This document shows, in pieces, positions 1 through 64,000 of a stretch of 64,000 bases of DNA (positions within the stretch are counted from its first letter, which is position 1; the number at the start of each line of letters is the position of its first letter). The notes under the pieces were generated by a model, which was not told the origin of the DNA, ran no database searches, and worked only from the letters and a program-made list of their open reading frames with translations. The position numbers and the translations under genes are program-made. The stretch comes from a virus. Location of the stretch: positions 1 through 64,000 of the IMG/VR virus record IMGVR_UViG_3300045125_000085. The stretch is one strand, 5' to 3'.

Positions 1-1086
1 CTGGCTCTATCTTCCAAAGTCACCTCTCTGGCATACCGGCATTCCTGGCTGACTTTCAAACCGCCACTCGACAGTGAACTCGTAGAACTCAATCGCGTCT
101 TAGTCGCCCAGAAGATGGAGTTAGGTCGCTATACGTACGGCTAGCCTTCTCTAGCTCGATCGTGTATACTATCGAGTATCTAGTCGAATTTGCTTTACGT
201 CATGTCTACGATGCATCTATTAAGCTCGATGTCTCAAATCCTCGCACGCTCAGGGACAGTCATCGTGTCGCACGATATTCCGTCACTGCCGTGGGGATCT
301 ATGTCGAGTGCGATGTATCCTAAGGAGGCTTCCAGTACCGTCGAGCTTGTGCTAATGATCCTGCCACGTGTAACCACGTACTCGAAGAGCTGATTAACCT
401 GCGTAAGCTGCTGTGGAGTCGATCGTGCCGCACTGACTGACTGGCAGCGTGCACATATGGCGAGCTGGCGTAGTGCTAGTAAGGATATGGATAGCCTGAA
501 GAGAAGTATCGTGAAGAGATGCTGCGCCTGAACGACTATACCGTAAAGTTCCACGAAGACTACTCCGCAAGAAATGCGTATCGTCTTACGTAGTCCCTAC
601 TATCGCTGAGTATATCGATGCAGGCTGATATCGCTGGGTCGGCAGTATCGTCGATCTAGTCGAAAAGACTTTAGCTGCTAAGAATAATCAAGGTGAGCGT
701 GAAAAGCTGATCACGCAGTATGGCCAGGCTACTGCGATGCGTCAGTATACGCACTGGATCCGTAGCATAGAGAGTTCGATCACCAGGTCGTCGATGGTAA
801 TGAGATCCAGCGTACTATCGAAGATCAAGAAGCTATTGAGAAAGTCTGCGATGCACTGAGTGGCGATGATACGATTCGTAATCACTTCTTAGAACAAGTC
901 GCTAAGTACATTAACGAAAGTACGATCGCTGTCGTAGGTATACCGACGTATGATTGTCCGGCATGTCAGCTGACGCAAGAAAGCGCTCTGGCTCTACCGC
1001 ATCATAAGAACATCATCCCGCTCGATGTCCAACAGACTTTTTTCGCTTGACTCACTCAACGGATGCAAAGGATAGCAGTGCGCTGA
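1..1086 (+). CDS. Conserved phiKZ-like protein, 5'-truncated and frameshifted (possible baseplate hub-like protein with C-terminal CxxC)
   Basis: Fragments read ...TIAVVGIPTYDCPACQLTQES...IIPLDVQQTFF. Many indels prevent a continuous ORF. Confidence 0.5.
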
Positions 1087-1528
1087 GCGGAGACGCCGCA
1101 TATCGGTGATCCTGGCTTTGGCTATCGGGCTGATGGCAGTCGTATCGATGTGTATAACTTCTTAAACCGTGCGCTATTGCAGCTACCGGCATTGGAGTCG
1201 GTCGATGCACAGATGGTCATGCGTGATCTGTACGAGACTGAGTATGGGCTGTTTGACCATTTGTCGGCGCATAGTAAGCGACCGTTAGCGGCAGTAGCCC
1301 TACATAAGCAAGAGGATCCTGAATAGTAACTCTAGCTTAGAGTATGCCTTTAGACTGTACGTGAAGCATCGTATCTACGATGTGTTTCATCTTAACGTGT
1401 TGCAGTTTTAGACTTACCGCCAGATGTACTAGAGATGATGATCGTGATCGCTAAGGAACAGACCGTGACCCATAATAAAGCCATGGCTCAGGTCGAGAAA
1501 GATATGCAGATAAGCATGGTGAGCATAG
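1078..1528 (+). CDS. Conserved phiKZ-like hypothetical protein (frameshifted)
   Basis: Readable segments ...RDLYETEYGLFDH... and ...RLYVKHRIYDVFHLNVLQF-DLPPDVLEMMI. Overlaps the upstream stop and is followed by a hairpin. Confidence 0.45.
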
Positions 1529-1564
1529 TGCCCTGAGAGCTAGTATGCTCTCAGGGCACTATGC
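1523..1564. terminator. Inverted repeat GCATAGTGCCCTGAGAGC-loop-GCTCTCAGGGCACTATGC
   Basis: Perfect 18-bp stem between convergent genes. Confidence 0.8.
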
Positions 1565-1625
1565 CGAGCAAAAAAGGAGTGAGCGATCCAGAGCCCTAAG
1601 GACTCCAGACTGCTCACTCTTTCTC

Positions 1626-1883
1626 CTATATCGCTAACTCATACTCCTCTAGCGATATAGGAGAAGTGCTGTCATACTTAGGATAGTTATCCTTGAAATA
1701 AAGAATTTGAATGCCTCCCTCTACAGGACATTCAAACTTCTCCCACCTCCTTCATCAGACCCGCAGCCCGTCCAGGCTGCACGTGGAGTTATCCATAATG
1801 CACGTTATAGATACTTCTCCATCCTTTGCTAGAAGCTACCCATGTGCCTCTAGCTCCTTCTATCGAAATGCTTCGGTGTTCAT
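1626..1883 (-). pseudogene. Small early gene with in-frame stops (pseudogene or sequencing error)
   Basis: GAGG RBS and ATG (MNTEAF...WEKFECPVEGGIQILYFKDNYPK...), lying between an early promoter motif and a hairpin. Contains TAG and TGA in frame. Confidence 0.35.
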
Positions 1884-1973
1884 AATAACCTCAAGAGGCT
1901 ATGTTAAGTCTTCACAGCTGAACGATTGTGTAGACCAGGAAAAAGTGATAAACTAAGCCATTGATTGGCTAAG

Positions 1974-1990
1974 ATCATTCTAAGTATATG
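1974..1990 (-). promoter_or_regulatory. Early (virion RNAP) promoter motif
   Basis: CATATACTTAGAATGAT on the minus strand, matching the window-wide consensus CATATA(C/G)TA-N3-ATGA. Confidence 0.65.
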
Positions 1991-2071
1991 GGATTGTAAA
2001 AATTTGCACTTAAAGCAAAAGAAAAGAGCAGCATAAAGGCTGGTAGATCCTTGGACCTACTCAGCTAGCAC

Positions 2072-2682
2072 TCAGTGATAGTAGCGATGCATGCCTTTCA
2101 CATAAGGCATCATTTCCCGTATGACGTGAAACGGTAGCACGAACATCAATGCCTCATCGTCAAAGATAGCCATATTCCGGTATGTAGGTATATGGTCTTC
2201 AGCCTTACCAGGACTCCAGACTTGTAACCAACGCTTGACACGCCAATCATAATTAGCAGGCATGGCTGGATGGATCAGCTTAAACCTATGCTTATCTGAG
2301 CTGATACTCCATCTGCTGGATATCGGGGCATTTGCTCAGTAGCTTTAGAGTATTCATCAACGCATGGACTTCATCCCAAGTGATCGTGACGTGAGCCATG
2401 TACCTTTTTGTTCTCAGGCTTAATGCCGACTTGCAATAAGATCCTGTCGACGTTACCTATCAGCTCCATATTCCAGTATCCTGGCCTTTGCACTAGCAGC
2501 GGATATTTACCATCATCTTTCTGCTCCATACAATGCCCTAACTTCTGTGTCAGTAGTGGAAATAAGCTACCATCTTCACGTCTTTCAGTATAGGCGACTT
2601 TCTGACTGCCGGATGTCACTTTTCTGATTTGCCATAAGGCTTTTCCTCTTAGATTAAAAATTACAAAGTACCTAACTGCCAC
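2072..2682 (-). CDS. Hypothetical protein(s), probably one frameshifted gene
   Basis: ORFs 2371-2682 and 2072-2263 are co-directional; no recognised motif. Confidence 0.35.
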
Positions 2683-2875
2683 CGATTGTTCGGTAAGTAG
2701 TTAGGTTGAGTTCATCCAGCATAGTCGACGGCGTCTAGCATCGAGTGCAAGTAAGCCGGGGTCGCCACGGTAGAGCTCTCTTTGAGCGAGACGACCCGGC
2801 CGCCCTCTACAGCCATTAAGTACATAACGTATCGTCTATGCGTGTAAAGCCGTGACTGGGCAGTAATACATTCGT

Positions 2876-3429
2876 CTATCCGTCATGCCTAATGGCGGGT
2901 AGACTGCATGCGGGACGTAGTAGCCGTCTGCTCACGATACCGCCTATCGGGTATATGCCTATAGCCGATAGTAGTGCGCCTGCACGGATAGTCGTGACGG
3001 GATGTCGCTCTGCGCCTATCCTTGTCAAATACTGTTTGATCTTCTCACCCACATGTACATACCTCGCTCGATAGAAAAGAGGCTGGATCTCTACGACCCA
3101 GCCGTCACCTAGTGCTGACCGTCTACAGACAGCAGGATGGTTGTTAATATAGTCCTTGATAGCTTCAGGAGTAGTATTAGGGAAATATACTCCGAAGCTA
3201 CGTTCTGCTATCCATGCTATCCCACACGGCACTCTGAACGTACTAGCGTACTGCTCGACTAGTCGCCAGAGTATCTCCATCTTAGGCTTCCACGCACTAT
3301 CCTTAAGATGCCACGGATGATAGATGCCGTACCAGCTATCTATTTGGTTTAAATCCACTACAGGCCGATAAGCTAGACTATGCTGAAAGCTTTCAGTAGT
3401 AGTGAGGTTATGAGAATCATGGATTGCAT
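2876..3429 (-). CDS. Hypothetical protein
   Basis: 160-aa ORF. A GGAGG RBS with ATG at 3429 suggests a frameshifted 5' extension. Confidence 0.4.
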
Positions 3430-3438
3430 ATAGACCTC

Positions 3439-5021
3439 CTATACGACGCCAGGATAGACGATATGCTTAGTCGTCAGGACTTTATCCTTGACTAGCTCTC
3501 ATGCGGTGCTGCTGGTATTCTACTTTGCTTAGGTATATTAGCAGCATGCCAGGCATAGAACTTCACATCACGATCTGGTAGCTCACGTAGACGTCCCATC
3601 ACCTGCTCATTACTCTGGATACTCCTCACACTGATCGTGAGGATGACGCAGCGTAATCCAGGTAATATCGATAGCTCGTTTACCTGAGGAGCCTAGCAGT
3701 ACGAAGACGCGGATATCGCTATCGATCACATGCTCGTATGGATCGTCTTCTACATAGCGAGCTACTGATCAGATGGGGATACTTAGCCTCGTAGAAACTG
3801 ACAGAGCTCAGTACACATCTGGATAGTAGCGGCGATAGACGGCTGCTCTATCACCCGGCTGATAGTCCTTAATATAGCCTATCTCTGGGTTCCAGTGCAG
3901 TAGCTGCTTATAGTTACTGAAGGTAGGATGATGCTTGAGGATAGAGCGCTCATAGGCCGTATGACTATAGCGCGTATCACCCCACCCAGTAGTCCGTACA
4001 CGCTCTGGTGTCTTTAACGTATACTCAGTAGGATAGTACTTAATATAGCGATCGTACTCCATACCTTCATAGCGATGCTCTAATGGAAAGACCCGCTTAT
4101 ACATCTTAGTCAGGAATGGATCTAAGTGCACTAATGTCGCCGACATAGCGATCAGGTGCGGTACATGCATGTACAGCATCGCTTTGAAGTTAGCATGAAA
4201 CTCCTGATGAAACTCATCGCACAGTACGAGCCCGATACCGAGTAAAGGCATCAGCTCATGCGGTGCACATCCATAGCCCATCTCTTCCCAACTACCCGGC
4301 CAATCTTCTTCTACCTTGTAGTAGTTCTGATGCGTACGCGTACTCATCAGGATGACTTTACTCTTAAGCTGATCTGTCTTAGCTAGCTGGATCACTCCTT
4401 TTAACTGACCACTACCGCTGACGGATAGCAGGTCCTTAGTATCTATATCTAAAGTGCTAGTAATGTCATTAGCCCACTTTCGATATAGGCTGGTTTAATC
4501 AATACTAGTACGCGTACATTGATACGTGCTGCTGCTGCTAATGCACTCAGCGTCTTACCTTTACCTGTCTGTACGCCTATGAACCTACTATACGTAGGCG
4601 CTAGCTTTAAGAAAGATTCTAGCTCAGTCGTATGGGTAGTAGGTTTAGCTAGGTATTCGACTATAGGGACTTGATAGTCTCTCAGTAGCCATTGTGGTTT
4701 TAATGGCATGGCTGTAGTCGGTAGGCTAGGTAGCGGTACGACTTCTTGCTCGTAGAGATCAGGGAAGATGTGGTTGCGTTCGAGTTGTTCGAGTACTTCA
4801 GGCCATTGGCCTATGTGGAAGCGATACTGCAGTGCGTCGGGTGATCGGTAAGCGAACACCTTACCGCGTACACGTTTCCATTGCCTTTCTCTCTGATGAA
4901 ATCAGGCTGGGTAAACTGATCACACAGTCGATCGAAGATCCAGCGGACGCGGTCCTGTCGGCCTGAGGATCTGCACGAAGTGTGAGTAAAACTTAGCTGT
5001 GAATAAAGGATCATAAGCCAT
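3439..5021 (-). CDS. SF2 (DEAD/H-like) helicase, phiKZ gp75-like; frameshifted
   Basis: LRDYQ Q-motif, TGKGKT Walker A, DEFH, SAT motif III. Syntenic position after nvRNAP beta'. Confidence 0.85.
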
Positions 5022-5093
5022 GACGGGCCTCGCTATAAGACAATATCTATACCATCCCCCATCGCCGGTAAAAAATACCGATACTAGGCAAGG

Positions 5094-5110
5094 CTCATAC
5101 TTAGTATATG
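5094..5110 (-). promoter_or_regulatory. Early promoter motif upstream of the helicase
   Basis: CATATACTAAGTATGAG. Confidence 0.7.
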
Positions 5111-5134
5111 GTCTTCTAAAAAACTCTAGTAAAG

Positions 5135-5168
5135 CAAAAAAAGAGCACCGACTAGGGTGCTCTTTTTG
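5135..5168 (-). terminator. Intrinsic terminator (AGAGCACC stem with T-tract)
   Basis: AAAAAAAGAGCACC-GACTA-GGGTGCTCTTTTT; related copies near 6238 and 41776. Confidence 0.75.
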
Positions 5169-5200
5169 GCCTACACTGAGTATAGGCCATAGAGGAGCCT

Positions 5201-5419
5201 CTAATAGGCCCTCCAACTTATTAACATGTGCATCTGTGGTATATACACCACAGAGCCATATTTCACGCCCTTGTCATCCTTGACATAGTGTCTTCCATTG
5301 TAAAAATCACTCCATGCGATCTTAGCGCTTCCTTGCGCCGTTTCCCCCTTCTTACAACGTAATCCATGTTCGTCAGCTATTACGCTGACGTTTCCTTCGA
5401 TAGCAACAGTCGTGCTCAT
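5201..5419 (-). CDS. Small orphan early protein (about 72 aa, MSTTVAIEG...)
   Basis: GGAGG RBS; flanked by its own promoter, leader hairpin and terminator. Confidence 0.6.
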   Translation of the reverse strand: MSTTVAIEGNVSVIADEHGLRCKKGETAQGSAKIAWSDFYNGRHYVKDDKGVKYGSVVYIPQMHMLISWRAY

Positions 5420-5486
5420 GATACACCTCCTCGGGCATACGTTAACTCTACCTACCGAGCAGATAGGCAGAGCTGAAAGGGTTTGC

Positions 5487-5546
5487 GATCTCAGCAGTAG
5501 GCTAAGATCATCTTTACTATATGTGTTTATAAAAATCTGCACTTTA
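5487..5546 (-). promoter_or_regulatory. Early promoter plus conserved 5' leader hairpin
   Basis: CATATAGTAAAGATGAT. The 25 bp GATCTCAGCAGTAGGCTAAGATCAT is identical to 42266-42290. Confidence 0.75.
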
Positions 5547-5612
5547 CGCGATTCTATTCTAGTCGACATAGAGCCTAGAGCCTAAAATGCTCTAGGCTCT
5601 TATGCTGTTTAA

Positions 5613-6148
5613 TCACTCTACTACCATTGCTGCCATTTCTCTAACGATGCTTTTAATGGCTTACGTAGATTATCCATAGATAACTGACTAGCGGCTTCAC
5701 ATATCCCATCACCGATTAAAGCATTGTAACGCTTTGCCAGATCCTCTATCCCGCTCGCTGTCACCCACGTGATCGCATCGAACTTATGTGGCTCTAATAT
5801 CCTAGGCTGTTTACCACGTGCTATATCGGCTTTATAAAAACCAATAGTGATTCTCGATCTGCGTAATCTCTGGGAAGTACGCTTTCTCTAAAGCATCTGC
5901 TTTACGAGTCTTGCGATACTCCATAATCTGCGTTAGTCCTACTAAATCCACACCTAGCTCTTCCTGGGGTACTTCTCTACGTAATCCTTGCTCAGGTGTC
6001 TCGCCCTCATCAAGTCCCACCACCTGGCAACAATAACACACGCCAATCCTTGCCTCACTTTTGTTTCTAAAGTTCCTGATCATGACCAAGAAGGTCTTAT
6101 CACTACACGTGTAAGGAAAACCCGTGTGCGTTCATTCTGCACCAACAT
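5613..6148 (-). CDS. Nudix hydrolase (frameshifted)
   Basis: Nudix box G-LDEGETPEQGLRREV-EELG. Confidence 0.8.
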
Positions 6149-6301
6149 GACATCACCACTTATACTGAATATACAGAAACGATCATAGCTCACACCATGA
6201 TCATCCGTAGTATGTGGGATCTAGTACATCTGCAATGAAAAAAAAGAGCACCCACTAGGAGTGCTCTGTAAAGGCATCGAGCTCCAGCGAGGTAGTGATC
6301 T

Positions 6302-8353
6302 TTAAGCTGGTGGTGGGATCACAGCTTCAGGTAAGATAAAGGCATCCAAGATACAGTCCGGTCGATCTAGCTGATAGAAGCTCCTAGGATCCATGATCAA
6401 CTTCATCTGCTCTTCGTAAGCATACGCTGTCGATAGACTACGATTCCGCAAGGTAGCTCTCGCTACGCCTAAGGATGCAGTCGTAGAGTTCCTAGCTAGT
6501 CCGTACAGATCGTTACCACCATCGGTGATCATCGAGGCATAGATGATCACTTCTAAGAGTGCTATGTTCACATTCAGCTTAGTATTCACTAAGTTAAATA
6601 GATCTACCAGCGTACGTATCGGTGAATCAGGTCGATTACGCTCAGTCAAGTCTTTGATCCTAGACTCGATCAGAGTAGCGATCTGACCTGAGTGCTGTGA
6701 GTATGAATACTCCATAGCCGGTAACACGAATAAAGGCAACTCATGGTTCCAGTCAGATAAGTCAAACACTAGGTTAAACTTACTGTCAGATACCCACTTG
6801 TACAGCTTACAGTAGTGTAAGAAGTCATGACTCATGATAGCCATCCTACCGTGCTGACTGATCTGCATCTACGTCCTATAGCGTGTACCACGTTCCTCTA
6901 ACTCAGTACTATGCTATCTATGCTACTGATGCGTGTCAAGTCTAAGTCTTCTATCCTAGGCGCTATGTGTACATCAGTCAAATTACTGACTTCAGTCTGT
7001 GCTACTAGTAGTCTAGGCTTACTGTTCAGTGCCTCCTTCTTTAGATAGTAAGCATTATTCTTGCCTTTAGTAACGAAGAACTGCGATGTGACTTCATTTA
7101 GCAGGGAGTGGTTCTGCTTTAGAGCTCGCATCCAGATGCTTATTTGACAGCACTGATTGCGTGGTCTGCCTAGTGATAGAGGCTGCACAGTTATGACCTA
7201 CATTAGTCTCGTGGTTGAAGTTATCAGCCATTTGACCGAAGCAGACTTTACATACGGCATGTGGATCAGCATCCCTGCAAGTCAGTACGCTCCTTATCAG
7301 GATAGTCTGACCGACTAGATCAGTATCGCTCACTTTGAGTATCTTTAACTGCTCACCGACTGGATTACCTTTATCGTCCGTAGTCAGGTAGTACTTACCT
7401 TCTAAGAAAGTAAGATCGCCTGGGTATACGTCATTACCCGTCTTTGTGGAGGTTTGACTATCCAGCGTACGTAGTTAGTACTGCCACAATCACCATCAGG
7501 ATAATAGTGCTGCTGTTTAGTCTCTGGATCCTCTACAGATACGTCTTCGTAGTGGATGCGTTCTACTACCATAGCTAGCAGCTGTAAGCGTCTAGCAAAG
7601 TACTCAGCATCCTGTAATGGCGACTCAGCGAAGTAATGACTCTTTGCAGCCGAACGTGACTCTGCTGCAAAAGTCGTACAGACTCCGCATCCCTTGCGTA
7701 TAACTACGCAGTACTGGATAGGTGAAGATGTGTCCATCTACCTCAGTAGGAAAGCCACGTGGGCCTACGCACTGCAGTACTTGGTTTTGGTTCACCATCT
7801 GTGAGCGGGTAGCACGAGCGAGGGCATTATCACCTAGATCTTCAGCTTTATTGAGCGAAGTGATCAAGGCTTGATAGGCTCTATCTATAGACTCCTGACT
7901 ATCGTTGAGTCCTGCTAGTACAGGAGCTATCTCTGGATAGTCTATCACCTGCAGACAGTCGAGTATGTCTACCGATACTACGAAAGCTTCACCTCTATGA
8001 CTGAGATCTACATAGAGCTCATTGACGATCTCGTACACCATCTTAACGAGAGGATCTCTTTGCTGCGGCGTCTTGAGCCGATAGCACTCTACTACGTCCC
8101 AAAACACACTACCGACTAGTTTGATATGCGTCTTAGCTGAGATCACCTGTCCGTTAAGGATCACATCTAAGTGATGGTGCGGTAAGATAGGCGTCTGCGG
8201 ATACTCTCTATGCATCCGCCAGAAGTAAGAGCTATAGCCAGTCGCTCGATAGTTCGTACTAATCACAGTGCCGTCATCGAACTTAAGGTTAAAGTCACCT
8301 ACCAGCAAGTCCCATAGCTCTGCCGTACTGTAATTGTAATAGATATCTAGCAC
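6302..8353 (-). CDS. Non-virion RNA polymerase beta' C-terminal subunit (phiKZ gp74-like); frameshifted
   Basis: Q-VGPRG, ESRSAAKS...YFARRLQL bridge-helix region, RSVLTC...VCKVCFG Zn site, TQSVLSNKH trigger-loop region. Confidence 0.9.
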
Positions 8354-8368
8354 TCAAGGTCTTTACAG

Positions 8369-10603
8369 TCATGCATCACCTCCCATAGGGGTCATTTTAC
8401 CTGCAGGTCTATAGACCATACGCCAGCCACCACACATCGCTACATGACGTACTAGACTCAGCGGCTTAGATCCACCGAGCGGTATCTGCTGCCTATCTAT
8501 AGCAACTGGTATATTAGTCGGTCTATCAGCAGTCAAAATATTCCACACTATGTGTCTATGCGTAGTAGGGCTAGTATTCCTATCCATCATCTCAGCTATG
8601 GCTTCCTTACCACAGTAGCTGACGAAGATCCTACCTTCAGACTCACCGATAGTACGTACTGGACTATTACGATGTGGAAACGCGTACTTCTGCGCTCTCG
8701 GTCACGGGTGATAAGATACCGAAGTGCTGTAGTGTACCTGCAAGCTACTGACGATAAAGCGTCCGTGATTTTATCTAGTAGCATCATGTACAAAGGCGCT
8801 ATGCGTACGGGATACTGAGTCACTACTCTCTGACCACTATAACCTACATAGCTGACAGGGCCATAAGTAGGATTGTACTCCTGCTGTAGTCGTCTAGCGA
8901 CATCAGCGATCTCATACTCATGATCCGTAGGGTAGAATATCAGCCCACCATTTTCCACCAGTCTAGCTAGATGGTCTAGCTTATCATCTATAGATAGTCC
9001 ACTATAGTGCTGATATTGCAAAGGCGATACGGTCTGATAAAAGCCTAAGCGATAGCGATAGGCATTCTCTACCCTAGATGCATCAGTCTTATAGATCTCC
9101 TTAATAGCAGCTAAGGCACTCGCGTAAGGCTGCTTCTCTAAGCCTAGCATACTCCTGACTGTCTTAGTCACATCGCGCTCACACGGCACCGAAGAACATC
9201 TCATACAGTCGGCCTAAGTTCATACGACTGAAATGTCGTCTCTGCACCTACGACGATATCCGCTCGATTACCTGCTGCATCTACCGGCATGTTCTCAGGC
9301 TTCTCTATGTAACAAATCACACCTTTACCACCTTGACAACACGTCAGCTTATAGCCGATCGTAGGCTGTACCGTATACTCGATAGTAAACTCGACTCTAT
9401 AGTCGTCGAGCGGTACTTTTCTATACACTAGGTTAAGCCTGCTATTAGTCTTACCGCAAGGTTTACCTAAGACGGCCATGGCTTCTACTAACAGTCTGTG
9501 GAGTTCAGGCTTGAGTACGATCTCAGCTTCACCATACTTCTTCCTACGTTCGCTACGTATATGCTCGTACGCATCCAATAGCTCACGGTAAAAGCGTTTC
9601 AGGGCACGAGTGTATTTATTCATACCGCTCATGACTCCTTCAGGCGTAGGGCTATTCTCAGCCTCATCGTGGTAGATCTTGATATCGACGATTTTGCCTG
9701 ACTTGATCTCTATAGGCTGCCCATTCTTCTCACCCTGCATGACTGTACCTGGCCCTCTGACATAGATGGCGTCGTCGAAAATAAAATCAGGCGACATGCA
9801 GTCTGTGATACTCGTGAGTACCGGTCCTAGATCTTGATCATACCTACGCAGCATCGCTAAGATCCCATCTTCACGGATCAGCTGACCTATCTCTGGGAAA
9901 GGCTGGTAACGATTAGCATGGCCGTAGAGGTTTAAAGGAAAGGTACTTGTACCAAACTCCACGACGCGCTTCTCATACACCTTGAAACGTAAACGTGGCA
10001 ACACATCTTCACTGATCAAGATGCCGTCCTCAGCTACAGCTGGATGGGACATCCCGGCTACGTTCAACTCTATACCGAACTTATAGCCGCCGTACTCACT
10101 GATAGAAGGACTATTAGCAAAGATGGTATCTTTCTCTATATAGTCAGTACCCGCTACTTTACTTAATCCAGGTAAAAGTCGTTTGAACTCAGGCGTCATC
10201 TTGTACTCAAAGCCAAAGTACTGATGAAATGACGCAGTGTCTAGGTATGACTAAGCAGCCTATCTCAGGCATACAGTTGACATTAGGATCTCTTATTACC
10301 TCTTCGTAGATCACTACAGTCTCTGGGTTCTCAGGGATGGCATCTATATCGATACCAGCAGGATAGCGGTCTATCACACGTAGCACTCGCATATCGCATG
10401 GTGCTTTCGTTGAATACGTAATCACCTAACCTGCACTCTACACCTGTCTGAAAGCGTTTCTCAGTACTGCCTTCTATGACAAGATTCTGTGAGATATGCG
10501 AACCATACATCACAGCACGACTAGCACTATTCGTACCAGTCGCAAAATTAGTTGCCTGAATACCTAATAATTCAGGATGTAGCTCACTGGGTTTATTGCT
10601 CAT
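8369..10603 (-). CDS. Non-virion RNA polymerase beta subunit (phiKZ gp71-73-like); frameshifted
   Basis: NSASRAVM..SH, EDGILIS, GYKL...GGKGVI, MP-D--G--ADI motifs. Confidence 0.9.
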
Positions 10604-10635
10604 ATCTACCTCTTATGACGTTAAGCCTTGATTAG

Positions 10636-10652
10636 CTCATTTTTAGTATATG
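10636..10652 (-). promoter_or_regulatory. Early promoter motif upstream of nvRNAP beta
   Basis: CATATACTAAAAATGAG. Confidence 0.7.
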
Positions 10653-10672
10653 TAACACAAACAGGTTCCATC

Positions 10673-11012
10673 ATGCGCTTACATTCTTTAGCTGCCTCTA
10701 CCGGTGAAACTACTTATTACACCGATGGTTATCGCTGGTTGATCGAGAGTCATTATAGTCAGTTTATCAAACAAGGCTATTTGACATGTGTACAACATAG
10801 ACGGCCAGATGGCCGGTAAGTATCACGGTGATCTATACGGCTTACTCGATGCACTACGTATCCCTAAGCAGCATCATTGGTCGGTCTTGTTTTTCAATCG
10901 TTATCGCCATCCGGCTGATTACGATCAGTCTACTAGCATGTTGTTAATTCCAGATGCTAGTTATCTGGACATATTGCTGCAGAGTCTATAAGACGCGTAA
11001 ACGTCTTATCTA
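10673..11012 (+). CDS. Conserved small phiKZ-like protein (frameshifted)
   Basis: Joined ORFs MRLHSLAAS...YRWLIESH and KYHGDLYGLL...W.VLFFN...IPD; divergent from the RNAP genes. Confidence 0.55.
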
Positions 11013-11055
11013 GCTTTAAGAGCCCGAGTGAGACTCGAGCTCCTATGCCGTCTAT

Positions 11056-12420
11056 CTACACTCCGTAGCTGGACGCCAGGAGGTATGGAGGTGGCGGGCT
11101 AGGATAGCCTTGAGCCCCGTATACTCCTGGTTGGGGATACGGGTCTGGGGCGGAGGATATCCAGGCTGCTGGATATCCTGCTTGCTGATAACCTGGCTGC
11201 GGTGGATAGCCGGGCTGGTGCAAATCCTTGCTGAGGATAGCCGGGAGGCATTTGTCCTTGAGGGTTATAAGGACCACCCGCATACGGTGGAGGCTGTGGC
11301 GGACCCCACTGTGGTGCGGCAGGTGCGAACGGATTCGCACCCATGGCTAACTGGCTGGCTTATTCCTCACTAGACTATTAAAGTCTAAGCCACGTGACGT
11401 ATATTGCGAATCCGTTTGTACTGGTGGTGCACCAGGCATCGGTGGCGCCATCTGTGGCGGTGGTGCCGGTACCGGATGGCTCGGAGCCGCTGCGACTGGT
11501 GCAGGCTGTGGCGGTGGTGCAGCCGCTGCATCGTTACCGAGCTGCGGCGGTATCCGACGAATCAAAGGTAGCAAGCTATCCAGATTCTCAAACGCCTCTA
11601 CCCAATCCGCACTGAAGCGCAACATATCCATCGTCACACCTGCTGCTTCATCGATCATGTAATCCTGATATTGCTCCATGATTGCATTGAACCGACTAGC
11701 TACATTCATAGCTGAATGCATCAGTGCTTCTAAGTACGGTGCTACTGGCTTATTACTACCGAAACTATATTGCTCAGGCATATCGATACCAGGCAATATG
11801 AATCGGTATAGCTCCCTTAGCGTCAAGCGATCCTTGTTACGTAGGTTGACACCGAACAGTGCGCCTTTATCTGCCTTGAGTTCTTCATACACCGGGAAGC
11901 TAGTCACACCCACCTCTAAAGTAACGCTGACCTTTATACGTACCACCGTAGCGCACGTAGATATCAGCGAAGGACTTCTTCTGGATGAAGACCTTTTGGA
12001 TCAGCTCTGACCAATGTGCTTCCAGCATCGTGCTGTCAGCATCCTTAAGCACTACTAACAACTCCGTCTGATCCGGACTGAGTTGCTGATGCAGCTTAGG
12101 TGATGCTGGCCAGTCGCAATAAAGACTGAGCGATGATACCGAACGAGTAGTTCAGGCGGATGTTGATACATTTCCACCAAACATGACTACCAGTATCCGG
12201 CTCACCTTGGTTGAGGATATTCTCGCTGAGTGGGTGGAAGATTACCTTCTCCTTAAGGTTGCCACTGCGGAGTTGGGCATCCGTAGGTAAGACTACGGGT
12301 AAGCCCTTGACCATGGTGTAGCTGCTTGTCTTCGTTGACGAGCGCGTGGACCTGGCCTTGGTCATCTACCTTCTTACCGGCAAATGCCAGTATGTCGGTA
12401 TAGATTTGCTGAATGTCCAT
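11056..12420 (-). CDS. Conserved nucleus-block protein (phiKZ gp70-like) with P/Q/G/Y-rich tail; frameshifted
   Basis: MDIQQIYTDILAFAG...VLPT...IFHPLSEN...FPVYEEL...YSFGS--PVAPY. Lies between picA and nvRNAP beta. Confidence 0.7.
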
Positions 12421-12427
12421 GTTGACC

Positions 12428-13955
12428 TCATAGCAAGGATGCTTGCTAAACGTAAGGATTGATGGAGGGTGCACGCGCGGCACTGGCGAATACACTTTCG
12501 TTGACATTATTGACTAACTGCTCCATGTTCAGTACCAAGTTGTCAAACTGATACTGATTTTGCGCTACGATAGGTGCGAAACAGATTATCACAGAACGAT
12601 GGAGCTACGTACTGGATGATCGGCTGACCCGCTAACGAGAGGTGATCCAAGTCTCACCGAAGATATCCGCCTGGATTTCTAAGCTGTATAACTCCTGACC
12701 ATCCGTAGGTAAAGTCATGAATGATCTCACTCTCTAGCGCTACGGATAAACATGTCATAGTGCCTGAGTCAGGTCTAAACCTGTCAGAGAGTTAGCTGAG
12801 ATGAGTACCGTGCTCATACGTCCACCGATGTCGTCATTAGTAGAGCGTAATGCGATCTTAGTGATCAGTAGCTCCATCATCAGAGCTGGTACCGCCTGGA
12901 TGAGATGGCTGGCTACGACAGTCGCTCTATCGGCACCATTCCAATAACTAGTCATGCCAGTATGATGCTGGGTAGTCTGCTGGGCTTGACCCGGTATGAT
13001 CAAGTTGACTCTTCCAGCTACACCTGGATCTAGTACTTCCAAGTCAGTGAAGCTGAACTGATAACCCGTAGGCTGATTCCTACGTTCACCTAACCAGCGT
13101 ATGAACGGATTCTCACTGATAGGTGTCTCCATCACAGCTTGCTTAGACTTACTCAGAATATCCGCATCACTATTGCCAAACTCAGATAACTGCGAAGATG
13201 TGAAGAAGCCATCGATCACTTTACTAATGTAAGTACCAGGTAAGTTATTCGCTCGATTACTCCGCTGTGGATCTGCACGCAGTACAGTACGTGCATCGTG
13301 AAAACCATCACCAGCATAACTACCGTACGTCATCAGTCGCACCTCGCAGATAGTTAGATTGCATACCACTGAAGACGTCTTGCGGACGCATCAGGTGTGC
13401 ATGTGTCTGCTGGGTGACTGAATGCCAAGTAGGATCGGCTACGACTTGGTAAGACTCGATCAAGCGATCCATCGTCGTATAACCCATAGGGCCATAGTTA
13501 GCGATCTGTTTGCCGATTACCATTACTGAGTTAATGATAAACTGCATCTGCGGATCGATGTGACCACCCATGCTAATCCCAGGGTAGTTAGTATAGCCTT
13601 GGAAGTAGTAGGTATTTTCGGTACCTAGACTGAACTGCACATTCACAATCAATACGAAGCGTATCCTACGCTCCTGCCAGCCATGCGGGATAGCGATTTC
13701 CCTACTAGCATCGACGGTAGCTGTGGGTGAGAGGATTTGACCAGCTACGCCTGAGAGTAGCTGACCAGTGATATGACCTGTACCAGCTTGATCGACACGA
13801 TTGATGACGGTGTTGAGCATCTGGGCATCCAGATGGCTCTGGTAAGGTCTATGGTAAAGCGGGTTATAGGTACCAGACTCTACCATGATGAGTTGTTCCA
13901 CCTGCATCTTAGTGACGCGGTGTCCGATTTCTGGTGCAAAAGGTATTTGTTGCAT
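12428..13955 (-). CDS. picA: PicA/Imp1 nuclear protein importer (phiKZ gp69-like); frameshifted
   Basis: About 510 codons; ESGTY...RPY, IPHGW--RRIRF, GYT, RPQDVF, S-R-NN----Y motifs. Directly downstream of the gp68-like gene. Confidence 0.75.
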
Positions 13956-13960
13956 AGTTA

Positions 13961-13982
13961 GTACTCCTATTAGTACGGGTGA
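13961..13982 (-). promoter_or_regulatory. RBS-overlapping hairpin element shared with chmA
   Basis: TCACCCGTACTAATAGGAGTAC; a near-identical copy lies at 24971-24993. Confidence 0.6.
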
Positions 13983-14007
13983 AATTACTAGCCGAACTGG
14001 CATCCGG

Positions 14008-15554
14008 TTATTTCCAGCTCTGACTACCGATCGTGATGACGAGATCGGCGATATCATTGCGGATGTTGTACGGGACTGAGAGTCGTTGTGTAGGGTTCGG
14101 GCCTACTACGTGCTCTACTAACTCATTGTCGGCAGTAAGCTTCCAGCTATACATAGACAGATTCTCGACTACAGGCATCGATGCTACGGATAGCCATGTT
14201 CACTGGCTTTTGTCCGCTACGTCGACTACCCGTATTCTTCATATACGGGTATAGCTCATCAAGACGATTCCTACGTTCCTTAGTCAACTGTGCACGTGAG
14301 TCCATACCGGATACTCTTAGCTCGTCACTAGAGATATCAGCATAACACGTAGACAGCAAAGCTAAGAAGTGAAAACCTCTAGCCCAGAGTACTGCTTGCA
14401 TGACACCCATGAGGTTGACGATACTAGGCTTACTGAGATAGAGTATGCCTTGCGGAGAGATGGCTGGTTTCATGACCCAGCGGAGTAGAGTGACTTGCGG
14501 ATCCCTGAGAGCGATGCTGTTGAGCACTTGTGCACTAGACACACTACGTTCCAGTAACTCAGGTGTCATAGCCTGACTCAGTCTAAATGCTACTGCTGCT
14601 AGATTAGAGACGCTATACTCTAAAATCGTCACATCACCTATCGAGATGTTGTGCTTGATTTTATACCGCTCCAGTACGGAATGCTTTTCCGAAGGGTCCG
14701 TACCGCCGTCATCGTAGTCCTTATCCTTAATCGGCATATCACTACCAGACTCTGGTGGCTTGATCTTCTGCGTGACGAACTTCCAGACGCTAGTCACTAG
14801 GTTAGCTTCAGGTACATTACCTATACCCGTCAAGTCACCTATGCAAAGACGTCTTACGAACACCATCGCGAGCATCCAGTCAGGAAAGTCTTCCGAGCTA
14901 ATGCCGTCGATGATGTTATCCTTGTTCTGGTTATCATCGCCTATGGCTAAGTCTATATAGAGCTTCAGCTTTTCATACGGCTCAGAATGCAGTACGTTCG
15001 CTTTAGAACATAAACGAAATGCTCTATGTTCCTTAAAGCGTGTACCAGTGTCTTGCCTAGACAGCGTGATGAACTCACCCCACACTGGGATCATAGGGCG
15101 GAAGATGATCGCTAAGCAAACTAGGCCGATATACTCACCTCTAGTATACGTCTGCTCGCGACTAGTCTTCTTATTCTCAGCAGGCTTATACTCATCAGCA
15201 AAACTAGCTGGGATGACGATATTGCTGACAAAGACGACCCAATGCCGGATCCGCTCATAGTCGTGGAAGTTAAGTAACTCTGCGACTGTGTTATTAAGGT
15301 CTTGCAGATAAACTAAAGCTTCGTAGTCTATACTGAGCTGATCGTAGATTCGCTTATACAGACTAAAAATGTAATCCTGCTCTTGTAGACTAAGTCCTGC
15401 CCAGAACTGATTGATCTGAGCGAATACGTCTACGTCTTGGAAAAGGCTTAGTAGTGAAACTACTGATCCTAAACTCTAACTTGCCGTCACCATGCGAGAC
15501 GAGTATCGCAGGTTTACTCGTCGGTGATAGCAGGTTGATGATTTCTGCTTTCAT
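14008..15554 (-). CDS. nvRNAP sigma-like promoter-specificity subunit (phiKZ gp68-like); frameshifted
   Basis: F-QINQFW, RPMIPVWGEFI, VRRL, LDELYP and PVN-A segments resemble gp68; synteny agrees. Confidence 0.85.
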
Positions 15555-15582
15555 GTATCTACCTCTTGCTGTATGACTGATG

Positions 15583-16077
15583 TCACTTCTTGTATAGCTG
15601 CATTGCCAGCTTTAGATTATCATGGTCTTTAGGCAGACCACGCCGCCGTACCATCATCCGGTACCAAGATACTAGCGCTTCAGGTGTATCTACTTTTACA
15701 CCGTCGATGACTTGGGTAGGCTGCTTTATTTTACCTTTGACCTCTGCAAAGAGCACAGGGTCGTAAAAGAGCTCACACCAGTCACCGATTTGTAAGCGTG
15801 GTTCGTTATTGAGCTCGGAGCTACTTAAACGAAGTCTACGATTACGTGCTATCATTTCCAAAGCTTCCTTGCTATCCACCATGCCGTCCACATCACCGGC
15901 AGTCTCCTTAGCACCGTAGATCGCTAAGGCAGATCCTGCTGATACGGCTATATGCTTGAGCTCATCTTCATTGAACTCTTTACGCATACGTGTAAGTATT
16001 TGCTCACCCGTCATAGGTTGGGCTGCTGCTAGCATCTCTAACGAGAGATTAAACCAGCTCTTTCTTTGGAAAAACAT
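15583..16077 (-). CDS. Pol-beta superfamily nucleotidyltransferase-like protein
   Basis: AGSAL-YG----GDVD (GS...DxD) and C-terminal R--PKD-D motif. Confidence 0.6.
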   Translation of the reverse strand: MFFQRKSWFNLSLEMLAAAQPMTGEQILTRMRKEFNEDELKHIAVSAGSALAIYGAKETAGDVDGMVDSKEALEMIARNRRLRLSSSELNNEPRLQIGDWCELFYDPVLFAEVKGKIKQPTQVIDGVKVDTPEALVSWYRMMVRRRGLPKDHDNLKLAMQLYKK

Positions 16078-16165
16078 GCTAAGTCTCCTAAGTGTCGACC
16101 GACCACGTAGAGCAGTCGGTCGAGTCAGTCCGATACGACATCGCTTCGATACCTACAAGAGTAGG

Positions 16166-16182
16166 CTCATTATTAGTATATG
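16166..16182 (-). promoter_or_regulatory. Early promoter motif for the NTase-gp68-picA-gp70 unit
   Basis: CATATACTAATAATGAG. Confidence 0.7.
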
Positions 16183-16216
16183 TCGTCATATTTGGCTGGA
16201 CGTGCGCATACTTAGG

Positions 16217-16916
16217 TTAAAACGGCACATCGTCATCGAACATCAAGCCACCTTCTTTACTCGGTGCATCTGAATCAAAGCCACTGGCTTTACGGGCAGG
16301 TGGTTGATTCGCAGGAGTATTGTTTTGACCACGTGATACAGGTGGTGGTGGGTTCAGCAAATAGTTCGCTAACAGATGTCCGTAGACTTGACGCAGCAGA
16401 TTCAGATGCGCCATAGCGGCTAAGCGTGATCCTTCTGCTTCAGTAATGACGCTGCCATCATTGTGATAGATTTTGTGCCATTCCGAGACTTGGAACGTAA
16501 ACTTGATCTTCGGTCTATTCTCAGCCGTCACACTCAGCCAGATCAGCTGGTTAGCATCTTTACCTATCCATACTTGCGAGTTCAGGATACGATCACCCGT
16601 AGGCTTATTATCCTCATACCGCGTCGTATAGCAATCTATCGCTTGTTTGATTTCATCCTTAGTACGGATGACGCTTTCAAACACTGTCAGAAAGATGTCA
16701 AACATCTCAGGCGACAGTCCTGCATAAATGATGCCTCTACCGATCGTATCGTTAGGGTCATTAGTAAAGACCGTGATACGCGGATTACCATCTCTAAAGC
16801 CGAATGAGAGCTTAGAGCGTACATTCTGCATACCAGGTGCAGGTGTGAACATCTGCAATCTTACAAAGTCTAAGATCTTAGTCGGGCCAGAGATCGCGTG
16901 GGGTCGTGTCAGTCAT
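16217..16916 (-). CDS. chmC: ChmC-like nucleus-associated nucleic-acid-binding protein (phiKZ gp67-like); 5' frameshift
   Basis: NPRITVFTNDPND motif, disordered C-terminal tail, position upstream of the gp68-like gene. Confidence 0.65.
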
Positions 16917-17014
16917 GATACTGCTCCTATTAAAAGGTCGTGGTAGAGTATGACCACCGCCATACGAGCGATGATCATACAGTATGATCCCGGCATATTT
17001 TTTGCTGGAATCCT

Positions 17015-17878
17015 CTATGCCGCCTTAAAAAGACGGCTTAAAAAGTCTTTATCAGGAAAGTCTAAGTCTAAGTGCATCCTTACCGTCATCCACTGCGTCA
17101 TAGGCGTCCACTGCCTGTTCCTAGAGATCTCTAAGATCAGTCGTCTCAGACTCGGTGCGGTAGGGCGTATCAGAGTGTGATCACCGAAGACATAAAGCAG
17201 CGGTCGATAAAACGGTAAGGTCTGCATAGGCTCTTTACTGAGCTCATAATACTTAGTGTACCGCATAGACTCCCTAGGCTTAAACTTACCCGTATGTGAC
17301 TCTAATAGTACTAAGCGATCGAACTTAGTATGCTGAGTCAGATCCATAGGCACATGCGTGATGATTAAGCTCTTAGTCCGCTTATCAGGGACGACTGCAT
17401 CCTTGACAGCTAGGTATTCCTTATTAGAGTTCTGCTTAATCAGCTTAGCTAGCACAGTATGCCATCGATTACTGAAGAATAACTGATCGGGCGTATGCTC
17501 TACTCTAGTATCGACGATATTTTGCTTCTGGTGTATAGCTAGTATCGGATACTCGGCATAATAGAAATACGGCGTACATACGCCTTTACCTTCTTGCTCA
17601 AAGATAGAGCTGATGACATCCAGCTCATGTTCTAAAGCTTCGAGTAAGTCACGCTCAGAGGCTGCTTTAAATTGCTCCTTAGTAATCGCTCCTACTAAGT
17701 TACGAAATATCGTAGCTAGATTGATCCAACATGTTTGAAACTGCTTGATATCACCTTTTTCAGGGATAGTGCGTTCAGGATCATACGGTGGTAAGCGGGG
17801 TTCAAATAGGCTTTCTAACGCTAACGATGTACCGATCGCGATCGGAAAGCCACCGATCGTACGGTCTGCTAGACTCAT
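17015..17878 (-). CDS. Conserved Chimalliviridae core protein (phiKZ gp66-like)
   Basis: R--G-FPIAIGTSLALE, WINL-T--RN, LLESHTG, YVFGD. Confidence 0.7.
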   Translation of the reverse strand: MSLADRTIGGFPIAIGTSLALESLFEPRLPPYDPERTIPEKGDIKQFQTCWINLATIFRNLVGAITKEQFKAASERDLLEALEHELDVISSIFEQEGKGVCTPYFYYAEYPILAIHQKQNIVDTRVEHTPDQLFFSNRWHTVLAKLIKQNSNKEYLAVKDAVVPDKRTKSLIITHVPMDLTQHTKFDRLVLLESHTGKFKPRESMRYTKYYELSKEPMQTLPFYRPLLYVFGDHTLIRPTAPSLRRLILEISRNRQWTPMTQWMTVRMHLDLDFPDKDFLSRLFKAA

Positions 17879-19060
17879 GGTAAAGACCTCCTGCGCATAA
17901 GGGCTGGATCGCTCCAGCCCTCTCTGCATTGATTTAAATGACGACTCGTAATCAAGCGCTCCAGCATTTGCTTTTGCAGGTCGGTGCACTCGTGACGAGT
18001 ATGGACTCTATTAAGGAGTAGGCCGGGTAGATTCTCAGCAGTCAAAGTGACGCCTTGGTAGCGATCTAATAATTTACCGCTACTAATAGTCTCTTCTACT
18101 TCTTCATCGACTACCAGCTTACTCCAGTTTAAGAAAGGAAACTGCTGACGTATGCTGTCGAATGCTAAGATAGCCGGATGATCGCGTTTAGCTTTGATCC
18201 GTATATAGCTATCTTTAGGTAACTTCCTGACCTTTTACGCTCTAGGTACTTAGCACTCTCCTCTACAGTCATCAGCTTTAAAGGGTATAGTCAGAAACAC
18301 TTTAGCTCTCGTGTTTTCTCTAAACCGCCAGTCATACTTACCGTCAGGATAGAGTGTACACTCGATACCACCTTTGGCTTCTTCTTCACCGTGAGCTAAT
18401 CTGTCGAAATGATCCTTGCGCTAAGATGCGCTCGTAGTGACTGTGATTATGCACATGTCCTATACTGATGACATAGCGGACTATCTTTAAATAGTCATGC
18501 TCATTATGCACACTCGCCATCATCTGCTGTATAGGTAGCTGGTACTGAAACATCCCGTGCATGACTGCGATATCGACCTGAGCTAGACCTTGCCCCGCTA
18601 AAGCAGCTAATGCTAGTTCATACGTCTTACTAGCTTGATCTGTCCATTCATCCGGAATATACAGGATGCTCATATCCCAGTCCGACATGACTTCTACATG
18701 CAGCGTATTGATATACTGCATATCGACACCACAGCGCATCGCTTTAGCTACGGTATCGAAGATGACGGATTGTCCCCAATCATGCCTAGGTGTACCTTCG
18801 AGTATCCTGAGACGGATATTAGCTTGACTACATAGCTCTAATAACCAAGCTACCCAGACACATGCTTCATGCACGTCAGGAGACTGAAACTCTAGTAAGC
18901 GATCAAACACATCACCACCGAGTACTAATAAGTCTAACGGCTTTTCTTTCCTATAGACGGCTAAGTACTCTTGTAGATTTAAGACTATATCCGCCGTGCT
19001 ATTCCTTCTGTGAAACAAGTGGATATCGCTGATGAATAAACAATGTCTGGGCTGGTGCAT
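17875..19060 (-). CDS. sbcD: SbcD/Mre11-like metallophosphoesterase nuclease; frameshifted
   Basis: SDIH, GDVFD, GTPRHD, MHG, GHVH and GSF motifs. Confidence 0.85.
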
Positions 19061-19062
19061 GA

Positions 19063-19677
19063 TCAGCCGACTTCTTCGTCGTAGTCTATGGTTTCGACAT
19101 TATTAACGCTAGTGACGACATCATTCTGCACAGTCTGAGTCTGCTTACCGTACTTAACCATAATCTCAGCCCAGCGACGTTTATATTCTTCAGGGAGTTG
19201 AGCATCTTTAAGCATGACATCCGCTTTATCAGCATAAGCGGCTTCTAAATAGCGTTCACCTTGAATAGGTATATTCTGCCTATGCATAGCTGCATGCTCG
19301 AATACATCTTTCATAGGCATGCCGTTCGGACGCGTCTGTACATCTAAGTACATCGTCGACATCAGTGGCGGTACGCGAAACAATTCCTTTTGCGTCACGT
19401 CATCTATGACTCTGACTTCAGCAGCAGGAGTACCGGCGATAGCGACCCAGGTACCGACTACACTCGTATCGGCTAAAGAGACCTCACCAGCAAAGTAAGG
19501 CAGGAAGTATTCTCTAAAGACGCTCTCAGGGATACGGCCTAAGACTTGGTCATTATCTACACAAAGCGCATTGAAGACTTTATCTGCGTCCTTAGACATC
19601 TGGGCCATGAGTTGGTTATACATACGGGCTTCTAAGGATTCAGACAGTTGTTCTGCAGCAGTAGGGGTTTGGCTCAT
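19063..19677 (-). CDS. Conserved hypothetical protein (phiKZ gp64-like)
   Basis: IPESVF-EYFLP, W--IAG, LFRVPPL; intact ORF in the core block. Confidence 0.7.
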   Translation of the reverse strand: MSQTPTAAEQLSESLEARMYNQLMAQMSKDADKVFNALCVDNDQVLGRIPESVFREYFLPYFAGEVSLADTSVVGTWVAIAGTPAAEVRVIDDVTQKELFRVPPLMSTMYLDVQTRPNGMPMKDVFEHAAMHRQNIPIQGERYLEAAYADKADVMLKDAQLPEEYKRRWAEIMVKYGKQTQTVQNDVVTSVNNVETIDYDEEVG

Positions 19678-19731
19678 GATGGTATTCTCTTTATTGGTAA
19701 GGGCTATTAGGTACCAGTATTGACAGGCGTA

Positions 19732-20157
19732 CTAGGTGCCTGTATTATTAATCGACGCTACTCTACTAAAGACGCCATTACGTTCTCGTAAGAGTTCATT
19801 CAGCGTATGGACTATACCGGTCTCAGGATCTTTGAAGGCAATGTAGATGACGATCTCGGCAGCACTACTATCGGCTGGAGTATTATCGGCGACATCAGCG
19901 ACGACATCTTCGAAGTAACGACCGAAGTAAAGCTGTAATGCTTGTCTTAGTTGTAAGACAGTTTGCATCATATCGCCTTGCGTAGCTTGGATGATCCAAG
20001 CCATGCTTGAAACATTGCCGACGTATAGTTGGGTCTGGCTGTAATCGGATAAAAAAAAGTGGGCCATTAAGTAGTCCGCTTTTTGCTTGGCATCCGTAAC
20101 CCAAGCATCCTCGGACAGCGCAGGCACTCTCCGAGGATCAGTTAACTCAGTAGCCAT
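19732..20157 (-). CDS. Conserved hypothetical core protein
   Basis: Intact 141-aa ORF with RBS; K-DYL--FF-SDYSQT motif. Confidence 0.7.
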   Translation of the reverse strand: MATELTDPRRVPALSEDAWVTDAKQKADYLMAHFFLSDYSQTQLYVGNVSSMAWIIQATQGDMMQTVLQLRQALQLYFGRYFEDVVADVADNTPADSSAAEIVIYIAFKDPETGIVHTLNELLRERNGVFSRVASINNTGT

Positions 20158-20288
20158 GGCTACTCTCCTATGGATAGAAAAAGACTATACCATAGTGAGC
20201 AGCCATTGCTTTTTACCTTACTGCATCATAGCGTACCACCACTAAGGTTACTGAGAGTATCGCTTACGCGTCCTTCCTTTATATTGCA

Positions 20289-20921
20289 TTACAGCGTACC
20301 GCCACTAGGGTTGGAAGGATCCTCCCCGGCATCTATCGCCATCCTGATGATGTCCCAAGTACGCACGATGTCTAATCGCTCAAACGTATCTAGTTCTCTG
20401 TCACCGGGTAAGAGATCTTCAGCATACTGACGACTGTACCAGCTAGGTTGTCCATCTACTTCATCCATTACGACTACGCCATCCATGACTCTACGCCAGT
20501 TATAATCCGCCTCAGCTATCTGACCAGGACTAAAGTCAGTCGTGTACAACTCACCATAGCCGTGACAGCGTTGTTGGATATGTAGCTCTCTTAGATCAGG
20601 TTGCGACATATTCCACCGCATCATCAGAGGCGGTGCGGCTTGCAGCTGCTCTAAAGTCTCTAAGTACACGATTTTATTCGGTGCAAATAAAGACTTAGCT
20701 GAGCGGACACGGCTCGTGCGAGTTGCGCTGCTTCACTGTTATAGATCTGTTCATAGACGCTACGTGAAGCCGCCATAAAGGCACGACCACTATCAGTCAA
20801 GGTCGCATTGACGCGATCGAGTTGAGACTCGATATATTGCTGGTTGATCGGATTCTCTTTGACGGTATAGGAGAGCATCGAACGCGCCATTACCGCCATA
20901 GACCACATTCGCGATAGCCAT
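20289..20921 (-). CDS. Conserved hypothetical core protein; frameshifted
   Basis: MAIANVVYGG...LQAAPPLM-RW...RRVMDG...EDPS. Confidence 0.7.
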
Positions 20922-20924
20922 ATT

Positions 20925-21100
20925 ACCACTCCGCGTATACGGGTACGCGCCCTTCTTGCAGGCATCTTTAATTTCTCAGCTGGTGTCAGATCTTGCTGCT
21001 TATGCTCTAACGCTTTCGTCGGTATCGTTTTTACCGTAGGTGTCGGCGATAGGATTTTATCCACTTTAGCCAACTGGTCTTTCTTGGTCGGATCTATCAT
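20925..21100 (-). CDS. Small basic hypothetical protein
   Basis: MIDPTKK... with RBS; fused to the next gene in the ORF track, probably through an indel. Confidence 0.35.
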
Positions 21101-21135
21101 TATCGTTTACCCTCTTTTGTATAGATAGTAGCGTT

Positions 21136-21456
21136 TTAGACAGGCAGGACATCGCTCCTTATTAATAGTAATAGGTTTTGCTGGACGTCGACTTTAAATG
21201 CCTGATGCTCTATCGGTAAGTAGGAAAAGTCCGGTGGCGTTAAAGGTGAGCGATGCTGCATACCGCGTATCAACATCTCTTCAGCTAAAGCGTCGTGTCG
21301 TGTAACATAACTCATAGGTTCGATTGCATTGCCAGCGATACGTCCGTTTATACGGACTTTACGTTGCCAGCTAGGCAGGAACTTATGCAGTTCACCATGT
21401 TCACCGAGCAAATGCTGATTGCATAAATAGCTCGGTGGTACCATCCACATCCTCAT
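21136..21456 (-). CDS. Pyrimidine-dimer DNA glycosylase/endonuclease V family protein
   Basis: MRMW-V-P--LC-QHLLGEH-ELH...RH--L--EM--RG--H-SP; ATGA overlap with the beta' stop. Confidence 0.75.
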   Translation of the reverse strand: MRMWMVPPSYLCNQHLLGEHGELHKFLPSWQRKVRINGRIAGNAIEPMSYVTRHDALAEEMLIRGMQHRSPLTPPDFSYLPIEHQAFKVDVQQNLLLLIRSDVLPV

Positions 21457-22927
21457 GCGTCAGGCAGTGCATTAAAGCGTGCTATCTGCTCTGCCGTAAA
21501 CTCATACCCTCTACGACTCGCTATGAAGTTCGAGATCGTGGCGACTACTGGCTTCGGTAAAGCGATACTACCTGAAACTTCACGTGGTCTAGTCAGCTCG
21601 AACACATTCTTATGCGGAGCTAGACCATACCATCGTTCTGCCATGTAGTGGTCTATAGCTAGACTCACGTTCATCTCGTCACCGTCAAAATCAGCATTAG
21701 GTGCCTTAGTGATCAAGATAGATATACTGATGGTATTATCATGCACATCGGTCTTGAACTTAGTAATGAACACTCTTTGTGCAGAACCTGCTAGCAGTGA
21801 TGGATTACGCTGGATGATGCAGACGATACGACGATCAGGCGATTCATACAACAGTTCATTCAGTAGCTTGTCTAGCAAGGGATGATACTTGTAGACGTGT
21901 CCATAGAGCATACCTATCGCATCATTCTGAGCGATACCCATCTTCATCAGCTTATTCAGTAGATGTGGCTGAAATGCCGTAATGCCGACTGACCATGGCA
22001 CATGGATCTCATCATAGGCATGATCATTCGTCAAAGATGAAATCACTGCTCTGAATGAGAAGTGCGACCTAGTACCGAATACATGCTTACGGGAATATAC
22101 CTGGCTTCTTAGACAAAGATGTCTTATAGAAGTTAAAGTAAAAGTCCGACAGCTTAGAGAGAGCCTTTACCGTCCTACGTTCCTTAGTCTTGACTGAGTA
22201 GTCTGAGAATGGGCTATCTATACCAGCGATCATCATGATCGCATCGATAGCTCCTACGTGGATAGGGTCTATCCATCTACCTGTACAGTTCTGCTCTAGG
22301 ATCAGTAGTGATTTATTCGGCAGCGGGATGTAGTGGCTGAATATACGCTCAGGAAAATCCTGCAGTAAGTGATACAAGTAATCAGTTTTGACTTGGCGCT
22401 TCTTCTTAAACTCCTTGTGATTAAACAAGATAGCCATGATGTCGTTGAAGTGGTCTATGAAGTAATTATAGCCACGCTCTACGCCCATCTCAGCTAGCTC
22501 ATTGATTATCACTGGCTGTTTTACATTCGGTCTATATGGTGCTGTCGCAGATCCACTGAATGATACTGAAGCCAGACTTAACGAAACGCTGATCTAGCAT
22601 GTACCAGATAGTAGGATTGATCAAAGCTCTGACCCCTTCCGGTGCTCTGAACCAGACTAAAGGCTCGATATCTTCATTAACGATCGAGCGCACTGGCTTA
22701 TGACAGTATTCGCACTCCACCTCGATGGCAAACTCACCTTTAGTCCTACCGCAATGACAAGACGGCAAGATAGAAATCATGTCAGTAGTATAGCGAGACA
22801 TGATTAGGTTGCGGATATAGTCACGACTATCCTCGAACACATTGCCTAGGTCATTGATGATGATAGGCGGAGATCTTAGCTGGGTGACTAGTTCGTTTAA
22901 ATCTACTAACTCTTGATAGACGGGCAT
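21453..22927 (-). CDS. nvRNAP beta' N-terminal/catalytic subunit (phiKZ gp55-56.1-like); frameshifted
   Basis: Zn ribbon C-CG...C--C, RNPSL, catalytic NADFDGD. Confidence 0.92.
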
Positions 22928-22949
22928 TGTATACCTCTAGTGTTGTAAT

Positions 22950-22966
22950 GACATAGATACTATATG
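22950..22966 (-). promoter_or_regulatory. Early promoter motif variant
   Basis: CATATAGTATCTATGTC upstream of beta'-N. Confidence 0.5.
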
Positions 22967-23015
22967 TGGTTTTATACGCATCCACATACAGTGTGTGGTA
23001 CTACTAAAAAAGTAC

Positions 23016-23058
23016 GGCATAAAGCCGGGAGAGCCCGATGAGGCTCTCCCGGCTATGC
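23016..23058 (-). terminator. Hairpin terminator after chmA
   Basis: AGCCGGGAGAGCC-loop-GGCTCTCCCGGCT flanked by GCATA/TATGC. Confidence 0.8.
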
Positions 23059-23071
23059 TCGTCCTTACTCC

Positions 23072-24966
23072 TTAGTACCGGCTATATCCACTATAGTACC
23101 CACGATTCGTAGTCTGGTAACCGAGGTTATGAGACAAGAAGGATTGTCCTGCACCCATGCCCGGTGCCAGCAGACCCTGACCGACGAAGTCAGCCACACC
23201 ACGCTGCTGATTAAAGTCAGCAGTAGCAGGTGCTTGGATGTTGCAGACCAGACCAGCGTCTACACATCCTCGCACCAAGGCATCCATAAAGTCCTTGCTG
23301 AAGGTCACACGCTGAGCGAAACCCAGTGTAGATCGCATTGTTATGCGTCAGACCATCGATCAAAGCTTTACGATCAGCCAGTCTGATTTCCAGCGGTACA
23401 TCCTTGCGTAAGAATGTATCCGACCAAGCTCTGATGCGAGTAGGATCTTTATCGCCGATGAAGTTAGCGACAGCGAGGTAATCGATAGCCCGGATGTCAC
23501 GCTTCATACCGTTCTTATCCATGTAGTAGCCCAAATGGACCCTATTGAACGGATTGATAAAGACTGGCTTATCCGCCGTGAAGTAACGGCTGAAGTTGCC
23601 ATTGGTCAGATCGTTAGCTGCACGCAGCAGCAGATCCAGCGCATGCTTATTACCGACCGAAGCTTCCTTGAATATGCTGAGATACCAGGTCTGGGATGCG
23701 CATTCCGGTACGTCCATCGAGATCAGCAGTTCCGGTCTATACAGACTAGAGATCAGCTGACCCAACTGTTGCAACTGGAAGCTATCCGACTTAGTGTCGA
23801 TCCGCTGACCGAAGCCAGATTGGTTATTCTCCAGAGTTGGCATCAATATTCAACGCACCGATGTCGTGCAAATCTACACCTTCCGTGTTCGGCGTCATTC
23901 TAAACGCCTGTACCCAGTTATTATCGTCACGAATGGCGATAGATGTAGCCAACCATAACAAAGTCATAGCTGGGGTATAACCGTAGTAGCTGATAATATC
24001 AGTCACTACTAAGTTAGCTACATACCGTTGTGTCGGCATGGCGTACTGCTGCGGTTGATAGAAGTTGTACGCGGTCACTGGTGCAACTGGTGCATACAAC
24101 GTATCGATGAAACCAGACAGTACTGAGATACGTGCTTCCCGCGATCCCATGTTCATCTGGTTAGCTGCTTGCTGCGCCTGATCCTGACGCATCTTTGAGC
24201 TAAATGCTACCAATACGTCTGAACGTATCGGCTCACCGACTACACCAGTCAGATCCTGGCGTGCGAACTGTACGGTGCATGTGAGGTCTGCACCTTTATC
24301 CGCCATACCCAGGTTAAAGTCCTGAAAGCCAGGCTTACGTACTTCAATTTCCATATTAGAAGCGGTAGTGGCATTCAGGGCCAAGTTTTTGACACCGGCT
24401 TTATCCTCAGGGTTAAAGGAAGCTGGTACAACGCAGCCATCGGTCATGATCAATGTACCGACAGGGTATTGTTGCCGGACGCGTTCTTTGACACGCTTAA
24501 GCAGTTCATCATTCATGGCGTCGCCAGTGACGCGCATGATTTCTACCTGATTCCTACCAGGCATGGACTGCCAGATAGGTGCCGGTTTTTCACCAGTCGC
24601 TTCGATGATGAGGGTGTGATAGCCTATACCCAGATCACCGAAAGTCTTACTACGCACACATACTACTAAGCAAGAGTAGTTCAGCGCAGTGTATACTGTG
24701 TTGTCCACAGCCAAGATAGCTATTTCACTATCCTTCATCTGTGGATCTTTGCAAGCCTCTACTAAAGCTTGTTCCAGTTTGTTGAGGTACTCAGACCCCA
24801 TGCCCGGTGCGATCGGTGCACCGAACAATGCAGCACCGTGGAAGCTCCACATCGGCATTTGTTGTCTGGGTGGTTCAGGCTGCTGCGATGCCATCTGTGG
24901 CTGTTGAAAGCCAGTAGGTGCATTGGCGGCAGGGGTAGGGCGGATGTTTTCGTCTTTAATGGCCAT
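23072..24966 (-). CDS. chmA: Chimallin, major phage nuclear shell protein; frameshifted
   Basis: About 630 codons directly upstream of beta'-N. DIGALN, RVHLGYY-D--G--RDIR-IDYLA, ARRVTF-like region and QRG tail. Confidence 0.88.
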
Positions 24967-24970
24967 GTGT

Positions 24971-25087
24971 GTACTCCTATTTAGTACGGGTGATTTTCAG
25001 AATGTATGTCCTTCGCATGCATGCAGATAGGTCGCCTCCCGCGCCTATTTGAACCCATTCTGAGTGTAGGTTCATAATTAGTATATG
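24971..25087 (-). promoter_or_regulatory. chmA early promoter and structured 5' UTR
   Basis: CATATACTAATTATGAA at 25071-25087; hairpins TGAACC/GGTTCA and ATAGG..CCTAT; RBS hairpin at 24971-24993. Confidence 0.7.
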
Positions 25088-25144
25088 AGTCCAAAATGTG
25101 CTCGAATCGTCATATCGACGACATACTGCAGCATAGACCTAGTC

Positions 25145-25313
25145 CGTCATAACGGTCTAAAGCACTATGGCTTTAGACGCTCTATGTCATGCAGACATAA
25201 GATACAGTCTAGCTAGACCAGACTGCTACTAAGACGCGATGTCTGGAGCGAATGATCTTCCACCGTCCATTGGCACCTTACCGCTAGGGTGAGGTGGAAG
25301 AGTCCGTATGACG
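25145..25313. ncRNA. Candidate structured non-coding RNA
   Basis: Closing helix CGTCATA(A)CGG/CCGTATGACG encloses about four hairpins in an intergenic region with no ORF. Confidence 0.35.
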
Positions 25314-25355
25314 ATTCTCTCCAAATAATCATACTGCTTACGTATTTTTTCTGGT

Positions 25356-26522
25356 ATGGCATCCTCTCAGCCTCGATTATCGTTTGACTACTCCATCATC
25401 CTAAGTACCATTATGCAAAGGCATCACCATGTTGGATCTTTTCTCTCTACCTCCGTCGCTGAGGTCACGATCCCTAGCGACCCTTTGTTCAGCTACTTAC
25501 GTGCGTCGTATAAGCGTGAGATCGCCGACATAGTCAACTACTACCAACAGAGGGTGTATGCCGTACGTAACAATCATCTATTAGCTAGAATCCTGACATC
25601 GCTGAGTATCCCGACGCAATATGAAGCTATGCAGTATGCTAGTGTCGCTGAGACACGAGCAGCTTATATCGCTAATAGTTTTCGCATGACTAGCGAGTTG
25701 ACTGCCGGACATGCTTTTGACGGTGTGTTTTATGGACCTGGTAGTCCTGAGGTATTACTGCATAGGGATTGCTACTTCGACCCTATCCATGCGAGTAAGC
25801 ATTGGCGGCATATCTCAGCTATTCAAGTGCATAGACATCCGCAATCCCATCTAGGCTTATTATTAGCTAACGGTAAAGAGACCTGTAGTGAAAGTGGCAT
25901 AGGGGTCATTAGCGTTAATATCGGATTGCTAGCTATGCAGTATCGTGGCTTTATATTAGAGCAATACCGTAAGCTGCAGAACCATAGTGAAAGCTTACTC
26001 GGTATCAATCACTTCATTCACATGAATGTATTACCGCCGATACTGTATCGACATATGGACTATGTGTTAATGAACCGAATGATGAACTTGTTCTACGGAG
26101 CGCCTATGGGTCAGGCGTATCTAAAGCATCCTTTTCTACTGTACGACTATCAGCAAAAGCTAGATAAGTCTTTAGGCTTTTATCTGAAGCATATACAGGA
26201 CAAGAGTATGCGTTATGAAGATATGCTATTAGGAATACCAGCTATCTTTGCTAATACCCAATATGAAGCCTTACAGTTACCTGACTATGCACCGACACGC
26301 CAAGTCCAATGGAGTCTCTTACTCGCTAGACTACCAGTGATCCAGTTTCTGATCGACGTAGGTGGCGATAAAGGCAAACGACGTAATAGTACTCAGCTCA
26401 ATAACCTCAATCGCCATATCACTAGGTTACTTAGAGATAACAGCATAATGCAAGGTCTAAACCCTAGCCTTAGCATAGACTACCAGATCCAGCTAGAAGC
26501 ATTACAGAGATCATTACAGTAG
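25356..26522 (+). CDS. Conserved Chimalliviridae protein (probable virion protein); true start uncertain
   Basis: 388-aa ORF; YYQ-R--AV-N-H-L motif; divergent from chmA. Confidence 0.7.
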   Translation: MASSQPRLSFDYSIILSTIMQRHHHVGSFLSTSVAEVTIPSDPLFSYLRASYKREIADIVNYYQQRVYAVRNNHLLARILTSLSIPTQYEAMQYASVAETRAAYIANSFRMTSELTAGHAFDGVFYGPGSPEVLLHRDCYFDPIHASKHWRHISAIQVHRHPQSHLGLLLANGKETCSESGIGVISVNIGLLAMQYRGFILEQYRKLQNHSESLLGINHFIHMNVLPPILYRHMDYVLMNRMMNLFYGAPMGQAYLKHPFLLYDYQQKLDKSLGFYLKHIQDKSMRYEDMLLGIPAIFANTQYEALQLPDYAPTRQVQWSLLLARLPVIQFLIDVGGDKGKRRNSTQLNNLNRHITRLLRDNSIMQGLNPSLSIDYQIQLEALQRSLQ

Positions 26523-26530
26523 CACTCACC

Positions 26531-26910
26531 TCAGTGAGAAAAGATCTTTAATAAAGGATAGCTAGCGATGACATAGTTACCGCTACTGACCAGCTGATGC
26601 TTCATGTGTGATGTATAGGCTATAGGTGCTAGACGCATACCGTCGTACAAGATGCCAGGTCGTACATCGTTTTGTATTAAGTAGTCTTCTATAGCCTGCA
26701 TATCCTTAGTGGTCTGTAGCTCCATCACAGCGTGCTTGATCGTCAGGTCTACAGACTCATTGAGCAGAAAGACGAGATCTGTGTACGAGATCTCATAGCG
26801 CCTTAGATGCTCTAAAAACTCAAAAGACTCATTACGCTCCTGCTCAGTATACGTGCCATGTATATGCGGGAGTACTTGCTCCTTTACCTCTTTTACTTCT
26901 TGCTCATTTA
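26531..26910 (-). CDS. Hypothetical protein
   Basis: 3' part of ORF 26531-27097; its 5' part overlaps a real plus-strand gene. Confidence 0.45.
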
Positions 26911-26930
26911 CCTGCTCCTGTGAGGATGCC

Positions 26931-27749
26931 ATGTCAGCATTAGCGACTGCATTACGTGAGATCCACTTTTCGATCCCACCCCAAATCTTAGCTTTAACTT
27001 TCGAGCCACCGTCACATACATGGCGGACAGCACCCATTAGCTTAGATGAACACATTTTAACTAAAGTCATACGGCCTCGTGTGATGAGTGATTGCAATTT
27101 AATAGGCGGTGCTTATAGCCTAGTCTCGTTAGAAGGGCTTAACCCTACGTATGTCGATACGTATAGCATGGTCTATGAGATACCTGGTGAGCGTACTCAG
27201 TTTAGAGACATAGTCTCAGTGCTCTCTATAGGCTATCTGCCTTACGCTGGTGCCTATAATGACATGAATCCAGGTATAGGCATGGTAGCACCTCAAAGCA
27301 TGAATGCACTGACTGGAGCTATCCAGCGAGTCGGTGATAGTGTCGGTGGTATCCCACCTATCTCGAATGCTTATGTAGAACTCGTAGGACCTAGAGCCGT
27401 CTTACTCAGAGATCAAGCTCGTGTCACGTCCTCGTACATATTACGCTGTATGTTAGCGAACGATGAGCAGCTGAATAACTTAAACCCTAGATACTGGATA
27501 GCATTCGGTAAACTTTGCATACTGGCAGTACAAGCCTACATTTATAATGAGCTCTATATCAAAATAGATCAAGGCTTCTTAGTCGGTGGTCAGGAGTTAG
27601 GGGCTGTCAAGGAATATGTTAGTAACCTCAGTGAAGCTAACCTTAACTACCAGACCTATCTGTTAGAGAAGTGGCAAGCTTCAGCGTTCATGAACGACAC
27701 TAATGCGTATGATCGCTTTATTAAGTTACAGTTAAATAGTGCAGTATAG
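26931..27749 (+). CDS. Conserved Chimalliviridae core protein
   Basis: MSAL--AL-EI---IPPQIL...KVIRPRV--DCNL-GG...A--AYIYN; GAGG RBS. Confidence 0.75.
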   Translation: MSALATALREIHFSIPPQILALTFEPPSHTWRTAPISLDEHILTKVIRPRVMSDCNLIGGAYSLVSLEGLNPTYVDTYSMVYEIPGERTQFRDIVSVLSIGYLPYAGAYNDMNPGIGMVAPQSMNALTGAIQRVGDSVGGIPPISNAYVELVGPRAVLLRDQARVTSSYILRCMLANDEQLNNLNPRYWIAFGKLCILAVQAYIYNELYIKIDQGFLVGGQELGAVKEYVSNLSEANLNYQTYLLEKWQASAFMNDTNAYDRFIKLQLNSAV

Positions 27750-27750
27750 T

Positions 27751-27793
27751 GCATAGAGCGTGCGTAGGGTATCTAGCCCTACGCACGCTATGC
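27751..27793. terminator. Bidirectional hairpin between convergent genes
   Basis: GCATA..AGCGTGCGTAGGG-loop-CCCTACGCACGCTATGC. Confidence 0.8.
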
Positions 27794-27797
27794 CGTC

Positions 27798-29924
27798 TTA
27801 ATAACCCAGCTCCGATAAAGTCCAGCCTTTCTTACAATAAAAGCCTAGACTCTCTAGTACTAAGCGATACCCATTCGTCAACTCCAGCACGACACGCTTC
27901 GTATCCAGTATAGACTTAATCTCTACTGGTAAGCCGTGTGTCTGGATATAGTCTAAAGGTAAGAGAAACATCCCTATCGCTCCTTTATTATGCTTAGCGA
28001 TCCAATCCCGCATACGCTGTGCAAAGTCTTTATCCTCCATAGTCTCTAACCAGCGTTTAATATCCGTCTTGTTCTCTAGCGTAGTAGGTATCTTAATCGA
28101 GGCATAAGGTGGTGCTGCGATAGGTCCGTACTTAGGCTCGAATACGAAGTTCCACAATAAGTAATGCTGGTACGGCGACTGTGTCGGCGGTAGTGTATAG
28201 CCTGCACTATCCTTAATCATCATACTGCGATAGAACTCTTCTTCACCATTGAGTAAAGACTGAGTAATAAAGCGTTCCATATCAGCTATCCGTGTCAACG
28301 TCTTACGGATAGAGATCTTCTGCCCAGAGGCTGCTGCATCGAGTATACCGTACATCATACCGTGTAGATCTTTAATGAGTCTAAGAGGACTAGCGCTACT
28401 GATGAGATGCACACCTTTTTTCTCATACTCAGGTACAGCAAAGACATTACCTTCCTGATAGATAGTCCTAGCTGCGTAATGTTTAGCGACATTTGTCAGT
28501 AGGAAAGCATCCCAGATAAACTCACCTTTGACTGCTAGCGTATGCATGTACTCTTCAGGAGTATTGATATTCGCTGAAAAGATCGCTAAGATATGTGCCA
28601 TAGTCTGCGTCGTCAGATATGCGACGGCTGATCCTACTGCTAAGGCATTCGCATCTATGACTAAATGACCCTGATACCACTCTACCCATTTATCGACAGC
28701 AAAGCATGAGCTATCTGTATCACTCAAAGGTACTACGCGTCTTAGCATGTGTGGGATCTGAGCGATAGATGCTGGGATATTCTCAGTCAGGAATAGAGCT
28801 TCGAGTAAGTCTTTATACTCAGCGACTACGGCATGGATATGCTCAGCTGTACCGACTATAGTAGTGAGTACGCCAGCCTCATGCATCTTATCGTAGTTTT
28901 TACCCATGCCTTTAATGAGGTCAGAGCAGACTTGATGTGCTAGGAGTAAGATGTCTTCGTTGAAATCAGCTATCTTACTCTTAGGATCAGGATCAGTAGA
29001 GACGACTCTAGTGCTTAACTTAAGTAGTAGCTCTTTAACGACCTCTGGGTTAAAGACTCTTAAGTGATAAAAGTCACCTGTATAGACGAATGCAGCTCTC
29101 TGGATAGCAGTGAGTTTACTGACATAATCAGCGATCTGCTGAAAGTACTGAGCGTCTTTCCAGTATAGATCAGTAGAGTACTGGATCACACTCAAAGTAA
29201 ACGCTACACTCGGATAGACTAAGCCATACTTATCCATCACGGCTTGGAGTGCCGGATAGTCGGTATGTGTAGTAGTAGAGATGAGGTTATTCATCACTGT
29301 ATCAGGCGACCAGTAATGACGATTACCGGCTAGCATACGCTCGTTCGTCGCATTACAGAGTGATACTACCGTACGGGTAATGGAAGTGAGTGTGCTATGT
29401 GCAGTAGGGTTATGCAGAATAGTACCTTCAGTACCAAACGCACCAGACAAGGCATTATTGTAAATCTTCTTTTTGCTCTGTACGTTTTCTTGATACGTGT
29501 GTTCAGCGAGATTACCTTCAGCTTTGGCTTGATGGGATTTCTTCTTAGCAGCAGATCGTAGCTTCTTATTCTTCTCTACGAAACTAGTATAGACTGATCT
29601 TTTCTTAGACGGATGTAAGTACGTCGTAAAGCTAGGTGTCAAGATATCGCCTGACTGCACAGTGTGACGGATATACTGGCTGAGTCTAGTCTCTATGACT
29701 TCCGTATCACCATTATCACCACGAGCATAATGACGTACGGTAGGGTCTATGACTTTATCAGGAGGTTGTTGCTTCAGTATTTCTAAGGTACGTGTCTTAC
29801 ATAGCTCGATAGGATCACCTGTCATAGTAGCTAAGTAATGCGCCATCTGCTCTACATACTGAGCGATAGGATCTATCTGACGCTTATAACTACTAGTCGG
29901 TTTAAGAAACGGATTATTAGCCAT
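27798..29924 (-). CDS. Family B DNA polymerase, polymerase subunit (phiKZ gp50-like)
   Basis: K---N--SG (motif B), SDTDS (motif C), KHY and KGV; intact 708 aa. Confidence 0.88.
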   Translation of the reverse strand: MANNPFLKPTSSYKRQIDPIAQYVEQMAHYLATMTGDPIELCKTRTLEILKQQPPDKVIDPTVRHYARGDNGDTEVIETRLSQYIRHTVQSGDILTPSFTTYLHPSKKRSVYTSFVEKNKKLRSAAKKKSHQAKAEGNLAEHTYQENVQSKKKIYNNALSGAFGTEGTILHNPTAHSTLTSITRTVVSLCNATNERMLAGNRHYWSPDTVMNNLISTTTHTDYPALQAVMDKYGLVYPSVAFTLSVIQYSTDLYWKDAQYFQQIADYVSKLTAIQRAAFVYTGDFYHLRVFNPEVVKELLLKLSTRVVSTDPDPKSKIADFNEDILLLAHQVCSDLIKGMGKNYDKMHEAGVLTTIVGTAEHIHAVVAEYKDLLEALFLTENIPASIAQIPHMLRRVVPLSDTDSSCFAVDKWVEWYQGHLVIDANALAVGSAVAYLTTQTMAHILAIFSANINTPEEYMHTLAVKGEFIWDAFLLTNVAKHYAARTIYQEGNVFAVPEYEKKGVHLISSASPLRLIKDLHGMMYGILDAAASGQKISIRKTLTRIADMERFITQSLLNGEEEFYRSMMIKDSAGYTLPPTQSPYQHYLLWNFVFEPKYGPIAAPPYASIKIPTTLENKTDIKRWLETMEDKDFAQRMRDWIAKHNKGAIGMFLLPLDYIQTHGLPVEIKSILDTKRVVLELTNGYRLVLESLGFYCKKGWTLSELGY

Positions 29925-30460
29925 TTAGTCACCTTTATAACTTAAGATAGCGTACTTACGCGGTATGTAGAAGAATAGATGCAGGAGCATCTTAGCTACA
30001 TAGTCACCGAACTCAAAACACCAGATCGGTAAGTCATTATGCTTAAACTCAGTACGGAGTTGTTGACTGTTTTGTTCATAAGCTAAATACATGATCGTCT
30101 TAATCGCATTCAGCATATCGCGCTTACTGAATTGATGGCTGTAGTACTTAAGTACGATCTTATCTAGCAAATTATCTAACTGCATACTACGAAAATAACT
30201 ATTGTTGATTTTATCAGCTACCAGCTCTACTCCATTCTTACGTACTAATCCACGGTAGAGGTTAAACTGCAAGAGTAGAGTAGCGTAATGCACCTTGATT
30301 CAGCATACGCTCTAAGTCTTCGAGGATATAGACCTGATCGGTCTTAGTGCAGTAATAGATACCACCATTCGCTTTGACGACAGCGTAGATCGCATCTGGA
30401 TACTTAATGAGTGACGAAGGGTTCTATTTGCAAATAGTCGATGCAGGCGGCGATAGTCAT
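29925..30460 (-). CDS. Hypothetical protein; frameshifted
   Basis: GGAG RBS with ATG at 30460; continuous ORF 29925-30293. Confidence 0.5.
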
Positions 30461-30538
30461 GATGGTAACTCCATAATGGTAAAGGTCTCATAGTGAGATA
30501 CCAGAGCCTGATTAATTATCTGTGCTGAGAAAAAAAAT

Positions 30539-30580
30539 AGAGCATAAGAGAGGGAGAGCCATCTGGCTCTCCCTCTATGC
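30539..30580 (-). repeat. Terminator-type direct repeat, copy 1
   Basis: AGAGCATAAGAGAGGGAGAGCCATCTGGCTCTCC...; near-identical to 31511-31551. Confidence 0.8.
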
Positions 30581-30583
30581 CGA

Positions 30584-31019
30584 TTATGCGAAGATACGCC
30601 GCCATCCTTTCTTCGGTTTAATTAACTGCTCCCTCGCATACCGAGGGAGATATTGCACCTGCGGCCAGATGCAATTCGGATGGAGTACTTTGCAATACTC
30701 CCCTGTAGCTAACTCCACCCCCTCTTCGTAGTACATCCTTGAAAGATTCTCTACCGTGCGTCCTTTCATGGTGATGGGGATAGCCTCCTCAGCATACCAA
30801 CCACTATTAGTGGCTCTAATCCCACGCAACCACGTGAGGTTTTCTTGTCCGTCCTTGATGCGGGCCACGCCCATCCCTCTCCACTCCCCATTAGGGAGGC
30901 GGTACAGTCCGATGAAGAGAAACCTGCCTCTTGGGCACAAAGCCCTTTGGATCGTATCTGACGCCCAAGTATACCTTCGTATACCTGACCCATACACTCT
31001 AACAGTTCTTGCTTGTTCA
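30584..31019 (-). CDS. Orphan early cassette protein (5' frameshift)
   Basis: GGAGG RBS with MNKQELLE; own promoter at 31100-31116 and own terminator. Confidence 0.6.
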
Positions 31020-31099
31020 TAATACCTCCTACGGGCAATGTGCTAGATAGTCTGAACTTTCTACCTAGCTTTATTAATAAAAATTATTGAGCGCGTTTG

Positions 31100-31116
31100 C
31101 TCATTATTACTATATG
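31100..31116 (-). promoter_or_regulatory. Early promoter motif
   Basis: CATATAGTAATAATGAG. Confidence 0.7.
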
Positions 31117-31247
31117 GGTTTATAAAAAAATACAATCGGCATAATAGCCAGGTGTTACCCTGGCCTACTTTTAGCTTTAAAAAGAACCGCTTTAACATCG
31201 TGTAAATGCTAAAGCGGCCAAAGTCATCACAAGAGGAGATTGCAACC

Positions 31248-31497
31248 GTGAATCAAGCTGTCACCATCTGGTACTCAGGTAAAGTAAAGAAATACCGGCA
31301 GGGCTATTCCCCCGTACGAAATAGCCCTACGATGTACCTAGCACAATCGGTACTAAGTATCTATCGTCTTCCTGCCTCTGAGATAATAGGAGGAACTCTC
31401 AGATCAGTTATCGCCAGTACCTTTACCCCACTGCACTCACAGATATAGTACTTGCCTCGTTTTGCATATCATAACTACTCCCATAAAAAAGTAGATA
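31248..31497 (+). pseudogene. Possible degenerate paralog of 30584-31019
   Basis: YSGKVKKY / IYRLPASE / QI*YLPRFA align by eye with YGSGIRRY / LYRLPNGE / QVQYLPRYA. Confidence 0.35.
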
Positions 31498-31510
31498 AGC
31501 AAAAAAAGAA

Positions 31511-31551
31511 AGAGCATAAGAGAGGGAGAGCCATCAGGCTCTCCTCTCTGC
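31511..31551 (-). repeat. Terminator-type direct repeat, copy 2
   Basis: Near-identical to 30539-30580. Confidence 0.8.
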
Positions 31552-31553
31552 TG

Positions 31554-32048
31554 TTAAACCAGAATGATGTTTATCACTCTGGGCAAGATTTGGCAGAACA
31601 ATTGCTTTACCCACAGTACCGGCCGTACTCTAGCCGGGTAATACGTGATTACCCGGCTGCATGCCTTAAATATTGTAAAAATAGCGACTGACTTGCAGCC
31701 GCCGCCTAAAAGACCGACCGCATGTCTGTCAGCCTCTAACTCCAACCGCACTTTTTCCCTAAGTGTAGCCTTTGGGCCGATCCATCGGCCCTTCATCGTA
31801 ATCCTCTCATGCTGTAGCTTATATCGCGCATGGCCTGACTCATGCGCGATGATGAATCTGACTTCCTTGTCGGTAAAACCTTCCATGGCTCTTTGGGACA
31901 AAATAATATACCTTGTCCAAAAGGTATATCCGGCGCCACCCATGGCATCCAGGGCTGAAGCCTCTGGATGATCGGGAAGGAGAATGACTACCATGTCTTT
32001 TTTGCCGAGCTCCTCGGCTATTTCAAGAATTTTTTCTACACTGCTCAT
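31554..32048 (-). CDS. M48/M56-like zinc metallopeptidase
   Basis: E-RFIIAHESGH (HExxH) and ELEADRHA (ExxAD); GGAGG RBS before MSSVE. Confidence 0.75.
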   Translation of the reverse strand: MSSVEKILEIAEELGKKDMVVILLPDHPEASALDAMGGAGYTFWTRYIILSQRAMEGFTDKEVRFIIAHESGHARYKLQHERITMKGRWIGPKATLREKVRLELEADRHAVGLLGGGCKSVAIFTIFKACSRVITYYPARVRPVLWVKQLFCQILPRVINIILV

Positions 32049-32147
32049 AAACCACCTCCATCGGTGCACTTTCTACCGACCGAGCAGATCAGTAGAGGTT
32101 GATTGAAAAATCGATCATTCGCTTTTAGCAGAAACCTCCAGCGATGG

Positions 32148-32187
32148 ATCACTCTTAGTATATGGGTTTATAAAAATCTGCACTTCA
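32148..32187 (-). promoter_or_regulatory. Early promoter with extended upstream element
   Basis: AAGTGCAGATTTTTATAAACCCATATACTAAGAGTGAT; the upstream part nearly matches 5518-5546. Confidence 0.75.
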
Positions 32188-32254
32188 CTAAAGCTAAAAA
32201 ATAAAAGTCGGCATATCGCCCTATGAGCTCATAGGCTCATAGGGCGATATGCAG

Positions 32255-32665
32255 TCAGCTCGTAGTCACACTACTGGTCTTGATAGTAAAGCCACTATAC
32301 CCCATCAGAGTCAGAGCATCACGTATCTTAGTCGTATCATCCATAGTGCCTATTGGTATCGTCACAGTCAGCGTCAGTACATCTGCAGTAGTGACAGTAC
32401 CGACGTCTATCCATTCATACGCTAATACCTCTACACCTTTGTCTATAGACTCTAGTAGTAAATAAGTGTAGTGCGTAGGATCCTCATTAGTACCTGCTGG
32501 TAAATAAGGATACACTGCTCTAGCTTTCTGAGTGATAGTATCGTACTTGACTGCCATCGAGTAATCGAGTACGGCTTTGACTTTGACTGCGGTACGCGAG
32601 CCACCTATGACTGAGGGAGCTCGTGTCATGAAGTTATAGCGGCGATTAGGTAAGAAGTTATACAT
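32255..32665 (-). CDS. Conserved small Chimalliviridae protein
   Basis: MYNF...F-T-AP--IG...YPYLP-GT--DP--Y-Y...WI. Confidence 0.65.
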   Translation of the reverse strand: MYNFLPNRRYNFMTRAPSVIGGSRTAVKVKAVLDYSMAVKYDTITQKARAVYPYLPAGTNEDPTHYTYLLLESIDKGVEVLAYEWIDVGTVTTADVLTLTVTIPIGTMDDTTKIRDALTLMGYSGFTIKTSSVTTS

Positions 32666-32672
32666 GTAGACC

Positions 32673-33038
32673 TCATGCTTGGGGGATATGGTAAGGCGTC
32701 TGACCTCTATAGAGCATGAGGCCATCTAGCGCCGGATGATGGAGTACGTATTCTACTTGACTCAGTATATCGAAAAAGCCTTGCTCACGTATGAGGAAGT
32801 ATATGGCTAATGCATATTTACTCACATGGTCTTGGAGTTCTCTTAACAGAACAGTGTTGTAATACAGGCCGTCTATGAATAGCAGATTCGATACGTTAGG
32901 CAGGACCTTTAGTTGCTCTGTGTACTGTAGAAAGTCAGTAGTGAATATACCGAATATTTGGTAGTTGAGTTCTTCAAACCATTGCTTACTGATCCAGCCT
33001 ACAGTGATGTGGGGATGGCTATTAGCTGATACTACCAC
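32673..33038 (-). CDS. Hypothetical protein
   Basis: Intact ORF in a tightly packed operon downstream of phuZ. Confidence 0.5.
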   Translation of the reverse strand: MVVSANSHPHITVGWISKQWFEELNYQIFGIFTTDFLQYTEQLKVLPNVSNLLFIDGLYYNTVLLRELQDHVSKYALAIYFLIREQGFFDILSQVEYVLHHPALDGLMLYRGQTPYHIPQA

Positions 33039-33260
33039 CTACTCGGTACTATCTGACCATTAGCATTTTGCTGCTGTATAGCAGCTATTGCTGGAGGATA
33101 CCGGCCATCCTGACGGCGGTAGTGTGATGACAGATAGTTAGGATCAGCTATCTCCGCATATCTGGATATAGCAGCTTAATGATCTCAGTCAGCGACTGCA
33201 TAAACGGCATCGCGGTACTATACGAGTCTATTACTAAGTACTCAGGGTAGTAAGGAGTCG

Positions 33261-33743
33261 CTAGGATTCGGTAATGCTGAAAAAACGGGTAGCATGGTCG
33301 GTCTCCAGTACGTCTAAGAGTGGGTCTCGACGTAAGCGGTCGTGGCTACGTGTAGCGAATCCTACTGTGTCAGGTAGGTCTAACCACAGGTAGTGGTACA
33401 GCAGGATACCCTCAGGGGCATAGGCACCATGCTGTATCAGTAAATGATAGACACTATCTAGCAGTAGACCTGAACTATCTAACAGTATCTCTAAGCTAGT
33501 AGGTCGTATCGTAGTAGGTACGGTAATCCTCTCTACCGTCTCCATGAAGCAATGCCTCAGTACCGGATAGTCTTCTTCTACTTTAAATATAGCGTACAGA
33601 CTCTCACAAAAGTCATCGACTAAATCACGGTAAGGCGTAGATGATGCTACTGAGGTATTAGCTCTATACAGGCTCAGTAATGGTAGCTCACGCAGATCCA
33701 TAGGAGTCGGTAGGAGTAGGAGTGATCGGGATGGCATGTACAC
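33261..33743 (-). CDS. Hypothetical protein
   Basis: Intact ORF with GGAGG RBS. Confidence 0.55.
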   Translation of the reverse strand: MYMPSRSLLLLPTPMDLRELPLLSLYRANTSVASSTPYRDLVDDFCESLYAIFKVEEDYPVLRHCFMETVERITVPTTIRPTSLEILLDSSGLLLDSVYHLLIQHGAYAPEGILLYHYLWLDLPDTVGFATRSHDRLRRDPLLDVLETDHATRFFSITES

Positions 33744-33746
33744 CTC

Positions 33747-34154
33747 CTAAGGGTAATGACGTATTAAGTCCTCACGTACTAAAGTGAGGCTATATAGATC
33801 ATGCCATTGATGGAAAATATACCCTGACATATCGGGCAGTACGAGAGCGATATGATCGTAGAGTTCTTTTTGCAGTATCTCTATCAGGAGTTCAAACTGT
33901 AGCTCTAGGTGATCGTAAGTCCAGGAGCGATAGTGGTCAGGATCGTTATAGTCGATGACGGCATTGAGCTGCGAGTAAAAGATTTCGTTTAAGCGATCTT
34001 CGATATTTAAGTACCTAGGGTAGTTTAAGATCGTCTCGACTATATCGCGGAGTGGGTAAAGATCGTAGAGCTCATGGGAGATAGTCTCATACTCACGGAT
34101 CCAGCTCATGTCTAGCATGATGTACCCGAAAGGTCTACGAGTAGGACGGTACAT
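33747..34154 (-). CDS. Hypothetical protein
   Basis: Intact ORF with GAGG RBS. Confidence 0.6.
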   Translation of the reverse strand: MYRPTRRPFGYIMLDMSWIREYETISHELYDLYPLRDIVETILNYPRYLNIEDRLNEIFYSQLNAVIDYNDPDHYRSWTYDHLELQFELLIEILQKELYDHIALVLPDMSGYIFHQWHDLYSLTLVREDLIRHYP

Positions 34155-34245
34155 AGTGCACCTCTTTAATGACAGCGAAGACGACTCGCTCTATGGGAGT
34201 ACTCGAAGCTAGCCGGGTCGAGTAGTTCTAATGAGTAGTCGTCAC

Positions 34246-34914
34246 CTAGGGCGTGCTTAAATTCACGTCTGCGTTCTTTTCAGCTAAAGCTTCTTGTTGC
34301 TTAAGACGAGTCCAGTCTATGATGCGAAAATCCTCAGCTCTATCTATAGTCAGATCTGTCGCATTATTAGTGACGAAGTAGACGTGCCATACTCTATCGG
34401 CGATAAAGTCATCGACTACAGCGATGAGATCTTGGCAGAGGTTTTCTATTTCGTCATAGTCTACTTTAGCTTTACATTCTGGTTTAAATGGAGCGAGGAT
34501 AGAGTGCTTACGGATAGGACTCCACTCATGTCGTACTAGCTCTTGGATACGTATCTTTACGAGTAAGCTAGCAGTCTGTAGAGCACGTACGGGTACTCTA
34601 GGCACAGCACTCAGAAAGCGCTTCTTATTTTGCATCACATACTGCGGTATGATGATACTACTAGTACTATCTAAGATAGACTCTTTAATGTCATCTAGCT
34701 TAGTGATAGGTGTCTGACTAGCATAGCTACTCGGTGTATAGTAGTAGCCTTTCTTAAGTAAAGGCTCAGTACCGTTGAGCATGTAGATGCCAGGCTCTGG
34801 GTCTAGGAACATCGCCTGGTAACGATCTTGCAGTCGTGGGATAAAATCCATGAGCTGGATAATGATCGTCGCTTGAGGTTCTAGCAAAGGTGTGATGTCG
34901 TACAGGTCTTTCAT
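34246..34914 (-). CDS. Conserved hypothetical protein
   Basis: 222-aa ORF with ATGA overlap; W--Y...D-RI-DW C-terminal motif. Confidence 0.6.
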   Translation of the reverse strand: MKDLYDITPLLEPQATIIIQLMDFIPRLQDRYQAMFLDPEPGIYMLNGTEPLLKKGYYYTPSSYASQTPITKLDDIKESILDSTSSIIIPQYVMQNKKRFLSAVPRVPVRALQTASLLVKIRIQELVRHEWSPIRKHSILAPFKPECKAKVDYDEIENLCQDLIAVVDDFIADRVWHVYFVTNNATDLTIDRAEDFRIIDWTRLKQQEALAEKNADVNLSTP

Positions 34915-35288
34915 ATTCTGCGAACCAAGATGAGTTGCTGATACGTCACGAGTAACTTAACGCGCGTACCATTACTGAACGTGAGCCTATGGCTATCCAG
35001 CCAGGCCGCCATGTGGAGTGTGATCTTATCACGTATAGGTGGAGTGTGATAGATACACTTATAGATGTCGTGGGTAAAGTGGTGAGTGATCTCGATGTAC
35101 TGACCACGCTGCCGGAGTACTTCTATTAAAGCTTCAGTGACTATCCAGTCGAAAGCGAGTTCTATTTGCTCTTCTGATACGGGAGCTGGTAGATGCTGCC
35201 AGAAGCAGTCCTGTATAGTAGGTAGCAATATGGAGCTGATAATAGTGAGATCAGCGATGAAAATCGAGTCAGTGCGGTGAGTGACCAT
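34911..35288 (-). CDS. Hypothetical protein
   Basis: Intact ORF with RBS. Confidence 0.55.
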   Translation of the reverse strand: MVTHRTDSIFIADLTIISSILLPTIQDCFWQHLPAPVSEEQIELAFDWIVTEALIEVLRQRGQYIEITHHFTHDIYKCIYHTPPIRDKITLHMAAWLDSHRLTFSNGTRVKLLVTYQQLILVRRI

Positions 35289-35426
35289 ACAGTATACCTC
35301 TTAAATCTATCTCATAGGGCGTATGCTTGATTTTTCTGTACAGCCGTGCTAGATAGCGGGTCTAAAAAATAGCGGCATAAAACGGTTTAGAGAGGCTTTC
35401 ACCCCTCTAAACCGCATTTTGCTATA

Positions 35427-36404
35427 TTACAAGATTAGGCCGTGCTCATTCAGCTCTTCATCGAGCTGGATGCGTTTGGTCACAGCACTGGTGACGTGCT
35501 CATCTATATCCTTGATGACCTTGGTCAAGCGTTCCAGTACGGATGGGAAGTATCCTGCTACTGTCACGATGTGGAGTGGCAGATCGACAGTGATAGCATC
35601 CTTGAGCTTATCATCGATATAACCAGTAGCTCTGTAACCGACTGGGATGCCGATGGATGCATCAGTTTGAGCGTCTGAGATCGACACAGCGGAGACTACG
35701 CTATGACCACGTGCTAACTCTACCGTCTTGGAGTAAAACTCCAGGTGGGTCAGCTGAGGATCTACAGCCGTCACTTTCTGATAGTTCAGGAAGTTAGACA
35801 GATCTGCACTATCCAACTCGTGATTCTGACCACTAAAGATAGCAGCCAGCAGTACGATGATGGTCTGGACCTTCTGGTCTACAGACCCTCTAGGAGTAGA
35901 GCTACTATTTTCATAGTAGACCATATTCACCGGCTTTTCGATCTTACGGGCAGTAGCCTCATAGCCCTTCAACGTCTTCGAGGTATTCTCTACCTCGATA
36001 CGACTATCAGTACTACCGATCGTAATGACGATAGTCTGCACATCCTTCTTCAGCAACTCACCTGCTATGATCGGTCCGATGACTGAGCCTGAGCCACCTG
36101 ATGCTGAATGTACAATTACATTCAAGTCACCAGGCTTATAGCGGTGTAAGATTTCCTTAGAGCGTTCAGCGATCGCACCTGCATTGCTGTCACGCTTCTT
36201 ACCACTACCGTCTCTATCTTCGATGAGGTATACTCGCTCATCGTTGATATCCAAGTTAGCCCGCTTAAAGTTACTAGCGGATGTATCTATAAAGACGGGT
36301 CTAAATGTAGCAAACCCGTCCGACGGTTTATCCGCATGCCGCATGAGCTGGCTGACGATGTTGATGCCTGCACCACCGGCTGCGTAAATATTCATTTGGT
36401 TCAT
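35427..36404 (-). CDS. phuZ: PhuZ phage tubulin
   Basis: GGAGIN, IDTS-SN, GSGK-R, SGGSGS tubulin signature loop, ELD-AD; acidic C-terminal tail. Confidence 0.95.
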   Translation of the reverse strand: MNQMNIYAAGGAGINIVSQLMRHADKPSDGFATFRPVFIDTSASNFKRANLDINDERVYLIEDRDGSGKKRDSNAGAIAERSKEILHRYKPGDLNVIVHSASGGSGSVIGPIIAGELLKKDVQTIVITIGSTDSRIEVENTSKTLKGYEATARKIEKPVNMVYYENSSSTPRGSVDQKVQTIIVLLAAIFSGQNHELDSADLSNFLNYQKVTAVDPQLTHLEFYSKTVELARGHSVVSAVSISDAQTDASIGIPVGYRATGYIDDKLKDAITVDLPLHIVTVAGYFPSVLERLTKVIKDIDEHVTSAVTKRIQLDEELNEHGLIL

Positions 36405-36421
36405 TAGTACTACCTCTTGTG

Positions 36422-36931
36422 TTAATCATTCAAAGTAAGCGGGCCTGATATAAACTCTTTGTAGCCCGAGATGTGAGATTCGACACGCTGTGCGTAGCGT
36501 GTCAGTTTGCGGCTGCGATAGCCTGTGTAACACTTCAATGTGTCTATACGCCTTACGGCTTTCTTCCTGCACTCAGTCAGCACTGTCGTACCGACCTGCA
36601 CTGCGGTATTGATGTTAAACAGATTACACTGTTTAACTTTACGGCAATGCAATCGTGGCATCACCTGCATTAAACCTAAAGCACCTTGTTTACTACGTGC
36701 ATTCGGTTTAAAGCTAGATTCCTCCTGCATGATACCTACGAGTAAGCTGACAGGAAGATGTTGTTCCTGGGCTTGCTCATGGATCACGTGAGCGATACGG
36801 CGTGCCTGAACGACAGACGCCTTCGAGTGTTGCATGATCCATCGCTCTGTCTTGACTGGACTAGCTGATGTAGTGCTAGCAAATAAAGTCATCGCGATGG
36901 CTAGTAGACCTTTCTTTGAGAAGATCGGCAT
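36422..36931 (-). CDS. Lytic transglycosylase (SLT domain) with signal peptide
   Basis: I--EESSF-P-A-S--GA-GLMQV, Y-G motifs; MPIFSKKGLLAIAMTLFASTTSA leader; GGAGG RBS. Confidence 0.85.
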   Translation of the reverse strand: MPIFSKKGLLAIAMTLFASTTSASPVKTERWIMQHSKASVVQARRIAHVIHEQAQEQHLPVSLLVGIMQEESSFKPNARSKQGALGLMQVMPRLHCRKVKQCNLFNINTAVQVGTTVLTECRKKAVRRIDTLKCYTGYRSRKLTRYAQRVESHISGYKEFISGPLTLND

Positions 36932-37051
36932 ACTTTTCCTCCATAGGTAATTGAACACATTTAAGCTGCACAGGCAGCTTATAGGATTTTCAATCCTAGT
37001 AATAGGATCTTTGATCCTCAAAGAGCACTAGTGGCGTACGGGTCGGCTAAG

Positions 37052-37068
37052 CTCATGTTTAGTATATA
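37052..37068 (-). promoter_or_regulatory. Early promoter motif for the SLT-phuZ unit
   Basis: TATATACTAAACATGAG. Confidence 0.65.
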
Positions 37069-37174
37069 CGGCTAAAATACGCTCGACTCGTAGTCATTGA
37101 GATATAAACCGTACAGCAAAAAGAAAGAGCGCATAGAGGGAGTGGTATAGACCACTCCCTCTAGCTGTTAGCTG

Positions 37175-37490
37175 TTAATCACCATAAAAAATTTTATTCT
37201 TAACAACATGTCTATTTAGCAGACCGTATTTAAACAACGTCTCTTCAATCAGCTTTTCTAAAACTCTATATGCTAGAGTACCTTCTTTACTATTATCAAC
37301 AATAGTAAAGACAAAATCAACAACCATGTCAGCCTTTCTCTCTAAAGAAATTTCATCATTTGTTGGATCTAAAACAGCCATTGCAGCTTCTTTAGTAAGA
37401 CTAATTCTATCCATATAGGCCATTATCATCGCTTCCATGCCGCTAGAAGATACCTGCTCCTCTATTACTTCCTCTACGTTTCTTCCTCCA
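37175..37490 (-). CDS. Small hypothetical protein
   Basis: AT-rich ORF followed by a hairpin terminator; start may be at 37438 or about 37491. Confidence 0.45.
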
Positions 37491-37676
37491 TCACCGCCTC
37501 TTTGCGGCGGTACTTCTATAGTAGGCTAATATAGTCTCTACCATCGACGGCTTGATAGCCTGATTAGCAGGCGTATTCACTACGCTTGCTGTACCGAGGT
37601 TAAGTCCATCATTAGACTCATCCAGTTGCACTACACGTTGCACTACACCGTTGTTCTTAACAGCCATTTTATCCAC
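37491..37676 (-). CDS. Small hypothetical protein
   Basis: 61-aa ORF below a promoter-like motif near 37748. Confidence 0.4.
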   Translation of the reverse strand: MDKMAVKNNGVVQRVVQLDESNDGLNLGTASVVNTPANQAIKPSMVETILAYYRSTAAKRR

Positions 37677-37679
37677 CTC

Positions 37680-38320
37680 TATTAGTGATTATTACAAAGT
37701 TACTATCGGCTACATTAGCTTCGTATTGAAAGAGTACGTAGGCTAAGATCACCACTAGTATTTATAACTATAATTAACTCCACTATAAGCTCTATCTAAT
37801 CTTTGCCTAGCACTCGCACTATCGTGCTCATGCACTGCGGCGATAGCTCTCTAGCTTTATTTAATCTCTATTGCACTCGACTACGTCTCATGCGCTGCGT
37901 TAATTGCTAATTTAACATTATCTACTAGCTTGTGTAAAAAATACTGGCACTACATATATTTTGACTGACTTAAATAGCAGGAGGGCGATGGAGTGACTGA
38001 ATAGGAACGAAGGAGACCGACACATACCTGGAAGCAATAGAGCTGCGTGCATATAGCTGACTGCCTACCTATACTAAAAGAAAAGAATAGATAAGCAATC
38101 TAGCCTCATACATACTAGCACTATCCACTACCAAACTAACAATAGATTAGGTACTATAGCTATCTGTTATACTACTCTATCTAGCACTACAGATGCGAAG
38201 CAGTATAAGTATTGGGGGCGTAGCCCCCACTAGTAGTACGATAAAAAAATAGATAAACTATATATCTTTATTAATAAAGATATATTCCTTTAAAGTAAAA
38301 ATAGCTAAGGAGCTAGAGAG
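37680..38320. other. Long non-coding region, candidate replication origin
   Basis: No ORF; direct repeat, GNA mini-hairpins, perfect 26-bp AT palindrome and a local GC-skew switch. Confidence 0.4.
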
Positions 38321-38884
38321 ATGACTACTATCTTAGATTTACAGCCTGAGAGTGAGCAGATTGTAGAGAATAAAGCAGATAGCAAAGAGACAGTATCTCA
38401 GAATACTGTCTCTACTAGTGCTGATGATGATGAGAAAAGTAATAGTGCTAATAAGAGTAAAGATACCATAGTGCTAGATGGACCTTTATCCACTATTTAT
38501 ACTCAAGCGTTACAGATCGCTTATAGTAAAAAAGCTATAGACGCAGAGCATGAGTCAGATATGACGAGTGCAGTCGAAAAGATGGCTATAGATGCGAGTA
38601 TGATGGGCGTGATGGAGGTGATCGATGAGACTGAGAGAGGTAGTGCTAAGCCTTTGTATGTCTATGTGACTGATGATGAGCACTTGGGTGATGGGGCTAC
38701 TGGGGAGGTGTTTGATACTTTGCGGGTGAGTGCTGAGAGTGGGAGGTATAGTGGGGTGTGGTTTTGTACTGAGGATGGGTATAAGTTGGGGCGGAGTCAG
38801 GTGCTGTTGAGTGATTTTGTGTTGGGGTGTGGGGGTAGGGTCTACTATAGCAAAGAGAGCCTGTGGCGGGCTCTAGGAGTCTGA
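38321..38884 (+). CDS. Conserved phiKZ-like hypothetical protein
   Basis: I-LDGPLS-IYT-AL---Y-K motif; AGGAG RBS. Confidence 0.65.
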   Translation: MTTILDLQPESEQIVENKADSKETVSQNTVSTSADDDEKSNSANKSKDTIVLDGPLSTIYTQALQIAYSKKAIDAEHESDMTSAVEKMAIDASMMGVMEVIDETERGSAKPLYVYVTDDEHLGDGATGEVFDTLRVSAESGRYSGVWFCTEDGYKLGRSQVLLSDFVLGCGGRVYYSKESLWRALGV

Positions 38885-38885
38885 T

Positions 38886-40112
38886 ATGGCTGGGTTAAAA
38901 GAGGTATTTGATCCTATCTTTGCTAAAGTGAAGTTTAATAGGAGCTTGAGTCATCAGCAGTATTTGTTTCATACTAGCTTTATGAATAAGAATGAGGAGC
39001 ACTTATTGTTTTTGAGTGGGAAGTTGACGGGAGTGCACTTTATTCGGTTTACGCCTAAGGAGTTTGATATCTTTTATAACGATATGCTGGATATCGATGT
39101 AGGTGTGATAAAAGCTGCGGTGAGTACTGTGGAGGCTATCGATCCTCGGTGGGTGGTAGCGAGTGATAGTTTTAATTTAGTCTGTATGTACATGGTGCAT
39201 AGGTGGCTGACTACTCCGGCTTTAGATAATAAAGCTAGGGAGCAGGCAGCTATTAGTGCAGCTTTGATCTTTTTTTATAGATCTGCTGCGGCTATGTTAA
39301 ATGAGTGGTTTAGATATCCGGTCGATGTAGCTTTGGCTGAGGCTACTTATGCTAATTTGAGTAATCGTTATTTGATACGGAAGTTAGAGAGTTGGCAGGA
39401 GGTGCTGATGTATCGAGCTGTGGAGCTGGTGAAGGGCGATAGTGTGCATAGGCGTACCTTTGAGACGTTTAATGACGATTACGCTGTGGTGCAGCTCGTG
39501 AACGATGCTAGAGGGCGTATGGCGGATATCATCAAGAACATCTATGCGGAGATGATGCGTACTCATCAGCGAGGAGAGCGATTACAGACTAGTAAAGATA
39601 CTACGTTGAACATGGATGGAGCTGAAATTTTAAAGGATAAAGTACATGGTCTGACGGATTATACGCAGTACGTGCTGGGGATAATGCATGATGAGGCTAG
39701 TTTCATCAAGAGTGAGTTGATCGATATAGTGAGTAAGATCATGAGCACTATGCAGGTGAGGGGATTTAAGACTAGTCTGGAATGGATGAGTGAGTACTGT
39801 GGGCATCAGCAGTATGGCGTGATCGAGGAGTTTATTAAGTTAGTGTTGATACATAGCTATCATTACTTCTTGACGCATGATAGTGCGGTGATGAATAGTC
39901 GGGATATATCTGGATTGCTAGGACGGTTGAAGAACATTTATGTCAGTAGTCGCAGTAGTGATGCTGATTTGATGAAGCTGAGAGAGCTAGGGAGTGAGAT
40001 AGTAGGTCATGCTACAGGTAAGACTAATGAGCAGACTATGGCGGCTATACGTACTGGATTGATGTTATACATCGTAGTACGGGCTTATACTAAACATCAT
40101 TACAGTGGGTAA
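38886..40112 (+). CDS. Conserved Chimalliviridae protein (putative virion structural protein)
   Basis: Intact 408 aa; KN-EH--F--G-L-GV--RF, Y--SRS, RTG--LY---R motifs. Confidence 0.7.
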   Translation: MAGLKEVFDPIFAKVKFNRSLSHQQYLFHTSFMNKNEEHLLFLSGKLTGVHFIRFTPKEFDIFYNDMLDIDVGVIKAAVSTVEAIDPRWVVASDSFNLVCMYMVHRWLTTPALDNKAREQAAISAALIFFYRSAAAMLNEWFRYPVDVALAEATYANLSNRYLIRKLESWQEVLMYRAVELVKGDSVHRRTFETFNDDYAVVQLVNDARGRMADIIKNIYAEMMRTHQRGERLQTSKDTTLNMDGAEILKDKVHGLTDYTQYVLGIMHDEASFIKSELIDIVSKIMSTMQVRGFKTSLEWMSEYCGHQQYGVIEEFIKLVLIHSYHYFLTHDSAVMNSRDISGLLGRLKNIYVSSRSSDADLMKLRELGSEIVGHATGKTNEQTMAAIRTGLMLYIVVRAYTKHHYSG

Positions 40113-40115
40113 GAG

Positions 40116-40550
40116 ATGAAGACGGCGATAGAGTTGAGTGAGTTGAATTATGAGTCTTGGTGTGGTACTAGATGGTTATGCTTGAAAGAGTGTAAGAGCT
40201 TGAGTACGGAGCGGTTGTTGTGGTTGTTGGGATTGATGAAGGATGGCGATGTGGAGATCGTGATACCTAGTCATTGCGTATGGGGTACACAGATAGAGAT
40301 AAGACGATGGTTAAGGAGAGAATACTACCTGATGGCTAAGCGGCATAGCGTAGTAGAATTAGTACATTTACACCATACTACCGAGACTGCTATGGGGGAT
40401 GGGATACCTGTGCTGATGGGAGAGACTCATGATGAGTGGGATGAGGTGCTGATGGCGTGGGCGAGTCATATCGCTCGTAAGGTGAAGTTTATAATCATGG
40501 TGAGGCGTGTATGTCGAGAGTCTACCGGATGCGAGTGCCAGATAGGGTGA
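40116..40550 (+). CDS. Hypothetical protein
   Basis: Intact ORF within the operon. Confidence 0.45.
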   Translation: MKTAIELSELNYESWCGTRWLCLKECKSLSTERLLWLLGLMKDGDVEIVIPSHCVWGTQIEIRRWLRREYYLMAKRHSVVELVHLHHTTETAMGDGIPVLMGETHDEWDEVLMAWASHIARKVKFIIMVRRVCRESTGCECQIG

Positions 40551-41233
40551 TACCTCTTGTAGATGAGGTAGAGGTCGCATTAGAGGCCGATCAGTACGGG
40601 TTAAAGGATAATTACCTCTACCACTACAGCTTAGAGAAATACGAGTGTCTATTGACCTTAGAGGAGCAATGGAATCGAAAGATCAAAGTGCCTACTAAGG
40701 AAGACTTAGATTACAATACACAGCGTAAAGTCTTTCGGTATGATGAATTTCCGTATAGTCAGCACTTGAGTTTTCTATTAGATCCATTACCAGTAGACAT
40801 TATTGCTAAATTTAAAGGTGGTAATAATAAGCTGTATAATGCTAAGTCGTGTTGGGAGTACAAAATAGATATAGCTGCTTTTAAGGATAATATCAACTAC
40901 TACATGCTAGCTGAGAATGATGTAAATAATTTCTTTGCTTATAATCTTTGGTTAGATGTAGAGTTTCCTGGTAAGCACTTTATGTACTTTAAGACTAGAG
41001 ACTTAATTAATAAGCTAGCTGGTAATATCGGCTACGATTACTTGAGTCTTAGGAGTGCAGTGTTTAAATATAAAGGTAGGACACGTGAGGCTTTTAAGGA
41101 GCTGACTGAGAGCGATGAGTTTGAGTGGGTGAAGACGAAAGGCATGTATGCACCGACGGTACCGCATCTAATGGCGTATCCTAAGATCGGTGTGATCGAG
41201 TATGCTGATGTGAAAAAAATAAAGCTACTGTGA
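40511..41233 (+). CDS. Hypothetical phage protein (possible head protein with ALE propeptide)
   Basis: VALE near the N-terminus; LYHYS...HLSF...YA--VPH. Confidence 0.55.
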   Translation: MSRVYRMRVPDRVIPLVDEVEVALEADQYGLKDNYLYHYSLEKYECLLTLEEQWNRKIKVPTKEDLDYNTQRKVFRYDEFPYSQHLSFLLDPLPVDIIAKFKGGNNKLYNAKSCWEYKIDIAAFKDNINYYMLAENDVNNFFAYNLWLDVEFPGKHFMYFKTRDLINKLAGNIGYDYLSLRSAVFKYKGRTREAFKELTESDEFEWVKTKGMYAPTVPHLMAYPKIGVIEYADVKKIKLL

Positions 41234-41246
41234 AAAGGAAAGGGAG

Positions 41247-41284
41247 ATATAGCCCTGAGAGCACTAAGGCTCTCAGGGCTATAT
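41247..41284. terminator. Bidirectional hairpin
   Basis: ATATAGCCCTGAGAGC-loop-GCTCTCAGGGCTATAT. Confidence 0.8.
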
Positions 41285-41293
41285 GACGGCTAT

Positions 41294-41674
41294 TCAAACC
41301 ACATGTCTATTTCTGTTACTGGTGTCAGCTACTTCATTATCTTCACCGAGATCTTCTATCTGGCAAGCTAAGATCCAGAAGCTCGTCAGATCCTCAGGTA
41401 GTCTAGGATCGTTAGGTACAGCATAACTGTAGAGATTATTGCTAGTCATCCCTACTGTGAACTGAAAGTCATCAGCGACCTCTATGCAGTCGTGGCTGTC
41501 GATGAGCTTGACGAGCACATCAGGACGAGCCTTGATGTGAGCTTTATGGACGCGCTTAATAGCATCCTCACTGTTACAGATCATCGCCTTTTTGCTTTGG
41601 TTTTGCTTGATGTGATAATCAGCATTAACATTGAAGCTAAGACCCAGAATGATAAAAGCGAATAAAGTGCGCAT
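41294..41674 (-). CDS. Secreted/periplasmic hypothetical protein
   Basis: Signal peptide MRTLFAFIILGLSFNVNA; AGGAG RBS. Confidence 0.6.
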   Translation of the reverse strand: MRTLFAFIILGLSFNVNADYHIKQNQSKKAMICNSEDAIKRVHKAHIKARPDVLVKLIDSHDCIEVADDFQFTVGMTSNNLYSYAVPNDPRLPEDLTSFWILACQIEDLGEDNEVADTSNRNRHVV

Positions 41675-41847
41675 ATGTGTTTCTCCTAATTAGAGAGTTG
41701 TTGATAAAGGTACTAGACGGCTAGGTCCAAACACAATATATAGGCTTCTATTATCCTATGGATTTAAGCAGTAGAGAAAAAAGAGCACCGGTGAGGGTGC
41801 TCTTTGAAGGGAGCTTCATGCTCCAGCGAAGGTAACGCTATGAAAAA

Positions 41848-42195
41848 CTATTTACTGGTTGTTACCAGGATGAAGCGGAACTCTGCGCCTTCCGGCAGTA
41901 CTGTGGTGCCCTCAGGAAGACGTGGCCCATTGTACTGGGCCACCAGGAGGATATCGTCATGTTCCAGCTTGATGTTGACCCGATTGCTCGGGATATTTGC
42001 ACCAAGCAGATTGCTCAAGATGACCGCAGTGTCGGGATGACCGACACCGCTAACGAAGCGACCATCTGCGATCTCTGCACCAACGATGCTAGCTGCATCG
42101 CTAGCATCGATGTCGCGGTACGACAGTGTACCGCCATCAAAGCTAGCAGAGATCATGGAGAAGGAAAATGCGTTGGCGATGTAGAACTTGCTCAT
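41848..42195 (-). CDS. acrIII-1: AcrIII-1 family (DUF1874/STIV B116/YddF-like) cA4 ring nuclease
   Basis: Y-ANAFS--M, S-VGH-DTA (catalytic His), NRV-IKL, Q---RLPEG motifs; 115 aa; GGAGG RBS. Confidence 0.88.
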   Translation of the reverse strand: MSKFYIANAFSFSMISASFDGGTLSYRDIDASDAASIVGAEIADGRFVSGVGHPDTAVILSNLLGANIPSNRVNIKLEHDDILLVAQYNGPRLPEGTTVLPEGAEFRFILVTTSK

Positions 42196-42265
42196 AGTTA
42201 CCTCCAAAGGGTAAAAGCTAAGCTATGTAGATAGAGCATATCCACATAGCTGGAAAGGGTGTAGT

Positions 42266-42302
42266 GATCTCAGCAGTAGGCTAAGATCATAAGTAATATG
42301 TA
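42266..42302 (-). promoter_or_regulatory. Early promoter plus conserved leader hairpin of the acr cassette
   Basis: TACATATTACTTATGAT; 25 bp identical to 5487-5511. Confidence 0.7.
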
Positions 42303-42374
42303 TAGCTATATTTCTTTTCAATCCAAGTTTAAAGCTATACGGCATATCGGGCAGAATGATCTGCCCGATAGTAG

Positions 42375-42641
42375 TTAATCACCTGAGTTTTCTTCATCCT
42401 GCTTTTTCAGCTCTGCATCTGTCAGTCGCTTATAGGCAGGTAGAGGTGCTCTGTACAGGAGCGCTATTGCGGTCAAGGTAACCGCCGTGGTAGGAGTAAG
42501 GTCGACCATGCTGTACGTCATGACCCAAAAGTTATGCCCAGGTACATCTCTACCATTGACAGTCTGGATCGCATAAGCATATTCGCTTATTAGCAGCCAG
42601 TACTCTGAAGGTACCTTTATTGCTAGTCTGTCCACAGACAC
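42375..42641 (-). CDS. Small hypothetical protein
   Basis: ORF followed by a hairpin. Confidence 0.35.
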   Translation of the reverse strand: MSVDRLAIKVPSEYWLLISEYAYAIQTVNGRDVPGHNFWVMTYSMVDLTPTTAVTLTAIALLYRAPLPAYKRLTDAELKKQDEENSGD

Positions 42642-42650
42642 CTGAATCTA

Positions 42651-42833
42651 TCAGTCGTTTAATACGCTAGTACATCTACCTTTTAGCATAGTAGACGAGT
42701 TGTGATACTGATTGCTCAGTACTACAGACTGTGGTGGTTTTTGTTTCCGTATCGTTACGGCGTCTGAAGCCATAATCAGCATCAGCAGTAGAGTCAATGT
42801 GTGACGAGTAGAAAAGAGTATCATTGCGCGCAT
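42651..42833 (-). CDS. Small hypothetical membrane-anchored protein
   Basis: GAGG RBS; hydrophobic N-terminus. Confidence 0.35.
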   Translation of the reverse strand: MRAMILFSTRHTLTLLLMLIMASDAVTIRKQKPPQSVVLSNQYHNSSTMLKGRCTSVLND

Positions 42834-42949
42834 AAGAGTACCTCTAAAAGTAAAATGAGTAAAACGAAAGCTATCTTACCATTACTTCACTTTGTGAAAA
42901 AATATAGAAGACATGCTATAGCCGATTACTAAATCACAGAGAGACTGTT

Positions 42950-45173
42950 ATGACGATACTGTTTTTAAACGACTGGAAAAACTACCCAAACGCTATCGTA
43001 GATACTGAGACGAAGAACTCTAGCTTTATACGGTATAGTGCACTACCCGCGAGATGGGCGTCAAGAACCATGCTTTTCCTTTGCAGCTACATAACCCTAG
43101 CTTACAAGGTATAGATCCATTTAGCCTACAGTTGACGATACAGCAGATGGCTGATATAGCCATAGAGTGTAAACGTAACTTCTTCTACTACGCTAGAGAG
43201 ATCATTCGAGTACCACCACCTTCAGGACCAGGCGTGACGTACCTAGCTGCTAATCGTGGTAATATCGCTTTATTCTGGTTGTTCTTAAACCATGTGACGA
43301 CTATACTCATACAGCCACGACAGACTGGGTAAGTCTGTATCTACAGATGCGCTACAAGTCTATCTACTGAACCTACGCTGTCAAAACACTACGATCAATT
43401 TGCTGACTAAAGATGATGATCTACGTAGCCGTAACTTTGACGCGTATTAAGGATATCTCTAGTGAGCTACCATGGTATCTACAGCTACGCTCTAAGAAAG
43501 ATATCGCTAATACGGAAGAGATCACTATTAAGACTTTGAATAACCGCTATAAAGGACACTCTACCGCATCAGTCACCTAAACAAGCCTTAAACGTAGTGT
43601 AGAGGTCTGACGAGTCCTGTCTTCCACATAGACGAGTTTGCTTTTCTGTACAATATCGAAATCATGCTACCTGCTGCATTAGCAGGTGGTGGTGCTGCTA
43701 GAGACGTAGCAGCTGAGCGAGGTGAGCCGTATGGTACTATCTATACGACGACTGCAGGTAAGAAGAACGATAGAGATGGTAAGTATGCGTATCAGATCAC
43801 TACCTGCTCAGCTGTCTGGAGTGAGAGATTCTTAGACGTAGCGGATCCTACTGACTTTAGAGCATGTGAATACGAAGATCAGCACCTAAAGGCGAGTATC
43901 GTGTCAACTGTACTTTCAGTCATAGACAACTAGGCTATAGTGATCATTGGCTCAAACGTAAGCTAGAAGATACTAATGCTACTGGTGATGATGCTAATCG
44001 TGACTTCTTCAACGTATGGACGTCAGGTACGCAGTCTATGCCCTTACCGACTTACCTCATGGAGCGTATCCATCAGTCACGTCAGTTAGATAATCATGCT
44101 GAGATCACTAGACCATACGGCTACATTACGCGCTGGTATATACCTGAAGCTACTATTAAAACGACTATGCAGGAATACAGTACGCTGATGGGGCTAGATA
44201 CTAGTGACGCCGTAGGTAGAGATGACATAGGTATGGTCATAAGGCATGTAGTCACCGGTGAGATACTCGCTGCTGGTAATTACAATGAGACTAACCTCAT
44301 CACCTTTGCTGAATGGATAGCACTGATGTTAGAGCAGTATCCGAAGATGACATTGATCATAGAGCGTAGATCATCCGGTGCAGCTATCTTAGACTACGTG
44401 ATACTCATGCTAGTCAATAAAGGCATAGATCCATTTAAACGTATCTACAATAAAGCCGTACAGGATGCCGATGAAGTACCGGAACGCTTTAAAGAACTCC
44501 AGCGTCCGTTTCATATACGTCATCAGGAAGTATATGTCAAGTATCGTAAGCTGTTTGGCTTCGCTACCTCAGGTACAGGGACTACGAGTCGTACTGAGCT
44601 CTATACGACGACATTACTAGCAGCTGCTAAGAATACAGGCGATAGAGTCAAAGATCCAGTGCTAGTCGATCAGAATACTAGGACTCACTACCAAGAACGG
44701 TAGGATAGACCATGCCGATGGTGAGCATGACGATGTCTGTATCGCATGGCTGTTGACGTACTGGTTATTGAGCAATGGCAAGCACATGGACTTCTATGGC
44801 ATCAATAGCCGTGAGATCTTAAGAGAGATCAAGCAACAAGATCCTGATCAGAAACCAGAGTATGTCTATCAGCGTAGATTACAACTACAGATACGTCAGC
44901 GTATAGAACAACTCACTGAGCAGATCAAGAATGAGCATGATGAGTATGTGGTGCATAAGCTAGAACGTGAACTAATGGGCTTAGGACATACAGATCGTAC
45001 TGGATGACGGTGAGACCTTTAGTATCGATACTCTGCTGAATGAGCTAAGGCTTACAGAAACAATCTAAGAGTCAGCAGCAGCGCAGCATGGCGTTAGGTA
45101 GACAGAACCCATATGGCGGTGGCACTGGATACTTCATAAGCAGCCTATGCAGCAAGGCAATCGTTACTGGTAA
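42950..45173 (+). CDS. terL: Terminase large subunit (phiKZ gp25-like); frameshifted
   Basis: MTILFLNDW..., ANRGN, PRQTGKS Walker A, IDE Walker B, TTTAG, GLDTSDA nuclease motif, DH--G-HDD. Confidence 0.9.
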
Positions 45174-45184
45174 AAAAGTAAAGA

Positions 45185-45223
45185 GCATATAGCCAGGAGA
45201 GCATGATGCTCTCCTGGCTATGC
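45185..45223. terminator. Bidirectional hairpin after terL
   Basis: GCATATAGCCAGGAGAGCA-T-GATGCTCTCCTGGCTATGC. Confidence 0.8.
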
Positions 45224-45227
45224 TGAT

Positions 45228-45700
45228 TAGTTTAAGATGCTACTCGATCCCTTAGAGTGGCTACCTCAAATACTCTTTAGAGTAATAGCCATCCGATCTA
45301 CCACACCACCGGATAGTCACCCCGCCTTTCACAGTGTCGAACTTGTAATAAGCCCCACATTTCATCACCGGCGCTATAACTACAGTCCTCTCCGTCCTCA
45401 CTAGTATAAGTAGCAGAACGCTCTGTAATCTCTCCCTTCGACAGCCTCAGCTACTACCAAGGGTGTGCCTATCAGGTCTTGTAAATCGCCCACGATATCC
45501 TCTATCCAGACTGACTCACAACAGTCTTGAGGATGGTAGAAACGCACGCTCAGAATGTCTGAGGTAGATAGACTCCTCAAACACTGCTAGCATTTCATTC
45601 TTTTCTTCCTCCTCAGTCGGGATAAAGGCTTATGCTCTCTATGGTCAGATCCTACCAATACAGACAGATCGCCCATAGTCCCTTTCAGATCGTTTGAATT
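45228..45700 (-). CDS. Conserved phage hypothetical protein; heavily frameshifted
   Basis: FYHPQDCCESVWIEDIVGDLQDLIGTPL--AE motif, seen in many phage hypotheticals. Confidence 0.55.
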
Positions 45701-46186
45701 TTAGTCACCCCGCACCTCTTTTACTGCTCGATGATAGGGTAATGGTAGCTTGCTTGAAACATCGCTTTATCTTCTAGCAACTGATAGAAAAAGTCTACGT
45801 GCAGTAACATACTCTTCAGGTAAGCTAGTAACGCACGATCCCCATTCGTCAATGCGTAATTACCATCTCGATACGTATCTTCGATGTCGTCGATCTTGCG
45901 AGTGATGTAGCTGCTTAAACTCTTCAGTCGTCAATGGAGTCGGATGCCTAGTACGATACTCAGCTAATAACTGACGAATAAACTCACTACCACGTAAGAG
46001 CCGATATACTTCAGCGATGATATCAGCTGCATCTTTACTTTCTTCTAAAACTGACAAGGGCCTTTATCCACGATTGCTCTCCTCCGACTCACACTGTTAG
46101 CTTCGCGACATTGCTCAGTTTCTTCACACTGCTCTATAGCTAATTGGTAAAACTTCCAGAAGATGTTTTTCAGCATAGGAGTGATT

Positions 46187-46504
46187 TTAGTCGCTGCCTC
46201 TAAGGTAAACACGATAGTATCCGTGACAGCACCGTTTATTGTTAATGTAACTGTACTCAGTCTCTTGCTCGATATTGACTTTCACTCTCTGCTTAGCTAC
46301 ATAGAAAGCTTCGATATCCACGCGCATGCCGATTGACGATATGCTCGTATATCTCGAATAGATCCACCCACGATAACTTACAGCTATTATTCTCCTGATA
46401 GAACTGCACAGATTTTCACTGGCGTTAACGCTGATGTCGGCTTTACGATCACCAGTGATTTTGATTTGTAAGAAGGTATTGCTTTCGATATTTATCATGA
46501 TCAT
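46187..46504 (-). CDS. Hypothetical early protein
   Basis: ORF downstream of a promoter-like motif at 46523-46539. Confidence 0.4.
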   Translation of the reverse strand: MIMINIESNTFLQIKITGDRKADISVNASENLCSSIRRIIAVSYRGWIYSRYTSISSIGMRVDIEAFYVAKQRVKVNIEQETEYSYINNKRCCHGYYRVYLRGSD

Positions 46505-46607
46505 GCTCTCAGTTAAAATAGACTCATATTAAGTATACTTTGCTGTAAAACTTTTCAAATGGATAGAGCCTCTCGTGCACTAATCGGCACGAGAGGCTCT
46601 ATGAGGC

Positions 46608-48310
46608 TCATACGGTCACGAGTACTGCAGCCGTCATGGCTAACTGTATATCACCCGCTGGTGACTCCTTGAACCAGCGTATCTTAAAGGTAGACTCATC
46701 CGTAGCCACCCAGGTCAACGTGATAGGCTTATTCCACTCATCGATAGACACGATCATGCGATTCAGTCCATCGATCAGCTCGAAGTGAGTAGGCTCTGGT
46801 GCCTTCAGTTCTACTTCAGGATTAAATAGCGGATACATGCGATAGTACACGCGCTCTAACCATAAGCTAAAGATAGTCTCGTTCGGACACAGCTTTCACG
46901 ATAGTAGGCGATCCAGGCGGACCAGGATTAAACTGCCTGACTAAGAAAGTCTGATCACCGTAATGCGGTAATCCCGTACCAGGCTCCGTCAGTACTGTCC
47001 ATGGCGTACTCAGTCCATTAGGCGGATGCTTTAAGACGATGTCGACCGACTGTACATGTACGAATGGTTTAAATGCACTCGATACATCACGCAGATTGAT
47101 ACTCACTGTCTTATGCTGGATATAGCCATATCCTGCTGGATCAAATACACCCGTCGCTTCAGATAGCTGGACTAGCTCAGTCACATCGAACATGACATTG
47201 CGGTCTAACGTGTACAGATACCACTGCAGTCTATAACCTACATAGTTACTGATATACACTGGGAAGACTAAGAGCTTTACGGTATATGAGTGGTTAGGGT
47301 TGATAGTCTGGATCTGGTAGGGCTCGGTCAGATACTTATTATCACCACTAGTAGCATGATAAGTGACTTCATTCGCACTGAGTCTATAGGCTAAAACGAG
47401 ATCATACTTTTGCCCAATGATAGTCGAGAGGTACTGATCTAAACCGTACAGTGAGAACTTACTACCATCTACAGGTAATCTAGCTGTATCACCATTGCTA
47501 TAATGCACGACCCCGATAGGATTCAGAGCACTGACTGGTACGTTGAGCGGGAAGCTGATGACACGATCTTCAGTAGCCGATAAGAATGGACACTCCAGAC
47601 TGATATGACTGATATAGCGCTGCGGTGCACTCAATGACCGAATGAAGCTAGTATTCTCTACCAATAACTGACGCTTACTGATGACATGGCCTTCGTCATT
47701 ATAACAGACTACCATCGCTAACTCACCATTCAGTAAGCTAGTATTAGTGTGACACACTGCTACTGTCTTGATAGCATAGTTCACCACACTGTCGATAGCG
47801 ACTAACTCTAAAGGTACGATATCAGTAATGAAAGCACCTGATGCGTCGTATAACCTAGAGATGATGTTAGCTGGATCTTTAGCATCTACACCACGAAAGA
47901 TCTTAGCATATTTAGCCATAGTCCCAGCTATCTTCAGTCTAGCATCTACCGCTAATACATGTGGTACTACTGTAGTATCGACATACAGTCTATACGTATC
48001 ACTAGGCGTACCTGGCCCTACTCCGAACAATACATCAGTAGGTGTCAAGCTATCATCGACTCTAGTCGGTCTTAATTCTTCTAAGCTAGGTAGCAATGTG
48101 ACTGGATCGATGCTATTCACTACAGAGACACTGTAGTAAGGTCTAGTGATATCGACGACTAAGTCGTTGACTTTAGGTACATACTTACACGACACCGATA
48201 CCACCTTGCCATATCTCATCTATATTCCATACTGTCCATCTGGTCTGACGGACGATAATAGGTACGATGCCGTCAGTCCCGACGACACCTAAGACTGTAG
48301 GATCAGTCAT
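46608..48310 (-). CDS. Virion structural protein (phiKZ gp26-like); frameshifted
   Basis: YVPKVNDLV-D, YVDT-V-P----VD-R; lies in the terminase-sheath block. Confidence 0.7.
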
Positions 48311-48329
48311 GGGAGACTCCGATGCGGAT

Positions 48330-50919
48330 CTAAAGTAATGAAAGGTGCCAGATCGACTTTATTCGGACAGTAGATCCGCACGACCTGATGGATAAAGCGA
48401 TACTGATAGAGATTCAGAGCGATAGTGCGATTGATGTTGATTGGATGGATCTCACGAAACGACTATCTGGCGGATGATCTACTTTAATAGGATCGAACCG
48501 TAACCAATCAGCATAGCGTTGACAGATAGCGATGACTTCCATATCAGTCATCTCACCTGAAAGCTCTATCGTCGGTAACTCTTCGCTATATAACTGAAAG
48601 ATCAGCTTGCATAGAAACGGACTGACGATAGCATAACGCTCAGGTATAGCCGCTAATCCTAAATCAGCTTGCGGATACTTGATACGTTAAGTACTGACTG
48701 ATAGCTCTATCTATACTCAGTGCCTGCTCATGCAGCTGGTAAGTATCATGAGCAGTGATAGGATCCATAGGCACGATGATCTCTTCTGATCACATACGGC
48801 TTACCATTAGTGACTGCTAAAGGATCTCTAGTCTTGAGCTCTTCAGCGAACCTGACTTGCTCAGCTAACTTGACTCTACCATCTACCACGATACGTTGTA
48901 CTGCATCATCTCTAAGATCATAGCGACGATTATACGACAGAGCACCATGCATGACATAACTGATATCAGCCGGATCAGCTACTTTGACATCTCTAGTCGT
49001 AAACCCAGTACAGCGTATATGGATCTGCTGCTCCGTCGTATTCGGATCAGCAGTCAGATAAGCTTTATTAGTAATGACGACTTCAGGAAAGTCTATAAAG
49101 TAGTCTAAGCCTTGGATCAAGCTCTTACCATTTAAGAAGATATCGATATTACCGTACGGTACGAGCAGGATATGGTTCTTAATACCATCGCCTCTATCTT
49201 CCATCGCTGATAATGGAAAGCGCATAGTGCCATCTATAGGTACGAATGCTAAGTCATACATCAGAAATGACTGATCCGAGCGTATGCATAGCAATTGATT
49301 CGGGGTACCGCTCTTGCCAAATCGCTTTACCATCTGCTACGTAGTAATCGTCACTATCTGTGATATCCTGCCAAGGCCCTCCCCAGTGAGCTACCCCATC
49401 ACTATCTCTACTGCGTACACCTAAGTATACTCGGTAATGACCACTCGTAGGTAATACAGCCTCATCTTTACCATAACTAGTAAAGGGCTGATAGCTACCT
49501 ACACCGTAAATACCTTCAATAAAGCGAGCAGTGAGATTATTTGCAGTATAAGCCCAACCACTATCATGCACATAAGCTCCAAGATAAAGTCCGTCTGCGT
49601 CGTATTCATAAATCGTGCCGCCGTAATGTAAACCTAAGGGTAATTCTACCGTGCCGGTAAGTACTGTCCATGTTTAAGACTAAAGGAGTACGTCCTATGA
49701 GCTGACTCAAAGCTCGATATCCATAAGCATCTTCGACTAAATCAGGAGTAATCTGATTAGCTAAATCTTGCATGATAGCCGTATAGCTACTTTGCTCTAA
49801 GTGATCAGCTTGCCAATTGACTACACCGCCATCCGTACCTAATAAAGCCGTGACGATCTCATTATCAGTCAGCTTGTACAGCTCATGGATACGATTCGTC
49901 TCATAGACTAAAGGTCTAGCATAACCACTATGACGTACATGCAGTCGTATCGCTAGATCTTCTAACCGTATCCCAGTCGTACCGTAGCGCTGCTGCATAG
50001 CCCGTACAAAGTACTGGACATTATTGACTGAGACGCTATAGTCCTGATGCGTCAGCATCCGTACTGCAGTAGGCTGATTACGATGATAGTACAGACCTTT
50101 CTTAGCATGGCTGCTACTATCGTCTACTATGTAGAAGTCTATGTCGTCATGATAGCGGATATAAGGACTACTAGTCTTAGGCGTATGTAACAGATACTTA
50201 CGCTGATTATCTAAGGTACTATCGAAGCTAGCGATATCACTCAGCTTAAAACTAATCGTCTCATAGACACTACTATCGTAGACATATTCGACACAGCTAC
50301 CTAGCGTCATAGTAGGTAAAGTCAAAGCTGGTACCCACTGACCATTGATATACGCAGTCGTCAGTCCAGGCTCTAATACCCATCTATCATACTCATGCTG
50401 AAAAGCTAGCATGTCGCCAGGATGCTTACAGATCAAGGTATTCGTGTGCAGTGCAGTCGGTCTATCATTTCTATCACTACTGAAGTAAGCATTCTGATAG
50501 ACTCTGAAGTATAAGTCACCTGCATAGCAGTCACTCATAGTAGCTACTACTCGTATCGCTAGTATCAGGTTATCATTTTCAGTCCAGCGATAATAGACAC
50601 TATCTTTAGGTAGCTGACGGCCATCTTCCGTATAGCACTCTAAATAAGTCGTACCACTATTAATAGAGTCTTTAATAGTAGTCCAGCTATCATTACCTAC
50701 ATGCAGTATGTCGACGATCTCATCAGGGCAATAGCCTATTTGAAATAAGTGATAGTTGTCGACTATACTCGGTAAAGCTATCCATTGCTTATGGATGGGA
50801 TACCTGACTCGTGCACCCACTGCAGGTGATAATCGAGCAGGCTTAAAGATATATTGGCGATCTTGCTCAGGATTACACCACACATGACGTATGGCGTGTT
50901 GGACGAGCCAGTGTGACAT
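48330..50919 (-). CDS. Virion structural protein (phiKZ gp27-like); frameshifted
   Basis: L--HA---VWCNP-QDRQ, F-S-LD---KYLLH, FLNG-SLI-GLDY. Confidence 0.7.
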
Positions 50920-50930
50920 GAGGATACCTA

Positions 50931-51965
50931 TTATAATTCGACGGCAGCTAATGCCTCTAGGGCAGAGGCGATACCACTTCTACGATCTCGATCTGCTTCT
51001 AAGTAGTTGTCTTGAAACAGAGCCATCGCGTTGATGAAATCAGTACGACTACTACCTTTAATATAGCGTTCAGCTAACTTAGCTATGACTGAATTCCTAT
51101 ACGTACGCTCTTGTAAAGCATGGTAAACTATAGTAGTCCAAGTAGGTGGATGCTCTAAAGCCATCGCTAAGATCTCTTTAGCATTCAGCCCAAACCAACT
51201 CTGTCCAGTCAGCGTGATTAAAATGCCTGCATTAAACTTCTCTAAACGAATGTTCTGCAGCAAGTTTTTCACCGCTTCGCAGTATAAATCCAAAGTACCC
51301 AGAGGCATACTTTTGATCTCAGAAACTAGCGAATTTACTAAGGTCCCAGGGGCAGGGGTCGCTTTAATGATATGAATTACGGCTGCCTGCGCAGTATCGT
51401 CATCCAGTTGGGGTGACTCTTGGAACAATGATTGGTAGTGCATATAACTCAAGCAGAACAATGCGACTTGATCTCTAGGATCTAATGCGTATTGTCTGCT
51501 GATGAGTTCACTGAGCCATCCGGCATAGACCGTAGCAGCACCTGTAAATTGGTTCTGCATCGGTCTAGCTCCGCCAGTCAGCCAGGCTAAGTTTAATACT
51601 AGACGAGTCTTCGCTAAAGAAAACTCCGTCATATTACGTATCGCTGGTGTCGGCGACCACGCATCGTCGAGACGATCTTTGCGGACAAAGGGCCTAATGT
51701 CCGCACAAAGAAAATCATACCCTCGCGTCCCAGTGACTAGCAGTGGGTGTGCAAATAAAGGAATGTTCGACTCGGAGGTCAGTGCGCCGGTCACCACCAG
51801 CGGGCGTATATCTAACGTGGTGATGATATCTAGGTGCTGGTTGTACAGCATATCTTTGATACAGGCTTCTTTTATAGCCCTCTCGACAGGCTTCACGACC
51901 AAACTAGATCCGATTGTGGTTTCGTAACTGGTTCGAAAAAACATACGGTATGCCTCTTTTTGCAT
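50931..51965 (-). CDS. Virion structural protein (phiKZ gp28-like)
   Basis: Y-TT, P-F-HP, D-R, ALEHPPTW; divergent from the sheath gene. Confidence 0.7.
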   Translation of the reverse strand: MQKEAYRMFFRTSYETTIGSSLVVKPVERAIKEACIKDMLYNQHLDIITTLDIRPLVVTGALTSESNIPLFAHPLLVTGTRGYDFLCADIRPFVRKDRLDDAWSPTPAIRNMTEFSLAKTRLVLNLAWLTGGARPMQNQFTGAATVYAGWLSELISRQYALDPRDQVALFCLSYMHYQSLFQESPQLDDDTAQAAVIHIIKATPAPGTLVNSLVSEIKSMPLGTLDLYCEAVKNLLQNIRLEKFNAGILITLTGQSWFGLNAKEILAMALEHPPTWTTIVYHALQERTYRNSVIAKLAERYIKGSSRTDFINAMALFQDNYLEADRDRRSGIASALEALAAVEL

Positions 51966-52139
51966 GTATAATGCATGACTATATTAAAACGCTATAGGTG
52001 CTTTTGCTAGCACCGATACCCACTCAAAGCATTAGCCGTGCGGTATTCCAGCTATTTTTTTATGTCGTCTTGGTAAAAAGTAGCACACCGACGAGACGCT
52101 TTCGGCCTGATTGTTTTTCTTATCCCCCTTGAGGTCAAC

Positions 52140-54221
52140 ATGGCATCTATATATCTCATCAATGCCGCACCCATGGTGCAGCAACTGGGTACTCGGGATT
52201 TGAGTACCGTCCAGGTCCCACGTGAGCCCGAACAATATGCGCAGCATTTACCGAAATGCTTTCTGTTTGCCCAATCAGGACCGTTGACGCCTCAACTCGT
52301 ATCCGGTGCTGAAGCAGAACGCATGTACGGTACCAAGACGTTTGATCTGCGTAGCAAATTCGCTACTCATCAAACCGTCTTTACCAAGCTCATGTTTGCA
52401 GAAGATAACAACGTCATGGTCCAACGTGTCATCTCTGATGATGCGGGTCCTGAAGCGAATGTTTTGCTGTCCTTAGACGTACTGCCGACTAAAGTCGATT
52501 TGTACGAACGTGATCCGTCTGGCTTGATCAAGCTGGATGCGATGGGTGCACCGATTAAGAAAGGGACTGCAGATGGCTTTAAAGTCATGTGGGTCACTAG
52601 CCATATCAGCAATAAAGCTAATATCGGTAACTTCGGTCAAGCCGCAGTAGTCGCTGGCTCACAGACTGATCCAGTCTCAGGTGCTCAGTCACAGCGCTAT
52701 CCTATCTTTGAATTTAAAGCTTCATTCTTAGGTGAATCTGGCAATGACGGTGGTCTGCGTATCTGGGCTCCTACGCTCGATACTGAAGCCAATATGCCGA
52801 CTGCCATGATGGCTAAGGAACGTGCTTATCCTTATTATGTCAGTATGATCCGTAGGCCGGATTCGTCCAGCTCACCGAAAGTCGTGCAGACCCAGATGGG
52901 TGATCAGTACGTCTCAGTAGTGCTGAAAGAAGGCGTGATCGATCCGATTACTGATCGTGAAATGTTCATGGGCGATATCCTGCTGAACAACTATCAGAAC
53001 GTCACTGATCCTGCTTATCCGAAAGTATTCGGTGACTTCAGCACGATGGCGATCTATGAAGAAAACCTGGCTGAGCTTGCTGGAACAGTTCCATGCGGCT
53101 GAAACGCCGTATATCGATCTGTTCTCAGACTTCACTAGCGATATTGGCAGACATCCATCTGTTCAACATCATTTCAGGCGTATCTAGCCAGAACGTACCT
53201 TACCATACTTTCCAGTTGGTAGATGGTGCTGGTAGCATTCGTCCGACTCAGTTCTCTAACATCTTTGCAGCTGGTGGCAGCGATGGCACCATCAGCAATG
53301 CCGTGTTAGGTGACTTAGTCAAGAACTACATGCTGGGCTACTTAGATCCGAATAGCGAACTGCAAGAACTGGCTCTGAACATCGAATCCATTATCTACGA
53401 TACTGGCTTCCCGTTACAGACTAAGTATGCCCTGGCTAATATCATCGGTCTGCGTAAAGATACCTTCGTAGTATTGGGTACTTACGATGTCGATGGTCCG
53501 GTCATGACGCAGTCAGAAGAACATTCTGTCGCTGTAGCGCTGCGTACTCGTCTGCAGATGTTCCCTGAATCTGATTACTTCGGTACGCCGGTCATGCGTG
53601 GCATGATCGTAGGTCGCAGTGGTACTTTACGGAATAGCCAGTATAAAGGCAGACTGCCGTTGACGTTTGAAGTAGGTATCAAAGCTGCACGCTACATGGG
53701 TGCTGGTGATGGTCGCTGGAAGAACGGTCGTAACTTTGATGGTGCGCCTGGATCAGTCGTAGAAAACATGACTGATATCTCGATCACTTGGGTGCCGACG
53801 ACTGTACGTAACAAGAATTGGAGCGTAGGTCTGAACTGGGTACAAGCGTTTGATCGTCGTAGCTTCTTCTTCCCTGCGTTGAAGACTGTATACAACGATG
53901 ATATGTCTGTACTGAACAGCTTCATTACGGCTATGGCTATCTGTACTTTGAACAAGGTCACTGCAGCCGCATGGCGTCAGTTCTCTGGCGTATCTGGTAT
54001 CAGCAATGGCTTGTTGATTGATCGCACTAATGCTTTCATTAAGTCACAGACCCAGGGTCGTTTTGATGAGTCGCTTTGTGATTGAACCGGCTGCCTTCTT
54101 CACCGATACCGATGTACTGAATGGCTTTAGCTGGACAGTCCCAGTCAAGATCTATGCTAACAACATGAAGACTGTAATGACTTCTTATGTTGAAGCTTAT
54201 CGTGCCGGTGGTACGGCTTAA
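52140..54221 (+). CDS. Contractile tail sheath protein (phiKZ gp29-like); frameshifted
   Basis: NAAP----G--D-S, QHLP, GGSDGT, YDTGF-L-TK, PES-YFGT, final NNM-TV. Confidence 0.88.
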
Positions 54222-54241
54222 CCCTTACCGGAGTATAAATT

Positions 54242-55299
54242 ATGTCACGTATAACTAATGCCATTATTGGCCAATACATCGAGCATGGGCTCAATGGCAC
54301 GACCGCACCCATGTTGGACTTCTCCTACGGCGGTCAGCATGGCTATTCACCTAATCTAGTCGAATGGGTTTCTAACCAAGCCTATATTCGTCGTAACCTG
54401 ATTTGCATTCTGTTAGAAGCACCAGGTTTCTTTCAATTAATGCAGGATCCTACTGTCTGGGTACGTTCTTTGAAATCATTTGGTAGAGTTACATGCTCGT
54501 ACTATCGAAGGTTTTAATGCAGCTCTGACATGTAGAATTCGCCGAACATCCGGTCGGTGGCGCCGGTGAACTCCAGCAAGAAGTCACTGATGTCAAGCGG
54601 GCTCGTACTGAACCAGTATTTGGCTTTGTCGAAAAATACGGTCGCCCTATTCAGACTTTCTTAGAAATGTGGATACGCTACGGCATGATGGATCCGGATG
54701 CTAAGATCGCACTGGCTGGTACTTTAACAGGTACTGGTACTACTGCTACCAGAGGCACTTATACAGGGCAAAACGGCAGGTACTTTATCTGCAGTTAATG
54801 GACGCCCCAGCTGATATTCTGGCAGATTGGTCTACTATGACTTGTTTGTTTATTGAGCCTGATAACTTACATCGTCGCGTAGTGAAGGCTTGGGTCACGA
54901 CGAACATGATGCCTAAGGAAACAGGACCAATCGAAGGCAAACGTGATTTGACCTCAGCTTCTGAATTGCTAGAACTGTCTATTCCGTTTACCGGTATCAG
55001 TCAGTATGGCTTAGGTGTAAACAAATTAGCCCAAGCTATTTTAAATAACATCAACGTCACTAATGCGGTACCGTTCCTGCACAAGGCATTTATTAACACC
55101 GCTGATAGTAACGTAGCTAGTTTGAGCTACAACTTACGCTGCTGATAATTATACTGCCACGTATACTGCAGTAGATAATCGCGGTTACTTCAACAATGCT
55201 GAAAATAATGCCGGTGTGAGAGTCAGTGGTGAGAAGTCAGTTGATGCCACTACACCCGATGCCACTACACCTGACGCCACTACACTCCTCCTAACTTAA
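54242..55299 (+). CDS. Tail tube protein (phiKZ gp30-like); frameshifted
   Basis: GGQ-G, WVSNQAYIRRN, EKYGRPI, FIEPD, TNM-P. Confidence 0.8.
55243..55287 (+). repeat. 3 x 15-bp tandem repeat (DATTP)
   Basis: GATGCCACTACACCC / GATGCCACTACACCT / GACGCCACTACACTC. Confidence 0.85.
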
Positions 55300-55458
55300 T
55301 AATATCTAATATTTTCTAAAGCCCTGGCCGGTAAAGCCAGGGCTTTATGCCGCGTAGCTGAAAAAAGAAAGACGGCATAAAGGGTGCAGCTTTCGCCACA
55401 CCCTAGTGAGCTAGAGGATTATCTTAAGGAAAACGCCAAGTGTAACATTGCATTCATG

Positions 55459-55758
55459 TTATCCATCCTTACTTTGTCTATAGACCGATAGACGCATAAG
55501 AGCTTCTCCCAGTCGATTTGTTTGAGCGGGCTGTCTGTCAAAGATGATATTGCCGTTGTCTCTTACCTCGATGACGACTTCGCCATCTTCACGTTTCTCC
55601 ACGATGATCTCCATGCCGTCCTTAGCATAGACGACGAGATTCTGAATCTCATCGTCACCGGTCGCCAGCCGAGCTAACTCAGCGATTGTAGTTTCTGGGA
55701 CATCCATCACGTTCCAGTCGTCCAAAACCAAATCGGTAGTGAGCGTAACTTTGCTCAT
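55459..55758 (-). CDS. Small acidic hypothetical protein
   Basis: GAGG RBS; flanked by hairpins. Confidence 0.55.
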   Translation of the reverse strand: MSKVTLTTDLVLDDWNVMDVPETTIAELARLATGDDEIQNLVVYAKDGMEIIVEKREDGEVVIEVRDNGNIIFDRQPAQTNRLGEALMRLSVYRQSKDG

Positions 55759-55834
55759 TTATATTTACCTCGTTAGTATTGTAGAGCATATAGCCTACTG
55801 CACTAGATGTACAGTAGGCTATGCATGATTAGCT

Positions 55835-56308
55835 TTAAGCTTTTGCCAGTTCTTCCATCTGGCTAGAAATCAGATCACGTACTGACTTCAGTTGACCTGC
55901 GTTCTTACCGGCTCTAGTTTCAAACGTGGTGCTGATCACACCGTGCTTGGTGACTTCAGCACCGTCACCAGCCAGTCTATTCGGGTAAGTGCGGCTACGA
56001 TCCCAAGTATGAGAGATCGTGTCCTTATGGCCGCCACGCAGGCTCAGGCTCGCATTAGCGAACCCAGCTATCCGACTGTGCTGCCTGATTAGCCATCTGA
56101 CCAAAGAGCATGTGCTGACGCTGCTACGAAGTCAGCATCGTAGTTCTTGATCACTTCTACCGTTTCAGGCTTTACACCTTCCGGTAAGTTAGCGTCGTAC
56201 AGACTAGTCTCACTCTTTTCCTTAGCTACTCCAGTCTTGGTATCCAAATCCAAGCCTTCCATAATCTTGGTGCTCAAAGAAAGTACGCTGTCAGTAATCT
56301 TGCTCATG
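55835..56308 (-). CDS. Early hypothetical protein (about 157 aa); frameshifted
   Basis: MSKITDSV...LPEG... joined to ...TKHG. GAGGAG RBS; promoter motif at 56429-56445. Confidence 0.6.
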
Positions 56309-56428
56309 GTTTTATCTCCTCTTACGGGATTAGCGGTGGTGTAGTTAAGATCCATACAGTGTCCACCGATCACACTGCTAGATTCAAAGCATACGGTGCA
56401 AACCTTATTTTTACACCGAGCAGGTAAG

Positions 56429-56445
56429 CTCATTAGTACTATATG
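56429..56445 (-). promoter_or_regulatory. Early promoter motif
   Basis: CATATAGTACTAATGAG. Confidence 0.65.
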
Positions 56446-56507
56446 AGCCTGAAAACATTTGCAAACGGCATAGACGCTAGACGGATAGTCCGTCTAGCGT
56501 CTTATGC

Positions 56508-57299
56508 TCACCAGCTTTTATACTTCGGTGCTTTCTTGCTATCCATAGCTTGGACTATTTGCCGTAAGTCCGCATACACATCCTGGTGCTCCATAGCCCA
56601 CTGACCCGTAGGACGTGAGATCAGTTGTTCTAACTGATGCCTAGTAATGACCTGATCGTAGAGCGGATCTAGTATCGGTACTTCAGTCGGTTGTTTAGCT
56701 TCTAATGCAGGAGCATCCCACTGATTAGCGATACTGATACCGGGCTCATTGACCCAATCAAACGTCTGGATAAAGACTAGCGTACGATGATTGACTCTAC
56801 CGACTCTAGTATCTCTAGTCAAAGCTCTGATAGAGAAGCAGACGTTCTCATTCGGATTACTTAAAGCAGCTTCTAAGGCAGGGCCTTTAGCTCCAGATGG
56901 CTTTAATTTAGCCATGATAGGTACGATGCCAGGATTAGTACTCGTACCTACACCAGGCTTATAGTCAGGATCGAGCCAGATCTCTTTAAAATGTACACAG
57001 ACATTAGGCTCGTCTATGCTACAGACTCTATCCATAAAGGCAGTAGCTGACATACCTGGAGTAGGTTTAGGATGCCCTACCTCACCTTTCAGACAGCCAT
57101 TCTGGATCCTACGCATAAAGCTACTAGACGATTCAAACAACTGTTTAGCGCCATCTAAGACGTAGAACTCCCCAGCTGAGTTAAATGCATTTAACCCACC
57201 GACTATCATCGTCCTATAGCCATCGGCATCAGGGACGATCACACCCTGCTTGCCCTTACTGCTTAACTTAGTAGCAGTGAATTTAATTAAGCTCGCCAT
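56508..57299 (-). CDS. Prohead (head maturation) protease, phiKZ gp175-like
   Basis: GE-GHP (His), FSIR (Ser), TFDWVNEPGI; PALE autocleavage-type site. Confidence 0.88.
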   Translation of the reverse strand: MASLIKFTATKLSSKGKQGVIVPDADGYRTMIVGGLNAFNSAGEFYVLDGAKQLFESSSSFMRRIQNGCLKGEVGHPKPTPGMSATAFMDRVCSIDEPNVCVHFKEIWLDPDYKPGVGTSTNPGIVPIMAKLKPSGAKGPALEAALSNPNENVCFSIRALTRDTRVGRVNHRTLVFIQTFDWVNEPGISIANQWDAPALEAKQPTEVPILDPLYDQVITRHQLEQLISRPTGQWAMEHQDVYADLRQIVQAMDSKKAPKYKSW

Positions 57300-57329
57300 G
57301 ATTCGACTCCACTAGGCTCTGATGAGCTG

Positions 57330-58045
57330 TTAAGCTCGTATGAGCTGTTCTAAATGCTGGACTTCATCTGTAGGAGTGACCAGCGCCGAGACCACCCCGT
57401 GTTGAAAATAGTTTCCTGCGAGTTTATTCAGCGTATTAGTCGCTGCATAAAACACACTTTTAAACGGTATATAGGCCGGTGGCTTGACAGGCGCTTTAGG
57501 ATCGTCTGGTAAGCTATTACGATAATACTGGATCCTGTCAGCACTATTACGTGCGATCATAGAGGCTAAGAGTTCGATCGTCTCTAAAGAACTACTGACA
57601 TCACTGCCAGCAAATGTCTTAGCCGTATCGAACAAATAGCCTACATCCGGATAGTCCATAAACCAAGGTATCTTGCCTTGAAACATCAGCTCATCAATTA
57701 CATCGAAGATATGCGTATTGCTCTTAATCACATCAGTAGATTGGATCACTACGCTATTAGCTGCAAAATGAAACTCAATATAAGGCACTTCGCCTATCTT
57801 TATTTTCAGCAGCTTAAACGGATTGATCTTCAGCATAGAGTGACAGTTCGATACAGCATACGTATCGTCTTCGAGTAAGATCGCATAGATCGCGTAGATA
57901 TACGTATCGATGCCTACCTCGGCTAATCCTCTTCCACATAGCGCTCAGGGATTTGGATCCGGCACGGTACCGTCGTGGTGACTGCACCGGACGGCATCGT
58001 CTTAAGACAGGCTTTGACCGCTTCGGGATCACGACGACGGGCCAT
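57330..58045 (-). CDS. Conserved virion protein (phiKZ gp176-like); frameshifted
   Basis: IQIPERY, GKIPWFM-Y, NKL-G-YF--G--SAL. Confidence 0.7.
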
Positions 58046-58048
58046 GGC

Positions 58049-59538
58049 TTACCCTTAGTCAAAGTCAGCTGATCGGCTACGTAGTCCGTGACGTAGTTGA
58101 TCGTGGCGAGTAGAGCAGCTTCACGTACATCGATCTCTGGATTGACAGCAGCAGCTTGCTGGATATCCATCAGGATCGCTTCAGCTTGAGTATAGTAGAA
58201 ACGACTACGACAGATTAGCTTAAGCGCAGCTGTATCCAGACATTGCATGCTATCGGCTTTCAACGCTTTCAGTTCGTTTTCAAACTTACTGCGAATGATG
58301 TCGAAGTAATGCGGAGTCTTGTCGATGAAGCTCTTTTCACCTTCCATGATGCCACCTAAACCAGCTTCAAACTGCACTCTCAGTATGTCTTTAAACATAT
58401 CGAAGCTACGATTGTTTTCAGCAGCATTATGGAACAAGACGTAAGTATGCCATCTTTGCTTGAGTTCATTGACTTCTTCATCTATAGCTATTTTGTTAAA
58501 CAGCCGCTTACCTGAGAGCAATAAACCAAACAAGATTTCAGGACTACCACCAGCTTCTAACCAATTGCGATACGGCGTGCCGTAGACTCTGATCAGCTTA
58601 CGTGACGACAGAGGTGTCGACTACTATAGTCTGGTTTTGGTCATAAAGACCTATACGCCGGATAGACTCATCGAGCAGACCACCACCGAAGTCACGCCAT
58701 TCGGCGCAGCGTGATTGGTAACCCGCTAAGTTTAGGCCACTGCTAGTCGCATCGACTTCGTCATACAGGCGACGTGACCACAGATAAATCGCCATACCCA
58801 TATCAGCTCTATCGAACGGATTCATGCCAAGGACTTCATCCGCAGTAAAGAAGCCACATGGGTAGGTGCGACTATATCTCTACTGCGAAAGAAACTAGCC
58901 CATACTTTCTGAAACCACTCATTGCCTTTACGGCTATGCCATCCAGTAATCAATCCATCCAGATCAGCTTCACCTAACTGTAATAAAGCTAATAGCTCGT
59001 CATCTGACTTTTCACCTAAAGGCAAATTATCAGAAGGTTTAATAGCCGCTTTACCTTTATAAGGTTTCAAGCTTTCAGTAAAGCTCATCTCCTGGAGCAT
59101 CTCCGGGATATCGACTACTTCTACTGTAAACTGACTAGCAGCACTCGGCGGTACGGCAGCCTGCAGTCTTTCTCTTACGCCTTGAGCATATTCGACGACT
59201 ATAGGTTTGACGACATTCTTAGCGAAACCGATATGCTTCTGTACGGCTTTAATGATAGTATCCAGCACATTGTCCTGGAACTGATCATGCAAGGTAGCGC
59301 TATCTAAGCTACCGCCACTCATAGCTTCTATATCTTCAGCAAAGCTCGCATACTGCTGATTTTCTTCTTGCAGATCTATAGGTGTAGCAAAGTCTAAAGC
59401 ATTCGCCTGTAAGCTACCGTATGCCAAGCGATCTAGTTCACTTAAGACCGTACCAGGTAAAGCACTGACGATCAGCCCTTTGTCCGCATACGCTTCTGCG
59501 ATACCGACGCCAGCTAATAAGTTGTTTGAATGTATCAT
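58049..59538 (-). CDS. Conserved virion protein (phiKZ gp177-like); frameshifted
   Basis: HI-FAKN-VKP, W---GG-PE--FG, C---F--T-A--IL, EAA--A. Confidence 0.65.
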
Positions 59539-59553
59539 GCGCTATACCTTAAA

Positions 59554-59793
59554 TTAACGATAGTGGACGGTTTGCTGCTGCTGGGCATATTTGGCTTCTA
59601 ATGCCTGACGGATCCTAGCCATAGCTAAGGTCTGTAAGGTATCGGTCGTCAGCCGTGAGCCGTTGATGCTATTAGCGATATCATTACCAGCGATCGCTTT
59701 GATGACGTGGACGACGATCTCACCGGCATTGCCTAATGTGACCATGGATTTACGAATGCGCCGGATACGTACCGGTGTGACGGATATACTCAT
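59554..59793 (-). CDS. Small conserved hypothetical protein
   Basis: Intact ORF with RBS between vRNAP beta and the gp177-like gene. Confidence 0.55.
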   Translation of the reverse strand: MSISVTPVRIRRIRKSMVTLGNAGEIVVHVIKAIAGNDIANSINGSRLTTDTLQTLAMARIRQALEAKYAQQQQTVHYR

Positions 59794-59816
59794 AAAGACC
59801 TCTATGTAAAAAGTGC

Positions 59817-62800
59817 CTACTGGCCCCTGTATAAAGCGACGGCTTTTTGGCTGATGACTTTTAATAAGGTCGCTGTACTTCCTATTATTAAAGGAGAGGT
59901 AGCGACACGTGCTGTGATCGAGCGATAGCTGAAGATGGCATCGATGGTAGTACCGGACTCTGTCGTGACTGGATAAGCCATGACTTCACCGAAAGTGGTT
60001 TTCATCTGATTGGCAAAGACGCCCTTGTCGCCTACGCCTGCACCATTCACTACGGTGATGTAGATTTGGATCTCAGCTTTATTAAGAGCCAAGGGCGTAC
60101 CTTCGACTCTATACTCGCTATTGACCCGTCCAGTGACTACTGGTTGGTTTAAAGCTTTACAGCGTTCTGCTAAGCGTTTATCACTCGCATCAGCTATAGA
60201 CTTTAAGCTAGCGGACATATCCGCTTTATCCCCGTGGTAATAGACTTCGATACGATCTATACTGCCTTGGACTTTAGCTCTAGGTGCATGATTAGACAGC
60301 TTCTGTAGCGTCTGTAGAGTCTCTTCATCAAACAGACCGGCTTCATTCGTGACGGCATCTTCGATGATGAGCAGTGTATCCATAGGCCCGACTTAGCGCT
60401 ATCTAGCTTGACCATATTCCTGAATCGCCTGGTCAAACTCGACTATGTAGCTTTTCACTTTAGTCGTCTTAGATTGCAGCTTGTCAGATAAGGCTTTACT
60501 GATACTGATGAGTCTTCAAAGGTCTGACTGACTTCCATCAAAGCAGTCGTCACGGTGAGTCCTGACTTCCAAGTAATCGTGCTAGGATCCAAGTAATCAG
60601 GTTCAAAGAAGCCTTCATTATACGCTAAGACTTCGACTCTTCTTAAACGTATCACCGGGCTTCAGTCTGACTGACCATGTCGTGCGGATACGTAGTGCCT
60701 TCTGAACTGACCGTACTGGCGACCTAACTGCAACATGGACTTTCTGTCCCGACTTCAGCTCTGAGTACTAAAGCTTTCTCATCCTTACTGATGACCTTAC
60801 CATCATCAGTCGCTACATAACCAAACATCCCACCCATGCGTTTCGCTAATACGGGCTCATAGCCAGTGCGCACATAAGGCTGATGATAGCCATTACACGA
60901 GACAGTATGACCATGCTGGATACCTACCATCATCAGACGCGTAGAGCTATCTCTGATCTGACCCAGGTGCTAACAATATTCTGTGAACTAAATAGGCTCG
61001 GTCACTCCATCGTTCTTAGGTTGATACGTCGTATCGACCATACCGCGTAGATTAGTCATCCTAGGATTAGCTGATAAGTAAGTATTTAGACCTACATCAC
61101 CACTATCGCTAGTCGCTTCAGAGGTAGTGCCGACTTCAGAGGCATGATACGCACGAGCTTTCTTACCTACGGCATCTTTACTCTGTCCACCAAAGCCACT
61201 CACGGTGATAGCTTCCTTCTCTTTTAGGATACATCAGCGGATTGATATCAGCTGGTGGTTTTACTGCGCGTATCGTTTTGTGAGCTGACATTCTTCCATA
61301 CGGCATATGGATTCATTTCTAGCTGTGGTCTACTACGTAAGTTACGGTTCTTATACTCTCACGTACTGACATCGCTAACTCTTTATAAATAGCACCTGCC
61401 ACACGCTCATAACTACGGATCCGCTTTTTTAAGCTCATGTCCTGTAAGTCTGGATGATAATCGACTAGCAATAACTCAGCCGCTCGATATAACAAGCCTT
61501 GGAATGTCACTGGCTCTTTCATCTCTTTCAAGACTTCTAGCGTAATCGGATCTACGAATAACTGATCTAGCAAAGGTAACTCACGGACATAACGCGCACC
61601 TACACCAGCATACTCGAATACGTTTAAGTAGACATTACGCTGGTTAAAGCTTCTCTAAAGTAAGTCTTGATGCTCTTTTCATAGACCTGAAAGCCACTAC
61701 AGTACTAAAGTCGCTAAAGCATGCTTACGTGAGAAGATCAGGCTTTGATCCTTAAATACTAAAGCCCATTCATCGGGTGCTAATAGTACTCGCTTATTCG
61801 CTTCTATGACTTTAGGCTTGACGTTCAGTAAAGCCATCAAGCGATCTAGTCCTAAGAAGTAACCTAACACTAAGCCTAAAGGTATACTTCTTAGTAAACA
61901 GCTTAAACTCAATGTAGTCTAAAGGTGCTTTCAATGGGTTAAGCTGAAACACTGTAAATAAGTCACCGAGTAACTGAGCACCTCACCATGGTGGTGATAG
62001 ACCATGAGCTCATTATCCTTAGTCATGACGATAGGCTCTTCTTTACTCGTCATACCGACTAAGCGTCTACCATCTTGCTCTACGCTAGCGATTAAAGCAG
62101 GGTCGAATAAAGTTTCACGCTGCTTATGGTCGAAGGTAAAGTAATCGCCGTTGACTCTGACGCTCTTGATATATCTAGCCATCCCGCTATAGGCTCTCGG
62201 TGCTTCAAACAAGTTATCAAACACATCAGCCGGACCGATATCTTTAATAATGCCGTCAGGATTCGTCATACCCTTGAGTGATGAGCTGACGAGCTATCCA
62301 GTCGTAAAGATCATACGCCTTCTTCTCACTGCGCTGTATGAACAACTTACCATAATAGCTCGACAACACTATAGTCCTATCGTCGATTTTTCTAATTGGT
62401 AAATCGACTTTCTGCCTACGAGCTCTATACTTGATACCACCTGACGTAAACTCGCCTTCTTCGTTAATGACCGGTATCCTGAAGTTGAGTACGCTGACAT
62501 TACCGTCTATAGGCTTGATCTTGACACGATGCTGCTCATAAGCACCCATGGCATCACTGACTACTTCTATATCGTGGTTTTGTATCACGACCCCAGCTTT
62601 CTGAATATGGCTGACTGCATTGACGATATCCTTTTGCAGAAACTTACCGCCTATGTACTTTTTATCTAAGACCTGTACAGTAGATTGCAGCATGGTCTTA
62701 TCGACTACACCTGCGTATCAGGCAGCGTGATCTCTTCTGGCTTGATCTTTAAAGCTTCAGTATCAATGACGGTAAAGTCATTGATTTTACTACCGCTCCC

Positions 62801-64000
62801 ATAGGGCTCTTCAGATTCACCATACGCCATCGCAGTACGCATCAAAGAGCGATAATCTGCAGCACTCATTAACCCATACTCAGCCTGCTCTTCTATCTGT
62901 GCTTTTAATTGCTCCAGTACCGGAAACTCTTGATGGATTTCCTCTAATAGCTTCTTGTGGTTCTCTGCTAAGGTAGTCTCATCATCGCCTTTAGCTAATT
63001 CCTTATGTCCGGTACCGCTAGATAGCTTTTGTTCGATCGCTCGTTTCTCAATCGTCTCTAGTACGGATAAGTCTTTATCTACGGCTTCTTCATCATTGAC
63101 GACAGTCTCCTCATGGATCACGCCAGTAGCTGCTTCCAGCCTGGATACTCGCGTCGACGTTACCCGTACGGATCTCATCGGTATCAGCTACGACTGCTTG
63201 ACCCTGTACCTGCATCAGCATGCGCACCATGTACTTCTGCAACTGCATAGGTTTAAAATGCAGATCAGCCGTATTCCAGTTACTATGGTCTTCAGCTTTA
63301 GCATTCTCAAAGAAGCTATGCCAATAGCCCATGTTGATCACAAACCACTTACCACTATGTTGAAAGATCAAATTGACTTTATTCAGATCTTTAGCTTTCC
63401 AGTCTTGCCACCAGTTAGTACCATTTAGCTGTCCTACCCATTTCCATAACTCTAAGATAAACCACTTCTCAGGCTGATCTAGTATCTTTAAAGTACTACT
63501 CGTGACTGCTTTAGCGTGAGTATTTAAAGTAGACACACTCGGCAATACATCCGGTACGGTTAAAATACGATACTGCTGACGTTCACTACTTTCAGCAACT
63601 ATCTTAGCTTCATCCCACAGCGTCTGCTCTAAGTCAGCCCACCTTTGATATTCGGCTAAAGGGACATCGCTATACTGGTACTGATCGATAGGAAAGTTAT
63701 AGTTCAGCAACAATAAGTGCTGAGGGTTTTCATCCTTTAGTCCATGGCTCTCTCAGGTATTTGAACTCTTTATGCGCATGCTGGTAGTCTTGTACTTGTG
63801 CGATATTGAAACGCTCCATCCGACGACTCATGACGCCTTTCGTCATATGCAACTGACTAGTATGCAACTGCTCCGCATGGTCGATGACGATGCTGCCTTT
63901 AGGTCTACTTTTTAAATAAGGTAAAGAAGCATCAGGTCCTTTTACACTAGTATTATAGTCTAAGAAGTGGAATAAGCTATTCATCGGAAAGTTAAGCTTA
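59817..64000 (-). CDS. Virion RNA polymerase beta subunit (phiKZ gp178-like); 5'-truncated and frameshifted
   Basis: R-QK-DLPIRKI, RI--YER--G, SEAT-DSGDVG, TFEDS, GDK-VF-NQMK. Confidence 0.9.

What the first reader, a model, noticed from the sequence alone, without database searches (positions are those of the whole stretch)
5135..42310. Standardised plug-in early expression cassettes carrying anti-defence-type cargo
Unrelated small genes are wrapped in shared parts. The cassettes at 5135-5546 and 41776-42302 share an identical 25-bp leader hairpin (5487-5511 = 42266-42290), an AGCTG(G)AAAGGGT spacer, a second hairpin containing GAGCA, and an AAAAAAGAGCACC..GGGTGCTCTTT terminator. The cassettes at 30539-31130 and 31511-32187 share a terminator of about 40 bp, and the promoters at 1974, 5507 and 32148 share the upstream element AAGTGCA(G/A)ATTTTTA. 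This suggests a repeat-mediated system for capturing or swapping genes. One cargo is AcrIII-1, so the others are candidate new anti-defence proteins (inference).
Basis: partly seen in the sequence, partly recalled or inferred. Interest (0 to 1): 0.8.

Follow-up and report, generated by a model that had tools for sequence, protein, structure and literature searches.

The report
Modular early-gene cassettes in jumbo phage
An uncultured nucleus-forming giant phage wraps many small, mostly unknown accessory genes (one a likely anti-CRISPR ring nuclease) in the same promoter, folded RNA leader and terminators; these units are the parts of the genome that differ from its only available relative, much like the known shuffling cassettes of T4-type phages.

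Summary
The repeats are real and far beyond chance. The window is the first 64 kb of a 144-kb contig of an uncultured chimallivirus (PhuZ, chimallin, split RNA polymerases). The shared parts are the phage's own expression punctuation:
- About 23-25 early promoters of the phiKZ type, all on the minus strand.
- A roughly 95-nt structured leader: a 5' hairpin, a pyrimidine linker, a covarying hairpin whose loop matches the start codon region, and a strong ribosome-binding site.
- Two terminator families.

The two named cassettes are two of at least 8 strong leader copies (15 in all). Cargo is mostly ORFans. One is a DUF1874/AcrIII-1 homologue with the catalytic His.

Against the one relative available (about 70% nt identity), 11 of 13 early promoters lie in the eight large non-homologous gaps. 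Two clean presence/absence events start at a conserved promoter. Promoter subclass and leader subclass assort independently.

This supports PeSL- or moron-like modular shuffling by homologous recombination. It does not support a dedicated capture machine: no recombinase was found. Timing, transcription start sites and anti-defence roles of other cargo remain inferred. Other windows of this same genome were already noted for the same leader.

The parts
5512..5549 (-). Early promoter of cassette A (alpha subclass: upstream AAGTGCAGATTTTTA plus CATATAGTAA core)
   Evidence: Repeat family D1; weight-matrix score 49.7; coordinates.
5420..5511 (-). Structured 5' leader of cassette A: P1 5487-5509, pyrimidine linker 5474-5486, P2 5445-5473 (loop 5455-5463), SD 5424-5430
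   Evidence: Fold z = -3.5; covariance-model hit of 95.5 bits; P2 covariation; loop pairs with GAGCA of the start region.
5201..5419 (-). Cargo A, 72 aa ORFan
   Evidence: No Pfam or PHROG hit. Only weak similarity to repeat units of SpaA-type giant proteins. No counterpart in relative G001.
5136..5167 (-). Class I intrinsic terminator (GAGCACC-N6-GGTGCTC plus T-run), directly abutting the next promoter at 5084-5126
42291..42330 (-). Early promoter of cassette B (beta subclass: GGATTGAAAAG...CATATTAC); an orthologous beta promoter exists in G001
42196..42290 (-). Structured 5' leader of cassette B: P1 42266-42288, linker 42252-42265, P2 42221-42251, SD 42199-42205
   Evidence: Fold z = -5.4; 87.6 bits.
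41848..42195 (-). Cargo B, 115 aa DUF1874/AcrIII-1-like putative cA4 ring nuclease
   Evidence: PF08960 E = 9e-12. PDB matches 2j6b, 2j85, 2x4i and 6scf. H53 aligns with the His that is Ala in 6scf, and RLPEG is kept. GC is 53% against 45.7% for the genome. Absent from G001.
41777..41805 (-). Class I terminator of cassette B, followed by a second early promoter (41716-41758) that drives the conserved gene 41294-41674
32049..32190 (-). Alpha promoter (32153-32185) plus leader (P2 32072-32097, loop CUGCUCG pairs with UGAGCAG of the start region)
   Evidence: The promoter is conserved at the orthologous G001 site; the downstream sequence is not.
31554..32048 (-). Cargo, 164 aa, HExxH (weak Peptidase_M48 hit); ORFan
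31501..31549 (-). Class II terminator (long palindromic hairpin, then TTATGCTC, then T-run)
31021..31142 (-). Alpha promoter (31105-31130) plus weaker leader copy (P2 31042-31069, loop GUUCA pairs with UGAAC of the start region)
   Evidence: (25.9 bits).
30584..31020 (-). Cargo read in two frames (apparent frameshift). It is the only gap cargo with a homologue at the same G001 site (30% aa).
30530..30576 (-). Class II terminator, 93% identical to 31502-31544
1886..2016 (-). Alpha promoter plus full leader copy (subclass b); no intact ORF follows
   Evidence: 77.3 bits.
15583..16208 (-). Early promoter, two-hairpin leader and 164-aa cargo. The whole unit is absent from G001, where a promoter abuts the conserved downstream ribosome-binding site.
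6190..6268 (-). Early promoter (6190-6232) directly preceded by a class I terminator variant (6240-6268)
37042..37780 (-). Two further early promoters: 37042-37084 drives a conserved lytic transglycosylase; 37738-37780 drives small ORFs that are not conserved
25061..25103 (-). Same promoter class in front of the chimallin-like gene (23824-24966); supports the early assignment
10626..10668 (-). Same promoter class in front of the RNA polymerase beta-like gene (9201-10603)

Best explanation
The shared parts are the phage's own early-expression punctuation.

(1) A promoter for the virion-packaged multisubunit RNA polymerase. It has the core CATATA(C/G)TAA or CATATTAC, then about 4 nt, then GA(T/G)C as the probable +1. 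Two upstream subclasses exist.

(2) A roughly 95-nt leader RNA. Its first bases form a 5'-terminal hairpin, likely protecting against 5'-end-dependent decay. A pyrimidine linker follows. A second hairpin has a loop that pairs with U-G of the start codon plus codon 2. A small hairpin holds the strong GGAGGU ribosome-binding site. Together these probably gate translation.

(3) Two terminator families.

Each set brackets one small gene, so the units behave like morons. They are the flexible part of the genome. Because the parts recur as direct repeats, homologous recombination between them (within and between co-infecting genomes) inserts, deletes and re-pairs promoter, leader, cargo and terminator modules, as PeSL cassettes do in T4-type phages. 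This shuffling is a by-product of the repeats, not the work of a dedicated machine.

Shown: the repeats, the RNA covariation, the mosaicism, the cargo turnover, and the AcrIII-1 homology.

Inferred: the polymerase used, early timing, +1, the roles of the hairpins, and recombination as the cause.
For: Phage identity: PhuZ, chimallin-like protein, RNA polymerase beta and DNA polymerase.

Promoter:
- 12 matches against 1.1 expected in the window.
- 23-25 copies in the contig, all on the minus strand.
- It precedes the chimallin-like and RNA polymerase genes.
- It resembles predicted early promoters of the phiKZ group (TATATTAC; PMC7058600 Table 2; PMC7598289).
- It is not flagged as sigma-70-like.

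5' hairpin: 17 of 23 predicted transcripts have a hairpin starting exactly at the G of GA(U/G)C.

Leader:
- All 11 copies fold alike.
- The covariance model finds 8 strong and 7 weaker copies.
- P2 is 95% paired, with compensatory changes in 10 of 10 pairs; slid controls give 25-41%.
- The loop is complementary to the start region in 13 of 15 copies, in one register, and covaries with codon 2.

Turnover:
- 11 of 13 early promoters fall in the eight non-homologous gaps over 700 bp, which make up 21% of the length compared with G001.
- Gap ORFs have no homologue in the other phage, with one exception.
- Two clean indels begin at a conserved promoter.

Mosaicism:
- All four promoter-subclass by leader-subclass combinations occur.
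- Promoter and leader distances are uncorrelated (Mantel r = -0.13).
- A's leader is nearest to other copies, but its terminator is nearest to B's.

Foreign cargo: GC of 53% and 31% against 45.7% for the genome.
Against: - No transcript data exist. The polymerase, +1 and timing rest on analogy.
- Only one relative (about 70% nt identity, 19% complete) could be compared. Fast divergence of small genes could mimic replacement at some sites, and the direction of each indel is unknown.
- Identical tracts are 25 nt or less, which is marginal for homologous recombination.
- Mosaicism could come from convergence or gene conversion under functional constraint.
- The leader is absent from the relative's 50 kb, so it cannot yet be shown to travel between genomes.
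- The contig has many apparent frameshifts, so some cargo calls are unreliable.
Confidence: 0.6

Rival explanations
1. Pure regulatory standardisation. The parts are similar only because one polymerase, one decay system and one translation system select for them. Gene turnover at these sites is ordinary illegitimate recombination and decay of dispensable genes, and the repeats play no part in it.
For: - The same promoter drives core genes.
- The 5' arm of P1 coincides with the conserved initially transcribed bases, and those bases are also conserved in G001.
- The alpha and beta upstream subclasses exist in both phages, so they are functional classes.
- Identical tracts are short.
- No recombinase was found.
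Against: - All four subclass combinations occur and the histories of adjacent modules are uncorrelated.
- The insertion at 41777-42290 is exactly one unit of leader, cargo, terminator and promoter next to a conserved promoter.
- Turnover is concentrated at these units.
- The PeSL precedent shows that such repeats do recombine (PMC2839356).
Confidence: 0.28
2. A dedicated cassette-capture platform (integron-like). A site-specific enzyme would act on the palindromic 3' elements or the leader hairpins to insert and excise cassettes.
For: - Cassettes end in conserved palindromes, a layout reminiscent of attC sites.
- Cassettes occur in tandem arrays of 2-3.
Against: - No tyrosine or serine recombinase and no HNH nuclease in 144 kb, though the record is only 49% complete.
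- The palindromes also follow core genes and occur on both strands, as bidirectional terminators would.
- The hairpin-TATGC-T-run signature is conserved in G001 with different stems.
Confidence: 0.05
3. The promoters are host sigma-70 early promoters, as in T4, so the cassettes are literal PeSLs.
For: A TATACT or TATAGT hexamer resembles a -10 box.
Against: - There is no -35 match, and the sites are not flagged by the sigma-70 scan.
- Conservation extends from about -30 through +12, unlike sigma-70 sites.
- phiKZ-type phages transcribe independently of the host polymerase (PMC7598289, PMC10914365).
Confidence: 0.07

Closest known systems
PeSL (promoter-early stem-loop) cassettes of T4-type phages (Arbiol et al. 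2010, PMC2839356; Comeau et al. 2014, PMC4122927)
   Same: - A composite terminator plus strong early promoter plus Shine-Dalgarno sequence, repeated dozens of times.
- Placed before ORFans in variable regions.
- Associated with whole-gene indels and replacements between relatives.
   Different: - The promoter here is not sigma-70 type; it is probably read by the virion RNA polymerase.
- A roughly 95-nt structured leader with a start-codon-pairing loop is added.
- Breakpoints inside the repeats and mini-circles are not demonstrated here.
Early (virion RNA polymerase) promoters of phiKZ-like and AR9-like jumbo phages (PMC7598289, PMC8244752, PMC5312081, PMC7058600)
   Same: - An AT-rich motif of about 10 nt near -10, specific to each phage.
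- About 28-41 copies, overrepresented before early operons.
- The beta subclass contains TATATTAC.
   Different: - The conserved block here runs into the transcript (GAUCUUAGCC), where it forms the 5' arm of a hairpin.
- phiKZ 5' UTRs are mostly 31-40 nt (PMC8244752) against about 95 nt here.
Phage morons (Juhala et al. 2000, as cited in PMC10914365)
   Same: A single gene with its own promoter and terminator sits between conserved genes, with atypical composition (cassette B: 53% GC against 45.7%).
   Different: The parts are standardised across many units and include a shared structured leader.
Regulatory-sequence-guided discovery of anti-defence genes in archaeal viruses (PMC11065993)
   Same: A conserved early regulatory sequence precedes known Acrs and many unknown small genes. 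It is used as guilt by association.
   Different: A different virus group and a different motif. Here the promoter also drives core genes, so the association is weaker.
ompA-type 5' UTR stabilisers (own knowledge: a 5'-terminal stem-loop protects E. coli mRNA from RNase E-dependent decay)
   Same: A 5'-terminal hairpin, a single-stranded segment, a second hairpin, and then the ribosome-binding site.
   Different: No sequence relation. Loop pairing with the start codon is not a feature of ompA.

Membership tests
phiKZ-type virion-RNAP early promoter | AT-rich conserved motif of about 10 nt, overrepresented upstream of genes and strand-consistent | tested here: met
   12 matches against 1.1 expected; 23-25 copies, all on the minus strand.
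phiKZ-type virion-RNAP early promoter | Resembles the group consensus (TATATTAC and 201phi2-1-type extensions) | tested here: met
   The beta subclass contains CATATTAC. The alpha subclass has CATATACTAA with an upstream T-run (PMC7058600 Table 2).
phiKZ-type virion-RNAP early promoter | Precedes hallmark early genes in a phage that encodes multisubunit RNA polymerases | tested here: met
   It lies before the chimallin-like and RNA polymerase beta genes.
phiKZ-type virion-RNAP early promoter | Mapped transcription start, early and host-independent transcription | not testable with these tools
   No RNA data. The +1 is inferred from hairpins that start at G in 17 of 23 copies.
PeSL cassettes | Composite of a terminator stem-loop abutting an early promoter, then SD and start codon | tested here: met
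   The terminator T-run lies 10-25 nt before the promoter at 2006, 5126, 6232, 32180, 117603, 118509 and 137130.
PeSL cassettes | Sigma-70 consensus promoter | tested here: not met
   No sigma-70-type site at the repeats.
PeSL cassettes | Located before ORFans in variable regions | tested here: met
   11 of 13 promoters lie in large non-homologous gaps; the cargo has no family hits.
PeSL cassettes | Indel or replacement breakpoints inside the repeats; mini-circles | tested here: inconclusive
   Two indels start at a conserved promoter, but the relative is too diverged for base-level breakpoints. Circles are not testable.
AcrIII-1 / DUF1874 ring nuclease | DUF1874 (STIV B116-like) domain | tested here: met
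   PF08960 at 45.4 bits against a cut-off of 26; PDB 2j6b, 2j85, 2x4i and 6scf.
AcrIII-1 / DUF1874 ring nuclease | Catalytic His and conserved R..E motif | tested here: met
   H53 aligns with the position that is His in 2x4i and Ala in the 6scf complex. RLPEG aligns with RLEEG. The residue roles come from my own knowledge of Athukoralage et al. 2020.
AcrIII-1 / DUF1874 ring nuclease | cA4 cleavage and inhibition of type III CRISPR | not testable with these tools
   Needs biochemistry or an infection assay.
Integron-like cassette system | Site-specific recombinase plus a recombination site at each cassette | tested here: not met
   No PF00589, PF00239 or PF01844 match in 144 kb; the record is only 49% complete.
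Rfam RNA families | Leader matches a curated family | tested here: not met
   No relevant hit at E <= 1.

The most novel reading that the evidence does not exclude
The leader-bounded units are a self-standardising gene-recruitment platform of a nucleus-forming phage. New counter-defence genes would be slotted in by recombination at the invariant transcript start (the promoter/P1 arm), at the SD-AUG-codon-2 end, and at the terminators. The P2 loop would then be re-tuned to each cargo's second codon. The leader would mark a rapidly exchanging anti-defence repertoire, and its copies could serve as a search handle for new inhibitors.
Probability: 0.2. Interest if true: 0.8.

Novelty: new variant of a known kind. 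Interest (0 to 1): 0.6.

Why it matters
Nucleus-forming phages evade DNA-targeting immunity, and their remaining weak point is exported mRNA. A set of early, individually terminated, fast-turning-over cassettes, one of them carrying a likely cA4 ring nuclease, is where counter-defences against RNA-sensing systems would be expected.

The shared promoter and leader give a sequence handle for listing such genes in this lineage. They also give an expression module that could be tested for phage engineering.

Finding PeSL-like modular shuffling with a non-sigma-70 promoter would extend a mechanism known only from T4-type phages to a second, unrelated group of large phages.

The leader itself (5' hairpin plus a loop that pairs with the start codon) is an undescribed cis-regulatory design. 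Compensatory mutations would test it directly.

Tried and rejected
- Megablast of 14 kb against GenBank phages gave no match. The best cultured relative by DNA polymerase is only 41% identical.
- Rfam gave nothing relevant.
- I scanned IMG/VR and GTDB genomes for the leader start, the promoter and the SD-start block. Context inspection and the covariance model showed only chance hits or the one known relative.
- The metagenome scan with PhuZ returned the same relative. A scan with a 473-aa protein from the far end of the contig returned nothing.
- Sigma-70 reading of the promoters: rejected.
- Integron-like or homing reading: no integrase, resolvase or HNH, and no RecA either, in an incomplete record.
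- Cargo A: the ESM Atlas gave only sub-threshold leads. The exhaustive search found only repeat-protein similarity.
- HExxH cargo: no homologues. The single-sequence AlphaFold model had pLDDT 39 and was unusable.
- I first read the TATGC after the hairpins as a separate motif. It is partly the outer arm of a longer palindrome, but a TTATGCC-N-T-run tail is conserved in G001 with different stems. This is unexplained.
- A claim that leader-type cassettes are significantly more lineage-specific than other early units: dropped. The result depends on how weak copies are classed (5 of 6 against 2 of 7; one-sided p about 0.08 by hand).


Full report
CONTEXT

The window is the first 64 kb of a single 144,006-bp virus record that CheckV rates 49% complete. 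Profile hits show a nucleus-forming jumbo phage:
- tubulin PhuZ (35427-36404, minus strand);
- a chimallin-like shell protein (23824-24966, minus strand);
- RNA polymerase beta pieces (9201-10603);
- a family B DNA polymerase (27798-29924).

It has no near relative among cultured phages. Megablast finds nothing, and the best DNA polymerase match is 41% identical.

One relative could be read. This is an IMG/VR contig of 50.5 kb (G001), colinear with window 1-45 kb at about 70% nucleotide identity.

OBSERVATION

- The 23-nt hairpin at 5487-5509 equals 42266-42288, where shuffles give none even at three mismatches.
- The promoter core occurs 12 times against 1.1 expected, 11 of them on the minus strand.
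- A weight matrix built from the eight window copies finds 23-25 sites in the contig, all on the minus strand.

So the two named cassettes are members of a genome-wide family.

WHAT THE PARTS ARE

Promoter.
- Conservation runs from an upstream element through CATATA(C/G)TAA or CATATTAC to GA(T/G)C(T)TAGCC.
- There are two upstream subclasses. Alpha has GTGCAGATTTTTA(T/C)AA. Beta has GGATTGAAAAG...TATAGCTATA. Both also occur in G001, the beta one at an orthologous site.
- The motif precedes the chimallin-like and RNA polymerase genes.
- It resembles the predicted early promoters of the phiKZ group (PMC7058600 Table 2). It also fits the rule that each RNA-polymerase-encoding jumbo phage has its own AT-rich early motif near -10 (PMC7598289; AR9: PMC5312081).
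- It is not sigma-70-like.

I therefore read it as the promoter of the virion RNA polymerase. This is an inference, because there are no RNA data.

Leader.
- From the G of GA(U/G)C, 17 of 23 predicted transcripts begin with a hairpin whose first paired base is that G. This points to it as +1.
- Eleven copies share one architecture: P1 at the 5' end, a pyrimidine linker of 12-16 nt, a P2 of 10-13 bp, a small hairpin around the GGAGGU ribosome-binding site, and then AUG.
- A covariance model finds 8 strong copies (77-110 bits) and 7 weaker ones in the contig, all on the minus strand. It finds none in G001.
- P2 is 95% paired, with compensatory changes in all 10 pairs. Slid controls give 25-41%.
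- The 5' arm of P1 is the conserved transcript start. Three different 3' arms pair with it.

The P2 loop is complementary to U-G of the start codon plus codon 2 in 13 of 15 copies, always in the same register. The pairing covaries: GCUC with AGC, GUUCA with AAC, and CACA with UGC. The mean Watson-Crick run is 4.9 nt against 3.2 for random targets.

Rfam has no such family.

Terminators.
- Class I is GAGCACC-N6-GGTGCTC plus a T-run (5136-5167, 41777-41805, and a variant at 6240-6268).
- Class II is a long palindrome with GCATA/TATGC outer arms and often GAGAGC/GCTCTC inner arms, followed by a T-run some 10 nt later. My scan listed 78 hairpin-plus-TATGC sites over both strands of the contig; at least 15 of them clearly carry this palindrome-plus-T-run form.
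- The 30530/31502 pair is a subset of class II.
- Terminators often abut the next promoter.

CARGO

Cassette B encodes a DUF1874 protein. PF08960 gives E = 9e-12, and there are PDB matches including 2x4i and 6scf. H53 aligns with the residue that is His in 2x4i and Ala in the 6scf complex, and RLPEG is kept.
- Its nearest homologues are 52% identical or less.
- Its GC is 53% against 45.7% for the genome.
- Type III CRISPR is known to act on nucleus-forming phages through their mRNA (bioRxiv 10.1101/2022.06.20.496707), so a cA4 ring nuclease makes biological sense here.

Other cargo:
- Cassette A encodes a 72-aa ORFan.
- The cargo at 31554-32048 has an HExxH motif but no homologues. It shares that stretch with the cargo behind the leader at 137130.
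- Eight further cargo ORFs have no Pfam or PHROG hit.
- All-against-all BLASTP among cargo finds nothing significant.
- The same promoter also drives a lytic transglycosylase and a secreted 126-aa protein, both conserved in G001.

So an anti-defence role for the unknowns is only a hypothesis. The precedent is PMC11065993.

TURNOVER AND MOSAICISM

In a tblastx comparison with G001, eight non-homologous gaps longer than 700 bp cover 21% of the length. They contain 11 of the 13 early promoters.
- ORFs in the gaps have no homologue anywhere in the other phage's available sequence. The exception is the cargo at 30584-31020.
- At 15555-16328, G001 has a promoter directly before the conserved ribosome-binding site. 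The window has promoter, leader and a 164-aa gene there.
- At 41651-42925, G001 has a beta promoter directly before the orthologue of 41294-41674. The window has the same promoter type, then the leader, the AcrIII-1 gene, a class I terminator and a second promoter, before that gene. The extra DNA is one unit running from promoter to promoter. This is what a single crossover with a promoter-bearing circle, or an unequal exchange between promoters, would produce.

Among the eight strong leader copies, all four combinations of promoter subclass and leader subclass occur. Promoter and leader distances are uncorrelated (Mantel r = -0.13). A's leader is closest to the copies at 137130 and 117603, while its terminator is closest to B's.

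This is the pattern expected from recombination at the invariant junctions. It matches the PeSL model of T4-type phages (PMC2839356, PMC4122927).

LIMITS
- The relative is distant and fragmentary, and closer ones could not be fetched.
- The direction of each indel is unknown.
- Identical tracts are 25 nt or less.
- The contig carries apparent frameshifts: an orthologue of a 767-aa G001 protein is spread over at least five frame changes, and several cargo are affected.
- No recombinase was found in the available half of the genome.

VERDICT

These are standardised early transcription units around fast-turning-over accessory genes, and module shuffling is likely. A dedicated capture system and anti-defence roles for the unknown cargo are not shown.

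It is a new variant of known kinds: PeSL- or moron-like cassettes, here built on a phiKZ-type early promoter, plus an undescribed structured leader.

Noticed in passing
window 42926-45029 (+): The orthologue of a single 767-aa ORF of relative G001 is spread over at least five frame changes in the window, although the DNA aligns colinearly. It is either a decaying pseudogene or local sequencing error.
   Followed up: partly
window 9201-10603 (-) and 30584-31020 (-); contig 117090-117483 and 136433-137009: The RNA polymerase beta-like gene and several cassette cargo genes are split between frames, at least one at an A-run. Short ORFs after leaders may therefore be artefacts of homopolymer errors.
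   Followed up: partly
window 1527-1560, 23005-23054, 27755-27789, 32206-32250, 45177-45219, 55790-55820, 56472-56503 and many sites beyond 64 kb: A family of roughly 40-bp palindromes (GCATAG-CCCWGAGAGC-loop-GCTCTCWGGG-CTATGC) can be read on both strands and lies mostly between genes. In both this phage and G001, hairpins with different stems are followed by TTATGC(C/T), about 6 nt, and then a T-run. That spacing is too long for a canonical intrinsic terminator. TATG is the phiKZ late-promoter core (PMC7598289), so this could be a combined terminator and late promoter.
   Followed up: partly
window 37175-37438 (-): An 87-aa ORF with 31% GC (GC3 23%) sits in a 45.7% GC genome, inside a variable gap. 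It is either a foreign gene or not a gene.
   Followed up: no
window 38321-41233 (+): A plus-strand gene block has very strong positive GC skew (0.23-0.35), embedded among minus-strand early units. Its 3' part (40116-41413) is not conserved in G001.
   Followed up: no
contig 69679-70744 (beyond the window): About seven tandem copies of a roughly 177-bp unit, each ending in the same hairpin plus T-run.
   Followed up: no
window 5201-5419 (-): The 72-aa cargo of cassette A matches repeat units of giant repeat proteins: 26 stretches in a 5830-aa protein, and SpaA/prealbumin-fold repeats in another. It may be a single beta-sandwich repeat used as a stand-alone protein.
   Followed up: partly
G001 (L037-L039) 9039, 16784, 37485: Three early units of the relative share a different pre-start block (CACTACAAGAGGT before the ATG). 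Each lineage therefore seems to standardise its own translation-initiation region.
   Followed up: no
window 35013-35064: Two tandem 26-nt direct repeats (77% identical) lie inside the gene downstream of PhuZ.
   Followed up: no

Follow-up and report, generated by a model that had tools for sequence, protein, structure and literature searches.

A sequence element shared by the chmA and picA start regions of an uncultured nucleus-forming phage

The chmA and picA units and their common upstream element

The window, i.e., the whole stretch of 64,000 nucleotides analysed here, belongs to a 144-kb contig that covers approximately 49% of the genome of an uncultured, nucleus-forming giant phage. Its minus strand carries the gene for the shell protein ChmA and the gene for the import factor PicA, which corresponds to phiKZ gp69 (PMC11087766), each preceded by a copy of the same short element. 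The features are as follows (all on the minus strand):

12449-13955, minus: picA, homologue of phiKZ gp69 (PHROG 3141, blastp, alignment, frame analysis)
13961-13982, minus: picA copy of the element, 22 nt (CCCGTA box 13979-13974; 5' arm GTACT 13976-13972; AGGAG 13968-13964; 3' arm AGTAC 13965-13961)
14008-15442, minus: gp68-like gene (PHROG 3209; blastp against phiKZ gp68, 1.5e-27; role of gp68 from PMC7598289)
16175-16182, minus: early-promoter-like CATATACT in front of the operon that comprises a small NTase-like gene, the gp68-like gene and picA
23075-24966, minus: chmA (chimallin; Pfam PF25677, PHROG 4795), in three frames in this contig
24971-24993, minus: chmA copy of the element, 23 nt (CCCGTA box 24990-24985; 5' arm GTACT 24987-24983; AGGAG Shine-Dalgarno 24978-24974; 3' arm AGTAC 24975-24971)
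24967-25079, minus: chmA leader of ~105 nt, with the shared element at its 3' end
25080-25087, minus: early-promoter-like CATATACT, then N4-ATGA, serving chmA

The gene names given in the preliminary description hold, for chmA on the basis of Pfam and PHROG and for picA on the basis of blastp and synteny. Two pieces of the chmA ORF scored 60.4 and 48.4 bits against PF25677 (gathering cut-off 27), and the N-terminus of the protein, MAIKDENIRP, aligns without difference to that of the closest relative. The picA ORF matched phiKZ gp69 by blastp (3e-16 and 1.5e-12) and directly follows the gp68 homologue, in agreement with PA1C synteny. Both genes, as well as many of their neighbours, are frame-broken in the contig: chmA near 23834-23836 and 23319-23323, as located by tblastn with intact 629-aa and 90%-identical relatives, and picA near 13327-13332 and once further downstream, the proteins of its relatives being intact with 501-503 aa.

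Both strings reported previously were found where described, on the minus strand and 11,010 nt apart, the picA copy ending 5 nt (TAACT) upstream of the ATG at 13955-13953 and the chmA copy ending 4 nt (ACAC) upstream of the ATG at 24966-24964. Their sole difference is one A within an A-run, and considering that the region from 0 to 25 kb shows about one frame change per kb, so that base-level errors are likely, this difference is untrustworthy and may be an artefact. Dinucleotide shuffles gave an expectation of 0.00 matches for such a pair, and among 22,578 gene pairs of the contig the upstream regions of chmA and picA rank second in similarity. No third copy was detected in the full 144,006-bp contig by a fuzzy search allowing up to five edits on both strands; the closest further match is a diverged CCGTAATAATAGCGGAG upstream of a small ORF at contig position 137700, outside the window. 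The 3' half, AAATAGGAGTA, is an ordinary ribosome site found ahead of three to four other genes of this genome. CCGTA is no common upstream sequence; it was present in 9 of 213 windows ahead of genes, compared with ~8 expected by a rough estimate. The element resembles neither of the two promoter-like consensus motifs of this genome, and the covariance models of Rfam 15 gave no match at E <= 1 in window positions 13000-26000.

Early promoter-like motifs precede both units. Chimallivirus early promoters consist of an AT-rich motif of about 10 nt whose centre lies close to position -10 relative to the start site, and by analogy with these promoters of vRNAP phages (PMC7598289) we infer an early-promoter role for CATATACT, which occurs at ~11 minus-strand sites in the contig and also ahead of chmA in most relatives. 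The element itself was rejected as an early (virion RNA polymerase) promoter, since the early motif of this genome is CATATACT-N4-ATGA, located ~105 nt upstream of chmA, and the element occurs only twice. The chmA leader additionally contains a 5' hairpin kept via compensatory changes in relatives, a GCATGCATGC palindrome at 25015-25024 and a second conserved GGA ~25 nt upstream. The ATG within the promoter motif opens an ORF that has the TAG in the chmA element as its stop codon; termination-reinitiation was nevertheless discarded because this ATG is missing in the closest relative. The same ATG lies probably at or before the transcription start, and picA has no equivalent. The spacer between the gp68-like gene and the picA ATG measures 52 nt here, compared with 32-33 nt in relatives, and the element occupies its 3' half. 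Given that the element lies at the 3' end of a long early leader in chmA and in a short intergenic spacer of a separate early operon in picA, its position is set relative to the start codon and not to the transcription start.

Conservation and gene specificity in related phages

A looser core, consisting of CCCGTA, 4-9 nt and AATAGGAG, was found ahead of both chmA and picA in two related metagenomic phages and ahead of chmA in a third, although ChmA and PicA of the relatives that keep it are only 53-71% identical. In the three closest relative loci, CCGTA followed by TAGGA within 12 nt occurs exactly four times, in each case in the start region of chmA or picA, and the fifth start region carries CCCG-AAAATAGGAG. 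A tighter pattern applied to the 3.5-Mb MAG that holds one of the relatives matched only its two chmA/picA sites. Furthermore, a profile HMM built from seven sites, namely the two copies of the window and five start regions of relatives, revealed no eighth site in ~480 kb. In the available sequence the element is exclusive to chmA and picA. A third member of a regulon was not found, as the weak look-alikes (ahead of small ORFs at contig position 137700 and window position 56307, and ahead of an RNA-polymerase gene in L026) had a low profile score and no informative family.

Among the gene pairs of the Methylococcaceae-binned relative, chmA and picA come second of 378 in upstream similarity, and among those of the IMG/VR relative they come 75th of 1,596. 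Orthologous upstream conservation of the two genes (ranks 4, 7, 11 and 14 among 44 gene comparisons) is above the median, but not extreme. A model from the two copies of the window alone finds the sites of the relatives only weakly (best 8.0 bits, E = 2.5). The core is kept at both loci in close relatives. Among chimalliviruses at a greater distance, namely phiKZ, RSF1, FLC9 and another five lineages from IMG/VR, no element shared specifically by chmA and picA was detected. The carriers are three or four metagenomic genomes, all of them fragments, which leaves room for a larger regulon or a trivial explanation.

Motif scans of IMG/VR added no further carriers. The strict motif gave three matches, all chance matches in coding regions, and a looser pattern gave more than 118, none of them near a ChmA or PicA relative and in a number at chance level for the size of the database; an apparent motif family ahead of giant tail-fibre-like genes proved to be a set of related contigs. 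Single-protein locus searches of IMG/VR with chmA and picA returned no loci, and the loci of the relatives were found there through alignment-based searches.

Predicted structure and candidate readers

The preliminary description had read the element as an RBS-sequestering hairpin, in which GTACT pairs with AGTAC and partly buries the Shine-Dalgarno sequence. This pairing is indeed present in the minimum-energy fold of both copies, but it covers only the last two of the five bases of AGGAG. The 5-bp stems (-3.8 and -4.3 kcal/mol, z = +0.25 and +0.13) are no more stable than expected, with 118 of 200 and 104 of 200 shuffles folding at least as well. Moreover, the Shine-Dalgarno sequences are more open than in the median gene (unpaired probability 0.61 and 0.55, genome median 0.49), the two genes rank 61 and 52 of 85 when counted from the most buried, and both translation initiation regions (TIRs) are among the less structured of the genome with an accessible Shine-Dalgarno. 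A stem in the same register was observed at only one of five related sites, the picA of the MAG relative, where both arms of AGACT/AGTCT have changed in the two outer pairs; the conserved CT and AG by themselves supply two of the five pairs, and the RNAalifold consensus leaves the motif unpaired. Three chmA orthologues have instead a Shine-Dalgarno/anti-Shine-Dalgarno palindrome immediately before the ATG, which, like the paired changes in the MAG relative, would favour some sequestration. The coat-protein operators of MS2 and PP7 and other RBS-sequestering hairpins share with the element a small stem-loop at the ribosome site and a proposed gating of initiation, whereas here the stem is of about shuffled stability, hides only two bases of the Shine-Dalgarno and has not been kept in relatives. 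A structured, sequestering operator of the MS2/PP7 type is consequently improbable. Two ideas of pairing in trans were also rejected: between mRNAs, a 10-nt complement of the box inside chmC (window 16592-16601) is unconserved and within chance expectation, and for an extended pairing with the 16S rRNA 3' end, judged by eye with the E. coli tail as reference, AGGAG alone pairs.

Regarding a reader, the T4/RB69 RegA operators offer a comparison, as they are linear elements over the ribosome-binding region of several early mRNAs that are read as RNA and coordinate translation. Here we likewise found a shared element over the initiation regions of two early-unit mRNAs with its core kept in relatives; in contrast to RegA operators, the known targets number just two and the sequence bears no relation to theirs, and no RegA homologue (PF01818) matched in the 144-kb contig, which is ~49% of the genome. 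At CsrA/RsmA sites a GGA lies within the short loop of a hairpin that covers the Shine-Dalgarno, and the element shows a similar UAC...GGA...GUA-like arrangement around the ribosome site. Its GGA, however, spans loop and stem, its CCCGTA box lies outside the CsrA consensus, and a CsrA homologue was not found in the 144-kb contig. The PeSL cassettes of T4-type phages also place near-identical 5' sequences before different genes of one genome, but the present element is only 22-23 nt long, abuts the start codon of two core genes and is operon-internal in one copy.

ChmC had been suggested as the reader, and a ChmC-like gene is located in the window, 2 kb from picA. This RNA-binding protein of chimalliviruses is likewise enriched where phage mRNAs have their start regions. 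In PhiPA3, eCLIP placed it close to many start codons, without a motif and with little specificity among phage mRNAs (PMC11077065), whereas the element marks only two genes. Nothing ties the motif to ChmC.

A possible translational module and its alternatives

Taken together, we assign a probability of roughly 0.45 to the reading that the element, as a clade-specific TIR element with a putative reader, tunes or co-regulates the translation of chmA and picA, two early shell-associated genes. With little structure around it, the module on the mRNA would combine a UAGGAG Shine-Dalgarno, placed 7-8 nt ahead of the AUG, with an ACCCGUA box further upstream, the two being separated by a short A-rich stretch, and it would confer the same initiation behaviour on both mRNAs. 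The ACCCGUA box would be a docking site for a sequence-specific factor, which could be a small RNA or a protein of phage or host origin and may co-regulate shell and importer synthesis early in infection. Action in translation, the existence of a reader and the direction of the effect are all deduced from sequence. A function, and with it some of the coupling between chmA and picA proposed earlier, is argued for by the gene specificity and by the core being kept despite 53-71% protein identity; the sequestration and ChmC parts of that proposal are unsupported. A stronger version, in which the box acts as operator in a post-transcriptional circuit dedicated to coupling the synthesis of the shell protein and the import factor, appears rather doubtful; its sequence-specific reader could even be ChmA or PicA, each sensing assembly and regulating its own synthesis.

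Among the alternatives, the one that survives best, although we consider it unlikely, dispenses with a dedicated function. Short-patch recombination or gene conversion may have copied a good ribosome-binding cassette from one of the two start regions to the other, with recent re-homogenisation in the lineage of the window, the partial retention in relatives reflecting start-region constraint and shared ancestry. This would account for the within-genome identity being far higher in the window (22/23) than in relatives, as expected from recent conversion, and it fits the common ribosome site in the 3' half, the moderate orthologous conservation and the near-identical upstream cassettes that unrelated genes frequently share in chimallivirus contigs. 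It does not explain why CCCGTA, which is not part of the Shine-Dalgarno and no general upstream feature, is kept at both loci and found at no other gene searched in the contig or by the profile.

An element acting at the DNA level is improbable, whether as a second promoter or start (middle or late, non-virion RNA polymerase) near the ribosome site or as a palindromic operator to which a dimeric protein binds. In favour of such an element, ChmA is required during the whole of infection and several transcription units include phiKZ gp54 (PMC10914365), GTACT-N6/7-AGTAC is operator-like, and a start-site element would tolerate the variable spacing between box and Shine-Dalgarno (4-9 nt). [quoted passage not shown] In addition, a class of promoters used by a polymerase should have many more than two sites in 144 kb, the element is unlike both the early-type motif and the recurrent ATG[GC]TATAG motif, and the inverted repeat is unconserved with a spacer that differs by 1 bp between the copies.

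Finally, T4 RegB cuts at GGAG, and an analogous endonuclease site that frees picA from the gp68 message and trims the chmA leader would suit an A/U-rich, predicted single-stranded segment that directly precedes the ribosome site, in one case within a polycistronic message and in the other within a long leader, but it offers no explanation of why only two GGAG sites should be targeted and is highly improbable.

The favoured reading, translational tuning of chmA and picA, touches on the timing and balance of the earliest proteins involved, ChmA for building the shell and PicA for opening it to imports. Its value is limited in that the clade is known only through fragments from metagenomes, the model phages lack the element and the function is deduced. 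Nevertheless, a six-base box beside the ribosome site is a concrete, mutable handle on the coupling of shell and importer synthesis. To our knowledge, published work on nucleus-forming phages describes promoters and a broadly binding ChmC, and no gene-specific post-transcriptional control; if true, the dedicated circuit would be without a described precedent in these phages as a gene-specific control of translation.

Two element copies and their relatives

The source of the element is a 144,006-bp IMG/VR viral contig (45.7% G+C, about 49% complete by estimate), whose first 64 kb form the window. The ORF starting at 24966 is identified as chimallin by Pfam PF25677 (60 and 48 bits) and PHROG 4795 ('nuclear shell protein'), the ORF at 13955 (picA, the phiKZ gp69 homologue) falls into PHROG 3141, and both start codons were fixed by N-terminal alignment to relatives. 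The two copies are located as follows:

13961-13982, minus strand: element copy before picA, 22 nt, its 3' end 5 nt before the ATG at 13955
24971-24993, minus strand: element copy before chmA, 23 nt, its 3' end 4 nt before the ATG at 24966

The preliminary description had reported two strings differing by one A and lacking a third copy, and both observations hold: a single A inside an A-run is the sole difference, and a fuzzy search of the entire contig, on both strands and with up to five edits, returned no third copy. Shuffles put the expected number of chance matches between the copies at 0.00. A diverged look-alike, CCGTAATAATAGCGGAG, lies outside the window at 137701-137733 of the contig (G000; minus strand, L045:2701-2733), 10 nt before the ATG of an 89-aa ORF without family that comes second in line after an early-type promoter at 138016-138023.

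Comparison with intact proteins of the relatives G001 and G005, in which 15,415 residues were aligned, revealed 46 frame changes, approximately one per kb, clustered at 0-25 kb and 43-45 kb and absent at 25.4-40.1 kb; frame-broken core genes occupy 46-24966 and 42950-45050, in contrast to a 15-kb stretch without breaks at 25440-40109. Eighteen of 26 closely examined junctions resemble one extra base, none within a homopolymer, and chmA is read in three frames here and continuously in a 90% identical relative. The breaks are probably insertion-biased assembly errors, and since both copies fall in an error-rich stretch, their one-A difference may be an artefact.

No close GenBank phage was found, the best being Burkholderia phage FLC9 (ChmA identity 33%), while protein searches yielded metagenomic ChmA relatives of 57%, 54% and 53% identity and one fragment of 90%. 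DNA was compared with a dozen more distant loci and three relatives:

G001 (L006, L011): 50-kb IMG/VR contig, ChmA 57% and PicA 66% identical
G005 (L026): 25.6-kb contig in a Methylococcaceae MAG bin, ChmA 53% and PicA 71% identical
L021: ChmA 40% identical

Every genome carrying the element is a fragment. The closest relative with both genes on one contig (G005 contig C325) is the one binned in the Methylococcaceae MAG, which hints at a methanotroph host for the clade, or may be a binning artefact.

Specificity and constraint

CCCGTA (or CCGTA), followed by 4-9 variable bases and AATAGGAG, precedes chmA in G001, G005 and L021 and picA in G005; the G001 picA start region has CCCG-AAAATAGGAG instead. 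In phiKZ, RSF1 and the more distant contigs G003, G004, L025, G007 and G008 the two genes have no special sharing. When local alignments of 40-nt upstream windows were ranked over all predicted genes, the chmA/picA pair took second place both in the window's contig (22,578 pairs) and in the G005 contig (378 pairs) and 75th place in G001 (1,596 pairs), and was unremarkable in phiKZ (138/903), RSF1 (98/406), G003 (881/2,628) and G004 (125/2,556; with two candidate picA ORFs, the wrong one may be scored). Nothing past the Shine-Dalgarno is common to both start regions in L025, G007 and G008, and in FLC9 a GAAACAAGGA context is common to several other genes besides these two.

The motif does not precede many unrelated genes: a profile HMM built on all seven sites found no eighth in ~480 kb (next best match, 8.7 bits). 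All four matches to 'CCGTA within 12 nt of TAGGA' in L006, L026 and L021 are at chmA or picA start regions; the window's contig has three non-start matches (288 kb, both strands), and matches to a tighter pattern in the 3.5-Mb MAG are limited to the G005 chmA and picA sites. A model from the window's two copies alone found G005 picA as best foreign match, at 8.0 bits only. Orthologous start-region conservation of chmA and picA against G001 or G005 (ranks 4, 7, 11 and 14 of 44 comparisons) is above the median and not extreme. On the specificity and sharing tests, the element is real and specific to these genes and this clade; the evidence that it is under constraint is moderate.

CCGTA is no common feature of upstream regions in general, and the 3' half of the element (AAATAGGAGTA) also serves as the ribosome site of three or four other genes. 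The leading rival explanation, somewhat unlikely, is that the copies are a duplicated ribosome-site cassette without a dedicated role. In G004 (L048-L050, a 165-kb IMG/VR contig), pairs and triples of unrelated genes have near-identical 35-40-nt upstream cassettes reaching the start codon, so chimallivirus genomes seem to make use of repeated 5' modules quite generally.

The predicted hairpin

The GTACT/AGTAC pairing described earlier is indeed the minimum-energy fold of both copies (-3.8 and -4.3 kcal/mol); the ribosome-site sequestration attributed to it found no support. Dinucleotide shuffles folded at least as well in 118/200 and 104/200 cases (z = +0.25 and +0.13), the Shine-Dalgarno unpaired probability in a 50-nt window was 0.61 for chmA and 0.55 for picA (median 0.49 over 85 genes with a recognisable Shine-Dalgarno), and both start regions rank among the least structured (energies of -3.8 and -4.3; median, -7.5). 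If anything, the two are open and strong. Among relatives the stem recurs in register only at G005 picA (AGACT/AGTCT), where the two compensatory outer pairs carry little weight because conserved CT and AG supply two of the five pairs. A short Shine-Dalgarno/anti-Shine-Dalgarno palindrome directly before the ATG replaces it at chmA of G001, G005 and L021, and G001 picA has neither. RNAalifold on four chmA leaders supported a 5' hairpin with compensatory changes and left the motif unpaired, and no Rfam family matched at E <= 1 across 13000-26000. A hairpin operator is improbable.

The chmA leader (24967-25079, minus strand; L006:9880-10000, L026:7878-7997) is conserved at the nucleotide level in the closest relatives, and also contains a second, variable hairpin and a GCATGCATGC palindrome (25015-25024), which is invariant and occurs once in the contig.

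Transcription setting and possible role

The following promoter-like motifs were found:

25080-25087, minus strand: early-promoter-like CATATACT for chmA, leader ~105 nt
16175-16182, minus strand: early-promoter-like CATATACT heading an operon of a small gene, a gp68-like gene and picA
1983, 5103, 10645, 16175, 25080, 32157 and 37061 (window), 117580, 123694 and 138016 (contig), all minus strand: CATATACT-N4-ATGA sites
~20158-20197 (minus), 5022-5061 (minus) and 42910-42949 (plus): ATG[GC]TATAG motif

CATATACT-N4-ATGA, with ~11 minus-strand sites in the contig and present before chmA in most relatives, agrees with early promoters as published (PMC7598289), which are AT-rich and centred near -10, and likely serves this clade as its early (virion RNA polymerase) promoter. 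ATG[GC]TATAG lies ~25-35 nt ahead of the start codons of several genes, and G001 and G005 keep it at orthologous positions; because of its TATG-like core it may be a promoter for the non-virion RNA polymerase. The element ends a long leader at chmA, whereas at picA it lies within a 52-nt intercistronic spacer, so what fixes its position is the start codon rather than a promoter. A DNA-level promoter or operator is doubtful, as the sites number only two, resemble neither recurrent motif and lack the TATG of phiKZ late promoters. The gp68-picA spacer, 52 nt in the window (13956-14007, minus strand), measures 32-33 nt in G001 and G005; the window's additional 20 nt adjoin the element upstream.

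Regarding a reader, the broad binding of ChmC (PhiPA3 eCLIP, no motif) fits poorly with a two-gene operator, and neither a RegA nor a CsrA homologue is encoded on the contig. Within chmC, a 10-nt stretch complementary to the box was rejected as pairing partner, being unconserved and within chance.

An RNA-processing site is very improbable. Our favored, still tentative reading (probability roughly 0.45) is a shared translation-initiation module, in which a non-Shine-Dalgarno box would be read by a putative factor or by the ribosome itself, and early in infection, initiation on the shell and importer mRNAs would be matched or co-regulated.

Follow-up and report, generated by a model that had tools for sequence, protein, structure and literature searches.

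A putative AcrIII-1 cA4 ring nuclease gene in an accessory cassette of an uncultured nucleus-forming jumbo phage

In the opening 64 kb of an IMG/VR record (this 64-kb stretch is referred to below as the window; the whole record measures 144,006 bp and is ~49% complete according to CheckV), analysis revealed a small gene, here called acrIII-1, whose 115-aa product belongs by its sequence and predicted fold to the AcrIII-1 (DUF1874) family of viral ring nucleases. The gene is carried by a divergent chimallivirus, in an expression cassette of its own that is absent from the closest collinear relative found. The best explanation, to which we give a probability of roughly two in three, is that the protein is an active AcrIII-1 cA4 ring nuclease, borne on an accessory early cassette and acting against type III immunity during infection. 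The gene adds a new member to a known enzyme family, in surroundings suited to what the enzyme does, and its occurrence in a chimallivirus was not found described in the searched literature: in publications consulted on AcrIII-1 or ring nucleases together with jumbo or nucleus-forming phages the terms only co-occur, and no report of a chimallivirus ring-nuclease gene was found among them.

The open reading frame is intact from end to end, with an ATG at 42195, a TAG at 41850-41848, and a ribosome-binding site, GGAGGT at 42205-42200, placed 4 nt 5' of the start codon. A TTG at 42207 was rejected as the start, since it overlaps the ribosome-binding site and would add residues without a counterpart in the family, whose alignment starts at the ATG. 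The original prediction had recognised the DUF1874/AcrIII-1 signature motifs in the translation, and all four were found, ANAFS at residues 7-11, GH at 52-53, NR at 71-72 and RLPEG at 92-96, a set that we judge to be far beyond chance. The protein also matched the Pfam family PF08960 (STIV_B116-like, formerly DUF1874) over profile positions 2-88 of 101; its score of 45.4 bits (E-value 9.2e-12) exceeds the curated cut-off of 26. A phmmer search of PDB sequences returned AFV3-109 (1.7e-10), STIV B116 (1.9e-8), SIRV1 ORF114 (2x4i; 2e-8) and 6scf (9.5e-7), the last being the AcrIII-1/cA4 complex, and all of these matches are members of the AcrIII-1/DUF1874 family. Among 5.8 billion proteins, 70 homologues besides the query were recovered, the best of them 49-53% identical, and all except one (69/70) have a precomputed PF08960 match. 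No NCBIfam model matched the protein, and a look-up of contigs encoding an identical protein returned no record for the exact 115-aa sequence.

The predicted structure points the same way. An AlphaFold2 model built on a 24-sequence alignment had a pLDDT of 95.5 and a pTM of 0.88, and its top Foldseek matches were 6scf, 2j85, 2x4i and 2j6b (probability 1.0, TM 0.73-0.83). The Crn2 domain of the Csx1-Crn2 protein 8y7f came next, and no unrelated fold scored below an E-value of 0.1 in that search. Profile score, fold and active-site residues agree, identifying the protein as a true member of the AcrIII-1 viral ring-nuclease family and bearing out the DUF1874 membership that had been proposed.

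SIRV1 gp29 (6SCF, 2X4I) is a structurally and kinetically defined AcrIII-1, and the protein described here resembles it in fold (TM 0.73), catalytic histidine, six contact residues and an equivalent dimer, with the N-terminal strand and the Q87 region at the modelled interface. The two differ in that gp29 is an archaeal rudivirus protein, is ~33% identical, and has an extra helical insert after its RLEEG loop. The founding study describes H47 as the general acid, with a cost of more than 2500-fold for H47A, R85 as a loop "lock", and N8, S11, N13, S49, T50, R66 and Q81 as cA4 contacts (10.1101/778746). When the protein was aligned with gp29 and with its homologue from phage THSA-485A, H53, N8, S11, T56, R72, Q87 and R92 fell opposite gp29 H47, N8, S11, T50, R66, Q81 and R85, and only N13 and S49 of gp29 were found replaced, by S13 and D55, where the THSA-485A protein has Q and D. 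In the numbering of the protein itself, S49, G52, H53, R72, Q87, R92, L93 and G96 show no variation across 24 homologues, so that the histidine of the GH motif, which the original prediction had taken to be catalytic, is both invariant and the counterpart of the gp29 general acid. The retention of nearly all cA4-contact residues suggests that selection has been acting on cA4 chemistry.

A homodimer model scored 0.68 against 0.00 for the best control, with 100% of contacts the same between runs and a partner pLDDT of at least 89; the mark applied to this score is reached by 20 of 30 solved homo-pairs and by 1 of 23 solved single chains. Residues 9-13, 19-28, 85-89 and 107-109 form the interface of the modelled symmetric dimer. 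Because AcrIII-1 dimers have already been solved, the pass may reflect memory of those structures, and the model is presented as a likeness and not as independent proof. Most likely, the homodimer would bury one cA4 molecule at the dimer interface. There the 2'-OH would make an in-line attack, the two His53 residues, one per subunit, would serve as general acids, and cA4 would be cut to A2>P.

The best match among deposited phages is the THSA-485A AcrIII-1 (Tsac_2833, DUF1874), at 45.5% identity over 96% of the protein, which is likewise a stand-alone small phage gene of the same length class with GHxDTA, NRV and RLPEG motifs. This protein abolishes cA4-dependent but not cA6-dependent type III immunity (10.1101/778746). 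Unlike the virus described here, THSA-485A infects a thermophilic Firmicute, is of temperate type with a genome of 42 kb, and has no phage nucleus; the regulatory context of its gene is unrelated. The DUF1874 fold and, as predicted for the protein here, cA4 ring-nuclease chemistry are also features of Crn2 and the Csx1-Crn2 fusions (for example in Marinitoga; PDB 8Y7F/8Y7G) and of B. subtilis YddF. These proteins, however, are cellular or ICE-borne, serve to regulate the type III response of the host itself, and in some cases are fused to the very effector they inactivate, whereas the gene here is viral, stands alone, and has no CRISPR gene adjacent to it.

Several genes in the window identify the virus. 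Encoded there are the PhuZ tubulin and the nuclear shell protein chimallin (Table 1), as well as a phiKZ-type DNA polymerase (phrog_2927, 6e-213), and the presence of PhuZ and the shell protein in the same stretch agrees with the nucleus-forming jumbo phage setting given in the original prediction. No deposited phage has a PhuZ or a polymerase more than 41% identical to these, which, together with the chimallin gene, marks the contig as a deep-branching uncultured chimallivirus. The two chimallin ORFs cover phrog_4795 positions 107-417 and 423-601, with a frame change near 23830; in the collinear relative G062, introduced below, chimallin is an open frame of 633 aa. The tail sheath gene, 52140-54085 on the + strand, is split at 53093-53102 into halves that match consecutive parts of the PHROG profile, and the large terminase gene shows at least six frame changes and no inserted DNA relative to residues 23-728 of the G062 TerL, as would be seen with assembly indels or in a degenerate gene. 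The broken frames of terminase, chimallin and sheath point to indel errors, and possibly to a defective genome. No Rfam families and no tRNAs were found in the window.

Table 1. Positions, in the 64-kb window, of the acrIII-1 cassette, its neighbours and the genes diagnostic of a chimallivirus.
Feature	Coordinates	Strand	Evidence or remark
acrIII-1-like CDS, DUF1874/STIV_B116-like, putative cA4 ring nuclease	41848..42195	-	Pfam, AlphaFold2, Foldseek, SIRV1 gp29 alignment
Promoter-like AT-rich motif, TATAGCTATACATATTACTT preceded by TTGGATTGAAAAG	42291..42326	-	PWM and anchor scans
95-nt 5' leader	42196..42290	-	fold energy -33.7 kcal/mol, z -5.2; two strong hairpins
Intrinsic terminator, 10-bp GC-rich stem and U run	41780..41805	-	42 nt past stop; z -4.8
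~1.2-kb stretch with the cassette, absent in G062	41675..42908		tblastn/blastn synteny
126-aa protein with N-terminal signal-peptide-like segment and own promoter-like site	41294..41674	-	downstream neighbour; 42% in G062
Large terminase gene	42926..45050	+	upstream neighbour, opposite strand; collinear with intact 767-aa G062 TerL
PhuZ tubulin	35427..36404	-	phrog_4733 9e-86; 89% identical to G062 copy
Chimallin (nuclear shell protein), two overlapping ORFs	23217..24966	-	phrog_4795 1.3e-38 and 1.5e-31

By its sequence features the gene constitutes a self-contained monocistronic cassette, in which a promoter-like motif, a 95-nt leader, a ribosome-binding site and the ORF are followed by a terminator of its own. 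The leader begins with a 10-bp hairpin (42290-42266) that opens with the invariant 12-mer ATGATCTTAGCC, continues with a pyrimidine-rich spacer (CCCUUUCC), and ends with a 13-bp second hairpin and then the GGAGGT. Exactly eight copies of ATGATCTTAGCC are present in the 144-kb contig, all on the - strand (starting at 143828, 137102, 133151, 117575, 81563, 42290, 5511 and 1978, with variants at 37752 and 37056), and an AT-rich motif, either ...CATATACTAAnn or ...ACATATTACTT in type, stands before every one of them. The leader is 92-97 nt long in 6/8 units with a called ORF (37-115 codons, acrIII-1 included), and the start of the acrIII-1 leader is identical over 25 nt with the unit at 5487-5511.

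The recurrent unit has a constant order, with the promoter-like motif, the ATGATCTTAGCC 5' hairpin, the U/C-rich spacer, the second hairpin and GGAGGT standing before small ORFs, and the loop of the second hairpin reads CUGCUCRG in five of the eight leader units. None of the cargo proteins of the sister cassettes had a Pfam or PHROG match. A terminator family, D5 (AAAAAAGAGCACC...GGTGCTCTTT), is common to 5137-5165, 6240-6268 and 41777-41805 and ends several cassettes. Sites with a PWM score of at least 14 number 23 on the - strand and 0 on the + strand, and are followed by (A/G)TGA and a hairpin; the same promoter-motif class is also found 5' of chmA (site 25099) and of the transglycosylase-phuZ pair (site 37080).

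In jumbo phages that encode RNA polymerases, the motif that can be detected bioinformatically is the early promoter of the virion RNA polymerase (PMC7598289), and in 201phi2-1 the early motif stands 5' of hypothetical-protein genes (PMC11512511). From this analogy, and because the promoter class of acrIII-1 is common to chmA and the small-gene units, we infer that the cassette would be transcribed early, by the virion RNA polymerase. Timing matters in this case, given that SIRV2 gp37, a close homologue of gp29, shows no Acr activity in native infection owing to its middle/late expression (10.1101/2023.01.10.523387). The same study describes a second role for gp37, which binds and inhibits a crenarchaeal lysine methyltransferase, and finds the anti-defence promoter in front of just 2 of the 24 ring nucleases of crenarchaeal viruses. 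The chimallivirus protein could likewise be an active cA4 ring nuclease that has no Acr role in natural infection, either because it is made too late or because it was selected for another role, such as inhibition of a host protein. This explanation nevertheless seems unlikely, as the promoter and leader module is common to at least seven small-gene units, the promoter class is common to chmA, and the cA4-contact residues are nearly all kept.

The accessory status of the cassette is evident from G062, the closest collinear relative found, a 50-kb IMG/VR fragment whose PhuZ is 89% and whose DNA polymerase is 66% identical to those in the window and which is collinear with it over ~40 kb. By tblastn and blastn synteny, G062 has no acrIII-1 cassette at the corresponding site: the distance from the start of the 126-aa gene or its homologue to the point where terminase nucleotide homology resumes is 75 bp in G062 and 1235 bp in the window. 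Besides the acrIII-1 cassette, the extra ~1.2 kb includes a segment in which two small ORFs were called without support. The acrIII-1 ORF itself is compositionally unusual, with a GC content of 53% and a GC3 of 60%, compared to 46 ± 3% and 47 ± 5% in 87 long ORFs of the genome.

This composition, ~2.7 sd above the genome mean for GC3, together with the frame-broken chimallin, sheath and terminase genes of the contig, might suggest that acrIII-1 is not truly part of the phage, having been joined to it by chimeric assembly, or that it is a decaying passenger without function. Either case is highly improbable, however: the gene is embedded in regulatory sequence found throughout the contig, including the exact 12-nt leader start, the 25 nt in common with 5487-5511 and the common terminator family, its ORF is untruncated and lacks none of the residues that are invariant in the family, and both of its flanks are collinear with G062. 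Phage-typical regulatory DNA around a compositionally odd ORF, between collinear flanks, instead agrees with a native expression slot that has taken up a foreign ORF, and the gene probably arrived by horizontal transfer at a variable site adjoining the terminase gene.

The gene is rare among chimalliviruses. When this protein and the copy from contig G006 were searched with tblastn against 50,697 deposited phage records, no match was obtained in any phiKZ-type record, including those of Pseudomonas, Erwinia, Serratia and Ralstonia phages; the only matches were to archaeal viruses, THSA-485A, a few other non-jumbo phages and, weakly and partially, 173-182-kb cyanophages. PhuZ matches occur in 192 records of the same database, and polymerase matches in 309. 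Among the 50 nearest IMG/VR relatives none had a PF08960 match over the cut-off, including the 15 that are at least 90% complete, while B. subtilis YddF, the positive control of this genome search, was detected. In all, 150 contigs matched this polymerase type; 80 of them were kept, and the 50 were the longest or nearest of these. DNA polymerase was used as the proxy for chimalliviruses because a chimallin alignment gave 5 IMG/VR loci, and 5/5 sampled polymerase contigs were chimallin-positive.

A single-protein search of IMG/VR yielded no close relative of the acrIII-1 protein, and an alignment-based scan was needed; this pattern scan recovered 207 DUF1874 loci. Three of 20 long carrier contigs were chimallin-positive, namely G005 (224 kb, complete), G006 (261 kb) and G017 (110 kb). 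A fourth chimallin-positive contig, G023 (105 kb), encodes a divergent DUF1874 homologue of 118 aa (L178:1426-1782) that is 32% identical to the protein in the window, with a pairwise E-value of 8e-20 and a Pfam score of 19 bits, below the cut-off. Like acrIII-1, the copies in these four contigs are small stand-alone genes that keep the catalytic GH. They are 32-42% identical to it over their full length, with a best local segment of 56% (G006), and they are not syntenic with it, since the flanks that could be compared match genes at 86-99 kb or 126 kb in this genome. In a DUF1874 tree of 72 rows and 114 columns no chimallivirus clade was supported, and the tree is too poorly resolved to distinguish one acquisition from several, so that synteny was used for the comparison of the copies.

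Taken as sequence evidence, these distributions describe acrIII-1 as a rare, sporadic and non-syntenic accessory gene of chimalliviruses, neither core nor a one-off. The original suspicion that it is not a usual chimallivirus gene therefore held, in that it was found in 0 deposited phiKZ-type records and over the cut-off in 0/50 relatives, with the qualification that four other uncultured chimallivirus contigs, and many non-chimallin jumbo contigs, carry DUF1874. The remaining 17 of the 20 long carriers lack chimallin and include jumbo contigs as long as 459 kb. DUF1874 genes are common on such large jumbo and mega-phage contigs, those of 200-459 kb including L019, L020, L031, L033, L055, L072 and L080. 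The nearest cellular DUF1874 genes are at most 47% identical and are scattered among Clostridia, Patescibacteria and others, pointing to no host.

The G023 copy retains GH and RLE.G, but GHxDTA is replaced by GHASSV and NR by EGR, and its substrate may differ. These altered NR and DTA motifs in a chimallivirus homologue raise the question of whether the acrIII-1 product itself might act on another cyclic oligonucleotide, or counter a non-CRISPR signalling defence that is CBASS-like or uses other cOA. Jumbo phages do counter several cyclic-nucleotide defences, phiKZ Tad1 being one example (PMC13282480), and a natural Serratia defence signals through cA3 (10.1101/2022.06.20.496707). We consider this reading quite improbable, however, as the protein in the window keeps the residues of the two-fold cA4 pocket of gp29, and the THSA-485A enzyme, to which it is 45% identical, shows selectivity for cA4 over cA6.

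An active cA4 ring nuclease that serves as an anti-type-III factor remains the preferred reading, and there is a biological logic for it. Type III immunity in Serratia protects against the nucleus-forming phage PCH45, both in its native form with cA3 and NucC and with a swapped-in, cA4-activated TtCsm6 (10.1101/2022.06.20.496707). A 2026 review of jumbo phages states that type III remains effective against them, and the counter-measures it lists are Tad1 and unspecified phosphodiesterases, with no ring nuclease (PMC13282480). In the proposed mechanism, acrIII-1 would likely be transcribed with the other small early genes of the phage and translated in the cytoplasm, where host type III complexes would sense exported phage mRNA and make cA4. 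By removing the cA4, the nuclease would keep Csm6/Csx1, Can1/2, Cam1 and like effectors inactive and so silence the alarm triggered by RNA, with protection of the DNA left to the shell. This two-layer evasion, and the host with a cA4-dependent effector that it implies, had both been suggested at the outset, and are reasonable. On the other hand, just one natural type III defence against a chimallivirus has been studied, and its effector is the cA3-activated NucC, which AcrIII-1 would not be expected to affect, because the THSA-485A homologue left cA6-mediated immunity intact.

Type III systems, which sense mRNA, are an established weak point of nucleus-forming phages, and no counter-measure from these phages was found in the searched literature; a chimallivirus ring nuclease would be a concrete and cheaply testable candidate. 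The genes' rarity, lack of synteny and presence in a cassette suggest a system of accessory anti-defence slots, which may hold other small cargo genes as well. More broadly, nucleus-forming phages might repeatedly and independently acquire AcrIII-1-type nucleases into interchangeable early cassettes, as a response to the CRISPR type that bypasses the shell, a proposal for which we regard the chances as evenly divided. If it is true, type III systems that signal through cA4 would be a major natural pressure on environmental chimalliviruses, and acrIII-1 genes would be the first natural anti-type-III devices of this group. For jumbo-phage therapy and the prediction of host range, phages with acrIII-1 should tolerate hosts with cA4 effectors, and should not tolerate hosts with cA3 and NucC.

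Other features of the region next to the terminase gene were also recorded. The 126-aa neighbour of acrIII-1 and the other adjacent small ORFs had no Pfam or PHROG match. The stretch between the conserved phrog_2921 gene and the terminase gene varies between close relatives: in the window it contains genes of 144 aa and 240 aa (phrog_23338) at 40116-41233 on the + strand, and in G062 (L184:16579-17157) an unrelated 192-aa ORF takes their place. Also in G062, the promoter-like motif of a 130-aa secreted-protein gene (TGGATTGAAAAAG...GCATATACTGTG; L184:17650-17690, - strand) lies inside the first codons of the divergent terminase ORF, and the upstream half of this motif resembles the TTGGATTGAAAAG that is found 5' of acrIII-1 in the window.
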